Assembly (NCBI GenBank): GCA_963829055.1
Contig: CAWHHI010000019.1
Coordinates: 32,001 to 96,000 of the forward strand
Length of the DNA: 64,000 nucleotides
Source: an uncultured Gemmatimonadaceae bacterium
GTDB lineage: Bacteria > Gemmatimonadota > Gemmatimonadetes > Gemmatimonadales > Gemmatimonadaceae
Direction: 5' to 3'
Shown here: positions 1-64,000 of the stretch, piece after piece
Numbering within the stretch: the first letter of the stretch is position 1
Layout: every line of letters starts with the position of its first letter
Made by a program: the position numbers and the translations under genes
Notes under the pieces: generated by a model
What the model was told of the DNA's origin: nothing
Database searches by the model: none
What the model saw: only the letters and a program-made list of their open reading frames with translations

Positions 1-199
1 TCCGCTCGCCTTTCTTCGATTCACGCGCGTTGCGCTGCTGTCCGTAGCCGAGTTCGACCGCCGCAAATCCGGCGACCGCCTTGTCCGTGACCTTGACCAC
101 GGGATTGGGCGGCGCCTCCACAACGGTCACGGGAATCTGCTCCCCGCGATCGTTGAACACCTGCGTCATACCGATCTTCTTGCCGATGATGCCGATCAT
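1..199 (-). CDS. rplC: 50S ribosomal protein L3 (N-terminal part; runs off window)
   Basis: Manual translation from ATG at 199: MIGIIGKKIGMTQVFNDRGEQIPVTVVEA, the L3 N-terminal motif; GAGGA RBS upstream; follows rpsJ. Confidence 0.95.
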   Translation of the reverse strand, partial: MIGIIGKKIGMTQVFNDRGEQIPVTVVEAPPNPVVKVTDKAVAGFAAVELGYGQQRNARESKKGER

Positions 200-272
200 G
201 ATTGTTCCTCTAAGTAGTCGCAGCCTGGACAGCGCCGTTAGGCACCCAGATCCATCGCGGCCGTAGGACCGT

Positions 273-340
273 GGGAGTGGGGACTCGGGAGCTGGGGACC
301 CGTGATAATGCCGAGTCCCCAATCCGCAGTCCCTAGTCCC
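273..340. repeat. Inverted pair of degenerate heptamer tandem repeats (GGGGACT-like / AGTCCCC-like)
   Basis: gggagtggggactcgggagctggggacc ... gagtccccaatccgcagtccctagtccc in the rpsJ-rplC spacer. Confidence 0.75.
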
Positions 341-343
341 TCT

Positions 344-652
344 TCATTCCACTTTGATCTCGACGTCGACGCCCGCCGGTAAATCCAGCTTCGTCAACGC
401 GTCGACCGTCTGCGCGCGCGAATCGAGAATGTCGATCACTCGCTTGTGCGTCTTGAGCTCGAACTGCTCCCGCGACTTCTTGTCGACGTGCGGAGAGCGA
501 AGCACCGTCCACCGCTGCGTCTTCGTGGGCAGCGGAATCGGCCCCGACACCTGAGCGCCCGTCTTCTCCGCCGTCCGCACGATGTCCGCGGACGCCTGGT
601 CGATGACGGCGTGGTCGAACGCCTTGAGACGGATTCGAATTCGTCCAGCCAT
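344..652 (-). CDS. rpsJ: 30S ribosomal protein S10
   Basis: [31 protein letters not shown] motifs. Confidence 0.99.
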
Positions 653-660
653 GTTCGTTA

Positions 661-742
661 GGGACTGAGGGACTGGGGATAGGGAATGGGAACCGGGATC
701 TCGGAATCGCGATCGAGTCCCGAGTCCCCAGTCCCTAGTCCC
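661..742. repeat. Inverted pair of heptamer tandem repeats filling the tuf-rpsJ spacer
   Basis: gggactgagggactggggatagggaatgggaaccggga ... gagtcccgagtccccagtccctagtccc. Confidence 0.8.
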
Positions 743-1945
743 TTACTTCAGGATCTTCGTTACGACGCCAGCGCCGACCGTGCGTCCGCCCTCGCGGATC
801 GCGAAGCGGAGCTGCTCTTCCATGGCGATTGGCGTGATCAGCTCGATCACCATCTGGATGTTGTCGCCCGGCATGACCATCTCCGTCCCTTCCGGAAGCT
901 CGACCGATCCGGTCACGTCCGTGGTGCGGAAGTAGAACTGCGGGCGGTAGCCCTTGAAGAACGGCGTGTGGCGGCCGCCCTCTTCCTTCGTGAGGACGTA
1001 CACCTCGGCCTCGAACTTCGTGTGCGGAGGAATGGAACCCGGCTTGGCGAGCACCATACCGCGCTCGATTTCCTTCTTGTCGATACCGCGGAGCAGCAAG
1101 CCGACGTTGTCGCCCGCCTCACCGCTGTCGAGCAGCTTGCGGAACATCTCGACGCCCGTGACGACCGACTTCTTGGACGCCTCGAAACCCACCAGCTCGA
1201 CTTCCTCACCGACCTTCACGCGACCACGCTCGATACGGCCCGTCGCCACCGTGCCGCGACCCGTGATCGAGAACACGTCCTCGACCGGGAGCAGGAACGG
1301 CTTGTCGACTTCGCGAACCGGCTGCGGAATGAACGTGTCGAGCGCCTCGTACAACTCCTGGATCTTGGCGACCCACTGCGGATCGCCCTCGATCGCGCGG
1401 ATCGCGGCGCCACGAATGACCGGCGCGTCGTCGCCCGCGTAGTTGTACTTCGACAGCAGCTCACGCACTTCGAGCTCGACGAGGTCCAGCAGCTCGGCGT
1501 CCTCGACCAGGTCGCACTTGTTGAGGAACACGACGATACGCGGCACGTTCACCTGACGGGCGAGCAGGATGTGCTCGCGCGTCTGCGGCATCGGGCCGTC
1601 GACCGCGCTCACGACCAGGATCGCGCCGTCCATCTGCGCGGCACCCGTGATCATGTTCTTCACGTAGTCGGCGTGCCCTGGGCAGTCGACGTGCGCGTAA
1701 TGGCGGTTCGGCGTTTCGTATTCGACGTGGCTCGTCGCGATCGTCAGGATCTTCGTGGCATCACGACGTCCCTGCGACGCCGACGCTTTCGCGACTTCGT
1801 CGTACGAGATGTACTTGGTGCCGTATCCCTTGTCCGCCGAGATCTTCGTCAGGGCCGCCGTCAACGTCGTCTTTCCATGGTCGACGTGGCCAATCGTGCC
1901 GACGTTTACGTGCGGCTTCGTCCGCTCGAACTTTGCCTTAGCCAT
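743..1945 (-). CDS. tuf: Elongation factor Tu (fusA-linked copy)
   Basis: [25 protein letters not shown]; 400 aa; downstream of fusA. Confidence 0.99.
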
Positions 1946-1978
1946 TGTAGTGCTTCCTCTGAGAGTGTAACCCGAGGC

Positions 1979-4105
<2,127 letters not shown>

Positions 4106-4515
4106 ATCTGCAGACTGTTCGTCGTCGCTTCTTCTATCAGAAACTCGCGCTTGCGCAGCGAGCGGGTCTTCAATCAACAAAAACGCGGGTGGACCAGGCG
4201 TCCCTTAAACAGGGACCGGTATCCATCCGCCACCGCCGGGTGTACCCGCACTGAAGCACGGGTGGGGACCCAAGGCGCGCCAGTCGCTCTCTGGTCGAGA
4301 GATCCGTCGCAACGACTTCGCTACTGCGAAGGCCTTCGCTCGGGACTGACTGACGTCAAATTGTTCTGCGTCGGTGATCCAGGAACAGCGTCGCACTCGG
4401 TGCGAATGCCGTCGGCTCGACAACCTCGTCGGCGCGCAGCTCGCCGACCTTCGTGCTTCCGACACTCACTTCGCGCGAGACATTCTGCCCGAAGAAATAG
4501 TGCTGGAGCCGGGTA

Positions 4516-4543
4516 AATGTAGTCCCGCTAAGGGGGAAGTCAA
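4516..4543 (-). promoter_or_regulatory. Putative sigma70 promoter for fusA-tuf-rpsJ-rplC
   Basis: TTGACT (4543-4538), 16-nt spacer, TACATT (4521-4516) on minus strand, about 410 nt upstream of the fusA start. Confidence 0.55.
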
Positions 4544-4606
4544 TGCCACAGCACGGCGTATCTCAGCCGCGTGCAGGGGATCGCCACTGCCGCATCGACA
4601 CCGCAT

Positions 4607-5413
4607 CTAGTACTGCGATAGCGATCCCGCTCGTCGCGCATAACGAAATGCCCAGCGCAGCGCGACTACCCCGATCACAGCGTACGCCGCCGTCAGCGCA
4701 ATAAGCTGCACAAGGTCGCCGGTAACCGAGCTCAGGGGATACCCGAGTAGCAGCGTCTGCCGTAGCGCGCGCAACCCCGGCGTGAGCGGCAGCCACTCCG
4801 CCAGCGGTGCGACGGCCGCCGGCAACACGGACGTCGGGAAGTACACGCCCCCCAACAACGTCGACAGCACCAGCATTCCCTGCGGAATCGCGGCGTTGGT
4901 GCGGAACGACACGACCAGTGCGGCGGCGACCAAGCCGACTCCGACATACGCGACGAGGACCGCGACCAGGATGATCAACGCCTCGGGCAGCCGCAGCCAG
5001 TGAACGTCCACGCCCAACAACACCCCGGCGAGCATCAGCAGCACCACGCGCGCCGTCGCCCAGGCGAACGCGTACCCGGTCTGGCCGGCGAGCAGCGCCG
5101 GCAACGACGTCGGGGTCACCAGCAGCGCTTCGAAGAACCCGCTCGACAGCCCGCCGCTCACCGCCAATGCGAACGACGACAGCGCGGGCGAGACGAACGT
5201 CAGCAGCGCCGTTCCGAGGAGCACGAAGCCGAGATACTCTCGCCCTTCTTTCGCGATCACGTCTGCCATGAACGGCTGGAGCGCGTTCGCCAAGAAGTAG
5301 ACCGGAACGATCGTCACCAGCAGCGAGGCGAACGAAAGCACGAAGGAGACGCGGTAACTCTTGGCGGTACGCCACGAGGCACGCGTCAACGCCAGCGCGG
5401 CGCGGGCGCTCAT
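4607..5413 (-). CDS. ABC-2 type exporter permease
   Basis: Hydrophobic ~268 aa starting MSARAALAL, with LGGVYFP and WLPLT motifs; ATG overlaps the ATPase stop (ATGA at 5410-5413). Confidence 0.85.
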   Translation of the reverse strand: MSARAALALTRASWRTAKSYRVSFVLSFASLLVTIVPVYFLANALQPFMADVIAKEGREYLGFVLLGTALLTFVSPALSSFALAVSGGLSSGFFEALLVTPTSLPALLAGQTGYAFAWATARVVLLMLAGVLLGVDVHWLRLPEALIILVAVLVAYVGVGLVAAALVVSFRTNAAIPQGMLVLSTLLGGVYFPTSVLPAAVAPLAEWLPLTPGLRALRQTLLLGYPLSSVTGDLVQLIALTAAYAVIGVVALRWAFRYARRAGSLSQY

Positions 5414-6442
5414 CGACGCCCACTCCTGCCAATCGCTCGCTCGATGATCTCGCGCGAGTGGCGCAACGACACGCTCGAATCTCGCGATGGGCATCCCGGC
5501 CGCGATGAGCGTGGCGAGCATCTCACGAGCGGCGTCATCGCCGCCGTCGACTTCGACATCCACACGCCACCACTTTCCGCCGTCCGAGCGGACGGCGACA
5601 CGCCGCGCTTTGCCGGCCGCGACCAGCTCTTCCAACGCGGAGTGATTCGGCTCGAGCGTCCACGCGGAGTAGCGAGAACCGAGCAGCGACGCTGCCAGCG
5701 CCGGGGTGCTCCCAGTCGCCGCCACTCGGCCACGATTCATCACGACGACGCGGTCGCATAGCTCGAAGGCTTCCTCGCTCCGGTGCGTCGCCACGAGCAC
5801 AGCACAGCCGCGCCGGCCGGCGAGCTCCTCGCGAAGAAACGAACGAAAGGCGTGCGCCGCCGTCGGGTCGAGGCTGCGCGTCGGCTCATCGAGCAGCAAC
5901 ACACGTGGGTGACCGAGCAACGCGCGCGCGACGAGCAGCCGCTGCATCATGCCGGCTGAGAACTGGCCGACCATTTTGCGACCGGCGTCGGCCAGACCTA
6001 CGACGTCGAGTGCATCCGCGACCCGCGTATCCGTGTCGCGTGCGGGTAACGGCAGGAGCGCCGCGAACAGCTCGAGATTCTCCCGAGCGGATAGGCGCCA
6101 GTAGAGACTACGTTCGTTGGCCAACACCAATGCAATCATCTTGCGAACGCTGGCTGCTTCGTCCACGACATCGTATCCGGCAACCGTGGCAGAACCCCGG
6201 TCCGGCGTGATGAGCGTCGCCAGGATCTTGAGAAGCGTCGTCTTCCCTGCCCCGTTGGGCCCGAGTAGTCCGACGAACTCACCGGCGAACACTTCGAGCG
6301 AAACGTCCGCAATGGCGGGCGACGGCGGGCCGCCCATAGGGCGGCGCAGCACGTCCACCAGCGATCGGGCGGTCGGAAACTGTTTCCACAGATCGACCAC
6401 CCGGATCAGCGGTTCGTCGTTAGGCGCGGAAACCGCCGTCAT
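5410..6442 (-). CDS. ABC exporter ATP-binding subunit (apparent +1 frameshift near 5452 creates a false fusion with the permease)
   Basis: GPNGAGKTT, FSAGMMQR, LLLDEPT; removing one base gives ...PLAEIIERAIGRSGRR* ending on the permease ATG. Confidence 0.85.
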
Positions 6443-6720
6443 GACGCCGCGGCCATGGCCCGCGGGTCCTGTGAGGACCGGTGCCAAGCGATGAACGTGG
6501 CCGCGACCCGGTCCAGCGTCGTTAGGTCGCGACGGACTTCGGCTGCGTACACGGGAACGGCCGCCGTCATCCCGCTGCCCGGCAAGCGGGTACGGTCGTC
6601 GCTGCAACGGCGTGCGGCGTTTCGACATGCCAGACTGGAGCGCTGCTTCGCAGCCTGGGCGAGCTCGAGAAGGTCGAAGTCACAGTCGAGTCGAAATCCG
6701 AACGCAGCGTATCTAGCCAC
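6439..6720 (-). pseudogene. Short ORF resembling the joined N- and C-termini of an HPr-kinase-like protein of PqqD/lasso clusters (internal part missing)
   Basis: N-term ARYAAFGFRLDCDFDLLEL and C-term VPVYAAEVRRDLTTLDRVAATFIAWH resemble those kinase termini from memory; no P-loop; stop overlaps the ABC ATG. Confidence 0.4.
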
Positions 6721-6949
6721 GGCACCCAGTAAGGAAATGCTCTCTCGGAATACACTGCGGGAACGTGGCTCCGCACGAATCGATTTCTGATCGCGCACCG
6801 CCGCTCCAGGTGGCAACGGCGAGACCACGCCGCGAATCGCCCCCAACTTAGCCGGCACGTCTCGGCACCGTAGGCTTCGAACCTCCAGTGTGGCGACGAG
6901 CGATAGAGACCGTCCAGGCAGACGCGGCGTGGAAATGGCAGCGCTCGAT

Positions 6950-7402
6950 TCAGCTTCGTTGGTGCACGTCCAGATCTGTCAGCGGCACGAACGACCCAAC
7001 GTGCTCATCGACGTCGGCCAGCGTTTCGCCGGCCAACTCGACCCACGCGTGCGCGAGGAATTGCCCGCCGGCGCGGCGCACACCGACACGCACGACAGCA
7101 CCATCGATCCCACGGTCGGCCAACATCCGTGACAAAGCCATGGATCGCACGAGGCACTGAGGACGGAACACCCCGAATCGCGCAGCTCGCATGACCGCCA
7201 GTGCGAGCCTACGCGCTTCCGCCAACCGTCGCGGGTCGGAATCCTTTGCCGCCGTCGCAGGCGTCGCCAAGGAGCCGACCGGCTCCCGTCGAAGCTTTCC
7301 CTGTGCGACGAGCAAGGCCCACTGTGCCTGGAACAGCTCGCGCCACTCGGCAACAGAGAGTGTCGACAGCTTACGCGCGATGTGCGCAGGCGAAGGAGCC
7401 AC
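6950..7402 (-). CDS. Lasso peptide biosynthesis B2-type leader peptidase (transglutaminase-like)
   Basis: QCLVRSMAL (catalytic Cys), VRVGVRR, AHAWVE (catalytic His); adjacent to PqqD. Confidence 0.88.
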   Translation of the reverse strand: MAPSPAHIARKLSTLSVAEWRELFQAQWALLVAQGKLRREPVGSLATPATAAKDSDPRRLAEARRLALAVMRAARFGVFRPQCLVRSMALSRMLADRGIDGAVVRVGVRRAGGQFLAHAWVELAGETLADVDEHVGSFVPLTDLDVHQRS

Positions 7403-7408
7403 TGATCG

Positions 7409-7714
7409 TCAGGTCGAGGCCGCGACGACCAACCCGCTAGCGATCAGCGCGTGGAGAAATTCCTGGGCGTCCATGCGGATCTGTTCGGCGCCGGCGTCCG
7501 GATACTTCTGCTCCAGCGCGGTACACAACTCTCCAAACGTGCTGGAGAGCGGCGGCAGCAGCGCCCAGATTTGCGCGCCGACCGGGTTCACACCGAAGTA
7601 CACCTCGTCGGCGGTGGACAGCAGCACGCCACCTTCGTCGAGCTCCTTGAAGATGGCGGCGGGGCTGGGGTGCGGCAGGGGGTAGTCGGCGCTGAGAGCA
7701 GTGGATTCAGGCAC
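7409..7714 (-). CDS. PqqD-family RiPP recognition element (lasso B1-like)
   Basis: ~101 aa: ELDEGGVLL..EVYFGVNPVGAQIWALL..LEQKYPDA..IRMDAQEFLHALIASGLV, a typical PqqD/RRE pattern; GTG start at 7714. Confidence 0.88.
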   Translation of the reverse strand: MPESTALSADYPLPHPSPAAIFKELDEGGVLLSTADEVYFGVNPVGAQIWALLPPLSSTFGELCTALEQKYPDAGAEQIRMDAQEFLHALIASGLVVAAST

Positions 7715-7926
7715 GGATCGGGAGTGGCGATGATGAGTCTGCGCAACGACTGCTGCCGGTGACCGACACGAGCGTCGATGACCAGACGGACAGCCAACCA
7801 ATTGCAGTGTCGACGATTCGCCGGACATCCGGCGTAGCCCGCGACGACAAGCAACGTATCGATGGACGTCGGGGGTGCACAATTCACGCCCTCAACGACC
7901 TCGGCCTGAGCATCGGCTGAACGCAG

Positions 7927-7960
7927 CGCGCCCCGCCGGTCTCGAGACCGGCGGGGCGCG
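7927..7960. terminator. Perfect 34-bp GC-rich palindrome downstream of rpsG (possible terminator); a second hairpin lies at 7965-7995
   Basis: cgcgccccgccggtctc|gagaccggcggggcgcg; no clear U-tract. Confidence 0.55.
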
Positions 7961-7998
7961 GAGTACAGGACCGGCGGGGGGCCGGACGGTCCTGTGTA

Positions 7999-8465
7999 CT
8001 ACCAGCGATAGTGGGCGAACGCCTTGTTGGCTTCGGCCATGCGGTGCGTGTCTTCCTTCTTCTTCACCGCGTTGCCCTCGCCCTTCGACGCCGCGATGAC
8101 TTCAGCCGCGAGCTTCTCGGCCATGGACTTCTCGTTGCGATCGCGCGAGTAGCCGATAAGCCAGCGCATGGCGAGCGCGGTACGGCGCTCTGGACGGACT
8201 TCGACCGGCACCTGATACGTGGCGCCGCCAACACGTCGGCTCTTGACCTCGACCACAGGCTTCAGGTTCGCGAGCGCCTGCTTGAATACGTTCACGCCAG
8301 GCTGACTGGTGCGAGACTCGACGAGGTCCATCGCGCCGTAGAACACGCGCTCGGCCGTCGACTTCTTGCCCTGCAGCATGATGGCGTTGATGAACTTCGA
8401 AACGGTCTGGCTGTCGTAGCGCGCATCGGGTAGTACGGGGCGCTTGACCGACTTTTTGCGACGGC

Positions 8466-8469
<4 letters not shown>
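7999..8469 (-). CDS. rpsG: 30S ribosomal protein S7
   Basis: [26 protein letters not shown]. Confidence 0.99.
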
Positions 8470-8861
<392 letters not shown>

Positions 8862-8916
8862 ACCCTCGAGGTCTCGCTGACGCACTCGCCCGTATTTTCG
8901 GGCGAGACAGACTCGC

Positions 8917-8945
8917 ATAATATCGGCGAAGTCAACATGCGTCAA
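8917..8945 (-). promoter_or_regulatory. Sigma70-type promoter of rpsL-rpsG
   Basis: TTGACG, 17-nt spacer, TATTAT on minus strand; leader hairpin ctcgcccg-tatttt-cgggcgag at 8885-8906. Confidence 0.7.
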
Positions 8946-8981
8946 GGCGTTGGGCACGCTGTCCGGGCACTGGAAGGCACC

Positions 8982-10443
8982 TCACAAGGCCTTCGCCAGT
9001 GCTGACGAACCGGCAAGCGCGGGCAACGCGTCGCGAGCCCGAACGCCCGCCTCGAACGCACCGAGGAGGTGGGCGATGCTGTTGGCATAGTAGCTCACCA
9101 GCGGCCGGCCCCGTGTCAGTACGAGGTACCCGTTGCCCTCGCGGATCAGCACGCGGCGCATCGTCAGCATCCGATCGGCTCGATCGAACGTCTCCTCGAT
9201 GGACCGATCTGCGCGCAGGACGCGCGCGTTGAGCTCGACGAGGACGTCCCGCATGTCGCGCATCCGCTCCAGTAGCCGATCGCGCGGAATGTAGTCAGCA
9301 TCGAAGCTCTGAATGGCGGCGCAGGCCAGCGGAACAGGCGTCACTGGTATCAGCTCGGCAATGCGGCCCAGGACGTCGTCAACGAGCTGTTGCACGCGGC
9401 CCAGTCGTTCGCTGCGCTCGAGCGCGAAGAACTCCGTTCCATCCGCGCGTGTCGACGCGAGCCAATCGCTCGCTCGGATGGGCCGTCCGATCGTGACCGC
9501 CGCGCGTCCATAACGCTTCCAGCGGCCGGCGCCCAGTCGCGCGAGGTTCCAGCCGACGTACCGCACCACCTCGCTCAACTGGGTGAGGCGGGGCGTGCGA
9601 GCGCCAGACTCCCGCTTCGCCAATTCGCGCAGCAACGACCTGTCTTCGAGCACGCGATCGTAGTTCAGGGCGACCGGGATGATGACCAGTCGCCGCTCGA
9701 AATCCGGATCACGCGCCACGCCGAGCACATAGTCGATGAGACCGACTTTCCCGTGCGCGGAGCTTTCCGTCGCGAGTGAGCCCGCCTTCGGGAAAGACTC
9801 CCTGCGTGACCCCGTTGCGCGTGATGAGCTGGACGTACTGCTCGAGCACCGTGTGGTAGAGCGGCTCGCGATACCGTCGTCGAATGAAATACGAGCCGAA
9901 GCTCTTGAACACGTACTCCAGCGGGAACGCGCGCGCCCATTCGCCCACCGCATACGAGATCGAGACGTCTCCCGCGAGCACGTAGGCGAGCAGTACGTAG
10001 TCAGCGTTCGACCGGTGGTTGGCCAGGTAGAGAACCACGGCGTCGCGGGGAAGCTCATCGAGCTCGCTCAACGCCTGGTAGTCGACGCTTACCTTGTACA
10101 GCATGTTCAGCGTCGCACGACTCGCCGCGTACCCGAACTTGTAGTACGCGAGGATGTTGAAAAACGGGACGATCTCGTCGATGTACTGCCTGACGAGTCG
10201 CCACGCTTCGTCATCGCTCAGGCCCTGCTCGCTCGCGTGCCGCCTGACCGCCTCCGCGATGACGCCGTTACCGAGTAGCGTATCGCGGATATAGCCTTTT
10301 CGCGTCAGCTTGAAGCGATTGACGCGTGCGCCAAAGCGATGCACGACGCGCACGGTCGCACGGTCCGCCCAGCGCCGCGCGAGCCAGAGCGCGACGAGCC
10401 CCGCGAGCGGCAGCGAGAGCAGGACGATCGTCAGCGTGAGCAC
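8982..10443 (-). CDS. Glycerol-3-phosphate/lysophospholipid acyltransferase (PlsB/PlsC family), apparent +1 frameshift near 9753
   Basis: NHRSNADY (HX4D), FPEGGLTRDGKL in ORF 9709-10443; continues as GKVGLIDY..IIPVALNYDRV in ORF 8982-10058. Confidence 0.8.
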
Positions 10444-10551
10444 AGGCCAAACGTCCGTGGCCCTGCGTCCGCGGTCAAGCCGGTGTTGACGGCGCGTGCG
10501 CGCGTGCCATGTTGAAGCGCCCGCATCTCACACCGCCCGTGACCGAGGACA

Positions 10552-11462
10552 GTGATGCCGCGCCACCAGACGGCCGTCGTTTCGCGCGTACCCCTTCCCT
10601 CCACCCCGCGGCGCCGGCGCCGCGCTAGCCGCGCACTGCTTGTCACGGTCGCGCTCGCGATCTCGTCGCGCGCTGGGGCGCAGGCCGAGCTTCAGGGGCA
10701 TGTCTTCGCCGAGGGCGACCGTCGCCCGCTGACGAACGCAGAGGTCGCGGTGCCGCGCCTGAACCTCCGCACGTTGTCGGACTCGTTAGGCCGCTATCGG
10801 TTGCAGAGCATTCCGCGCGGCGAGCACCTCGTCGTCACACGGGCCGTGGGCTTTCGCCCCGACTCGGCGCTGACGGTGTTCGACGGTGACGAGGCGCTCA
10901 TCAATGACGTCCGCCTCAAGGTTCAACTCAATACGCTTCCCACGGTCGCCGTACGCGAGGCCAGCACTCCAGTCGTGCGAGGGAAGATGGCCGCGTACGA
11001 GGAACGGAAAGCCGCTGGCATCGGGCACTTCATCGATCGCGAGCTCCTGGCGAAGGATGAGAATCGCAAGCTGGGCGACATTCTCGCGATCCAACGTTCC
11101 GGGGCTCAGCGATCTATCGCGGCGGCGAGCTCGAAGTCATGGGCTGCGAGCGGACGCACGACCAGGGCAGCGCGAAATGCGCAATGTGCCGGTGTCTCGA
11201 AGACCGAAATGCTCGATCGCCTTCGACATCGCCGCAGGCGCGCCACTCGCGTGCTACCTCGACGTATATCTCGACGGAGCGCAGGTCTACAACTCGTCGG
11301 CGCGCGGAGACGCCGCTGTTCAACCTCGAACAGCATCGAGCCGACGAGAGATTCAGGCGATCGAGGTGTACACGGAGCGCGGCACAGATTCCGGCGCAGT
11401 ACAACAAGACGTCGGGCGGCTGCGGCGTCATGCTGATCTGGACGCGCACCGGTGGTCGTTAG
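10552..11462 (+). CDS. Secreted carboxypeptidase-regulatory-like domain plus TonB-plug-like domain protein (several frameshifts)
   Basis: Signal-like N-term, LQGHV..PLTNAEV..TLSDSLGRYRL, YEERKAAGIGHFIDRE, CYLDVYLDG, IQAIEVY, GCGVMLIWTR*, spread over three frames. Confidence 0.7.
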
Positions 11463-11507
11463 GCACTCTGCTCGGCGCTGTCGCGAACATGTCGCTCGTG
11501 GATGACA

Positions 11508-11543
11508 GAAACCCCTGGGAGGCCAAAGCCTCCCAGGGGTTTC
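11508..11543. terminator. Bidirectional intrinsic terminator between rpoC and the convergent gene
   Basis: GAAACCCCTGGGAGGC-CAAA-GCCTCCCAGGGGTTTC, a perfect 16-bp stem. Confidence 0.85.
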
Positions 11544-11589
11544 GTTGTTTCGGTTCCCCGTTACCGGGTCCCGGTTCCCGCTCGTTCTA

Positions 11590-15915
<4,326 letters not shown>

Positions 15916-15918
15916 CGC

Positions 15919-20524
<4,606 letters not shown>

Positions 20525-20669
20525 GTATCATCACCCGCGCGCAGGCGAAAACCGCCTCGTCCCCGGCCGCATCGCGAATTTGCGACGGCCGGAGCGAGGC
20601 AGAAAGAACTTCGTTTGTCGAGCGAAATTTGTTGTTAGGCACTAGTGGTCGCGGTGAAAGTGAGTGCGA

Positions 20670-20761
20670 CGGGGAACCGGGAACCGGGAAGTGGGAACCG
20701 AGGTTGCCTGCAGCTCGCTGCAGGCAGCGCCGTTCCCACGTTCCCTGGTCCCCAGTTCCCG
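20670..20761. repeat. Inverted pair of GGGAACC-type heptamer tandem repeats in the rplL-rpoB spacer
   Basis: cggggaaccgggaaccgggaagtgggaacc ... gttcccacgttccctggtccccagttcccg, enclosing a gcctgcagc/gctgcaggc hairpin. Confidence 0.8.
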
Positions 20762-20767
20762 TCTTCC

Positions 20768-21169
20768 TCACTTCACCTCGACGACCGCGCCCTGCTCTTC
20801 CAGCTTGGCCTTGACTGCGGCCGCTTCATCCTTCGTGACGCCCGCCTTCACGACCTGCGGTGCGCCATCGACGAGGTCCTTCGCCTCCTTGAGGCCCAGA
20901 CCCGTCAGCTCACGTACGACCTTGATGACCTGAATCTTCTTCGCGCCGGCTTCCTTGAGCGTGACGTTGAATTCCGTCTGCTCTTCGACCGCGGGAGCGG
21001 CGCCACCACCAGCACCGCCGCCTGCCGGTGCCGCACCGCCCACCGGGGCGGCAGCGATGGTGACATTGAACTTCGTCTTGAACGCCTCGATCAGCTCGGC
21101 GAGTTCGAAGACCGACATGTTGCCGATGGCGTCGAGAATCTCGTCCTTGCTCAGCGTCGCGTTGGCCAT
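20768..21169 (-). CDS. rplL: 50S ribosomal protein L7/L12
   Basis: [27 protein letters not shown]. Confidence 0.99.
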
Positions 21170-21243
21170 GGTAAGTATCTCCTCAGGTAGAACCCAGGCG
21201 TTCCTGGGGCGTTAGTTAGCGAATCAGGCTAAGCGCCTGGGTT

Positions 21244-21765
21244 TTACGCGGCCGCGCTTTCCTTCTGCGTCCGCAGCGCCTCGAGGGCGCCGACCATCAT
21301 GTACATCATTCCATTCAACGCGCCGACGAAAGCTGCCATCGGCGACTGCAGGCCGGCGCCGAGCTCCGCGAGCATCTGCTCTCGCGAGGGCATCGAAGCG
21401 AGCTTCTTCACCTGCGCCGTGTCGATCGCGACCCCTTCGAGCAGGCCGCCCTTCACGACCGGCTTCTGGTCGTTCTCCTTCGCGAAGTCGCTGAGCAGCT
21501 TCGCCGCGGCGACGGGATCACGGCTCACGACCACGCCGGTCGGGCCGCGAAGCCGCGAGCCTGCGAGGCCACCGTCGTTGATCGCGCGCAACGCCAGCGT
21601 GTTCTTGATGACCACGTAGTCCACACCGGCCTTTCGCAGGCGGCGGCGGAGCTCGGTCATCCGCTTCACGTTCAATCCCGTGAAGTCGGTGTAGTAGAGC
21701 GCTTTCGCACCCTTGATCTTGTCGGTCAGCTCAGTGACGAGCTGCTGCTTCTCGGTTCTGTTCAT
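21244..21765 (-). CDS. rplJ: 50S ribosomal protein L10
   Basis: DFTGLNV, VIKNTL, LASMPSREQMLA; position between rplA and rplL. Confidence 0.97.
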   Translation of the reverse strand: MNRTEKQQLVTELTDKIKGAKALYYTDFTGLNVKRMTELRRRLRKAGVDYVVIKNTLALRAINDGGLAGSRLRGPTGVVVSRDPVAAAKLLSDFAKENDQKPVVKGGLLEGVAIDTAQVKKLASMPSREQMLAELGAGLQSPMAAFVGALNGMMYMMVGALEALRTQKESAAA

Positions 21766-21771
21766 CGCTCG

Positions 21772-22464
21772 TTACCCCCGGTACTGGGTGGTGTCGATGC
21801 GAACACCGGGGCCCATCGTGCTGGACACCGCGACGTTGCGCACATAGACGCCCTTCGCCGCACTGGGCTTCGAGCGGACGATCTGGTCCATGAACGCCGA
21901 GTAGTTCGTCTCGAGCGCCTCGAGGGAGAACGAGATCTTGCCGATGGCGGCGTGGACGTTGCCACCCTTGTCGACGCGGAACTCGATCTTGCCCGCCTTG
22001 GTCTCGCGAACGGCGCGGCCGACATCGAACGTGACCGTACCGGCCTTCGGGTTCGGCATGAGACCGCGGGGGCCAAGCACGCGCCCAAGCTGTCCAACCT
22101 GACCCATCTGGTCCGGCGTGGCGATCATGACGTCGAAGTCGAGCCAGCCTTCCTTGATTTTCGCGATGAACTCAGCGCCGACGAAGTCGGCACCAGCCGC
22201 CTCCGCCTCACGCGCCTTGTCGCCGACCGCGATGACGAGTACGCGGACGGACTTTCCGGTTCCCGCGGGCAACACCACCGTTCCACGAACGATCTGATCG
22301 GCGTGGCGCGGATCGACTCCGAGCCGTACGGCGATTTCGACCGTCTCATCGAACTTGGCGAACGCGGCCTGCTTCACCATCTCGAGCGCCTGCCTGGGCT
22401 GATACACGGACGCCTCATCACGTCCTTTCGCCGCGGCGCGATACTTCTTTCCGTGGGCGTGCAT
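21772..22464 (-). CDS. rplA: 50S ribosomal protein L1
   Basis: [28 protein letters not shown]. Confidence 0.99.
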
Positions 22465-22886
22465 CAGTCCTTCACCTCGAGACCCATTGAGCGTGCCGCG
22501 CCGGCCACCATCGCCATCGCGGACTCGATCGAGTCACAGTTGAGATCGGGGAGTTTGATCTCCGCGATCTTGCGGACCTGCGCTTTCGTCACAGATCCGA
22601 CCTTGTTGCGGTTCGGCTGTCCGGACCCTTTCTCGATCCCCGCTTCCTTTTTCAGCAAGATGGCCGCGGGCGGCGTCTTGGTGATGAAGGTGAAGGATTT
22701 GTCCGCGTAGATCGTGACTTCGACCGGGAGGATCGTATCGAGGCCCTGCGTCCGAGAGTTGAACTCTTTGCAGAATGCCATGATGTTGATCCCCTGCGGG
22801 CCGAGGGCAGTACCCACGGGAGGGGCCGGATTCGCCTTTCCAGCTGGAATCTGGAGTTTGACGAATCCAGTGACCTTCTTTGCCAT
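22464..22886 (-). CDS. rplK: 50S ribosomal protein L11
   Basis: [21 protein letters not shown]. Confidence 0.99.
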
Positions 22887-23179
22887 GCGAACTCCTCCGT
22901 GCTGCGCACGAGCCAGCAGCTATCGGCCATCAGCCATCAGCTGAATGCCTAACGCTGATCCAGCGGCGATTCGCCGATGGAATTCCGCGACAAACGCGGG
23001 TGCTCAGTGCGACGTGGCTCCCACCGTGTGATTAACGTCGTTGTGGTGTCCGACGGTGCGCTTCTCGCCGCGTAGCGGCCGCCCCGCGCAAAGGCCTGTA
23101 TGAGCATCGAGCAACACTTCCCTGAGCGTCGACGGATCACGCTCGCTCGGCCCACCCCTTCCCGTCTTTCTCGGTACGT

Positions 23180-23722
23180 CTAGTACCCCTTCAGCTGGAG
23201 GTAATCCAGCTCCACGCTCGTCGGCCGACCGAACAGGCTCACCGACACGCGCACCTTGCCCTTGTCCGGTATCACTTCCTCGACCGTTCCATTGAAATCC
23301 GTGAACGGTCCCTCGGTGATGGCGACGGCCTGGCCAATGAGGAACGGAATCTCTTCCTCTGGCTCTTCCTGCTCCGCCTCATCCGCGATACCGAGCAGAC
23401 GCTTGACCTCATCCGCGCGAAGCGGCTGCGGCAACCGATCGTGTCCTACAAACTTGATCACGCCCTGGATACCGTTGATGACGTGCAGTGTTTCCTGCGT
23501 CATCAACATCTCCACGAGCACGTAGCCGGGGTAAATCTTCCGCTCGACCGTAACCTTCTTGCCGTTCTTGATCTCGACGACTTCCTGCGTTGGCACGAGC
23601 GCCTGTCGAATGGCGCGCGCCTCGGCGGGCAGGTTGTCCTGCTCGATCTTCCGCTGGATGAGGGAACGGACCTTGTTCTCGTGACCGGCGGTCGTCTGGA
23701 TGGCGTACCAGCGGTGTTCCAC
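23180..23722 (-). CDS. nusG: Transcription termination/antitermination factor NusG
   Basis: WYAIQT, YPGYVLVEM, KOW motif GPFTDFNG..FGRPTSVEL; GTG start at 23722. Confidence 0.97.
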   Translation of the reverse strand: MEHRWYAIQTTAGHENKVRSLIQRKIEQDNLPAEARAIRQALVPTQEVVEIKNGKKVTVERKIYPGYVLVEMLMTQETLHVINGIQGVIKFVGHDRLPQPLRADEVKRLLGIADEAEQEEPEEEIPFLIGQAVAITEGPFTDFNGTVEEVIPDKGKVRVSVSLFGRPTSVELDYLQLKGY

Positions 23723-23727
23723 GGCGG

Positions 23728-23961
23728 TCAGCCCCCGAAGAGCGACGGAATCCAGCGGACGAGTACCTGCTGAAGGATCAGGTCCATCAGCCAGATCACG
23801 ATGCCGATGAACAGCGACAGCACGATGACGCCAATGGACAGTTGTCGAATCTGACCAACGTCCGGCCACGTCACCTTTTTCATCTCGATGACGACCTCGT
23901 TGTAGAGGGTCACGAGACGCGTGATGACGTTCGGCTTTGCAACCTGAGCGGCGGTGGCCAC
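23728..23961 (-). CDS. secE: Preprotein translocase subunit SecE
   Basis: EMKKVTWP motif plus a single TM helix; upstream of nusG. Confidence 0.93.
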   Translation of the reverse strand: MATAAQVAKPNVITRLVTLYNEVVIEMKKVTWPDVGQIRQLSIGVIVLSLFIGIVIWLMDLILQQVLVRWIPSLFGG

Positions 23962-23963
23962 GG

Positions 23964-24116
23964 CTACTTCGTTTCCTTGTGGAGGATGTGCTTGTTGCAG
24001 CGTGGGCAGTACTTCTTCCACTCGACGCGCTCGGGATGCAGGCGCTTGTTCTTCGTGGTGAAGTAGTTCCGGTTTTTGCAGTCGCTGCAAGCGAGAATGA
24101 TTTTATCTCTGGGCAT
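23964..24116 (-). CDS. rpmG: 50S ribosomal protein L33 (zinc-ribbon form)
   Basis: Manual translation [50 protein letters not shown]; below the ORF-track length cutoff. Confidence 0.97.
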
Positions 24117-24125
24117 TGGAATTCC

Positions 24126-25328
24126 CTATTTCAGAATCTTGGTCACTACACCCGCACCGACCGTTCTCCCACCCTCACGGATCGCGAAGCGTAGCTGTTC
24201 TTCCATCGCGATGGGCGTGATCAGGTCGATCGTCATCTGGACGTTGTCGCCGGGCATGACCATCTCCATCCCTTCGGGGAGCTCGACGGAACCGGTGACA
24301 TTGGTCGTACGGAAATAAAACTGGGGGCGGTAGCCCTTGAAGAACGGCGTGTGGCGGCCGCCCTCTTCCTTCGTGAGGACGTACACCTCGGCTTCGAACG
24401 TCGTGTGCGGCGTGATAGTGCCGGGCTTGGCCAGCACCATACCGCGCTCGATGTCCTCCTTGGCGACGCCACGGAGCAGGAGGCCGACGTTGTCGCCCGC
24501 CTCACCCGCGTCGAGCAGCTTCCGGAACATCTCGACGCCGGTGACGATGGTCCGCTTGTCGCTCGAGAATCCGACGACCGCGACCTCTTCACCGACCTTG
24601 ACGATACCACGGTCGATGCGACCCGTCGCCACCGTCCCTCGACCCGTGATCGAGAAGACATCCTCGACCGGCATGAGGAACGGCTGGTCCTTCTCGCGAA
24701 CGGGCTCGGGAATGTACGTGTCGAGCGCGGCGTACAGTTCCTCGATCTTCGCGACCCACTCTGACTTGCCGGCAATCGCGCCCGTGGCCGAGCCGCGAAC
24801 GACCGGGGTCTCGTCACCCGGAAACCCGTAGACCGACAGCAGCTCGCGAACCTCGAGCTCGACCAGATCGAGGAGCTCGGGGTCATCCACCATGTCGCAC
24901 TTGTTGAGGAACACGACGATGCGCGGCACGTTCACCTGACGGGCGAGCAGGATGTGCTCGCGCGTCTGCGGCATCGGGCCGTCCATGGCCGAGACCACCA
25001 GGATCGCGCCGTCCATCTGCGCGGCACCCGTGATCATGTTCTTCACGTAGTCGGCGTGCCCCGGGCAGTCGACGTGCGCGTAGTGGCGATTCGCCGTCTC
25101 GTACTCGACGTGGCTCGTCGCGATCGTCAGGATCTTCGTCGCGTCGCGACGGCCCTGGGACGCAGACGCCTTGGCCACTTCGTCATACGAGATGTACTTC
25201 GTCCCCCAGCCCTTGTCGGACGAGACTTTCGTCAACGCGGCAGTGGTGGTCGTCTTCCCGTGGTCGACGTGGCCAATGGTGCCAACGTTCACATGCGGCT
25301 TAGTCCGATCGAACTTTGCCTTGGCCAT
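24126..25328 (-). CDS. tuf: Elongation factor Tu (tRNA-operon-linked copy)
   Basis: [27 protein letters not shown]; 400 aa from ATG 25328. Confidence 0.99.
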
Positions 25329-25504
25329 GCCCCTTTCTATACCTGCGGAAAGAATCGAAAACTCGAAAAGTGACGAGCGCGCTTCGACCGACCTCAGCGG
25401 TGCTGCCATGCAGCCGCAACCGGGCCGGTGCTCACGCACCCATCACGCAACTTCTCCACACGTCACTTTCACCTTCACATCCCTTACTTCTACTTCGCCT
25501 GCAG

Positions 25505-25577
25505 AGCTCACGATCGGGATTGAACCGATGACCTCACCCTTACCAAGGGTGTGCTCTACCAACTGAGCTACGTGAGC
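25505..25577 (-). tRNA. tRNA-Thr(GGT)
   Basis: GCTCACG acceptor stem, CACCCTT-GGT-AAGGGTG anticodon arm, GGTTCAATCCC T-loop; CCA not encoded. Confidence 0.95.
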
Positions 25578-25585
25578 AACGCACT

Positions 25586-25695
25586 GGGAATCGGGAATCG
25601 GGAATCGGGAATCGAACTGCCGACTCGATTCAGATACCTTGCGCCGCGAACTGTGAGTCTGGCTTCGATTCCCTATTCCCGATTCCCTATTCCCG
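25586..25695. repeat. Inverted pair of (GGGAATC)n heptamer tandem repeats between tRNA-Gly and tRNA-Thr
   Basis: gggaatcgggaatcgggaatcgggaatcg ... cgattccctattcccgattccctattcccg. Confidence 0.9.
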
Positions 25696-25700
25696 CAGAA

Positions 25701-25773
25701 AGCGGGAGACGGGGCTCGAACCCGCGACATCAAGCTTGGAAGGCTTGCGCTCTACCAACTGAGCTACTCCCGC
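25701..25773 (-). tRNA. tRNA-Gly(TCC)
   Basis: GCGGGAG acceptor stem, CAAGCCT-TCC-AAGCTTG anticodon arm, GGTTCGAGCCC. Confidence 0.95.
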
Positions 25774-25843
25774 GACTCCAACAAGCCACCACCACGAGCA
25801 CCAGCGAAACCAACCTTCCACGCCAACCACCGGCGCCACCACA

Positions 25844-25926
25844 TGGTGGGGGTAGGATTCGAACCTACGAAGGCCGTAGCCGGCAGATTTACAGTCTGCT
25901 CCGTTTAGCCACTTCGGTACCCCACC
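25844..25926 (-). tRNA. tRNA-Tyr(GTA)
   Basis: GGTGGGG acceptor stem, GCAGACT-GTA-AATCTGC anticodon arm, long variable arm, GGTTCGAATCC. Confidence 0.95.
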
Positions 25927-25974
25927 CGAACGCGCACTACTCAGGGCCGCCGACGTCGCGACCTCGCCCTACAG

Positions 25975-26047
25975 AGCTGACGGCCAGAATCGAACTGGCA
26001 ACCTGCTGATTACAAATCAGCTGCTCTGCCAATTGAGCTACGTCAGC
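25975..26047 (-). tRNA. tRNA-Thr(TGT)
   Basis: GCTGACG acceptor stem, GCTGATT-TGT-AATCAGC anticodon arm. Confidence 0.95.
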
Positions 26048-26073
26048 GACCGGCTCATTTGCGCGAGACTCGT

Positions 26074-26102
26074 AGGATAGTGGGCCCTTATTAGAGTGTC
26101 AA
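26074..26102 (-). promoter_or_regulatory. Sigma70 promoter of the tRNA-tuf operon
   Basis: TTGACA, 17-nt spacer, TATCCT; about 27 nt upstream of tRNA-Thr. Confidence 0.75.
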
Positions 26103-26164
26103 GCAATTACAGGGCGCGGAATTAGAGGCAAGCTGGTGGCATGCCACCGGCGCCGGCCCGCCCG

Positions 26165-27661
26165 CTATGAAAACCGCTCCATCACCACCCCGCCCGGAGC
26201 GTCCTTCACCACGAATCCCCGCTCCTCCAGCTCCCCACGAATCCGGTCGGCCTCGGCGAACTGTCGCTCGCGCCGCGCAGCCTGTCTCGCCCGAAGCTGA
26301 GCCTCGCCGGATTCCAGGAGTGCGCGCTCGTCCGGCGACAATGCCGCGAGGTCGAGCGCACCGCCGTTGCGGTTGCCAACGGAAGTCCACTTCGCTTCGT
26401 CTCCCTGCAACGTGAGCCTCGCGATATGCGGACGGAGATCGAGAACGCCGTCGATCACGTCGAACGCTTCGCGCGCGCGCGCCAGCGCAGCGGCGTCCGT
26501 TCCGCGTTTGTCGAGCTCCGCGTTGCCACGAGTGATGAACGTGAATAGCGCACCGAGCGCCTCAGGCGCATTCAGATCATCGAACAGCGCCGCTCGCACT
26601 GCGGCCTCGGCCTCGTCGGCCGCCGTAGCCAACTCGGGCGTCCCGCCCGTCGCGTCATCGAGCCGCGACGCGAATTCGCCGATGCGGCGAACCGCTTCCA
26701 TCGACGCCTCGAGCGCCACACCGGAGAGGTTCAGCTGCTTTCTATAGTGTGTCGAGTACACGAAGTGCCGAACGGCCGCAGCCGACACGCCCTGCTCGCG
26801 AAGGTCCTTCACGTTCGACACGTTGCCCACGCGCTTCGCCATCTTCGCGCCGTCGGTGAGCAGGAACTCGCCGTGGCACCACACGCGCGAGAACGGCTTG
26901 CCCGTCGCCGCTTCCGACTGCGCGATCTCGTCCTCGTGATGCGGGAAGACGAGGTCCACACCGCCGCAATGCAGGTCGAGCGTCTCGCCGAGGTACTTCA
27001 TGGCCATGGCCGAGCACTCGAGGTGCCACCCCGGGCGCCCGCGGCCCCACGGTGAGTCCCAGGCGGCACCCGCTGCCTCATCCTCGGGCTTGGCCGCTTT
27101 CCATAACGCGAAGTCCTGCGCGTTCTCCTTCGAGTAATCGTCCTGCGCGACGCGCGCGCCCGATTTGATCTCGCGCGTGTCCAGTCGAGAAAGCCGACCA
27201 TACTCCGGAAAGCGATCGATCGCGAAGTACACAGAGCCATCCTCGGCCAGATACGCGACACCGCGTTTCATCAGCCGCTCCACGAGCTCGATCATCTCCG
27301 GAATCGTCTCGGTCGCCTTCGGATACACCTCGGCGTCCTCGATGCGGAGGTACGCGCGATCGGCGTGGAAGATCTCGACGATCGGCTCCGTCACCTGCGT
27401 GATCGTGCGTCCAGTCTGACTCGCCCGCGTTATGATCTTGTCATCGACGTCCGTGAGATTCATTACCTGCTTCACGCCCCAGCCGCGAAGGCGGAGCGTG
27501 CGACGCAGCAGGTCCTCGAACAGGAACGTGCGAAAGTTCCCGAGGTGCGCGGGATTGTAGACGGTCGGACCGCACGTGTACATCGAGACCGTGTGGCCGT
27601 CCGCGGGCGCGAACGGTTCGGTCGTTCGCGTGAGAGTGTTGTAGAGCCTGAACTCGGACAT
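26165..27661 (-). CDS. cysS: Cysteine--tRNA ligase
   Basis: LYNTLT, YTCGPTVY, HLGN, GRPGWHLECSAM, KMAKR; start MSEFRL at 27661. Confidence 0.97.
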   Translation of the reverse strand: MSEFRLYNTLTRTTEPFAPADGHTVSMYTCGPTVYNPAHLGNFRTFLFEDLLRRTLRLRGWGVKQVMNLTDVDDKIITRASQTGRTITQVTEPIVEIFHADRAYLRIEDAEVYPKATETIPEMIELVERLMKRGVAYLAEDGSVYFAIDRFPEYGRLSRLDTREIKSGARVAQDDYSKENAQDFALWKAAKPEDEAAGAAWDSPWGRGRPGWHLECSAMAMKYLGETLDLHCGGVDLVFPHHEDEIAQSEAATGKPFSRVWCHGEFLLTDGAKMAKRVGNVSNVKDLREQGVSAAAVRHFVYSTHYRKQLNLSGVALEASMEAVRRIGEFASRLDDATGGTPELATAADEAEAAVRAALFDDLNAPEALGALFTFITRGNAELDKRGTDAAALARAREAFDVIDGVLDLRPHIARLTLQGDEAKWTSVGNRNGGALDLAALSPDERALLESGEAQLRARQAARRERQFAEADRIRGELEERGFVVKDAPGGVVMERFS

Positions 27662-27732
27662 GTCGTTCGGATGGGCGCGACGCTCGGGAGCACCCATCCG
27701 ACACGATCGGGCGGCGGGCGCGGTCGCGTAAT

Positions 27733-28569
27733 CTAGCGTGCACTGTTTTCCTGCGCCGACAATGGCGGTGAGAGCTCTGCTACACGGGCGCGCGGCGCGT
27801 GCAGCGATGTCTCGTGAGGCGCACCATTTGGCAAGGGCGCCGCGGCACGTCGCGCCGCGAGTGCCGGGCGCTCCGAGATCGACTCGAGACGTCCGCCGGC
27901 GAGCGAGAGGAATCGCGTTTCCGGTTGCGACGGGAAAGCATCGAGCGCTGCGAGACGCGCTGCGAGCCGACCAGCGATCACGACCGCCGCCCCTTCCCTC
28001 GCGAGGCCGCGCAGCACCGCGAGCAGTTCCGCCGCGGTATCCGCGTCGTAGCCCGGAGCGAGGTCGTCGACGAGCACGAGCCGCGGCCGCGCCAGTAGCG
28101 ATGAAGCGACCGCAAGGCGCGCGAGTGCGCTGCCATCGATCTCGTCGACCCGACGGTCCGCGATAGCGCCAAGGCCTGTGCGTTCGAGCGCGCACGCGAC
28201 GCGGTCGGCCCCATCGCGCACCGGAAGATCGCGGACGATAGCCGCGTACTCGAGTGCTTCACGGATATTGAGGAAGCCGTAGGGGAATGGGCGATCACCG
28301 GCGTACGCGATGCCGTCGGGTCGCGAGGAGAAGTCGCGTCGCGCGGGTCCGCCGAACCACGAAATCGATCCCCGGTCAGGCCGAAGCAATCCGCCAGCGC
28401 ACATGAGCAGCGTGGTCTTGCCGCTCGCACCGGCAGCGACGATGCCGACGATCTCGCCGGAGGACACATCGAGTTGTATGTCGCGCAGCACGGAGACGGT
28501 GGCGGAGCACCCGCGCACGCCAGCCTCGTACGACTTCCACACGCCGCGCATCGAAAGGCAGTCGCTCAT
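27733..28569 (-). CDS. Degenerate ABC-transporter ATP-binding-like protein
   Basis: ABC fold (GASGKTT, GLLRPDRG) but no LSGGQ signature, Walker B reads LVDD, no H-loop. Confidence 0.65.
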   Translation of the reverse strand: MSDCLSMRGVWKSYEAGVRGCSATVSVLRDIQLDVSSGEIVGIVAAGASGKTTLLMCAGGLLRPDRGSISWFGGPARRDFSSRPDGIAYAGDRPFPYGFLNIREALEYAAIVRDLPVRDGADRVACALERTGLGAIADRRVDEIDGSALARLAVASSLLARPRLVLVDDLAPGYDADTAAELLAVLRGLAREGAAVVIAGRLAARLAALDAFPSQPETRFLSLAGGRLESISERPALAARRAAAPLPNGAPHETSLHAPRARVAELSPPLSAQENSAR

Positions 28570-28634
28570 GGTACGCGACGATACTGCAGTGCGTCGCGTC
28601 GTGCGTCATCGCGCGAACGCGTGCGTAAGCCGGT

Positions 28635-29826
28635 TTACGCGGCGACGCGTGGTATCTCGGCGATGACGTCGAGGTCCGGCGCGTTCGTCACGAGGACTCC
28701 GCCCTCCGGCGCGGGCACACGCAGCACGAGCGCGCGGTCGCGTGACGCTCGTCGGAAGCCGTGTCCTTCGTAGATGCGGTTGATCAGGATTCGCCGCAGC
28801 ACGACCATCACGACCGCGAGCGTCGGCACGGCGACGAGCAGTCCTATGGGGCCGAGCAGACTGCCGACGACGAGCACCGACATGATCGTCAGCACTGGCG
28901 GGAGCTCGACCTTCTTCGCCGTGATGAGCGGGATGACGAGATTACTCTCGATCAGGTGAATGACGATGCCGAGCAGCAGGACGAGCACCGCGTGCCCGGG
29001 TCCGCCGAAGCCGGCAAAGCCATCGCCGCCTAACACGATGAGCGCCGGGATCAGCGTCGAAATGAGCGTCCCGAAGAACGGAATGATCGCGACCGCGCCG
29101 GTGAACACCCCGAACGTGAGGTAGTACGGCACGCCGAGCAGCGACAGGCCTAACGCGGTGAGCACGGCGAGCACGACCATCGCCAGCAGCTGGCCGACGA
29201 TCCAGGCGCGGAGCGTCGTCCGCAGATCCCCGAGCACATCGCGAACGAGATCGCGGTGAATGGGCGGGAACAGCGCAATCACCCACTCGCGGTACAATCC
29301 CGGATACGCCGCCAGATAGATGGACATCACGGCGACGGAGAAGACGTTGATGCCGGCGTGCACGACCCCAACGACCTTCGGCACCACGCTGCCGAGCGGC
29401 CCGGTGACCGCCTCGTAGACGGCGTTCATCAAGGGGTGCTCGCCTGGCCGCCACATGTCGCTCAGCGCCGGGTACCGCGCCACGATGCGTCCGATCGCCA
29501 GCTCCCAGCCCTCCACCGCCTGCGGCAGCACCCTAACGAGTTGCTGCGTCTGTTCCACCACCGGCGGAACGAGCAGCCGGAAGAGCGTGACGATAGCCGC
29601 CAGCGTGAGGATGATCGGCTCCGGCGAGGGCAAAACGCGGGGACAGCCGCAGACGGTGTTGGAACACCTCCGCGACTGCCCCCAGATACAGCGAGATCAG
29701 TACCGCGACGAACAACAGCAGGAAAATGCTCGCCGTCTTCCCGAAGAGAAACAGCAGGAGGACAGTGAGAACGGTCGCCGTGAGAATCGGGGCAAACCGG
29801 AACCGCCGCGGTACGGTGACGGTCAA
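28635..29826 (-). CDS. AI-2E (PerM) family membrane protein, apparent +1 frameshift near 29618
   Basis: WIVGQLL, IPFFG, IESNLVIPLI, GPIGLLVAVP; N-terminal TM segments in ORF 29533-29826. Confidence 0.85.
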
Positions 29827-30632
29827 GGCGTCTTCCGTCCGTCCGACGAGTCGTCGTCCTCGATCTCGGCGTGCACTTCCTCTTCATTGGCGTTGTTCGC
29901 CCGCGTGCCGCCGGCACCGATCTGCTTGTTCGGCGCCGACTGACCGGCGCCGAGCATGCCCATCTTCTGCTTGAGGGCCAGGAGCTGCATGTCGGCGCTC
30001 ATGGACCCGGCGCTCTTCTCGAGCTGCTTGAAATCCTTGGCGAGGCGATCGCCCTGGAACTCTTCATCGATCTCGGCGGACGCCTTGATCTGGCGCTCGT
30101 TCTGGTCGATGCGCTCCTCCATCCGGGCAAACGCTTCGAATGCCGATTTCTCGGAGAGCGACGACATTGTTTCGGCGATGCGCTTCTGGGCCTGCGCGCG
30201 GCGCTGGCGCGCGAGCAGCAGGTTCTTCTTGCGCTTCGCTTCTTCGATCTTGTCGTTGAGGTCACGGAGCGAGGCCTTGAGCTTTTCGGTCTCGGCCTGG
30301 TGGGACTGCCAGGTGAGCTCGAGCTGCTCGGCGTGCTGGGCGTGCTCGCCCTGCCTAACGAGGGCCTGTTTGGCGAGGTCGTCGCGGCCTTCCTGCACCG
30401 CGAGCATCGCGCGCTTCTCCCAGTCCTCGGACTGGCGGCGCTCGGAGTCGGCCTGGTCGCGGAGGCGTTTCTCGTCGGCGATCGCCGCGGCCACCTGCTG
30501 CTTGGCCTTGGCGAGCTGCGAGCGCATGTCGACGAGAATCTGATTCAGCATCTTCTCCGGATTCTCGGCGGAGGAGATGATGTCGTTGATGTTCGAGCGC
30601 AGCAGCGTCGAAAGGCGGTCGAAGATACCCAT
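29823..30632 (-). CDS. pspA: PspA/IM30 family protein
   Basis: MGIFDRLSTLLRSNIND..AENPEKML, coiled coil, GRDDLAKQAL, AFARMEERI. Confidence 0.92.
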   Translation of the reverse strand: MGIFDRLSTLLRSNINDIISSAENPEKMLNQILVDMRSQLAKAKQQVAAAIADEKRLRDQADSERRQSEDWEKRAMLAVQEGRDDLAKQALVRQGEHAQHAEQLELTWQSHQAETEKLKASLRDLNDKIEEAKRKKNLLLARQRRAQAQKRIAETMSSLSEKSAFEAFARMEERIDQNERQIKASAEIDEEFQGDRLAKDFKQLEKSAGSMSADMQLLALKQKMGMLGAGQSAPNKQIGAGGTRANNANEEEVHAEIEDDDSSDGRKTP

Positions 30633-30634
30633 GC

Positions 30635-31039
30635 TCAGCGTCCCTCGCGGTACGATGCGAACTCGCGCAGATGCGACGCGAGTGCGAGTGTCATGCTCTC
30701 GTAGGCGGCCAGGAACTCCTCGTAGTCGAGGTGTTCGAGCTCGAGCGCCTCAGTCAGGACGATCGAGTTCTGGGAGATGCCGTAGGCGCCGTGCACGAGA
30801 TCGTTGGCGTTCAGTTCGAGAAGGCGGCGGTTCAGATCGGCGCACCTACCGTCGTCATCCGGGACGTTCATGACCTTCACCCGGAGCAGGACGACCGGCG
30901 GGGAGTAGTGGACTACGACGTCCAGCTCGAGCGGGCCACCGGGGCGGACGACCCAGAGTCCCTGCTCGACTTCCTCGTAGTTCGCGCCCTCCGCGGTGAG
31001 GCGATCGAGAAAACTTTCGATATCGTCACGAGTGAGCAT
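30635..31039 (-). CDS. YbjN/CesT-like chaperone-fold protein
   Basis: 134 aa acidic protein, LNRRLLELNA..HGAYGI; directly upstream of pspA. Confidence 0.65.
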   Translation of the reverse strand: MLTRDDIESFLDRLTAEGANYEEVEQGLWVVRPGGPLELDVVVHYSPPVVLLRVKVMNVPDDDGRCADLNRRLLELNANDLVHGAYGISQNSIVLTEALELEHLDYEEFLAAYESMTLALASHLREFASYREGR

Positions 31040-31201
31040 AGCGTTCCTGTGGATGGCCAGATGTCGATTCCCTACGGCGGCTCGGCTCGGCTGTTTCGGC
31101 GCTGGCGGAGATCCACGCGATCCGCCGGACCTCGACGCGAGGCAGAAACGAACGCCCAACGTGGCGCGTGGCAGGAAGATAGCTCGCGCGTTGTTCGACG
31201 C

Positions 31202-33139
31202 CTAGAAGCCACGCAGCACGCTCGGCGTCGACGTCGCGAACCAGACGAGGCCATCAAAGTCGCCGGGTAGGATCGTCGCCAGGTACGTCGCATCGTCGCT
31301 GACCCTCTCGTACACCTCGGTGACCTCGCGGAGTTTGAGCGGTCCGAGCAGGCTGGCGGCACCGGCGCCGCCAGCGGGAATCTTGCGCGCGTCGAGCAAC
31401 AGCCTCGGTAGACCCGTCGCGGCAAAGGCCGACTCGTACGTATTCGACTTGATCGGACCAACCGCAATCCGCTGGACTGGGCCTCCGGGCGTCGTCGCGT
31501 TCACTGCACCGGTGCCGAAGAACTGACCAATGGGACGATACGTGGCCCCGTAACGCGTCTGGAGGAAGCTGCCCATCCTCTGCGGGGCGCGGATCACGTG
31601 GAGGTTGTGCGCCCAGAGCATCATGCGAGCGTTTGGGAGCTGGTCGAGCCACCAGCCCGCATTCTCGGCCATCGCGCGATCGCGGAACGAAGGGCCGGTA
31701 CTGTTCGCCTCCTCCCATTGCTCGACGAGACGAGCGGATTGTCTCAGCAGAGCGAACGCGCCGTCATCGATCCGACCCGCCCAATCGCTTCGGGCACCGT
31801 CGAGCGTCGGGATGACATCGTGGACCGGAGCCTTACAGGTGCGGTAGGCTGAGACAAAGTAATTGCGCAGCCCGAACACGGCCCCGCGGTTGCGGTAGGG
31901 GCCGAGGCACTCGTAGCCCGCCCGAATAGCGTCACCACGGGCGGGGTCGATCCGCGACACGATTGCGACCACGCTATCGATCGCCGCTCCAGGGAATTGC
32001 ATATCGACACCGACGAACCGGAGCACCGGCGCGCCACGCGCCGCGTTATAGGCACGCATCCACCTAACGAGGTCCAGCACTTCGTCAGTGTTCCAGGTCC
32101 AGAAGTACATGCCACGGACCAGCGCGGATGGATCGCCTTCGCCGGTGCGCACGTACCGATCGACGTCGAGTGCTTCCGGGAAACTCGCCTCGATGGCGAA
32201 GACCGTGAATCCCATGCGCTCGACGAGAAATTCGAGCGCGCGATGCTTCATGCGGAAGAATTCACGTGTGCCGTGGCTGCCCTCGCCGAACCCGACGAGC
32301 CGCGCATCACCGACTAGCGAACGCAGTGGCTCGAGATCATCGAGAGGGGCGGTGGGATCGTCGGTCGCGAACGGCGTCGCGTTCGCGAGCAGCCACGCCG
32401 AGGCGCTTGCCGGGAGGGGCGTCACACCCTCGAAGCCAAGATTCAGCGGCTCAACAGGTGAATGAGTGAACTCTGGATCGAAAATGGCGGCATCGCTCCT
32501 GGGCGGCAGCGTCCCGTGGTACCCGGTGACCGGCACCGATGAGGCGACGATCTCCAACCGTACATTGTCGACTCGCACCGTACCGACGCCGCGGAGCGCT
32601 GCTCCGAACGTCAGACCGATCGCGTCCGCCGGGACATCCATGACGACCTCGTAGTCGCGCCAATCCTTGGTGCCAAGGATCGGACGATCGGAAAAGTCGT
32701 CGTAGGGCGCCGTCGTACCGGGCGGCCGGTCTACCTTGAGAAACGGCCCGGCACCCATCCCACTCACGGTGTCGGCACGCATTCGTGCGGTCAGTCGCAC
32801 GCGGCGTCCGCGGTAGGCATCGGCGCGGACCCGCTGCAACACGCGCCCCCCCTGCGAGAGATCGCTCGTTCGGGTCTCATTGTTCAGTCGAGCCGCCGCG
32901 GTGCCGGTCGCGCGGATTTTCGTGTCTGTCACGACCGAGTAATAGTTCTCCGGCGAGGCCGTTGTCTCCCAGCCGTCGAGCGGGAACTCAGGGAGACCGG
33001 ATTTGGCACCGGGGTCGACTGGCCCATTCGGGGAGTCGCCTCCACAGCCCGCAACGAGAGAGATGGGCGCAGTCGAGATCGTGACAGAGAGGATTGACAG
33101 CGCGATCGAATGGCGGGTTCCGCGAATCAGTGATGCCAC
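31202..33139 (-). CDS. Erythromycin esterase family lipoprotein with an N-terminal beta-sandwich domain
   Basis: Lipobox-like LVAGC; GEGSHGTREF, FAIEA, GVDMQ, RDRAMAEN, WAHNLH. Confidence 0.85.
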   Translation of the reverse strand: MASLIRGTRHSIALSILSVTISTAPISLVAGCGGDSPNGPVDPGAKSGLPEFPLDGWETTASPENYYSVVTDTKIRATGTAAARLNNETRTSDLSQGGRVLQRVRADAYRGRRVRLTARMRADTVSGMGAGPFLKVDRPPGTTAPYDDFSDRPILGTKDWRDYEVVMDVPADAIGLTFGAALRGVGTVRVDNVRLEIVASSVPVTGYHGTLPPRSDAAIFDPEFTHSPVEPLNLGFEGVTPLPASASAWLLANATPFATDDPTAPLDDLEPLRSLVGDARLVGFGEGSHGTREFFRMKHRALEFLVERMGFTVFAIEASFPEALDVDRYVRTGEGDPSALVRGMYFWTWNTDEVLDLVRWMRAYNAARGAPVLRFVGVDMQFPGAAIDSVVAIVSRIDPARGDAIRAGYECLGPYRNRGAVFGLRNYFVSAYRTCKAPVHDVIPTLDGARSDWAGRIDDGAFALLRQSARLVEQWEEANSTGPSFRDRAMAENAGWWLDQLPNARMMLWAHNLHVIRAPQRMGSFLQTRYGATYRPIGQFFGTGAVNATTPGGPVQRIAVGPIKSNTYESAFAATGLPRLLLDARKIPAGGAGAASLLGPLKLREVTEVYERVSDDATYLATILPGDFDGLVWFATSTPSVLRGF

Positions 33140-33215
33140 ACAGCCTCCGACGACCGGGACTCGATTCAGTTTTTTCCATCCCGAAGCGATCGAACAAACG
33201 TCGAGCTACGTCGTG

Positions 33216-34676
33216 CTACTTCGCGCGCGAGTGCTTCGGCGGGCGCGGCTTGCTCCACACTAGTATCACCGCGCAGTGCGTGTCGGGCCGACCCGTCTCC
33301 TTGAGCGATTGCGATCGAAACTCGGGCGGAGCCGCGGTCTTGTCCGTATACACCTCGATGCCACGCACATCGTACGGGCGCACGTCGTTGATGTCGTAAA
33401 CGGGGAACCCGTCGACGAACACGGCGGGATTGCACAGGTTGTTATAGGAGCCGCCGCCGGCACCGCTGACGATCGGCCTCGTGAACATGATGACGTTCTC
33501 GGATCCGTCCCACATGACGCGCGCGCCAGTGACGTTCCAGAGCAACTGCGATGTATCGAATACGCGGCGGCGTTCGATCTCCTCCGGCCCGATGAAGCGT
33601 CCGATTCCGGCTTTCTTCCGCTTCTCGAAGCCAGTGTTGTCGAGGCGCGCGCCACTACCGACGATGTTCACCGACGCGAGCGTCTGCGCCGCTTTGTCGA
33701 GCGTAATGTCCAGCGTCCGTTGCTCGCCGGTGCGCAATCCAACCGTTAGGCGCTTCGGGGCGAATCCAACCGCTCTGATCTCGATGGTCTGGCTTCCCGC
33801 GGGCATCGACGTCAGCGCGTAGGCACCCTCACTGGTCGTGCGCACGGAGATCGGAAAGCCGAACAACGCGACCTGCGCCTGATCGAGGAGCCGGCCGTCC
33901 GGACCGTGCACGACGCCCGAGAGCCGCGCGGTGCCGGTTGACGCAGGGGCGTCACCGCGCCGGACGACGCTATCGAGTCGCGCCAACTCCGCGGTCGTCG
34001 CCCCGGAATCCTGCATACTCACCGCGAACTCTCGCACGCCGAACGCGCGCTGGCCCAGATCGACCTCTACCAGGCCTGTCACGTGATCGGCAGCGGTCGC
34101 GCGGGCGATGACAGCGACATCCGTCGGCACGCCACAGATCATGTACGCCCCACTGGCGTTCGTGACCGCCGAACCGCGCCGCTCGGTTTGCGTCAGCCCG
34201 CGGCCGCCCACGTTCCATTCGCCCCAGCTGACGCTGACGGTTGCGTTAGGCAACGCAGCGCCGTCATCCACGTTTCGGACGCGCCCGAGCAGGACGCCGG
34301 TCGACTGCGCCTGGGGCGCGGGACACAGGCTGGCGTGCAGCGTCGCGGGGCTGGGCGTCGCGAGTCGTACGGCTGACAGCCCGGAATCCGGAAGCACCAG
34401 GGAGACTGGCGCGGCGCCGAACCCTAACGAGTCGAGCGTCGCGTGGTAGAACCGGAGTACCACCTGTCCGGCGGGGACACTGTCGATCTGGAATCGACCC
34501 GCCTGATCGGTAAGTGTGGAGAGGGTCGTGCCTTCGACGGTGACTTCGGCGTTGGCGAGCGGCCCGTTGGCGACCAGAGAGTCGTAGACAGTGCCCGCGA
34601 TCGACGCGACCGCGTGGGGTTGGCGTTCGCGTAGAGTGGCGCCTGACGCCAGCGCCAGGACAACGACCGGCACCAT
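33216..34676 (-). CDS. Secreted protein with carboxypeptidase-regulatory-like domains and a C-terminal TonB-plug-like domain
   Basis: Three GxVxD..PL.xA.V..TD/TN..G.F/Y repeats; FEKRKKAGIGRFI, VFVDG, RGIEVY, CAVILVW; start uncertain. Confidence 0.75.
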   Translation of the reverse strand: MVPVVVLALASGATLRERQPHAVASIAGTVYDSLVANGPLANAEVTVEGTTLSTLTDQAGRFQIDSVPAGQVVLRFYHATLDSLGFGAAPVSLVLPDSGLSAVRLATPSPATLHASLCPAPQAQSTGVLLGRVRNVDDGAALPNATVSVSWGEWNVGGRGLTQTERRGSAVTNASGAYMICGVPTDVAVIARATAADHVTGLVEVDLGQRAFGVREFAVSMQDSGATTAELARLDSVVRRGDAPASTGTARLSGVVHGPDGRLLDQAQVALFGFPISVRTTSEGAYALTSMPAGSQTIEIRAVGFAPKRLTVGLRTGEQRTLDITLDKAAQTLASVNIVGSGARLDNTGFEKRKKAGIGRFIGPEEIERRRVFDTSQLLWNVTGARVMWDGSENVIMFTRPIVSGAGGGSYNNLCNPAVFVDGFPVYDINDVRPYDVRGIEVYTDKTAAPPEFRSQSLKETGRPDTHCAVILVWSKPRPPKHSRAK

Positions 34677-34784
34677 CAACACCCGACCGAACACAGGGTC
34701 ACCTCGGGATACACGGTGCAATTCGTACGCGGGCCAATGCGGGCACTACACCAGCCGAATCTCCGCGTTCCGCGCTGCGGATGG

Positions 34785-35156
34785 CTAGGCTTTCCCGACT
34801 CCGGGTCGGCAGCAAAGTGGTCGGACCACGCGAAGGGGGCGTCGCCCGTTGTGGCGCGCCACGCCGGCGGAGTCGAAGGCGGGGTGTGAGAACGTCAGCG
34901 TATGGGTTCCGTCCGGAACTCCGCCGATCGTGAACCGTCCGCGCGCATCCGTCGTAGCGGCGAGCGTAGTGCCGATCACGTACACGGTCGCATCGCGAAG
35001 CGGCCCGCGCGCGAGCAGGCTGTCGTAGACGATTCCCTCGATCATCCCAGCCGGCACTTCGACACCCTGGGCCTTGCTCTGTTCGACGGCCCACCCACTC
35101 AGTACCAGACCTAACGCGACAACACTCGGCAACGGTCGCGCGAGCAGCGGCACCAC
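34785..35156 (-). pseudogene. Truncated paralogue (signal peptide plus first domain) of the downstream carboxypeptidase-regulatory protein
   Basis: EGIVYDSLLARGPLRDATV..TTDARGRF..FSHPAFDSAG aligns with AGTVYDSLVANGPLANAEV..TDQAGRF..FYHATLDSLG, then similarity ends. Confidence 0.6.
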
Positions 35157-36040
35157 TATCCTCCAGATCGTTTGATCTGGAACAATCGCTCGCGGGCCAA
35201 TCGGCGACCAGTAGGGGTCGCGGCCAATCCGCCCCCAGCGGTCTCCCGATACCGAACGTCCATGGAGCGGCCGATCTCGCCCATAGTGTCGATGACCTCA
35301 TCGGCCGGAATCGCGAACGTGATGCCCGCTAAGGCCATCTCGATGGCGGCCATCGCTATGGCCGCGCCCGTCGCGTTCCGGAACACGCACGGCAGCTCGA
35401 CGAGCCCGCCTAACGGGTCGCAGACGAGCCCGAGCGTGCCCTGCTGTGCAAGCGCGACCGCGTGCCCGGCCTGCGACGGCGACCCACCCAGCATCTCCGT
35501 CGCGGCACCTGCGGCCATGCCCGCCGCAGCGCCCGTTTCCGCCTGACAACCGCCTTCCGCGCCGGAGAGAGATGCGCGCTGCGCGACGACCGCGCCGATT
35601 AGCCCAGCGGTCGCGAGCGCATCGATCAACTTGTCATCACCAAGGCCACGTGCATCCGCGAGCCCGGTGAGCACCGCGGGGAGCACGCCCGCGCCGCCTG
35701 CTGTGGGCGCTGCGACGATGACGCCCATCGCAGCATTCACCTCCTGCACCGCCAGCGCGCGCGAGAGCACGTCGCGAAACGGCGTCCCGGTCATCGGGCC
35801 GGCAGGCCCCTCTCGCAACTTCGCGGCGTCGCCACCGACGAGCCCCGACGCGGATCGCAGATCACCGGTGAGTCCGCGCGATACCGCGCCACGCATCACA
35901 GCCAGCGCACGACCGAGCGCCTCGCGAATTTCCGCGACAGGCCGTCCCTGATCGCGAGCCTCGGCATCGAGCGCAACCTGGGCGAGCGTGGATCCGGACG
36001 CTTCCGCGTCACGGATGGCGTCGGCGAGTGCGTGATACAT
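35156..36040 (-). CDS. sdaAA: L-serine dehydratase, Fe-S dependent, alpha subunit
   Basis: AAPTAGGAGV, SGAEGGCQAE, GLVCDP..VELPC..RN, RETAGGGLA; alternative in-frame ATG at 36163. Confidence 0.93.
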   Translation of the reverse strand: MYHALADAIRDAEASGSTLAQVALDAEARDQGRPVAEIREALGRALAVMRGAVSRGLTGDLRSASGLVGGDAAKLREGPAGPMTGTPFRDVLSRALAVQEVNAAMGVIVAAPTAGGAGVLPAVLTGLADARGLGDDKLIDALATAGLIGAVVAQRASLSGAEGGCQAETGAAAGMAAGAATEMLGGSPSQAGHAVALAQQGTLGLVCDPLGGLVELPCVFRNATGAAIAMAAIEMALAGITFAIPADEVIDTMGEIGRSMDVRYRETAGGGLAATPTGRRLARERLFQIKRSGG

Positions 36041-36045
36041 ATCGT

Positions 36046-36157
36046 CGGGAATCGGGAATGGGGAATCGGGAATCGCGGGTAGGCGAGGGTCGGAGGGACT
36101 CGGCACGCTGAGCAGCGCCACGCGTTCGATTCCCCATTCCCGATTCCCCATTCCCGA
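36046..36157. repeat. Inverted pair of (GGGAATC/G)n heptamer repeats between sdaAB and sdaAA
   Basis: cgggaatcgggaatggggaatcgggaatcg ... cgattccccattcccgattccccattcccg. Confidence 0.88.
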
Positions 36158-36159
36158 GA

Positions 36160-36834
36160 TCATGCGCTGACTTTATCGAGACGGAAGGCCCACCGTACCC
36201 ACGGCAGCGTGCGAATGTCCGCGCGCACCTTCTCGTCAGGCGGCTCATCGACCTCGATGACCATGAACGCGTCGCCGCCGCGCCCTTTCCGCGTCAGGCG
36301 GAGCGTCGCGATGTTGATGCCGTCCTCGGCCAGAATCGTGGCGATGCGAGCGACCGATCCGGGGACGTCCTCCGCCACGAGCACGATGGTGTTGTAGCTC
36401 CCGGTCACCTCGACAGGATAGCCGTCGATCTCCGTGACGAGCACGCGGCCGGCGCCTAACGACGACCCGACCATCACCGCCTTCCGATCCCCTCGCTCGA
36501 CGGTGATGCGGACCGTGTTCGGATGCACGTCCGCCTCTTCCCCCAGTGTCGTCTTCTCGAACCGGAAGTCCAGCGCCTCGCGCTCGGCAATCGTCAACGC
36601 TTCGCGGATACGCTCGTCATCGGGCCGAAATCCCATCAGGCCGCCGACGATCGCCTTATCGGTTCCGTGACCCTCACCCGTCCGCGCGAACGACCCGTGC
36701 AGCTCGACACGCGCGTGCTCCGGAGTCCCACCGACAAGACACCGGGCCAACAACCCGAGTCGGCACGCGCCCGCCGTGTGGCTCGAGCTCGGCCCCACCA
36801 TGACGGGCCCGATGATGTCGAGCAGCGATACCAT
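36160..36834 (-). CDS. sdaAB: L-serine dehydratase beta subunit (C-terminal ACT domain)
   Basis: DIIGPVMVGPSSSHTAGA, GHGTDKA, HPNTV. Confidence 0.95.
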   Translation of the reverse strand: MVSLLDIIGPVMVGPSSSHTAGACRLGLLARCLVGGTPEHARVELHGSFARTGEGHGTDKAIVGGLMGFRPDDERIREALTIAEREALDFRFEKTTLGEEADVHPNTVRITVERGDRKAVMVGSSLGAGRVLVTEIDGYPVEVTGSYNTIVLVAEDVPGSVARIATILAEDGINIATLRLTRKGRGGDAFMVIEVDEPPDEKVRADIRTLPWVRWAFRLDKVSA

Positions 36835-36841
36835 AGAACGT

Positions 36842-39742
36842 TCAGCCGGCTTTGCGCTTCAGGGGCCGAGGCAGTAGTGGGCGCAGATACTGTCCGGTGT
36901 ACGACGCGTCGACCTGAGCGACCTGCTCGGGCGTTCCAGCAGCAACGATCTCACCACCTTTGTCTCCGCCCTCGGGACCAAGGTCGATGATCCAGTCGGC
37001 GGTCTTGATGACATCCAGATTGTGCTCGATCACGAGCACGGTGTTCCCCCGGTCGACGAGGCGATGCAGCACCTCGAGCAGGAGCCTAACGTCCTCGAAG
37101 TGCAGACCGGTCGTCGGCTCATCGAGGATGTAGAACGTACGACCGGTGTCGCGCTTCGACAGCTCGGTCGCGAGCTTCACGCGCTGCGCTTCGCCACCGG
37201 ATAGCGTCGTCGCGCTCTGCCCGAGGTGAATGTAGCCGAGTCCGACGTCCATCAGCGTCTGCAGCTTCTGATGGATGCGTGGCTGGTTCTCGAAGAACGC
37301 GGTCGCGTCCTCGACAGTCATCTCGAGAACGTCGGAGATGCTCATGCCGCGGAAACGAACCTCGAGCGTCTCGCGATTGTAGCGCTTCCCCTTGCAGACG
37401 TCGCACGGCACGTACACGTCAGGCAGGAAGTGCATCTCGATCTTGAGCAGCCCGTCGCCCTGGCACGCCTCGCAGCGCCCACCCTTCACGTTGAACGAGA
37501 ATCGTCCAGGCCCGTAACCGCGGATCTTCGCCTCGGGCATTTCCGCGAACAGATCCCGGATCGGTGTGAACAATCCGGTGTACGTCGCCGGGTTCGAGCG
37601 CGGCGTGCGCCCGATCGGACTCTGGTCGATGTCGATGACCTTGTCGATGTGCTCGAGGCCGGTGATCGACTTGTGCGCGCCCGGAATTACGCGGGCGCGG
37701 TAGAAGTGTCGCGCCAGCGAGCGATGCAGAATGTCCTCGATGAGCGTCGACTTGCCCGAGCCGGAAACACCAGTCACGGTGACGAACAACCCGAGCGGGA
37801 TATCGACGTCGAGGTTGTGCAAGTTGTGCTCACGCGCACCGAGCACACGAATCGAACGACGTGGATCAGCGGGTCGCCGTGTAGCCGGGATCGGGATCTT
37901 GAGCGCGCCGCTGAGATACCGGCCGGTGAGCGACGACGGGTTGCGCGTCACCTCGTCGACGGTGCCGCTCGCGATGACGATGCCGCCATGCTTACCAGCT
38001 CCGGGCCCGAGGTCGAGCAGATAGTCGGCCGAACGCATCGTCTCGTCGTCGTGCTCGACGACGATCACCGTGTTCCCGAGATCGCGCAGCTGGCACAGCG
38101 TGTCGAGCAGCCGCGCGTTGTCACGCTGGTGCAGTCCGATGGACGGCTCATCCAGGATGTACAACACGCCCACGAGTCGCGAGCCGATCTGTGTCGCGAG
38201 ACGAATGCGCTGCGCCTCGCCGCCCGACAGCGACTCGGCCGAGCGACCTAACGTGAGATATTCGAGCCCGACGTTCACGAGGAATCGCAGACGCTCGCGA
38301 ACCTCCTTGAGAATCGGGCCGGCGATCTCGGCATCGAGGCCAGGCTTCCCATTGTTGCGAACAGGAACCGACTCGAAGAACTGCAGGCTCTCGGCGATCG
38401 ACATCTCGACGAGCTCGCCGATGTTGCGCGAGTCGATCGTGACGCCGAGCGATTCGGGCTTGAGACGACGCCCGCCGCACTCGTTGCACGGCTTCGCGAT
38501 CATGTACTCCGACAGCTCCATCCGGACGCTGTCGGATTCCGTCTCGGAATAGCGGCGCTGGATGTTCGCGACGATACCTTCCCACTCGATCGCGTTAGGG
38601 CTCGCTGTCTGCGATCCCGAACGAGCGCGGGCTTTCTTGCTCCCCGTTCCCTGCTCCCCGTTCCCGTTCGCCTTCTTGTCGACTCCGTACAGCAGGCAAT
38701 CGCGAACCTTCTGCGGAAGGTCCTGCCACGCGGCGTGGAGATCGAACTTCAACTGCTTGGCGAGTCCAGGCAGGATCACGCGACGCAGATATCCGTCCGG
38801 TTCACCCCACGGCAGGATCACGCCTTCCAGAATCGACAGCGCCGGGTCGCCGAGTATGAGCTCTTCGCTGACCTCGTCGCGCGTGCCGAGTCCGCCGCAC
38901 GCCGCGCACGCGCCGAACGGCGAGTTGAACGAGAAGTGCCTCGGCTCCATCTCGGGCATCGAGATGCCGCACGCGGCGCAGCCGTAGCGCTCCGAGAAGA
39001 GCGTCGGCGTCGCCTTCGAGCCTTCGTGCCTAACGACTTCCACCGTGCCGTCGGCGAGCTTGAGCGCCGTCTCCAGCGAGTCGTTGAGCCGGTTGCGATC
39101 TTCAGCCCTGACGACCAGACGATCGACGATGATAGACACGTCGTGGTTCTGACGCTTGTTCAGCTTCGGCGGACTCGCCAGCTCGATGACGGCGCCGTCG
39201 ACGACGGCGCGGACGAAGCCCTGCTTGCGCGCTGACTCGAACAGCTCGCGGAACTCACCCTTTCTGCCGCGGACGAGCGGCGCGAGGATCTCGATGCGCG
39301 TGCCCGATGGCCATTCCAGAACGGAGTCCGTGATCTGTCCCGCGCTCTGACGTTCGACCGGAAGGCCGCAGTTCGGACAGTGCGGCGTGCCGGCGCGGGC
39401 GTACAGCAGGCGGAGATAGTCGTAGATCTCGGTGACCGTTCCGACCGTGGAGCGAGGATTGTGGCCGGCGGTCTTCTGCTCGATGGAGATCGCGGGCGAC
39501 AGCCCTTCGATGGAATCGACGTCCGGCTTTTCCATCAAGCCGAGGAACTGTCTCGCGTAGGCGGAGAGCGACTCGACGTAGCGGCGTTGCCCTTCCGCGT
39601 AGATCGTGTCGAACGCGAGCGACGATTTTCCCGACCCGGACAGGCCGGTGATGACGGTCAGCCGGTCGCGCGGGATCGTGACGTCAATGTTCTTGAGGTT
39701 GTGCTCGCGCGCGCCGCGGATGATGAGCGCTTCGTCAGTCAT
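36842..39742 (-). CDS. uvrA: Excinuclease ABC subunit A
   Basis: [10 protein letters not shown], two Walker A motifs ([16 protein letters not shown]), two LSGGEAQR, zinc fingers. Confidence 0.98.
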
Positions 39743-39921
39743 AGCCGGTGAAAGCTGCGGTGTGTGTTCGGGTAAGACAAGACAGCCCCTTCGGGCGCCG
39801 GCGTGGAACGCTGTGAAGACAGCAGGTTCGTGACTTCCGTCGGGCTCGCGGTGTCCCGTCTACGGCCATGTGACGTCCGTGACAACGGGAACGACATGTG
39901 GCGCCGGTTACATTGCCCTCG

Positions 39922-40269
39922 ATGACGGACCGCATGCCGCACACCGACGCCATGGTCGTTCTCACGACCGTCGCCAATGACAAAGAAGGAATCGCGCTCG
40001 TACGCGCACTGCTCGAGCGACGCGTGATCGCTTGCGGCACGCTCTTGCCGGGCGCTCGATCCCTGTATCGCTGGGAAGACAAGATCGCCGACGAACAGGA
40101 AGTCGTGATCCTGCTCAAGACCCGCTCGGCGGCGCTCGACTCGCTGCGCGTGGCGTTCAGTGAGTTGCACCCATACAAGGTGCCCGAGTTGCTGGCGCTT
40201 CCCGTACACGCCGGGCTCGACAAATACCTGAGCTGGATCAACAGCGAGACCTCGCTCTCGATCTCCTGA
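39922..40269 (+). CDS. cutA: Divalent-cation tolerance protein CutA
   Basis: IACG, SLYRWEDKI, HPYKVPEL; exact start uncertain. Confidence 0.9.
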   Translation: MTDRMPHTDAMVVLTTVANDKEGIALVRALLERRVIACGTLLPGARSLYRWEDKIADEQEVVILLKTRSAALDSLRVAFSELHPYKVPELLALPVHAGLDKYLSWINSETSLSIS

Positions 40270-40274
40270 GTCAC

Positions 40275-40778
40275 GTGATCGAGGTTCGGACGGACGACCT
40301 CGCGTTCGTTACCGCAGACGCTATCGCGCGGCCCGTCGACGCCGAGCTCCGCGCAACGACGCCGCTGATGCGCCGACTGGAGCTCGCCGGCGGTGAGAAG
40401 CTCACGCGACATCTGCGCGTCAACGAGCCGCTCGCGGTGGGGTCAGCCGTCGTCACCTCTGCCGGCGACCTCGGCGTCGAGCTCCTGATACATGGGGTGG
40501 TGTCCAGCGATGTCGAGCCTCCGACGCGTGCGACCGTACGTCAGGCTGTGAGCAGCGCACTGCAGCGCGCGGCGGATTGGCAGATCGCGCATCTCGCGAT
40601 CGCGCCGTTCGGAATCGGCGTCGGCAATCTCGACGTCGAGGACAGCGCCCAGGTGATCGCCGAGGCGGTGCGCCGTCATCGCGAGACATCGCCGTTTCCG
40701 ACGACCATAACGATTGTCGTCGAGACGGAGTTCGAGTACGAGGTGTTCGCGCGGTTCATCGCCGTGGAACGCGCGTGA
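40275..40778 (+). CDS. Divergent macrodomain protein
   Basis: DDLAFVTADAI, GSAVVTSAGDL..LLIHGV, IAPFGIGVG match the macro fold; NAAN and GGG motifs absent. Confidence 0.7.
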   Translation: MIEVRTDDLAFVTADAIARPVDAELRATTPLMRRLELAGGEKLTRHLRVNEPLAVGSAVVTSAGDLGVELLIHGVVSSDVEPPTRATVRQAVSSALQRAADWQIAHLAIAPFGIGVGNLDVEDSAQVIAEAVRRHRETSPFPTTITIVVETEFEYEVFARFIAVERA

Positions 40779-42346
40779 CGCACCCCAAGGTGATGGGCCT
40801 GAGGGTGACGCGCCGAGGAGCGATCGCCGTCGCGGTACTGCTGGCGTGGATCGCGGGCCTGGGACTCTACCTTCGGCGCGAGGCGCGAAACGCTCCGGCG
40901 CAACGTCTCGCGGAAGCGGCACTGCGCGTATCGCCCGGCGCCGTTTTCTATCGCGTGGAAAAGGACGGGCGGCAGATCGGGTTTGCGTCATCGACCATCG
41001 ACACCACGCGCGGAGGGTTGCTGATCAGCGACTACCTCGCCGCGGATCTTCCTGTCGCTGGCCGAGAGCATCGCGCGACGGCGACGTCCGACGTTAGGCT
41101 CTCACGAGGACTGTCGCTGGCGGAATTCCGCCTGTCGTTCGAATCGGATGGATCGCCGATCTCGATCAGCGGGCAGTCGGTGAGCGACTCGGTACTGCAG
41201 GTCGTCATCGCTCACGACGAGTCGGCCGCGGACACGCAGCGCGTCGCGACGTCAGGACCGGTCGTGCTCCCCACCATCGTGCCGATCGCGATCGCACTCG
41301 GCGAGACGCCGAAGGTCGGGCGCACATACACGTTGTCGAGCTTCGATCCCATCTCGATGGCCCCGCAGCCGCTGTCGATTCGCGTCGAAGCGGAATCGTC
41401 GTTCACCGTGCCTGACAGCGCGCGGTTCGACGAATCGCGTCGCCGCTGGACGGTCGCGCGGCGTGATTCCGTGCACGCCTGGCGCATCGCGACGGACGGA
41501 CCGAGTGCGGTTCGCGCATGGATCGACGAGCAGGGACGCATCGTCGAACTGCAGCACACGCTCGGCTTCTCGTTGCGGCGCACTGCGTACGAGATCGCGT
41601 TCGAGAACTGGCGGCTGGATGGCGGCACTCGCTCGCGCGCCGTCTCCGCCGATCGAGATGTTCTCGAAACGACTGCCATCGCGGCCTCCGCGGCGCCGAG
41701 CGGAGAGCGAAGCGGGAAGCTCAGTGTGCGACTGCGCGGCGCCAATCTGCGCGGCTTCGCTCTCGACGGCGGCCGGCAATCACTGCGCGGTGATACACTC
41801 GTCATCACCCGCGAGCCCAGCCTCTCGGGCGACGCGCCGTACACCATGCCGATGCCGCTCGCAATGCGGATGTCGTTTCGCCACGAGTTGTCGCCGGAGC
41901 CGTTGATCCAGAGCGCCGACCCGAAGATCGTCGAGCTCGCACGACGCATACGCGGGGACACCCGCGACCCGCTGGTTGCAGCGCGTCGCATCAACGAGTG
42001 GGTGCACGACTCGCTGGAAAAGACGGTGGCAGTCACGATCCCGAGTGCGATTCAGGTACTGGCGTCGCGCAAAGGCGATTGCAACGAGCACACGCAGTTG
42101 TTCATCGCGCTGTCGCGTGCGGCTGGAGTTCCGGCGCGTGCGGCGGCCGGGCTCGCGCGCGTTGGGAACAAGTTCTACTACCACGCGTGGCCCGAGGTGT
42201 TCGTCGGCCGGTGGGTGGCAGTGGATCCAACGTTCGGCCAGTTCCCGGCTGATGCGGAACATCTGCGGTTTGTGTACGGCGGGCTCGCGCGTCAGGCGGA
42301 GCTGCTGCGTCTCATGGGCACACTCAAGATCGACGTATTGAACTGA
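40775..42346 (+). CDS. Membrane-anchored transglutaminase-like domain protein
   Basis: N-terminal TM helix; catalytic triad GDCNEHT, YHAWPEV, WVAVDPT; GTG start overlaps the macrodomain stop. Confidence 0.85.
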   Translation: MTHPKVMGLRVTRRGAIAVAVLLAWIAGLGLYLRREARNAPAQRLAEAALRVSPGAVFYRVEKDGRQIGFASSTIDTTRGGLLISDYLAADLPVAGREHRATATSDVRLSRGLSLAEFRLSFESDGSPISISGQSVSDSVLQVVIAHDESAADTQRVATSGPVVLPTIVPIAIALGETPKVGRTYTLSSFDPISMAPQPLSIRVEAESSFTVPDSARFDESRRRWTVARRDSVHAWRIATDGPSAVRAWIDEQGRIVELQHTLGFSLRRTAYEIAFENWRLDGGTRSRAVSADRDVLETTAIAASAAPSGERSGKLSVRLRGANLRGFALDGGRQSLRGDTLVITREPSLSGDAPYTMPMPLAMRMSFRHELSPEPLIQSADPKIVELARRIRGDTRDPLVAARRINEWVHDSLEKTVAVTIPSAIQVLASRKGDCNEHTQLFIALSRAAGVPARAAAGLARVGNKFYYHAWPEVFVGRWVAVDPTFGQFPADAEHLRFVYGGLARQAELLRLMGTLKIDVLN

Positions 42347-42349
42347 GCC

Positions 42350-42477
42350 GTCATTCCGAGCGGAGCGCGGAGGCGCGGAGTCGAGGAGCCATGTCGTCCC
42401 GACCGACGGGAGCCGAGGACTCCTCTGACTACGGGACGATCGACGATTCCTCGACTGACTCGTCCGCTCGGAATGAC
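42350..42477. mobile_element. 128-bp palindromic MITE-like element
   Basis: 15-bp terminal inverted repeats GTCATTCCGAGCGGA / TCCGCTCGGAATGAC plus inner pairs agtcgagga/tcctcgact and tcgtcccg/cgggacga. Confidence 0.7.
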
Positions 42478-42524
42478 AAACGTTGTCTCCCTCGTCGTCC
42501 TTGGAGCGTCTCCTTCCTCCGTCC

Positions 42525-43284
42525 ATGATTGAGCTTCGCTCGCTGACCAAGCGCTACGGCTCGTTCACCGCGGTCAACGGCGTCGACCTCGACGTTCCCC
42601 GCGGTGAGCTGTTCGGATTCCTCGGCCCGAACGGCGCGGGGAAGACCACGACGCTGCGGATCATTGCCGGAATTCTGCGGCCCTCGTCAGGCACCGTCCG
42701 CATTGGCGGCATCGACATCTCCGCCGATCCGACCGCCGCGAAGCAGAAGCTCGGGTTCATCCCGGACCGTCCATTCATCTACGAGAAGCTGACCGGCGTC
42801 GAGTTCCTTCGATTCGTGGCCGGCTTGTACGGTCAGAGCGGCGCCGACGTGGAGCGACGCGGGCGCGAGCTGCTCGCGCTGTTCGACCTCGAGGAGTGGC
42901 AGGACGAGCTCGTCGAGAGCTACAGCCACGGCATGCGCCAGAAGCTCATCATCTCCAGCGCGTTCGTGCACAAACCGGAAGTGATCGTCGTCGACGAACC
43001 GATGGTGGGCCTGGATCCCAAGGCCGCGCGCACGCTCAAGGATCTCTTCCGCGAGTACACGCGCCGCGGAAATACCATCATGATGTCGACGCACACGCTG
43101 GAAGTCGCGCAGAGCATGTGCGACCGCATCGCGATCATTCAGCGCGGGGTGATCCGCGCCTGCCGGCACCATGAGCGAGCTGCGTGCGTCCGCCGAATCC
43201 GGCGTGACGGGCCTCGAGGAGATCTTCCTCCGCCTAACGGGTGAGGGCTTGTCGCGAGAGCTGGTCGAGGTTCTGGATGCTTGA
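42525..43284 (+). CDS. ABC transporter ATP-binding protein (apparent +1 frameshift near 43163)
   Basis: GPNGAGKTT, YSHGMRQK, VVDEP; corrected tail GTMSELRASAESGVTGLEEIFLRLTG..VLDA*. Confidence 0.88.
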
Positions 43285-44962
43285 CGAGCTGCGCACGCTC
43301 CTCGCGCCGAAGATCCTGACGGCCCGCGCACGCGCGCGCACAAAAGAGCGAGGCCGCGGCGCTCGCACGGCCATTCTCGCGGTTATCGGTGCGGTATTCT
43401 GGGCGTTCGCATTCGGCGTGTTGTATCGCCTACTCGCATACTTCCGCGGCGTTCCCGAGATCGGTCCGCTGCTCGCCGGCAAGTTGCTCGGGCTGATCCT
43501 CGTCTCGTTCTTCGGGATTCTCCTCCTTTCGAACGTCATCACCGCGCTGTCGAGCTTCTTCCTCGCGAGAGACCTCGACCTGCTCGCGTCGGCACCGGTG
43601 GACTGGCTCTCGCTGTACACCGCGAAGCTGCTCGAGACGTGTGTGAACTCGAGCTGGATGGTCGTGCTCATGGCGGTGCCGATGCTGACGGCGTACGGCA
43701 CGGTGTACGACGGTGGCCCGGCCTTCATCGGGCTGGCCATCGCGACCATGGTGCCATTTCTCCTCATTCCCGCGGCCATTGGAACCGCGCTGACGCTGGT
43801 GCTGGTGAACGCGTTTCCGGCACGGCGGACGCGCGACATCCTGAGCGTCATCGCCGTGCTCGCCGCTGCCGGTGTCGTCGTACTCGTTAGGCTCGTCCGT
43901 CCCGAGAAGCTCGCGAGACCGGAGGGCTTCAGATCGCTGGTGGACTTCATCGCGATCCTGAGAACGCCGACCTCGCCGCTGTTGCCGAGTGAGTGGGTCG
44001 GCCGGAGCGTGATGGGGTGGCTCACGGGATCGCTCGACGTGCTGCCCATCTACTTGCTCTGGTCCACCGCGGCGGCGGTTGTGGTGATCGGGGCGCTGCT
44101 GCATCGCGGCCTGTACGCGCGTGGCTTCACGAAGGCGCAGGAGAGCGGCGAACGCTGGGCGCGCGAAGGCTGGACGGGCCGCGCCGCGCGCGTGGCGCTG
44201 TCGCCGCTCGGCGTCGTTCGTCGCGAGCTCGTGATGAAGGAAGTGCGGGTGTTCTTCCGCGATACGACGCAGTGGTCGCAGCTCATCCTGCTCGCGGTGC
44301 TCGTCGTCGTCTACGTGTTCAACATCAAGTTCCTGCCGCTCACTGGCGAGGGGATCACGTTCTTCATCGTGAACCTGATCCCGTTCCTCAATCTCGCACT
44401 CGCGGGCTTCGTGCTCGCGTCGGTTGCGGCACGATTCATCTTCCCGGGCGTGAGCCTGGAAGGACGCACGTGGTGGCTGCTGCGCGCGAGTCCGCTGCCG
44501 GTGCGCGAGCTGTTGTGGTCGAAGTTCTGGGTCGGGACGCTGCCGCTGCTCGTGCTGGCGCTCGCGATCGTCGGAGTGACGAACAGTCTCCTCCACGTGA
44601 GCGTGTTCATGTTCACGGTGTCGGTGTTCACGATCACGCTCATGACGTTCGCGCTGGCGGGCCTGGCGCTCGGGTTCGGAACAATGTTCCCTCGCTTCGA
44701 GACGGAGAACGCGGCGCAGATCCCGACGTCGTTCGGCGGCCTGCTCTACATGATGAGCGCGGTGGGCGTCATCGGCGCGGTCATCGTGCTCGAAGCGCGG
44801 CCAGTGTACGACTATCTCTCGGCGATTTCATTTCGTGGCGGCGACGAACCCCCGCTGCTCGAGCTGGTGGTCGGCTTCGGCCTCGCGGCGGCGGTGTGCC
44901 TGACGGCGACGTTCTGGCCGATTCACATCGCGGTGCGACGACTGGAGGCGCTCGAACGGTAG
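43277..44962 (+). CDS. Putative ABC transporter permease (large multi-TM)
   Basis: Highly hydrophobic; DLDLLASAPV, KEVRVFFRD, SLEGRTWWLL; overlaps the ATPase stop. Confidence 0.8.
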   Translation: MLDELRTLLAPKILTARARARTKERGRGARTAILAVIGAVFWAFAFGVLYRLLAYFRGVPEIGPLLAGKLLGLILVSFFGILLLSNVITALSSFFLARDLDLLASAPVDWLSLYTAKLLETCVNSSWMVVLMAVPMLTAYGTVYDGGPAFIGLAIATMVPFLLIPAAIGTALTLVLVNAFPARRTRDILSVIAVLAAAGVVVLVRLVRPEKLARPEGFRSLVDFIAILRTPTSPLLPSEWVGRSVMGWLTGSLDVLPIYLLWSTAAAVVVIGALLHRGLYARGFTKAQESGERWAREGWTGRAARVALSPLGVVRRELVMKEVRVFFRDTTQWSQLILLAVLVVVYVFNIKFLPLTGEGITFFIVNLIPFLNLALAGFVLASVAARFIFPGVSLEGRTWWLLRASPLPVRELLWSKFWVGTLPLLVLALAIVGVTNSLLHVSVFMFTVSVFTITLMTFALAGLALGFGTMFPRFETENAAQIPTSFGGLLYMMSAVGVIGAVIVLEARPVYDYLSAISFRGGDEPPLLELVVGFGLAAAVCLTATFWPIHIAVRRLEALER

Positions 44963-44967
44963 AAGCG

Positions 44968-45280
44968 TGTCATCCCGAGCACCCGCGAGGGACCTGCTCG
45001 AACGTGATTGTAGTCGGACCGGCTGCAGTGACTTCACCAAGTCCGAGACACACGCCATCCGCTGAGCGGACAAGACACAGCAAACGACAACAGCAACAGC
45101 AAGAGACAGGATTGCCAGGATTGGCAGGATTGAAGGGACGTCGCAAGGACGGCGGCGAGCCGCCTGCCCGTAATCCTGTCAATCCTGCAATCCTGTCTGC
45201 TGTTTTTGTATTTGTCATGCCGCGAGGCTCGACGTCTCGTGGCGGACGCTGACTCAAGATCCTCGGCGATCGGGATGACA
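44968..45280. repeat. Composite palindromic element: GTCATCCCGA-type terminal inverted repeats enclosing CAGGATT tandem/inverted repeats
   Basis: TGTCATCCCGA (44968) / TCGGGATGACA (45270-45280); gacaggattgccaggattggcaggatt ... aatcctgtcaatcctgcaatcctgtc at about 45104-45197. Confidence 0.7.
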
Positions 45281-45285
45281 ACGTC

Positions 45286-45828
45286 TCAGGCGGCGAGCGA
45301 ATTCCCGCAGTGCGCGCAGAACCGCGACGCCGGCGCATCGACCACCGCCCCGCAGTGCGCGCACGTGCCCTTGAGATACTTCCCGCACGACGAGCAGAAC
45401 ACCGGGTCAGGCTCTGGCCGCGGGCCACACGTGTCACACTCGCGTCGGATCGACCGGTAGCGGAGGATCGCCGCCTCGGCAATGTCGACCGTGGTCGATG
45501 AATCGGCGTTAGGTGCCGCACCGTCGATGCCGGCACCAACCCCTACGGCCGCAACCTCGACCGGTTGTGGCGACGAGGCGCGCCGCGCGCGCATCTCTAC
45601 CAGTCCTTTGCGCGTGTACTCCGTCTTGAGCTCCGCGTAGTCATCGTCCGACAGCTTCCCCGTCGCGCGATCGAACTCGATCTCGCGCAGTGCGTCGATC
45701 GCGCTCTCGGGTGCAGGCACGTGACGCGCCGCGCGGGAACGCATCGGCGCAATGGCGTCGAACAGCGGCAAGAGTACGTATGCGAGTGCCGCAACCGCCA
45801 ACGCCGCACCTATGAGCAGCGCCGTCAC
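45286..45828 (-). CDS. Membrane-anchored double zinc-ribbon protein (CcmI-like N-terminus)
   Basis: TM helix, LREIEFDRATGKLSDDDY, four CxxC motifs. Confidence 0.75.
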   Translation of the reverse strand: MTALLIGAALAVAALAYVLLPLFDAIAPMRSRAARHVPAPESAIDALREIEFDRATGKLSDDDYAELKTEYTRKGLVEMRARRASSPQPVEVAAVGVGAGIDGAAPNADSSTTVDIAEAAILRYRSIRRECDTCGPRPEPDPVFCSSCGKYLKGTCAHCGAVVDAPASRFCAHCGNSLAA

Positions 45829-46400
45829 CGGTCATCTCCGCGCACCGCCGCCTCGAGCTGCGCCATCTCGTCGTCGCTCCCGTCCACCGGCACGGATGAC
45901 GTCGCACGACGCTCGGCCGCACGACTCCCCCACCGACGGATCAACGCCCCGACCACGAACGCGCCACCACCGACCGCCGCGAACGGCGCGAGCCAGCCGA
46001 CCCAGTTGAACCCCTGCTTGTGCGGCGCCATGAGGATCTTCTCGCCGTAGCTCTGCTCGAACGCGGCGAGGATCTCGTCCGCCGAGTAGCCGCCGTTCGC
46101 GAGGGCGACGACGTCAGCGTGCAGACGCGGCGAGAATCCGCAGGGCATCGACGTCCGGCACGTGAACACGTCGAGTGTACACGGACACGGGCAGCTGATC
46201 ATGCGCTCGACCGCATCACGCTCGAGCGGAGTGAGCCGCTTCGCCGCCGCCGGACGTGGCAGCCGCCGAACCGGGATGTAACCATCCCCTTCCATGCTGG
46301 CGCCGGGCGCCTCGGCTCCCTGCTGTCCGATCACCTGGCGGGCGCCCACGGCAACCAGCGTCCCGCCTAACGCCATCATGAACTCGCGCCGGCTTGCCAT
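45825..46400 (-). CDS. ccmH: Cytochrome c biogenesis protein CcmH-like
   Basis: MASRREF twin-arginine-like N-term, ISCPCPC, FEQSYGEKILMAP, WLAPF TM helix. Confidence 0.78.
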   Translation of the reverse strand: MASRREFMMALGGTLVAVGARQVIGQQGAEAPGASMEGDGYIPVRRLPRPAAAKRLTPLERDAVERMISCPCPCTLDVFTCRTSMPCGFSPRLHADVVALANGGYSADEILAAFEQSYGEKILMAPHKQGFNWVGWLAPFAAVGGGAFVVGALIRRWGSRAAERRATSSVPVDGSDDEMAQLEAAVRGDDR

Positions 46401-48447
46401 CAGACGCCCGCTTCCACCGGGGGACGCTCGGCGGCAGGCTGCATCACGACGACGTAGCCGCCCTCGCGACGCCCGCTCCTGCTTCTGGTCGCCTGCGGCC
46501 ACATCACGATCAGCCCGCCGATCGCCATGATGATGCCGCCATACCACACCCACCACACGAGCGGATTGAACGTGATCCGAATCTCGGCCGTCTCCTCGCC
46601 GGTGACACCATGCAGCACGAGATAGACGTCTTGCCGCAACGACTCGAGAATGCCGACTTCCGTGGACGGCTCGAACGTCGGCTGACCGCGACTGTCGACG
46701 TGCTGGCGCTTCTCGCTCTTGATGAGCGTTGGCGCCATGCCTGGTCGCTTCGCCTCGAGCACCACCGCGGTGACCTGCCGGTTGAGCTCCTCGTAGCGCG
46801 ACACACCCTGGCTCGTGAATGTCCACGAGCGGTTGTACGGGTCGAGAGCCGTGAACGATGCGCCTGGCGTCAGCGAGAGGTCGTATTCCTTCTTGAACGC
46901 CAGTCCCGCGAACGCCGCGAACAGTACGACGACGCCGAAGTGCACGATGTAGCCGCCGTAGCGCCGTCGATTCCGCCCGATGAGACGCAGCAGGGCGATC
47001 GGGATAGCCTCTCCGTGAATACGCCGACGTGCCCCAACGCCCTTCACGAATTCCTGCGCGATGGTCGTCGTGACGAATCCAGCCAACGTGTACGACACGA
47101 GCGCGTAGCCGTCGCGCATGCCTAACGCAAAGAGCGCGGCGCCGAGCACGAGCCCGCCGGCAACGGGCGACCGCGAACTGGCGCTTCAGATTCGCCACCG
47201 ATGCTCGCCGCCACGCGATGAGCGGCCCCACGCCCGTGAGGCCAAGCAGCAGCAGCCCCAGCGGAATGTTCACCGTGTTGAAGAACGGCGCACCCACCGT
47301 GATCTTCGAGCCGCGGACCGCCTCACTGATGATCGGGAACAACGTTCCCCACAACACGGAGAACGCGATACCGACGAGCACGACGTTGTTATACAGGAAC
47401 GCCGCCTCGCGGCTCACCATGCTCTCGAGCTCGGCCTGCGCCTCCAGGTCCTTGAGACGTGTCGCCACGAGAAACGCGGTGACCACGATCGCCAGGATGA
47501 GGAATCCGGCGAACCAGCTGCCGATCGGCGATTGCGCGAACGAGTGTACGCTCTCGATGACACCGCTGCGCGTGATGAATGTGCCCGAGGATCGCGAGCA
47601 GGAACGTCGCCACCACGAGCGTGACGTTCCATTTGCGCAGCATCCCGCGCTTCTCCTGGATCATGATCGAGTGGAGAAACGCCGTGCCCGTGAGCCACGG
47701 CAGCAGCGATGCGTTTTCGACGGGATCCCAGGCCCAGTAGCCACCCCACCCGAGCTCGACGTACGCCCACCACATGCCGAGCGTGATGCCGATGGTCAGA
47801 AACAGCCACGACACCAGCGACCAGCGCCTAACGGCGGCGAGCCACTCCGCATCGAGCCGCCGCGTGATGAGCGCCGCGATCGCGAACGCGAACGGCACCG
47901 ACGTGGCCACGTACCCGAGGTACAGATTCGGCGGATGGATCGCCATGCCGGGATTCTGGAGCTGCGGATTGAGCCCCGTCCCATCCGGCGGAATCCAGTC
48001 GAGCCGCGCGTATGGGTTCGCGCCGAACGCCGTCGTCGCCAGGAAGAAGATCAGAATCGTCGCCAGCGTCCCCGTCACGAACGGCATGAGCTCGCGATTC
48101 GTGCGTCGGTTCGCGAACAGCGTGATCGCGGAGTACAGCGACAGGATCAGGCACCAGAACAGCATCGAGCCGGCCTGCCCGCCCCAGAACGCGGCGAACT
48201 TGTACACGGCCGGAAGGTTCGAGCTGGTGTACGAGGCGACGAACCGCAGCGAGAAGTCGCTCGTCAGCAACGCCGTCCACAGTCCGATCGATGCGAGAAC
48301 CACGAACGCGAACGTCGCGTACAGCGCGCGCTCGCCGCTTGCCACGAGATCGCTGCGACGCATCTGTCCGCCGGCGAACGACACCGTAGCGCTCCAGGCG
48401 GCCATGAGCAGCGCGACCCAGAGCGATAGTTCCCCGAGCAGAATCAC
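46400..48447 (-). CDS. ccmF: Heme lyase CcmF (two apparent +1 frameshifts near 47585 and 47169)
   Basis: WGGQAGS, HPPNLYLGY, WAYVELGWGGYWAWDPVEN, FNPLVWWVWYGG. Confidence 0.93.
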
Positions 48448-48896
48448 GCCGCCGGACCCTTCGACGCCTTGTACGCCGGTGTCGACTGATACTTGTCGGG
48501 AGCGTTCTCGTAGCGGGACGCGCACTTGGCGAGCAGCGTCGTCGCGACGAACGTCCCGTTGCGGTTGTAGCGTCCCTCGACCACCACGTCCACACTATCG
48601 GTGAACGTGTCCGGGATGACGCCGCGGAACGTGACGGGGATGGTCTGACTGCCATCGGTCACGTTGAAGGAAACGGCGCGCCCGCCGGGCTGACGCTCGA
48701 TGGTCCCGGGCACGACGCGGGCTCCCATCTTCACGCCGGTCTCATAGAACGTGGAGTCGCGCTTCACCTTCGCCGTGAGCTCGCCCGGGGTCAGGTAGTA
48801 CATCCCCGTGTCGCCGATGGACGTCGCCATCAGATACCCGGCAGTGCCGAGGACCAGGATACCGCCCATGATGAACTTCGTGCGTGCCCTTGCCAC
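48444..48896 (-). CDS. ccmE: Heme chaperone CcmE, CxxxY variant
   Basis: YYLTP, GVIPDTF, VVVEG, LLAKCASRY. Confidence 0.9.
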   Translation of the reverse strand: MARARTKFIMGGILVLGTAGYLMATSIGDTGMYYLTPGELTAKVKRDSTFYETGVKMGARVVPGTIERQPGGRAVSFNVTDGSQTIPVTFRGVIPDTFTDSVDVVVEGRYNRNGTFVATTLLAKCASRYENAPDKYQSTPAYKASKGPAA

Positions 48897-48930
48897 AGCT
48901 ACCCCCTGGCGGCGTCCGCCAGTTACGCGT

Positions 48931-49152
48931 TCACGTGGTGGTTTTGCTCTGGTGCAGTGCCGCGCCACGTACACGGGACATGATCATGTTCAACTCCTGC
49001 TCAGCCGCAGCGCGCTCTTCCGGCGTCCAGAAGTCCATGTGCTGGTTGGCATCGCGCACTCGGAAAAGTAGCTCGTCGATGAGTTCACGGAGCGCGGCGT
49101 TCCGGCGACGATCCACATCGGGCTTGAGGGCAGGTTCGCTCATACCGCTCAT
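48931..49152 (-). CDS. Small hypothetical protein
   Basis: 73-aa helical-looking ORF with protein-like composition, co-oriented with neighbours. Confidence 0.55.
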   Translation of the reverse strand: MSGMSEPALKPDVDRRRNAALRELIDELLFRVRDANQHMDFWTPEERAAAEQELNMIMSRVRGAALHQSKTTT

Positions 49153-49182
49153 ACGATGAAAGGAATGCAGACAGAGCGCCGG

Positions 49183-49629
49183 CTACCGGGGAACCCCCGT
49201 GCGGCGCCACTGTGGCCAGGCGGACGTCGCCAATATAGGACCCGGGGCTACCGAGGATAAGAGCGAAGCGGCGAGCGGACCCTGGGCCCCATACTTCCCG
49301 GACGCTGCCGGCTCATCCGTATCCGAGCGTACAGCGTTGTGAATCAACGCACTCGCCGCGCCCGCTCCGGCGGCGTCCCAGACGAGATCCCTGACGCTGA
49401 ACAGACCGTACGACCGCCGATCATGCAGTTCCTTCGCAACGGAAACCACCGCCGTCACCGCCCACGCAGACGCCAGCGCCTGGTCATGCCGGACGCGCGC
49501 CGTCTGAAGCACGCTATACGTCACGCTCTGCGTGAACGCCGCCATGAAAAAGTGCTTGATCTTGTCGGAGCCGAACCAGTGATCGGGGGGCGCGAGCAGC
49601 GACAGCGAAAGCGCGAGACGAGCGATCAT
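49183..49629 (-). CDS. YfiM/DUF2279-like membrane protein
   Basis: DKIKHF, AKELHD, FSVRDLVWDAAG. Confidence 0.6.
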   Translation of the reverse strand: MIARLALSLSLLAPPDHWFGSDKIKHFFMAAFTQSVTYSVLQTARVRHDQALASAWAVTAVVSVAKELHDRRSYGLFSVRDLVWDAAGAGAASALIHNAVRSDTDEPAASGKYGAQGPLAASLLSSVAPGPILATSAWPQWRRTGVPR

Positions 49630-50297
49630 GCGACGCTCCTCGCCCGTTCGCTCTCACGAACGAGCTGTGGCAGATGCCTGGCGATCAATCGCAGCGACGA
49701 CCGGACGAGGTCCATGTGCCCCGCCACGTGAATCCAGCTGCTGGCGCCAGACGGATGAGGTAGCGGAATCACCAGTGGGGAGCCCGCGAGATCGGAAATC
49801 CGGTGGACGCGGCCGACGTACTCGCTGAGTGGCTTGCTGCCGAGAAACCGCTCGATCGCGAGTCGCCCCACGGGAATGATCACCTTCGGAGCGATCATCG
49901 CGATCTCCGCCTCCATCCACGACGAGCAGCTCGAGATTTGCGCCGGCGTGGGGACCAGGTCGCCACGGCCGGTCGGACTCGATCCCGGAAAACATCGCGT
50001 CATGGCGGAGATGTAGATCCGTTGCCGCGCCACGGACTCAGCAATGCCGACTTCCGCGAACCAGCGGAACAACGTCTTCCCGGCTCTCCCGGCGAACGGG
50101 CGCCGGTCGACAACCTCCGTCTTCCCCGGCGCCTGACCGACGAGCATGGCGAGAGGCTCGCGTGACGATGAGACGACCGGCAGAATCGCCGGGTCGTGAA
50201 ACTGACAGCGCCTGCACGCCGACAGCGCGCGCGCGTGCGCATCGAGCAGCACGTGCAGCCGACGCGACGCTTCCCTACGGTGCGACTCGCCTGACAT
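49626..50297 (-). CDS. Uracil-DNA glycosylase superfamily protein
   Basis: LVGQAPG, FAGRAG, RCFPG, LPHPSGASSW; Cys cluster CRRC. Confidence 0.88.
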   Translation of the reverse strand: MSGESHRREASRRLHVLLDAHARALSACRRCQFHDPAILPVVSSSREPLAMLVGQAPGKTEVVDRRPFAGRAGKTLFRWFAEVGIAESVARQRIYISAMTRCFPGSSPTGRGDLVPTPAQISSCSSWMEAEIAMIAPKVIIPVGRLAIERFLGSKPLSEYVGRVHRISDLAGSPLVIPLPHPSGASSWIHVAGHMDLVRSSLRLIARHLPQLVRESERARSVA

Positions 50298-51784
50298 CAG
50301 TCGCGATCTCGGGCCCACGCGAGTGCTGTCCGCACCGCTCGACGCCACCCAGCGTGGTACGCCTCGGCCCGAGGGGCATCGGCGGGAGCGAACGGCATGA
50401 ACCGTCGGGACCGGAGGAACTCGTCCGGAGACGTCCACACGCCAGCGGCAAGCCCGGCAAGCCCGGCGGCGCCTAACGCCGTCGTCTCGATGTTCAGCGG
50501 CCGCTCCACCGGCATGTCGAGCACGTCCGCCTGGAACTGCATGAGCCAGTTGTTGGCGCTCGCGCCGCCATCGACGCGCAGAGGCACATCGCCCCATCCG
50601 TCGAGCTCCCCGCCCGCGCACCGGCGCATCGCCTCGAGCACGTCACGAGTCGCGTACGTCATCGCTTCGAGCGCGGCGCGCGCGAGATGGGCACGCGTCG
50701 CGCCACGCGTGAGGCCGACGATCGTGCCACGAGCGTTAGGCTCCCAATCGGGAGCGCCGAGCCCGACGAGCGCCGGAACGAAATACACACCGTCGTTCGA
50801 CGAGATCGACCGCGCGAGCGCTTCCGTCTCGGTCGCCGTGCCAATGATGCCGAGCCCGTCCCGCAGCCATTGCACGGCGGCGCCGGCAATGAAGATCGCG
50901 CCTTCGAGGGCGTAGGCGGGCCCGCCTCGCGCGTCACATGCGATCGTCGTGAGAATCCCCGCGCCGCCTCGCGGACGCTGGCGGCCGGTGTTGAGGAGCA
51001 GAAACGCACCAGTGCCATAGGTGTTCTTGGCCGAGCCTGCCGCCCAACATCCCTGCCCGAACAACGCCGCTTGCTGATCGCCCGCCACGCCCATGATCGG
51101 CACTGACGCACCGAAGATGTCGGCCATGGTATCACCGAACGAACCGGACGATGGTCGCACCTCGGGCAGCATCGCCATCGGTACACCGAACAGCGCGCAG
51201 AGATCGTTGCTCCACTGCATCCGGTCGATGTCGTAGAGCAACGTGCGCGACGCGTTCGTGGGGTCGGTCGCGTGCACCGTGCCGCCCGTTAGGCACCAGA
51301 TCAGCCAGCTGTCGATCGTGCCCGCGAGCACTTCACCCGCCCGTGCCCGTTGCGCGATCGTTGTGTCGCGAAGCATCCACTCGAGCTTCGTCGCCGAGAA
51401 ATACGGATCCACGACGAGCCCAGTGCGCGCCGTGATCTCTTCCGCACGCGGCGCGAGCTCGAGGCACCGCGCGGCCGTGCGCCGGTCCTGCCACACGATC
51501 GCGCGGCCGACTGGCTCGCCCGTCGCGCGATCCCACACAACGACGGTCTCGCGCTGGTTCGTGATGCCGATCGCGCGCGGCGTCACGCCCGCGGCCGTCA
51601 CCGCCTCACGAGCCGCGGCGAGCGTGCGATCGAGAATTTCGGTAGCGTCGTGCTCGACCCAACCAGGCCGCGGGTAGTACTGGGTGATCTCGCGATAGGC
51701 GCGCGAGACCACGGATCCATCGGCGGCAACCATCAGACACGTCGTGCCCGTGGTCCCCTGATCGATCGCCAGGACGTGAGTCAT
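50297..51784 (-). CDS. glpK: Glycerol kinase
   Basis: AIDQGTT, ITNQRET, DPYFSATK, GDQQAALFG, KNTYGTG. Confidence 0.96.
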   Translation of the reverse strand: MTHVLAIDQGTTGTTCLMVAADGSVVSRAYREITQYYPRPGWVEHDATEILDRTLAAAREAVTAAGVTPRAIGITNQRETVVVWDRATGEPVGRAIVWQDRRTAARCLELAPRAEEITARTGLVVDPYFSATKLEWMLRDTTIAQRARAGEVLAGTIDSWLIWCLTGGTVHATDPTNASRTLLYDIDRMQWSNDLCALFGVPMAMLPEVRPSSGSFGDTMADIFGASVPIMGVAGDQQAALFGQGCWAAGSAKNTYGTGAFLLLNTGRQRPRGGAGILTTIACDARGGPAYALEGAIFIAGAAVQWLRDGLGIIGTATETEALARSISSNDGVYFVPALVGLGAPDWEPNARGTIVGLTRGATRAHLARAALEAMTYATRDVLEAMRRCAGGELDGWGDVPLRVDGGASANNWLMQFQADVLDMPVERPLNIETTALGAAGLAGLAAGVWTSPDEFLRSRRFMPFAPADAPRAEAYHAGWRRAVRTALAWARDRD

Positions 51785-52843
51785 CCGACCGCCGCGGCTA
51801 ACGAAGAGGCGCTTGGCGCGAAATCATACGGTGCCCGATGCACGTCCACGATCGCTCACGATCGCCGTGATCAACGCGGCCGGTGTAACGTCGAATGCAG
51901 GATTGTACACGGCAGCATCGCGAGCCGCCGTGAGCACGCCGAACCCGCGGCGGACCTCGTCCGCGTTACGCTGCTCGATCTCGATCGATTCGCCGTTAGG
52001 CGTCGCCGGGTCGAACGTCGATGTCGGCGCAGCCACGTACATGGGGATACCGTGGTGATGCGCCGAGACGGCCACGCCGTACGTGCCGACCTTGTTCGCG
52101 ACATCGCCATTGCGAGCGATGCGGTCCGCACCAACGATGCAGAGATCGATGCGTCCAGCGCGCATGAGCGACGCCGCCATGTTGTCGGCGAGCACGGTCA
52201 CTGGAATGCCTGCGCGTGTCAGCTCCCACGCCGTGAGCCGGCTGCCTTGCAGCAACGGCCGCGTCTCGTCCACGAACACTTCCACTCGACGACCCGCTTC
52301 CGCAGCCAGATAGATCGGCGCCAGTGCCGTACCGATGCCGGCAGTCGCCAGCGCGCCCGCGTTGCAATGCGTGAGCACCCGTGCTCCGTCGGGGATGAGC
52401 GAGAGTCCGTGAGTGCCGATGCGATCGCACATGGCGCGATCCTCATCGCGGATCGCGGTCGCCTCGCGACGCAGTGCGTCGAGCATCGCGTGGGCCGAGT
52501 CGTCGAACGTCGCTGTAGTGAGCAGCATGCGGTCGATGGCCCACGGCAGATTCACCGCGGTCGGTCGCGTTGCTCGAATCGCGGCCGCGGCCGTCAGCAC
52601 GCGTTCGCGAAATAGGCCAGGCGTGTCGTCATCCGCGAACGCTCGAGCCACCGTCACCAGGCCCATGGCGCCGGCGACGCCGATCGCCGGCGCGCCTCGA
52701 ACGGCCAAGGTGCGGATCGCGTCGCACACCTCATCCAGCGTGCGGAGATCGCGCTCTACGAACGTCTCGGGGAGACGACGCTGGTCGATGATGCGCACCG
52801 CGCCGCCATCCGGACTCCAGTCCACCGCTCGAATGGGTTGCAC
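51781..52843 (-). CDS. mtnA: S-methyl-5-thioribose-1-phosphate isomerase (apparent +1 frameshift near 51846)
   Basis: VRGAPAIG, LTHCNAGALAT, DETRP, GADRI, NPAFDVTP; corrected tail ends on the glpK ATGA. Confidence 0.93.
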
Positions 52844-52897
52844 GCGCGGAAACTAGCGGACGGGTGCTGCTGCCCGGAAGCGCGTACCGGTACCTCG

Positions 52898-53953
52898 CTA
52901 GGCCGCCAGCAGGTCCTCGCGACGCTCGCGCGCGTGGCCAACCTCGCGACGACGACGGTCGGGAAAGTAGCGATCGAGAAACGCGAGCAGCGCGCGCTCT
53001 TCAGGCGTGTGATCGGCGACTTTTCGTCGAGCGGTCGTCCCACGTGCGGTCCTCGCGGGTTCGATCGTCACGCCGGCGTCGATGTACCGGGCGATCACGA
53101 GCGGGTGGACATACGACGCGCGGCAGATCGCAGGCGTGTTCCCCAACTCGGCGGCGACGAGACGCGCCGCGAGCGCGACGTTACGCGCGGCCTCACGCCC
53201 ATTCGCCCCCGGCCCGATGTCTCCGAGCACGGTCGCCATGCGCAGCGTGCCGCCCCACGTGCGGAAGTCCTTCGCCGTGTAGCGCGCCGACCCGAGCGAT
53301 CGCAGGTAGTCGTTCACGTCCTGCGCGGTCAGATCGACCCAGCGATTGCCCTCGTGGTAGCGAAACAGTCGAGGGCCCGGCGTCTTCATGAGTCGCCCGA
53401 TCACGCGCGCGAGTCCGCGATCGAAGATGACCTGCCGTTGGCGGATCGATCCCTTGCCTGTGTACTCGAACTGGAGCCGTTCGCCGCGCACCGAAACGTG
53501 CGATTTGCGGAGCGTCGTCAGCCCGAACGTCCCGTTGTCGCGCTCGTACCGCTCGTTGCCCACGCGGAAGAACGCTTCGCCGATCAGCCGGACGGCAGCC
53601 GCCGCGACGGCCGTTCGCGTGAGCTCGCGAGCGTCCAGGTCTCGCGCGACGCGGCGACGGATCGCGGGCAGGTCATGACCCATGCGACGAACGCGATGAT
53701 ACTTGCGCAGTTGGCCCCGCTCGACGGCGCGGTCATGGTAGCGATACTGTCGCCGTCCGCGGGCGTCGAAGCCCCATGCCTGCACGGAAGCGGTCGCGCT
53801 CGCGGCAATGCGCACGTCGCGCCACGCTGGTGGAATGCGCAGCCGCTGTATTCGGTCCAGTGTCGCGCGCTCACGTACGACCCGCCCTGCGTGGTCGACG
53901 TACGTGAATCCTTTTTTCGGCGCGCCCCGCCGAGTGATCCACTTGTCGCCCAT
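52898..53953 (-). CDS. DNA topoisomerase IB (bacterial, poxvirus-like)
   Basis: IPPAW, GRRQYRY, FRVGNERY, KDFRTWGGT, LGNTPAICRASYV. Confidence 0.9.
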   Translation of the reverse strand: MGDKWITRRGAPKKGFTYVDHAGRVVRERATLDRIQRLRIPPAWRDVRIAASATASVQAWGFDARGRRQYRYHDRAVERGQLRKYHRVRRMGHDLPAIRRRVARDLDARELTRTAVAAAAVRLIGEAFFRVGNERYERDNGTFGLTTLRKSHVSVRGERLQFEYTGKGSIRQRQVIFDRGLARVIGRLMKTPGPRLFRYHEGNRWVDLTAQDVNDYLRSLGSARYTAKDFRTWGGTLRMATVLGDIGPGANGREAARNVALAARLVAAELGNTPAICRASYVHPLVIARYIDAGVTIEPARTARGTTARRKVADHTPEERALLAFLDRYFPDRRRREVGHARERREDLLAA

Positions 53954-54056
53954 ATGCGTCGAGCGAAGGCAAGTTCAGGTCCAGTTCCTTACATTTGAAA
54001 ACCGCGTTCGGCCCTCGCCACGTTTCCGGCGCCCCAACCTTCGACGCCTGTCCTGC

Positions 54057-54836
54057 ATGCCATACTCTGCGATCGAGCTCTCCGTTGTCGACCGCGTCGC
54101 CACGCTGACCGTCAATCGACCCGACAAGCTCAACGCGCTCAACGCAGCGACCATCGGCGAGCTCGGCGACGCGATCGACGAGATCCGTCAGCGCGATGAC
54201 ATTGGCGGTGCGATTCTCACCGGAGCCGGCCGTGCGTTCGTCGCCGGCGCCGACATCAGCGAGCTGGCGGCGCAGACTCCCATGCAGGCGAAGCAGCGTG
54301 CGCTCAGGGGTCAGCAGATTTTCCGCCGGTTCGAGACGTCACCAAAGCCGGTGATCGCCGCCGTGAATGGCTTCGCGCTCGGTGGTGGCTGCGAGCTCGC
54401 GATGTCCTGCCACCTGCGTATTGCGAGTGAGGCGGCAAAGTTCGGTCAGCCGGAGGTCAAGCTCGGCATCTGTCCCGGTTACGGCGGAACGCAGCGGCTG
54501 CCACGCCTCGTCGGAATGGGACGCGCGCTCCAGCTGTTGATGACAGGCGAGATGATCGACGCGGCCGAAGCGTTCCGGATCGGACTCGTCAATCGAGTCG
54601 TGCCGGCCGCCGAACTGCTGACCGCCGCCGACGCCCTGCTCCGCCAGATGCTCGGGAACGGTCCGCTCGCGCTTGCGTCGTGTATCGAAGCGGTGGTTCG
54701 CGGAACCGAGACGTCGTTGGAAGACGGTCTCAACCTCGAGGCGAATCACTTCGCTCTGCTGTCGGGGTCGCAGGACATGGCGGAAGGCACGCGTGCGTTC
54801 CTCGAGAAGCGCGCGCCGAATTTCGCCGGTCGATGA
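54057..54836 (+). CDS. Enoyl-CoA hydratase (crotonase family)
   Basis: NRPDKLNAL, AFVAGADI, ALGGGCELA, GQPEV..GGTQRLPRL. Confidence 0.92.
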   Translation: MPYSAIELSVVDRVATLTVNRPDKLNALNAATIGELGDAIDEIRQRDDIGGAILTGAGRAFVAGADISELAAQTPMQAKQRALRGQQIFRRFETSPKPVIAAVNGFALGGGCELAMSCHLRIASEAAKFGQPEVKLGICPGYGGTQRLPRLVGMGRALQLLMTGEMIDAAEAFRIGLVNRVVPAAELLTAADALLRQMLGNGPLALASCIEAVVRGTETSLEDGLNLEANHFALLSGSQDMAEGTRAFLEKRAPNFAGR

Positions 54837-54896
54837 ACCAGCGCCACCCGACAGCGGCCGACGGGTTGTCCTGACGTGGGATTCGACGTGTCGGGC

Positions 54897-56147
54897 ATGA
54901 CGACCGACGAGACGGCGGGACCAGTCATCCTCGAGACAATTTCGCTGCGCGATTTCAGAAATCTGGAACGCGTGCGACTCGACGTGCCGAGTGAAGGCAT
55001 GGCGATCGTCGGTGACAATGGTCATGGGAAGACGAATTTTCTCGAGGCGATCTACTACCTGCAGTTGCTGCGGTCGGCCCGCGGCGCGCGCGACCAGGAC
55101 GTCGTTCGGTTCGGCGCACAGGGATTTCACATCGCCGCCGAGGCAACCGTCGGGCGGCGCCGTACGCTGAGCGCCGCGTTCCAGCGGGCCGGCAAGCGAA
55201 AGAAGGTCGTCGTCGATGGCACCGAACCGTCGCGCCTGAGCGACGCGTTAGGCTCGTTGCCGTCCGTCATGTTCTCGCCGCGCGACGTCGACCTCGTGGC
55301 CGGCGCGCCGAGCGAGCGGCGCCGTTTCCTGGATGTGGCGCTGGCCCTGACCTCCCGCCGTTACCTCTCGGCATTGCAGCAATACCGCGCGGCGCTGGTA
55401 AGGCGGAACGCGGCGCTGAGAGACGCAGCGCGGAAGGGCGAAGCCGCGGGCGGCATCGCGCGGGCAACCGTCTGGGAGCCAGCCCTCGCGGAACATGGGG
55501 CTGTTCTTTGGGCCGGTCGCGTGGCGTGGGTGGAGCGGGTAGCGGATGATTTCGCGAAGCTCTGTGCGACCATCGGCGAGCGTGGTGACGCTCGGCTTCG
55601 ATACGTGACGTCTTCGACGACTGCGGCCATATCTGCAGGCATGTCCGTACCTGACCTCGCGAACCGACTCGCCGACTCGCTGGCCGCGCATCGCACAGCG
55701 GATCTCCGTCGTGGGCTCACGCATGCCGGACCCCATCGCGACGACCTCGAGCTCATGCTCGACAGCCATCCCCTTCGTGGGTTCGGCTCTGCCGGTCAGC
55801 AGCGCACCGCATCCATCGCGCTCCGTCTGCTCGAAGCGGCTACACTTCGTGGCGTAGGTCACGCTCCGCTCGTCCTGCTCGATGACCCCTTCGCCGAGCT
55901 CGATGTGCGACGCGCCAACAGGATTCTGGAACTGCTCGGGAGCAGCGGCGTGCCGCATCAGACGATTCTCGCCGTGCCTCGCGCCGCTGACATCCCGGCG
56001 GGCATGACATCGCTTCCGCGATTCCATGTCATGGACGGAACGGTATCGGCTGCCGGCGCGTCGGATGGGCCCGCGACGACGTCAGGCGGTGTTGCAACAC
56101 TGGAGGCGCAGGCAGCAGCCATGCACGAATCACACGAGCAATTGTGA
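54897..56147 (+). CDS. recF: DNA replication/repair protein RecF
   Basis: FRNL, GDNGHGKTN, GPHRDD, SAGQQR, LLDDPFAELD. Confidence 0.95.
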   Translation: MTTDETAGPVILETISLRDFRNLERVRLDVPSEGMAIVGDNGHGKTNFLEAIYYLQLLRSARGARDQDVVRFGAQGFHIAAEATVGRRRTLSAAFQRAGKRKKVVVDGTEPSRLSDALGSLPSVMFSPRDVDLVAGAPSERRRFLDVALALTSRRYLSALQQYRAALVRRNAALRDAARKGEAAGGIARATVWEPALAEHGAVLWAGRVAWVERVADDFAKLCATIGERGDARLRYVTSSTTAAISAGMSVPDLANRLADSLAAHRTADLRRGLTHAGPHRDDLELMLDSHPLRGFGSAGQQRTASIALRLLEAATLRGVGHAPLVLLDDPFAELDVRRANRILELLGSSGVPHQTILAVPRAADIPAGMTSLPRFHVMDGTVSAAGASDGPATTSGGVATLEAQAAAMHESHEQL

Positions 56148-56458
56148 GCGGCCCTCCACGGAAGACCCGGCCACAGCCGATCTCCGCCGCGATCTCGCAG
56201 TTCCTCGAGCAGTCGGGGCTGCGTGACCGTGTCGAGCAGGCAACGGTAGTCCCCGAGTGGCCCACGCTGGTTGGTGCCCAGATCTCGGCGGTTACTGAGC
56301 CGTTGTCAGTGACCGCGGACGGCGTGCTGTTCGTCGCCGTCCGGACGCACGCCTGGATGTCGGAGCTTTCGCTGCTCGAGCCCGAGTTGCTGGCGTCGCT
56401 GAACCGCAATGCTGATCGACCGCCCGTGCGGAAGATTCGGTGGCAATTGATGCGCTGA
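56144..56458 (+). CDS. DUF721/DciA family protein
   Basis: WPTLVG..TEP..GVLFV..WMSEL; typical recF-DUF721-gyrB order. Confidence 0.85.
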   Translation: MSGPPRKTRPQPISAAISQFLEQSGLRDRVEQATVVPEWPTLVGAQISAVTEPLSVTADGVLFVAVRTHAWMSELSLLEPELLASLNRNADRPPVRKIRWQLMR

Positions 56459-56548
56459 GGTTGCGGCCGCGAACAGGCTCGTAATTTGTTGAATGAATAG
56501 GACTTAGCTGAAGGCAGGAATCTTGCTTTCGGGGCGTCCGACGGTTAG

Positions 56549-58570
<2,022 letters not shown>

Positions 58571-58589
58571 CGCGTCGATTCAGGCACAA

Positions 58590-58634
58590 GAACAAACCCC
58601 TCGCGAGCCGCTGCGGCTCGCGAGGGGTTTGTTC
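58590..58634. terminator. Bidirectional intrinsic terminator
   Basis: Perfect 21-bp stem GAACAAACCCCTCGCGAGCCG-CTG-CGGCTCGCGAGGGGTTTGTTC between convergent genes. Confidence 0.88.
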
Positions 58635-58649
58635 GTAAGGCCGCTGAAC

Positions 58650-61467
58650 CTAACGCGGTGTTGCGCTGCGGCGAACCGCCGCCATCGCGCGACCATAGTC
58701 ATACTCACTCTGAATAGTGCCGGCCGCGCGCTCGAACGCGGGTCGCAGATTGTCGTCGATGGTGATGGCCTTCGCAAACTCCACCAGCAGGGACGCACAC
58801 TCATAGTCCGAATCGATCTTTGCGGCCGACGCGAGGACGGCCTTCGCGAGACCCGGCGTGAGGTTGCCGCGAGAGATCAGCGGCGACAATGCCCGATGGT
58901 GTTCGTAGTCGGACCCGATCTTGTCGGCTGCGGCGAAGTATGCGTCGTTCGTCGATGCGTCCAGCCCGCCGGTCTTCGCCACCTGGATCAGAAACTCCGC
59001 GAGCTCGTAGTCGGAGGAGATACGACGAGCGTCCTCGAGGAGAGCGCGTGTCACCGACGGAGTCAGATTGCCTCCAGCGAGGATCGCGGTCAGCACACGG
59101 CGATGCTCGTAGTCCGACTCGATCGAGCCAACCGCCTTGATGTAGACCGGGCGCGTATCGTCGTTCATCGCATACCGCTTGGAGACGCCAATCAGCAGCT
59201 CGGCCAGCTCATAGTCGGAACCGATCGTGCTCGCTGCCTCCAGGAGCGCCTGCACGGTCGCCGGTGCAAGACGATCCCGCTGCAGCAACGCAGTGAGTGC
59301 CCGACGGCGCTCATAGTCGGAGTCGATCTTCTTCGTCGCCGACACGAATGCGGCATGCGAGTCGTCACCGAACGCGTCGAGCTTCGCGACGGCAACGAGC
59401 AGTTCCGCGAGCTCGTAATCGGACGACATCTGGCTCCCTGCCTGCTCCACCACGCGCCGGACCTGTGCCCGATCGAGTTGGCGCATCGAGAGCAGCTTCG
59501 TGTAGTAACGACGCCGCGCATAGTCGCCACTGAGCAGCGTGATCTCTTGTAGCACGCCGTCGACGCCGGCGCGCTCGAGAATCGCGGGCACTCGCTGATC
59601 CACCGCAAACGCCGTCTGGCGCTCGAGCGTGATGATCGCATCGGCAAACCACGCGCCCGCCGCCGCGTCGTACTCGGCCTTCGCACCATTGACGAAGTAC
59701 GTGCGTTCCAGCGTCCCCGGGCTCGTCGGGCGAATCACGAGGCGCTTCGTGTCGTCCCCATCATGCTGCTCGATCGTAAACGACGCGCCGCTCGACATCG
59801 ATTCGATGTCGGTGAGATCGCGGTTGAACTTGAACTCTCCACGCGCATCCACTTCGAACGAGCAGTCGCCCTCGGACCACCGCACCTTCCACCGCTTCGA
59901 CCCGTCGTCGGTCGTGATCGAGGTAGAGCGCGAATGCTCTCCACCAGCAGCCTTGGCGCGATCGCACGGTGCTGTACGTGCGGCGGGTAACAGCGCCGTC
60001 TCCGCGGGGGCCGCCGCGACCGTGGCGAGTGCCGGCGCCGCCGTGGAAGCCGTGCTCGCATCGATCGAGACGACGCTCACTCGCGGCACTACCGTCTCGA
60101 TCGCGTCGCTCGCTGGCGATGCCGGCAGCGCGCCAGGTGCGGCGGTGCCACCAATGCCAGACACCGTTGTGCCATTGCGTGCCGGCCTGGGTTGCGCCGC
60201 AACCGCCGGGGTTGCCGCGCGCGCGGTCGCCGTTCTCGGTGTGACTGATGCAATGCTGGCCACGACAACCGAGGCGGCTACTACCGCTTGTGCCGTCGTG
60301 AGACGCGAGACGCGGCCCCGCGGACGCCGGTCGTCGAGAACGGCCATGAGCCGCCCAGCCATCTGGGACGGTCGCGCCATCGCCAGCCCGCCTAACGCGG
60401 CAGCGCCGATGACACGTGTCGATCGTGCGACGCGCAACAGATAGTCGGCGTACTCGGACGCCTTCGAACCGGCGCGCAGTACCTCGTCGTCGCAGGCTCG
60501 CTCGCGCTCAGCGCGAAGCTGCGCCGCCGCCATCCACGCGAGTGGATTGAACCAGTGAACCGCGCACGCCAACTGCGCGGTGAGCTGCGTCAGGCAATCG
60601 TACCGGCGAACGTGCGCCAGCTCGTGACGCAACACGTCGAGTCGCTGCTCGATCGTGGAATCGAAGTCATCCGCCGGCAGCAACACGATCGGGCGAAAGA
60701 CGCCCCACGTCATGGGCATGACCGCCTCGTCGGACTCGATGAAGCGGACGCGGCGACGGACGTCGAGCTCGCGCATCGCTGAAGGCACGAGGAGCGCCCA
60801 ACGGCCACCGCGCATGTCGCGCGCACGTCGCGCCACCTTCGACAGCCTGACCATGCCGACGACACACGGGATGATCGACACGATCGCGCCGAGCGCCCAC
60901 ACGACGACCAGCCACGGGATGAGCGATGGAGTCGCGGGCACAGTCTGCACGACCGCGCTCGCGGTCGCTGGCTCGCCATCGCCCCCGGCCGAGCTGATGC
61001 TCCGCGACTCGCACCACGTATGCATCGCGTTCCAGGCGCAGTACCGCCGTCGTCGCGGGCGAGGACGCCATGCGCGTAACGGCGCGCCGTCGCGGCACCG
61101 CTGTCCCGCCGACCGACACGGTACTTGGAGCGCGCGGGGCCAGCGACAACACGATGTTCGACGACGCCCCGCTGAGCGCAGGCGAAACCGTGACGGCATC
61201 CAGGCGCGGAGTCTCATTCGACAACCAGCGTGGCACCGCGATGCCCCAACGCGGAACGATCGCGGCGATCGCCGGCGCGACAAGCGCACCGGTGAGTGAC
61301 AGAGTCCAGATGAGGTGTCGCGTCGCCGCCGACGCGGCGCGCGCGACGAGCGCACACAGGGCGCCGACCATCAGGATGATCATTCCCTTTGCAAACGCGC
61401 CGATCAGCAGCGGCGCCACGCCGACGACGCTGGCGGCGTCGAGAAAGTCGTTGACATGCATGGTCAC
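58650..61467 (-). CDS. BlaR1-like M56 metallopeptidase with a C-terminal SDYE-repeat domain (frameshifted at about 61000-61130)
   Basis: SAATRHLIW in ORF 60667-61467; PMTWG, LRHELAH, WFNPLAW, ERACDD in ORF 58650-61355. Confidence 0.88.
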
Positions 61468-61853
61468 TTTCCCTCTCGTTTGGCCTTTTCGATCAACGCC
61501 GCGAGCTGTTCGGCTTCGTTGGCCGAGAGCTGGGACTCGGACATGTCGAGCAGGGCGGCAACGGCTTGCGTGGACGATCCATCAAAGAACGTCTTCACGA
61601 GCTGCCGGAGCGCCGACTGCCGCGCCGCGGTGCGTGGCACGACTGGTGAGTAGACATAACGCGGCCCATCCGCACGGTGTGTCAGGTGCCCCTTGTCCTC
61701 GAGGATCCGCAGCATCGCACGAACTGCGGAATAGCTCGGCGGGTCAGGCAGCCGCTCGAGCACGTCGGCTGCCGAGGCCGATCGCAGACCGTAGACGATC
61801 TCCATGATCTGCCGTTCGCGACGACTGAGCTGCGGCGGTTTTTTCTCGGCCAT
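61464..61853 (-). CDS. BlaI/MecI/CopY family repressor
   Basis: LSRRERQIM, YSAVRAMLRILEDKG, FFDGS. Confidence 0.93.
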   Translation of the reverse strand: MAEKKPPQLSRRERQIMEIVYGLRSASAADVLERLPDPPSYSAVRAMLRILEDKGHLTHRADGPRYVYSPVVPRTAARQSALRQLVKTFFDGSSTQAVAALLDMSESQLSANEAEQLAALIEKAKREGK

Positions 61854-61912
61854 CGAATGCGGGGTGGAGGTCAGGCAGGCGCGCGGCTGCTCAGGAACGG
61901 CACGATCGCGTA

Positions 61913-61947
61913 TGCTAACAATTTAGCAGTGTGTTAAATCTTTAGCA
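61913..61947. promoter_or_regulatory. Tandem palindromic operators upstream of the BlaI-like gene
   Basis: TGCTAA-CAAT-TTAGCA (61913-61928) and TGTTAA-ATCT-TTAGCA (61932-61947); TTGACA -35 box on minus strand at 61967-61962. Confidence 0.75.
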
Positions 61948-62166
61948 TCGGAAATCGCGGCTGTCAAGGGACGCTTCCCCGTCCGGCTGGCGCCGCGACC
62001 GAGAGGTGTGCGCGCGTTGCGCCTTCACGCATGAGCGCCGGCGAGTGACGGGCTGGACTGCCGACTGACGCCGTTATGACGCCTGAATGACTGTCAGCTA
62101 ACCGATGGCGCGTAGCGTGTCGCGTCGTGTCGGTTTCGGCGTACCTCTCTTCAACGAGGGAATCTC

Positions 62167-62695
62167 ATGAACGCCTCGCGCATCATCATCGCCTGGACAG
62201 TCCTGGGACTCTGTGCCTGCTCGGACAACCCAGCATCACCGCGTGCTCCCCTGTCGCCGGTAACGGAAGGCCCGAAGTTCGCCGCGCTCGCCTCTACCAC
62301 CAGCGACGTGTTCCCCGTCGAGATCGCGCAGTTCGTTCCGTGTGCGAATGGCGGCGCCGGCGAAATCGTGGTCGTGTCCGGCAACCTCCACCAGGTGCTG
62401 AGCACGGTCATCAGTGCGAACGGGAACATCACCGTGAGAAGCCATTTTCAGCCGCAGGGCATCTCCGGCGTCGGCCTAACGACAGGTGACAAATACCAGG
62501 CGACCGGGGTGACCGAATTCTCGGACACCTTCGGGGCGCCGTTCCCGGTCACATCGACGTTCGTCAACAACTTCCGTTTCATCGGCGCGGGCGCTGGGAA
62601 CAATCTTCTGATCCACGAAGTAGCGCACCTGACGATCAATGCGAACGGCGTCGTGAGGGTGGACCGTGGACAACTTCAGCGAGGAATGTCGCTGA
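62167..62695 (+). CDS. Putative lipoprotein (apparent +1 frameshift near 62665)
   Basis: Lipobox-like LCACS; corrected tail VDVDNFSEECR* ends just before a palindrome. Confidence 0.6.
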
Positions 62696-62737
62696 AGGCA
62701 GACCACAGAACCGCAAACGCAGTCAACGAGCGCACTC

Positions 62738-62767
62738 AGCGGGAGGCCCGACGTCGGGCCTCCCGCT
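62738..62767. terminator. Perfect 30-bp palindrome, probable terminator
   Basis: AGCGGGAGGCCCGAC|GTCGGGCCTCCCGCT followed by cagctttt. Confidence 0.7.
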
Positions 62768-62805
62768 CAGCTTTTCACGCCGGCGACTGGCCGGCATTGC
62801 TACGC

Positions 62806-63069
62806 TCAGCCGTTCCGCTTGGACTCGTCGAACAGGATCTTCGCGTACGCGAGGTGAGCGGCAATGATCCCGAGCACAGGAATCGCCGCGCTGATCCAGG
62901 TCAGCGTCGCGTGGGTGGAGTCGATGCCGCCGGTTGACGTTGGACGCGACCCGAACGCGATGAGGGCATAGAGCCCGAGTACTCCGAATCCGACACCGAC
63001 CGCGCCGAGCGCGGCGAGCTTCGCGTACTTGCGAACCGATGGCGGTGTGCGAGTGGCAGGTGCAGTCAT
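62806..63069 (-). CDS. Small two-TM membrane protein
   Basis: Two hydrophobic stretches; co-oriented downstream of pdp. Confidence 0.55.
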   Translation of the reverse strand: MTAPATRTPPSVRKYAKLAALGAVGVGFGVLGLYALIAFGSRPTSTGGIDSTHATLTWISAAIPVLGIIAAHLAYAKILFDESKRNG

Positions 63070-63088
63070 TGTCGATAATCGATCGGGG

Positions 63089-64000
63089 TCAATCGTGTTC
63101 GAAGGATGTCACGCCGTTCGCCGTGACGCGATGAGAGATGAGCGGGAGCGGCAGCTCTGCCTCGTCGGCAATGGAGATCGCCTGTCTCAACGCCGCCAGT
63201 CCGGTCTCGACGCCCGCACGGTCGCGCGCGAACACCGTGGCGAGCGGCTCGCCTTGCTGCACGACGTCTCCCGGCTTCGCGGTGATGACGAATCCGACCG
63301 ATGGGTCGACGGTATCGTCCATTCGCGTTCGCCCGCCGCCTAACGCCGTGACGCCTCGGCCCACGACGCGCGGTTCGACGCGCGCGATGACGCCCGAGCG
63401 TGACGAGAGGAACAGTTCGCACGCGCGAGCCTGCGGCAGGACCGCCGGATCGTCCACGACGCCCGGGTTACCACCCTGGGCTTCGATGATCTCCTCGAAT
63501 TTCCGCGCCGCCTTGCCGCTGGAGATTGCGACCTCCATCGCGCGCCGCGCGGCGTCGCGGTTCGCGGCGACGCCGCCCACCACCAACATCTCCGCGCCTA
63601 ACGCGTACGTCACGCCGAGCACGTCCGGCGGTCCCTCGCCGCGCAGCGTATGGATGGCCTCCTCCACCTCCAGCGCGTTGCCGCACGCGCGACCGAGGGG
63701 CCGGTCCATCGCCGTGATGAGCGCGACGACGGTGCACCCGCGATCCTCGCCGAGGTTGATCATCGTCTGCGCGAGCTCGAGCTCGCGATCGAGGTCGGGG
63801 AGGAACGCCCCCGCGCCTCGCTTCACGTCGAGCACCAGCCCCGTGAGCCCTTCCGCGAGTTTCTTGCTCATGATGCTCGCGGCGATGAGCGGGACACTCT
63901 CCACCGTCGATGTCGCGTCTCGAAGCGCGTACATCTTGCGATCGGCGGGCGCGATCTCCGCACTCTGCCCGAGCATCGCGCACCCGATCCGCTCGATCTG
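63089..64000 (-). CDS. pdp: Pyrimidine-nucleoside/thymidine phosphorylase (C-terminal part; start lies outside window)
   Basis: PADRKMYALRD, SIMSKKLAEG, LDVKRGAGAF, GNALEV. Confidence 0.93.
   Translation of the reverse strand, partial: QIERIGCAMLGQSAEIAPADRKMYALRDATSTVESVPLIAASIMSKKLAEGLTGLVLDVKRGAGAFLPDLDRELELAQTMINLGEDRGCTVVALITAMDRPLGRACGNALEVEEAIHTLRGEGPPDVLGVTYALGAEMLVVGGVAANRDAARRAMEVAISSGKAARKFEEIIEAQGGNPGVVDDPAVLPQARACELFLSSRSGVIARVEPRVVGRGVTALGGGRTRMDDTVDPSVGFVITAKPGDVVQQGEPLATVFARDRAGVETGLAALRQAISIADEAELPLPLISHRVTANGVTSFEHD

Follow-up and report, generated by a model that had tools for sequence, protein, structure and literature searches.

What does a short word do that is written 45 times into one 64-kb stretch of a genome, in genes as conserved as rpoB and rpoC, and what keeps it there? 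An earlier note on this stretch (the window, 64,000 nucleotides) had listed 45 heptamers, 18 reading CGTTAGG and 27 reading CCTAACG on the + strand, along with four variants (TGTTAGG/CCTAACA), and all of them sit exactly where it placed them. Against 45 observed, 100 dinucleotide shuffles of the window gave a mean of 2.83 heptamers and a maximum of 7. By their eighth letter, 34 of the 45 copies are the octamer CGTTAGGC, seven have a final T and four a final G. The GC content, put at about 67% in the note, measures 0.65. The features are as follows.

236..55252, + strand: 18 copies of CGTTAGG, 14 of them CGTTAGGC, starting at 236, 656, 3596, 6418, 6520, 10784, 11457, 18793, 33744, 34244, 38593, 41092, 43885, 45507, 50734, 51287, 51994 and 55246
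14039..63603, - strand: 27 copies of CGTTAGG (CCTAACG on +), 20 of them CGTTAGGC, starting at 14039, 17018, 17987, 20301, 22948, 29149, 29532, 30354, 32063, 34423, 35110, 35409, 36455, 37085, 38247, 39029, 43233, 46366, 47121, 47827, 50472, 57487, 58649, 60391, 62475, 63339 and 63597
4638..4645, - strand: variant CGTTATGC, of the same class in that it takes part in the exclusion zone described below
14039..14045, - strand: copy in rpoC, KALGE; site also in G001, G005, G014 and L003
14807..14813, - strand: variant TGTTAGG(C) in rpoC, NLLGK; site also in G001, G005, G014 and L002
17987..17993, - strand: copy in rpoB, LALGA, as GCG TTA GGC
19281..19287, + strand: variant TGTTAGG in rpoB, APNK, directly past an assembly frameshift
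20633..20639, + strand: variant TGTTAGG
29029..29035, - strand: variant TGTTAGG(C), IVLGG; site also in G014
58649..58655, - strand: copy making a TAG stop codon

The peptide contexts given previously are right (NPLGV at 17018, GGLTR at 18793, DRLTK at 3596, THLTG at 57487, EDVRL at 37085 and NLLGK at 14807), as is the rpoB frame of APNK, even directly past the frameshift. Two TAG stops had been claimed; the one at 58649 stands, but the copy at 10784 forms the TAA stop of a weakly called open reading frame. Every other motif-rich genome covered there, five in all (G004, G005, G014, L002 and L003), has the rpoB LALGA site, and its position reads CTC GGC in all seven displayed motif-poor genomes. 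The rpoC NLLGK site has ordinary codons in the six displayed motif-poor genomes with coverage.

The genome that holds the window (G000; 7.8 Mb, Gemmatimonadaceae) has 6,391 heptamers (0.82/kb; observed/expected, O/E, 25.7) and 5,004 copies of CGTTAGGC (O/E 49.0), both relative to an order-2 Markov model. In 5,925 confidently called CDS there are 3,792 heptamers, compared with 207-256 in five genome-wide synonymous shuffles and 278-301 in three within-gene shuffles; the observed count is about 16 times that of the synonymous-codon shuffle, and the codon-shuffle nulls are 13-26 fold lower. The word is written silently by rare codons, taking in 70% of all TTA codons, and is read in four frames with proteins kept intact; genome-wide, 206 of 1,562 TAG and 269 of 755 TAA stops lie within its core. 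It fills 45-61% of ideal contexts. There is little proteome effect in G000 relative to aligned motif-poor genomes (PN[ADEGV], 59 vs 53; [APST]LG, 203 vs 247). Motif-free gaps of 9-16 kb extend over ordinary genes. A 49.5-kb block of G000 is without any copy. The word was not described in the literature that we searched.

Many frameshifts in the assembly might suggest a base-calling artefact, and the word could conceivably be a by-product of codon usage. This view is refuted by short-read contigs and fragmented relatives that carry the same sites, by the proteins kept intact in four frames and by the much lower codon-shuffle nulls, and its chance of being right is negligible. Absence from short reads, which the earlier note had raised, is not what is found, as the sites are present in short-read contigs, with 0 differences from the window across 14039 and 17987. 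Independent metagenome contigs of 98-99% nucleotide identity have 26 of 27 core sites in common with it.

The hyper-abundance of the motif thus stands, but its length of seven does not; it is an octamer with graded flanks. Flank variants and CGTTATGC are enriched 2-17x, and most core variants stand at 0.2-0.8. Most single-mismatch forms are depleted in G000, where words containing TA are rare in general. Depletion extends to GTTAGAC (24 copies genome-wide, O/E 0.42).

The mixed orientation noted in the window is general. Copies are divided between replichore strands 1,699 to 1,590 (51.7% leading-like) and between coding and non-coding strands 1,973 to 1,819, whereas GGGNAGGG (KOPS) words in the same windows are 77-80% polarised. 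Density is highest where sequence is least constrained, at 1.92/kb between convergent genes, about 0.72/kb in CDS and 0.32/kb between divergent genes; these CDS and intergenic figures are approximate, as our home-made gene caller truncates gene starts and assigns 73% of bases to genes. The rRNA region that we checked has 0 core sites in 7.1 kb.

A new observation is mutual exclusion between copies at distances under about 300-500 bp. Relative to an opportunity-matched null, the O/E of pair distances is 0.11 at 8-50 bp, 0.26 at 50-100, 0.48 at 100-200, 0.81 at 200-300, 0.94 at 300-500 and 1.02 at 500-1000 bp. The exclusion is half-maximal near 200 bp. It holds for each of the four orientation classes and is strongest for close opposite pairs, which at <40 bp apart reach 0.13-0.22 of expectation. 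The variants CGTTATGC and TGTTAGGC have the exclusion zone in common with the word, and CGTTCGGC and CGTCAGGC do not. Pair distances showed no convincing helical phasing or periodicity, and sequence close to a site was as diverged from relatives as sequence farther off. A GC rise at fourfold sites (+1.9% within 30 bp of the word) was inconsistent against unfilled contexts and was set aside.

These results bear on whether the word might give direction to a helicase-nuclease or translocase, as Chi and KOPS do. An asymmetric octamer found in core genes and also on phages would agree with that, but the lack of polarity beside KOPS does not, and exclusion between opposed pairs largely refutes it. 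An AddAB-type nuclease domain, tried as a tracker and rejected, is rarer in rich genomes (8/30 rich, 23/50 poor; not found in G014, G251 and 22 of the 30 rich genomes), and dif, at C16:560790, is ordinary and unrelated to the word, which also disposes of a XerC/D half-site. We consider a directional signal extremely improbable.

For CGTTAGGC the closest functional parallel may instead be a DNA uptake sequence (DUS/USS), propagated through uptake and recombination, a reading that we favor tentatively and with slightly less than even confidence. The octamer would be a tag on double-stranded DNA, recognized in either orientation by a putative sequence-preferring protein. Homologous DNA would enter via the type IV pilus, ComEC and DprA and then recombine. 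Word-bearing fragments would enter more often, so that silent changes making the word would spread, while changes destroying it would be overwritten by incoming word-bearing DNA, and this drive could bring it to about 1 copy per kb, as with uptake sequences. If one copy per fragment suffices, any further copy no more than a few hundred bases away would gain little, which in this model would produce the exclusion zone. A point against the model is that exclusion, half-maximal at about 200 bp, is much shorter in range than neisserial conversion fragments (1.1-1.7 kb), so that short fragments must be assumed. Prophages of such hosts would be expected to acquire the word as well. We infer, then, sequence-biased uptake with a reader on the pilus, and drive rather than intracellular selection.

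Only part of the Gemmatimonadales has the word at high density, and densities grade smoothly across relatives from <10 to 1,247 per Mb. Core sites of G000 are kept in G005 (35/46), G001 (29/49) and G002 (21/38), although only 53% of fourfold sites agree between G000 and G005 and TTG codons are kept in 30 of 161 cases. Part of this sharing may come from convergence, given the proportion of ideal contexts filled. Motif-poor genomes have 0 sites in 97,332 aligned codons where G000 has 157. Their apparent avoidance of the word (0 vs a null of 8.3) may be general TAA avoidance, as CCT precedes AAG in 0 of 881 cases in G000 too. Lineages also differ in tolerance, forming dialects, as the ratio of CGTTATGC to CGTTAGGC is 13 to 3,896 in G251 and 315 to 345 in G048. 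Other enriched words, at the rplA-region loci L007, L020, L049, L057, L060, L061 and L115, proved to be local tandem 7-9-mers and not dialects.

Outside this phylum the word is dense in Chthoniobacterales (Verrucomicrobiota; density from six contigs), in the form TCGTTAGGC; a plasmid search with a Chthoniobacterales protein query gave no informative match. Several unrelated phages are also dense in it, up to about 900/Mb, with 35 copies in 45.6 kb, 63 in 82.1 kb, 26 in 28.6 kb, 24 in 50.0 kb and 18 in 49.2 kb, and reversed-word controls of 0-4. Integrases were found in three of these five phages, and phage density reaches or exceeds that of the hosts, which are themselves inferred. Phage G291 (58% complete) has direct terminal repeats and no integrase was found in it. 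Counting against the uptake reading, no copy occurs in 10.3 kb of a prophage contig from G033, a host that is moderately rich. A lambda-like terminase was found in 1/32 rich and 10/48 poor genomes, a comparison set aside as confounded by assembly quality.

The spacing and the phages also suit an intracellular binding protein, either a nucleoid organizer or a sensor sparing word-carrying DNA, that serves a few hundred bases; selection would then favor sites scattered over the chromosome and over phages replicating in the cell. An exclusion zone of 100-300 bp that holds whatever the orientation resembles the footprint of such a protein, the avoidance of divergent promoter regions and of the checked rRNA region points the same way, as do phages at or above host density, including G291, and a horizontally moved reader gene would explain two phyla. 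Chi, an intracellular motif of the host, is known to be over-represented in phages (PMC3784561). Against this, no such protein was identified and pair distances show no helical phasing, and the smooth densities and 9-16 kb gaps are a hard fit for an essential structural role. We regard this explanation as possible but doubtful.

G000 has a competence set (pilMNOPQ, minor pilins, pilB/T/C, comEC, dprA and a ComEA-like hit), including a FimT-like pilin whose C-terminus is basic, with the pilins labeled from their sequences. ComEC (63/65), DprA (68/71) and the FimT-like pilin (31/34) are equally common in motif-poor genomes, and no feature separating rich from poor was seen by eye in 20 FimT-like ORFs recovered from 30 loci (4 of them wrong-frame or other pilins). 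Ku seemed to track the word perfectly in five genomes, but 28/30 rich and 34/50 poor genomes carry it. No m5C enzyme, beta-class methyltransferase or Vsr was found in G000, and none of these, nor the ComEA-like protein, tracks the word.

In a methylation-based explanation the word would be an asymmetric methylation target, in the manner of HIP1, created and kept by methyl-directed repair or methylation-dependent recombination. Where orthologous sites disagree, the one without the word is mostly two changes away from it, so intermediates are rare, as this view would expect. G000 encodes a D12-class methyltransferase and an Eco57I-type adenine methyltransferase, the latter beside an SNF2-like helicase, single-copy in 65/70 genomes, and weak or missing in three genomes outside the order, a range resembling that of the word. 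Neither tracks it, however. The Eco57I-type gene is just as present in motif-poor genomes and its tree follows families; in an alignment of rows of at least 600 aa, apart from two intermediate genomes, the best column divides the 26 rich genomes from the 29 poor ones no better than 15 permutations did (0.45 vs up to 0.45). The D12 gene is absent from G014, G135, G010 and each of the three f3 genomes that are rich, and many poor genomes carry it. The graded flanks and the tolerance of G or T look like binding energy rather than an enzyme site, and methylation as the cause is unlikely. Among relatives the word is patchy, and none of the methyltransferase and competence genes compared tracks it. 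As for the functions previously proposed, a genome-wide DNA-level signal akin to HIP1 or uptake sequences, unpolarised and carried by rare codons, holds; an uptake-like function fits it best, and the methyltransferase option has lost ground.

The core site of the integron attC R box is GTTRRRY, and the word is the commonest attC R box of the order: among the R boxes of 54 attC-like sites in motif-poor genomes, 40/108 are CGTTAGGC and 34/108 are TGTTAGGC, and CGTTATGC and CGTTAGGT occur. An IntI, or a derivative, might then bind or write this sequence genome-wide. In G000 there are attC sites that bear the word at each end, and its divergent IntI appears to lack two catalytic residues. However, IntI and the word differ in distribution (IntI above the cut-off in 38/61 genomes, many motif-poor; not found in G002, G004, G010, G020 or G029), attC boxes also carry GTTAGAC (14/108), which is depleted genome-wide, and we know of no mechanism by which a tyrosine recombinase writes silent double substitutions. 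Such direct action is very unlikely. Under the uptake reading the word might have begun as an attC core and become a tag shared across phyla, with a surface receptor favoring CGTTAGGC, an idea we hold to be decidedly improbable. If true, the receptor would fish gene cassettes from soil DNA, the word would be written through the chromosomes and prophages of receptor-carrying lineages, and soil Gemmatimonadales and Chthoniobacterales would form a guild exchanging short fragments preferentially. The short-range exclusion, second phylum, phages and attC R-box identity were absent from the earlier note.

Sequence-biased uptake words have been described for two proteobacterial families. The present word would be a third hyper-abundant one, found in two abundant soil phyla and in phages and grading among relatives from absent to >1,200 per Mb. 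With its dialects, this gradient is a natural experiment on spread by drive or selection, and whole-proteome phylogenetic profiling could name the reader. The word could also mark the host range of uncultured phages and flag foreign segments in assemblies (such as the motif-free block), and it may offer a way to transform soil bacteria that are hard to manipulate.

Among known systems, attC R boxes match the word in sequence, since the modal R' and R'' boxes of the order are CGTTAGGC and TGTTAGGC. Unlike them, the genome-wide copies are single, in genes and not in hairpins, avoid attC-like spacing and reject GTTAGAC; thousands of single copies compare with seven strict candidates genome-wide for the cassette-flanking hairpin R''-L''-L'-R', and a looser script gave six in C20:95-215 kb. 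Chi (RecBCD/AddAB) and KOPS are likewise asymmetric octamers over-represented in the host and some phages (PMC3784561), but the word differs in its lack of replichore polarity, rare codons, orientation-independent exclusion and lack of an AddAB link. HIP1 (GCGATCGC) of cyanobacteria is also a hyper-abundant octamer in genes, conserved beyond codon choice. Its function is debated, the candidates being chromosome structure, methylation and transformation (PMC5861425, PMC4390886, PMC13756078), it overlaps methyltransferase sites (PMC4390886), and its methylated form aids transformation (PMC13756078). HIP1 is palindromic with known methyltransferase sites, whereas the present word lacks that symmetry and is tracked by none of the methyltransferases compared.

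The comparison with DUS (Neisseriaceae, ComP) and USS (Pasteurellaceae) is the closest and cuts both ways. The word differs from them in sequence and phyla, in being 8 bp with no flanking AT tracts, in its patchiness within the order and occurrence in a second phylum, which is odd for a self tag, in having no inverted terminator pairs, and in its strong short-range exclusion. The weak proteome effect counts against the uptake reading, as DUS/USS bring a doubling there (PMC2817400), and the depletion of most one-off forms may do so, as those of DUS/USS are over-represented (PMC1939737); the receptor not being found among the candidates compared also counts against it. On the other side, both DUS/USS and the word are non-palindromic, occur about once per kb without orientation bias in genes and in permissive intergenic DNA, are conserved between species, have dialects and are found in temperate phages (PMC2397512, PMC6776037, PMC12616744). 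Neisserial DUS are spaced about 1,150 nt apart and are commonest in permissive locations (PMC2397512), and temperate phages of Pasteurellaceae gather USS to about 750/Mb (PMC6776037).

The heptamer CGTTAGG/CCTAACG, which the earlier note had described as over-represented and written into genes with rare codons, is a real and strong signal. Each of the 45 copies listed there was found at its exact position in the window, and shuffled sequences contained a mean of 2.83 copies and a maximum of 7. The genome that holds the window (G000; 7.78 Mb, 20 contigs) belongs to the Gemmatimonadaceae, judging by the named relatives of its ribosomal protein L1. The heptamer is present on every contig at 0.64-1.09 per kb, and each of the most over-represented 5- to 9-mers overlaps with it. 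Its logo has a GTTAGG core preceded at -1 by C (0.90) and followed at +6 by C (0.79; T 0.12, G 0.07), and the octamer CGTTAGGC has 5,004 copies, as opposed to 102 expected. The forms TGTTAGGC, CGTTAGGT, CGTTAGGG and CGTTATGC are enriched 8-17x, and one-off forms of the core lie mostly at 0.2-0.8 of expectation. The profile is identical in the 60 bp 3' of stop codons, where there is no codon constraint (408 copies vs ~12). The word is apparently undescribed, as we found no description of it in the searchable literature; oligomer tables in supplements could contain it. A short palindromic repeat was also observed at ~25586-25696 of the window, adjoining a conserved tRNA-sized stretch; it has many genome copies and many matches in 5/5 relatives searched, and related words TGTCATCC/GGATGACA occur in G000.

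The word is maintained at the DNA level in G000. The 5,925 CDS called with confidence contain 3,792 heptamers, compared with 207-256 under a synonymous-codon shuffle, 278-301 under a within-gene shuffle and 145-179 when the codon usage is that found outside the word, which upholds the claim of silent writing. Heptamers in CDS occupy all four frames that give no stop, and 1,787 of the 2,539 TTA codons lie inside the core. Leucine is encoded by TTA in 45% of NCG-Leu-GGC contexts vs 0-0.3% of NCG-Leu-GAN/GCN contexts, and the word fills 1,097 of 1,788 P-N-[ADEGV] and 1,500 of 5,393 [APST]-L-G contexts. Orthologous sites are common to motif-rich genomes, with ordinary codons there in motif-poor genomes: G005, a relative, retains 35/46 sites, though its fourfold sites are only 53% identical, and 28 loci from motif-poor genomes have 0 sites over 97,332 aligned codons. 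Because the context filling rates are high, part of this sharing may be convergent. A base-calling artefact was also considered and is rejected: two window sites were confirmed in short-read contigs with 0 differences; three contigs of 98-99% identity have 26/27 sites in common. Assembly features were noted separately. A frameshift at 19329-19349 of the window splits rpoB, which is a single open frame in the relative G014, and similar breaks in methyltransferases and a FimT-like pilin are probably assembly errors. A 49.5-kb housekeeping block (C6:5440-55038, L128-L130; trp, aro, def and ftsK-like genes by eye) has 0 octamers, a GC of 0.70 and frames that are often broken; it is most likely of foreign origin and was joined to the rest of the contig in assembly.

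The mixed orientation also held genome-wide: there is no strand polarisation by replication (1,699 vs 1,590 copies, compared with 77-80% for KOPS; Spearman with skew p 0.052) and no polarity by transcription direction. A Chi-like signal seems to us barely credible. Density in G000 peaks 3' of stops and between convergent genes, is at its minimum between divergent genes, and falls near the terminus on C16; the rRNA region examined has zero copies. A dif-like site lies at C16:560790, exactly at the KOPS polarity flip.

Copies of the word exclude one another. The raw pair correlation in G000 is 0.3 under 75 bp and returns to 1 by 300-500 bp, unlike three control words, which cluster. When sites were redistributed among the same peptide contexts (30 draws), the pair ratios were 0.11, 0.26, 0.48, 0.81, 0.94 and 1.02 at 8-50, 50-100, 100-200, 200-300, 300-500 and 500-1000 bp, respectively. 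The farther away the next site lies, the more probable it is that a context is filled; the rise is steady, with its half-maximum at ~200 bp. Exclusion is present in all four orientation classes, and also in G014 and other members of the genus. The exclusion around the main word extends to CGTTATGC and TGTTAGGC but not to CGTTCGGC and CGTCAGGC, which delimits the functional class.

With motif-rich defined as >=100 octamers per Mb, 16/61 relatives are motif-rich, including 7/7 of the genus as well as G014 (1,247/Mb), and so are 9/251 genomes of a phylum sample, all inside the order; outside the order 0/81 are, all having <=15/Mb. These tallies count four unpublished genomes, used nowhere else, as motif-poor (G013, G100, G138 and G214). 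Motif-rich genomes are spread over three families and have dialects, CGTTATGC ranging relative to the main word from 0.3% in G251 and 12% in G000 to approximately equal in G048, G093 and G021. Other Gemmatimonadota have lineage-specific tandem 7-9-base repeats between ribosomal-protein genes (L007, L020, L049, L057, L060, L061, L115), some arranged as inverted clusters.

Our search for a reader was a candidate screen and not unbiased. Neither the competence candidates (ComEC, DprA, ComEA-like, FimT-like pilin) nor Vsr, Ku, AddAB and IntI track the word across genomes. A methylation signal is a rather improbable explanation; the order-wide Eco57I-type (with SNF2-like helicase), D12, beta and m5C methyltransferase classes do not track the word either. 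The Eco57I-type adenine methyltransferase (~1,075 aa; C8:73551-79061, L132) adjoins its SNF2-like helicase, is single-copy, vertically inherited, present in 65/70 genomes and almost limited to the order. Its best PADLOC matches are type IIG and DrmMI/DrmD, and the pair looks like a putative housekeeping system.

Many of the few copies in motif-poor genomes sit in same-strand arrays that are attC sites, whose R boxes are CGTTAGGC or TGTTAGGC in 74/108 cases. The R box consensus is GTTRRRY. Identity of word and R box through chance is unlikely, and an integrase could act directly on the word; we consider this very doubtful, as IntI presence does not follow the word and attC boxes and the genome-wide word differ in their tolerance of GTTAGAC. 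For these reasons the identity is treated as a clue to origin, not mechanism. G000 itself has dispersed attC sites with a divergent integron integrase (C20:119000-209000, L133; score 265.7, at cut-off), which appears to be without two catalytic residues, and a second integrase N-terminal fragment (C4:2862-3170).

A two-copy scan of metagenomes gave at least 121 stretches, and the 63 of length >=2.5 kb were looked at. Most are contigs whose proteins resemble those of G000. Six further contigs (GC 0.55-0.63), 49.7 kb in total, carry 42 octamers, compared with 10 in controls; the design of the scan itself accounts for 12 of the 42. L559, L500 and L530 are assigned to Chthoniobacterales/Verrucomicrobiota by their named homologues, and L561, L515 and L520 probably also belong there, to judge by resemblance only; the word form in these contigs is TCGTTAGGC. 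Contig L531 (6 sites in 4.1 kb; GC 0.72, GC3 0.93-0.97) resembles neither known lineage, and the 3-kb contig L497 has 22 extra copies in a low-complexity TA-rich region of CTA, TAG and TAC words.

The same kind of scan, run three times on viral contigs, gave 117, 40 and 42 stretches, mostly same-strand arrays and chance pairs, plus carriers with dispersed copies. By whole-record counts 2/9 viral records are not rich in the octamer and 7/9 are, with copies per length of:
35 in 45.6 kb
63 in 82.1 kb
26 in 28.6 kb
24 in 50.0 kb
18 in 49.2 kb
12 in 68.8 kb
7 in 13.0 kb
Five are confirmed as phages by terminase, portal or capsid genes, which belong to differing gene families, and three phages have integrases. 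The word is written into their genes silently in the same way, and in this small sample exclusion is present at 50-200 bp and absent under 50 bp. We infer their hosts from flank preference and protein matches of 42-61% to G000. Thirteen prophage loci in motif-poor genomes have 0 octamers over 210 kb, and a prophage contig of 10.3 kb from a host that is moderately rich has 0 as well. Some viral same-strand arrays (L281, L344, L287, L295, L285) have a spacing of 300-500 bp and resemble cassette arrays, and L304 also has an integrase match. An unannotated G000 protein (C11:166237-167937) has 42-52% matches in the unrelated motif-rich phages G285, G288 and G291.

Our preferred explanation, held tentatively, is an uptake-like drive. 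Uptake biased toward the word, with recombination, would give orientation neutrality, saturation with distance, a graded preference, dialects, permissive placement and build-up in temperate phages. USS too are described as accumulating in temperate phages (PMC6776037). Several points speak against membership of the DUS/USS: exclusion acts over a short range, terminator pairs are missing, one-off forms are depleted, a second phylum has the word, and no candidate receptor tracks it. The same points keep alive an intracellular binding or self-marking protein, which we regard as a less probable reader, though a better candidate than methylation. Compared with known systems, the word appears to work most like an uptake sequence within the class of hyper-abundant words.
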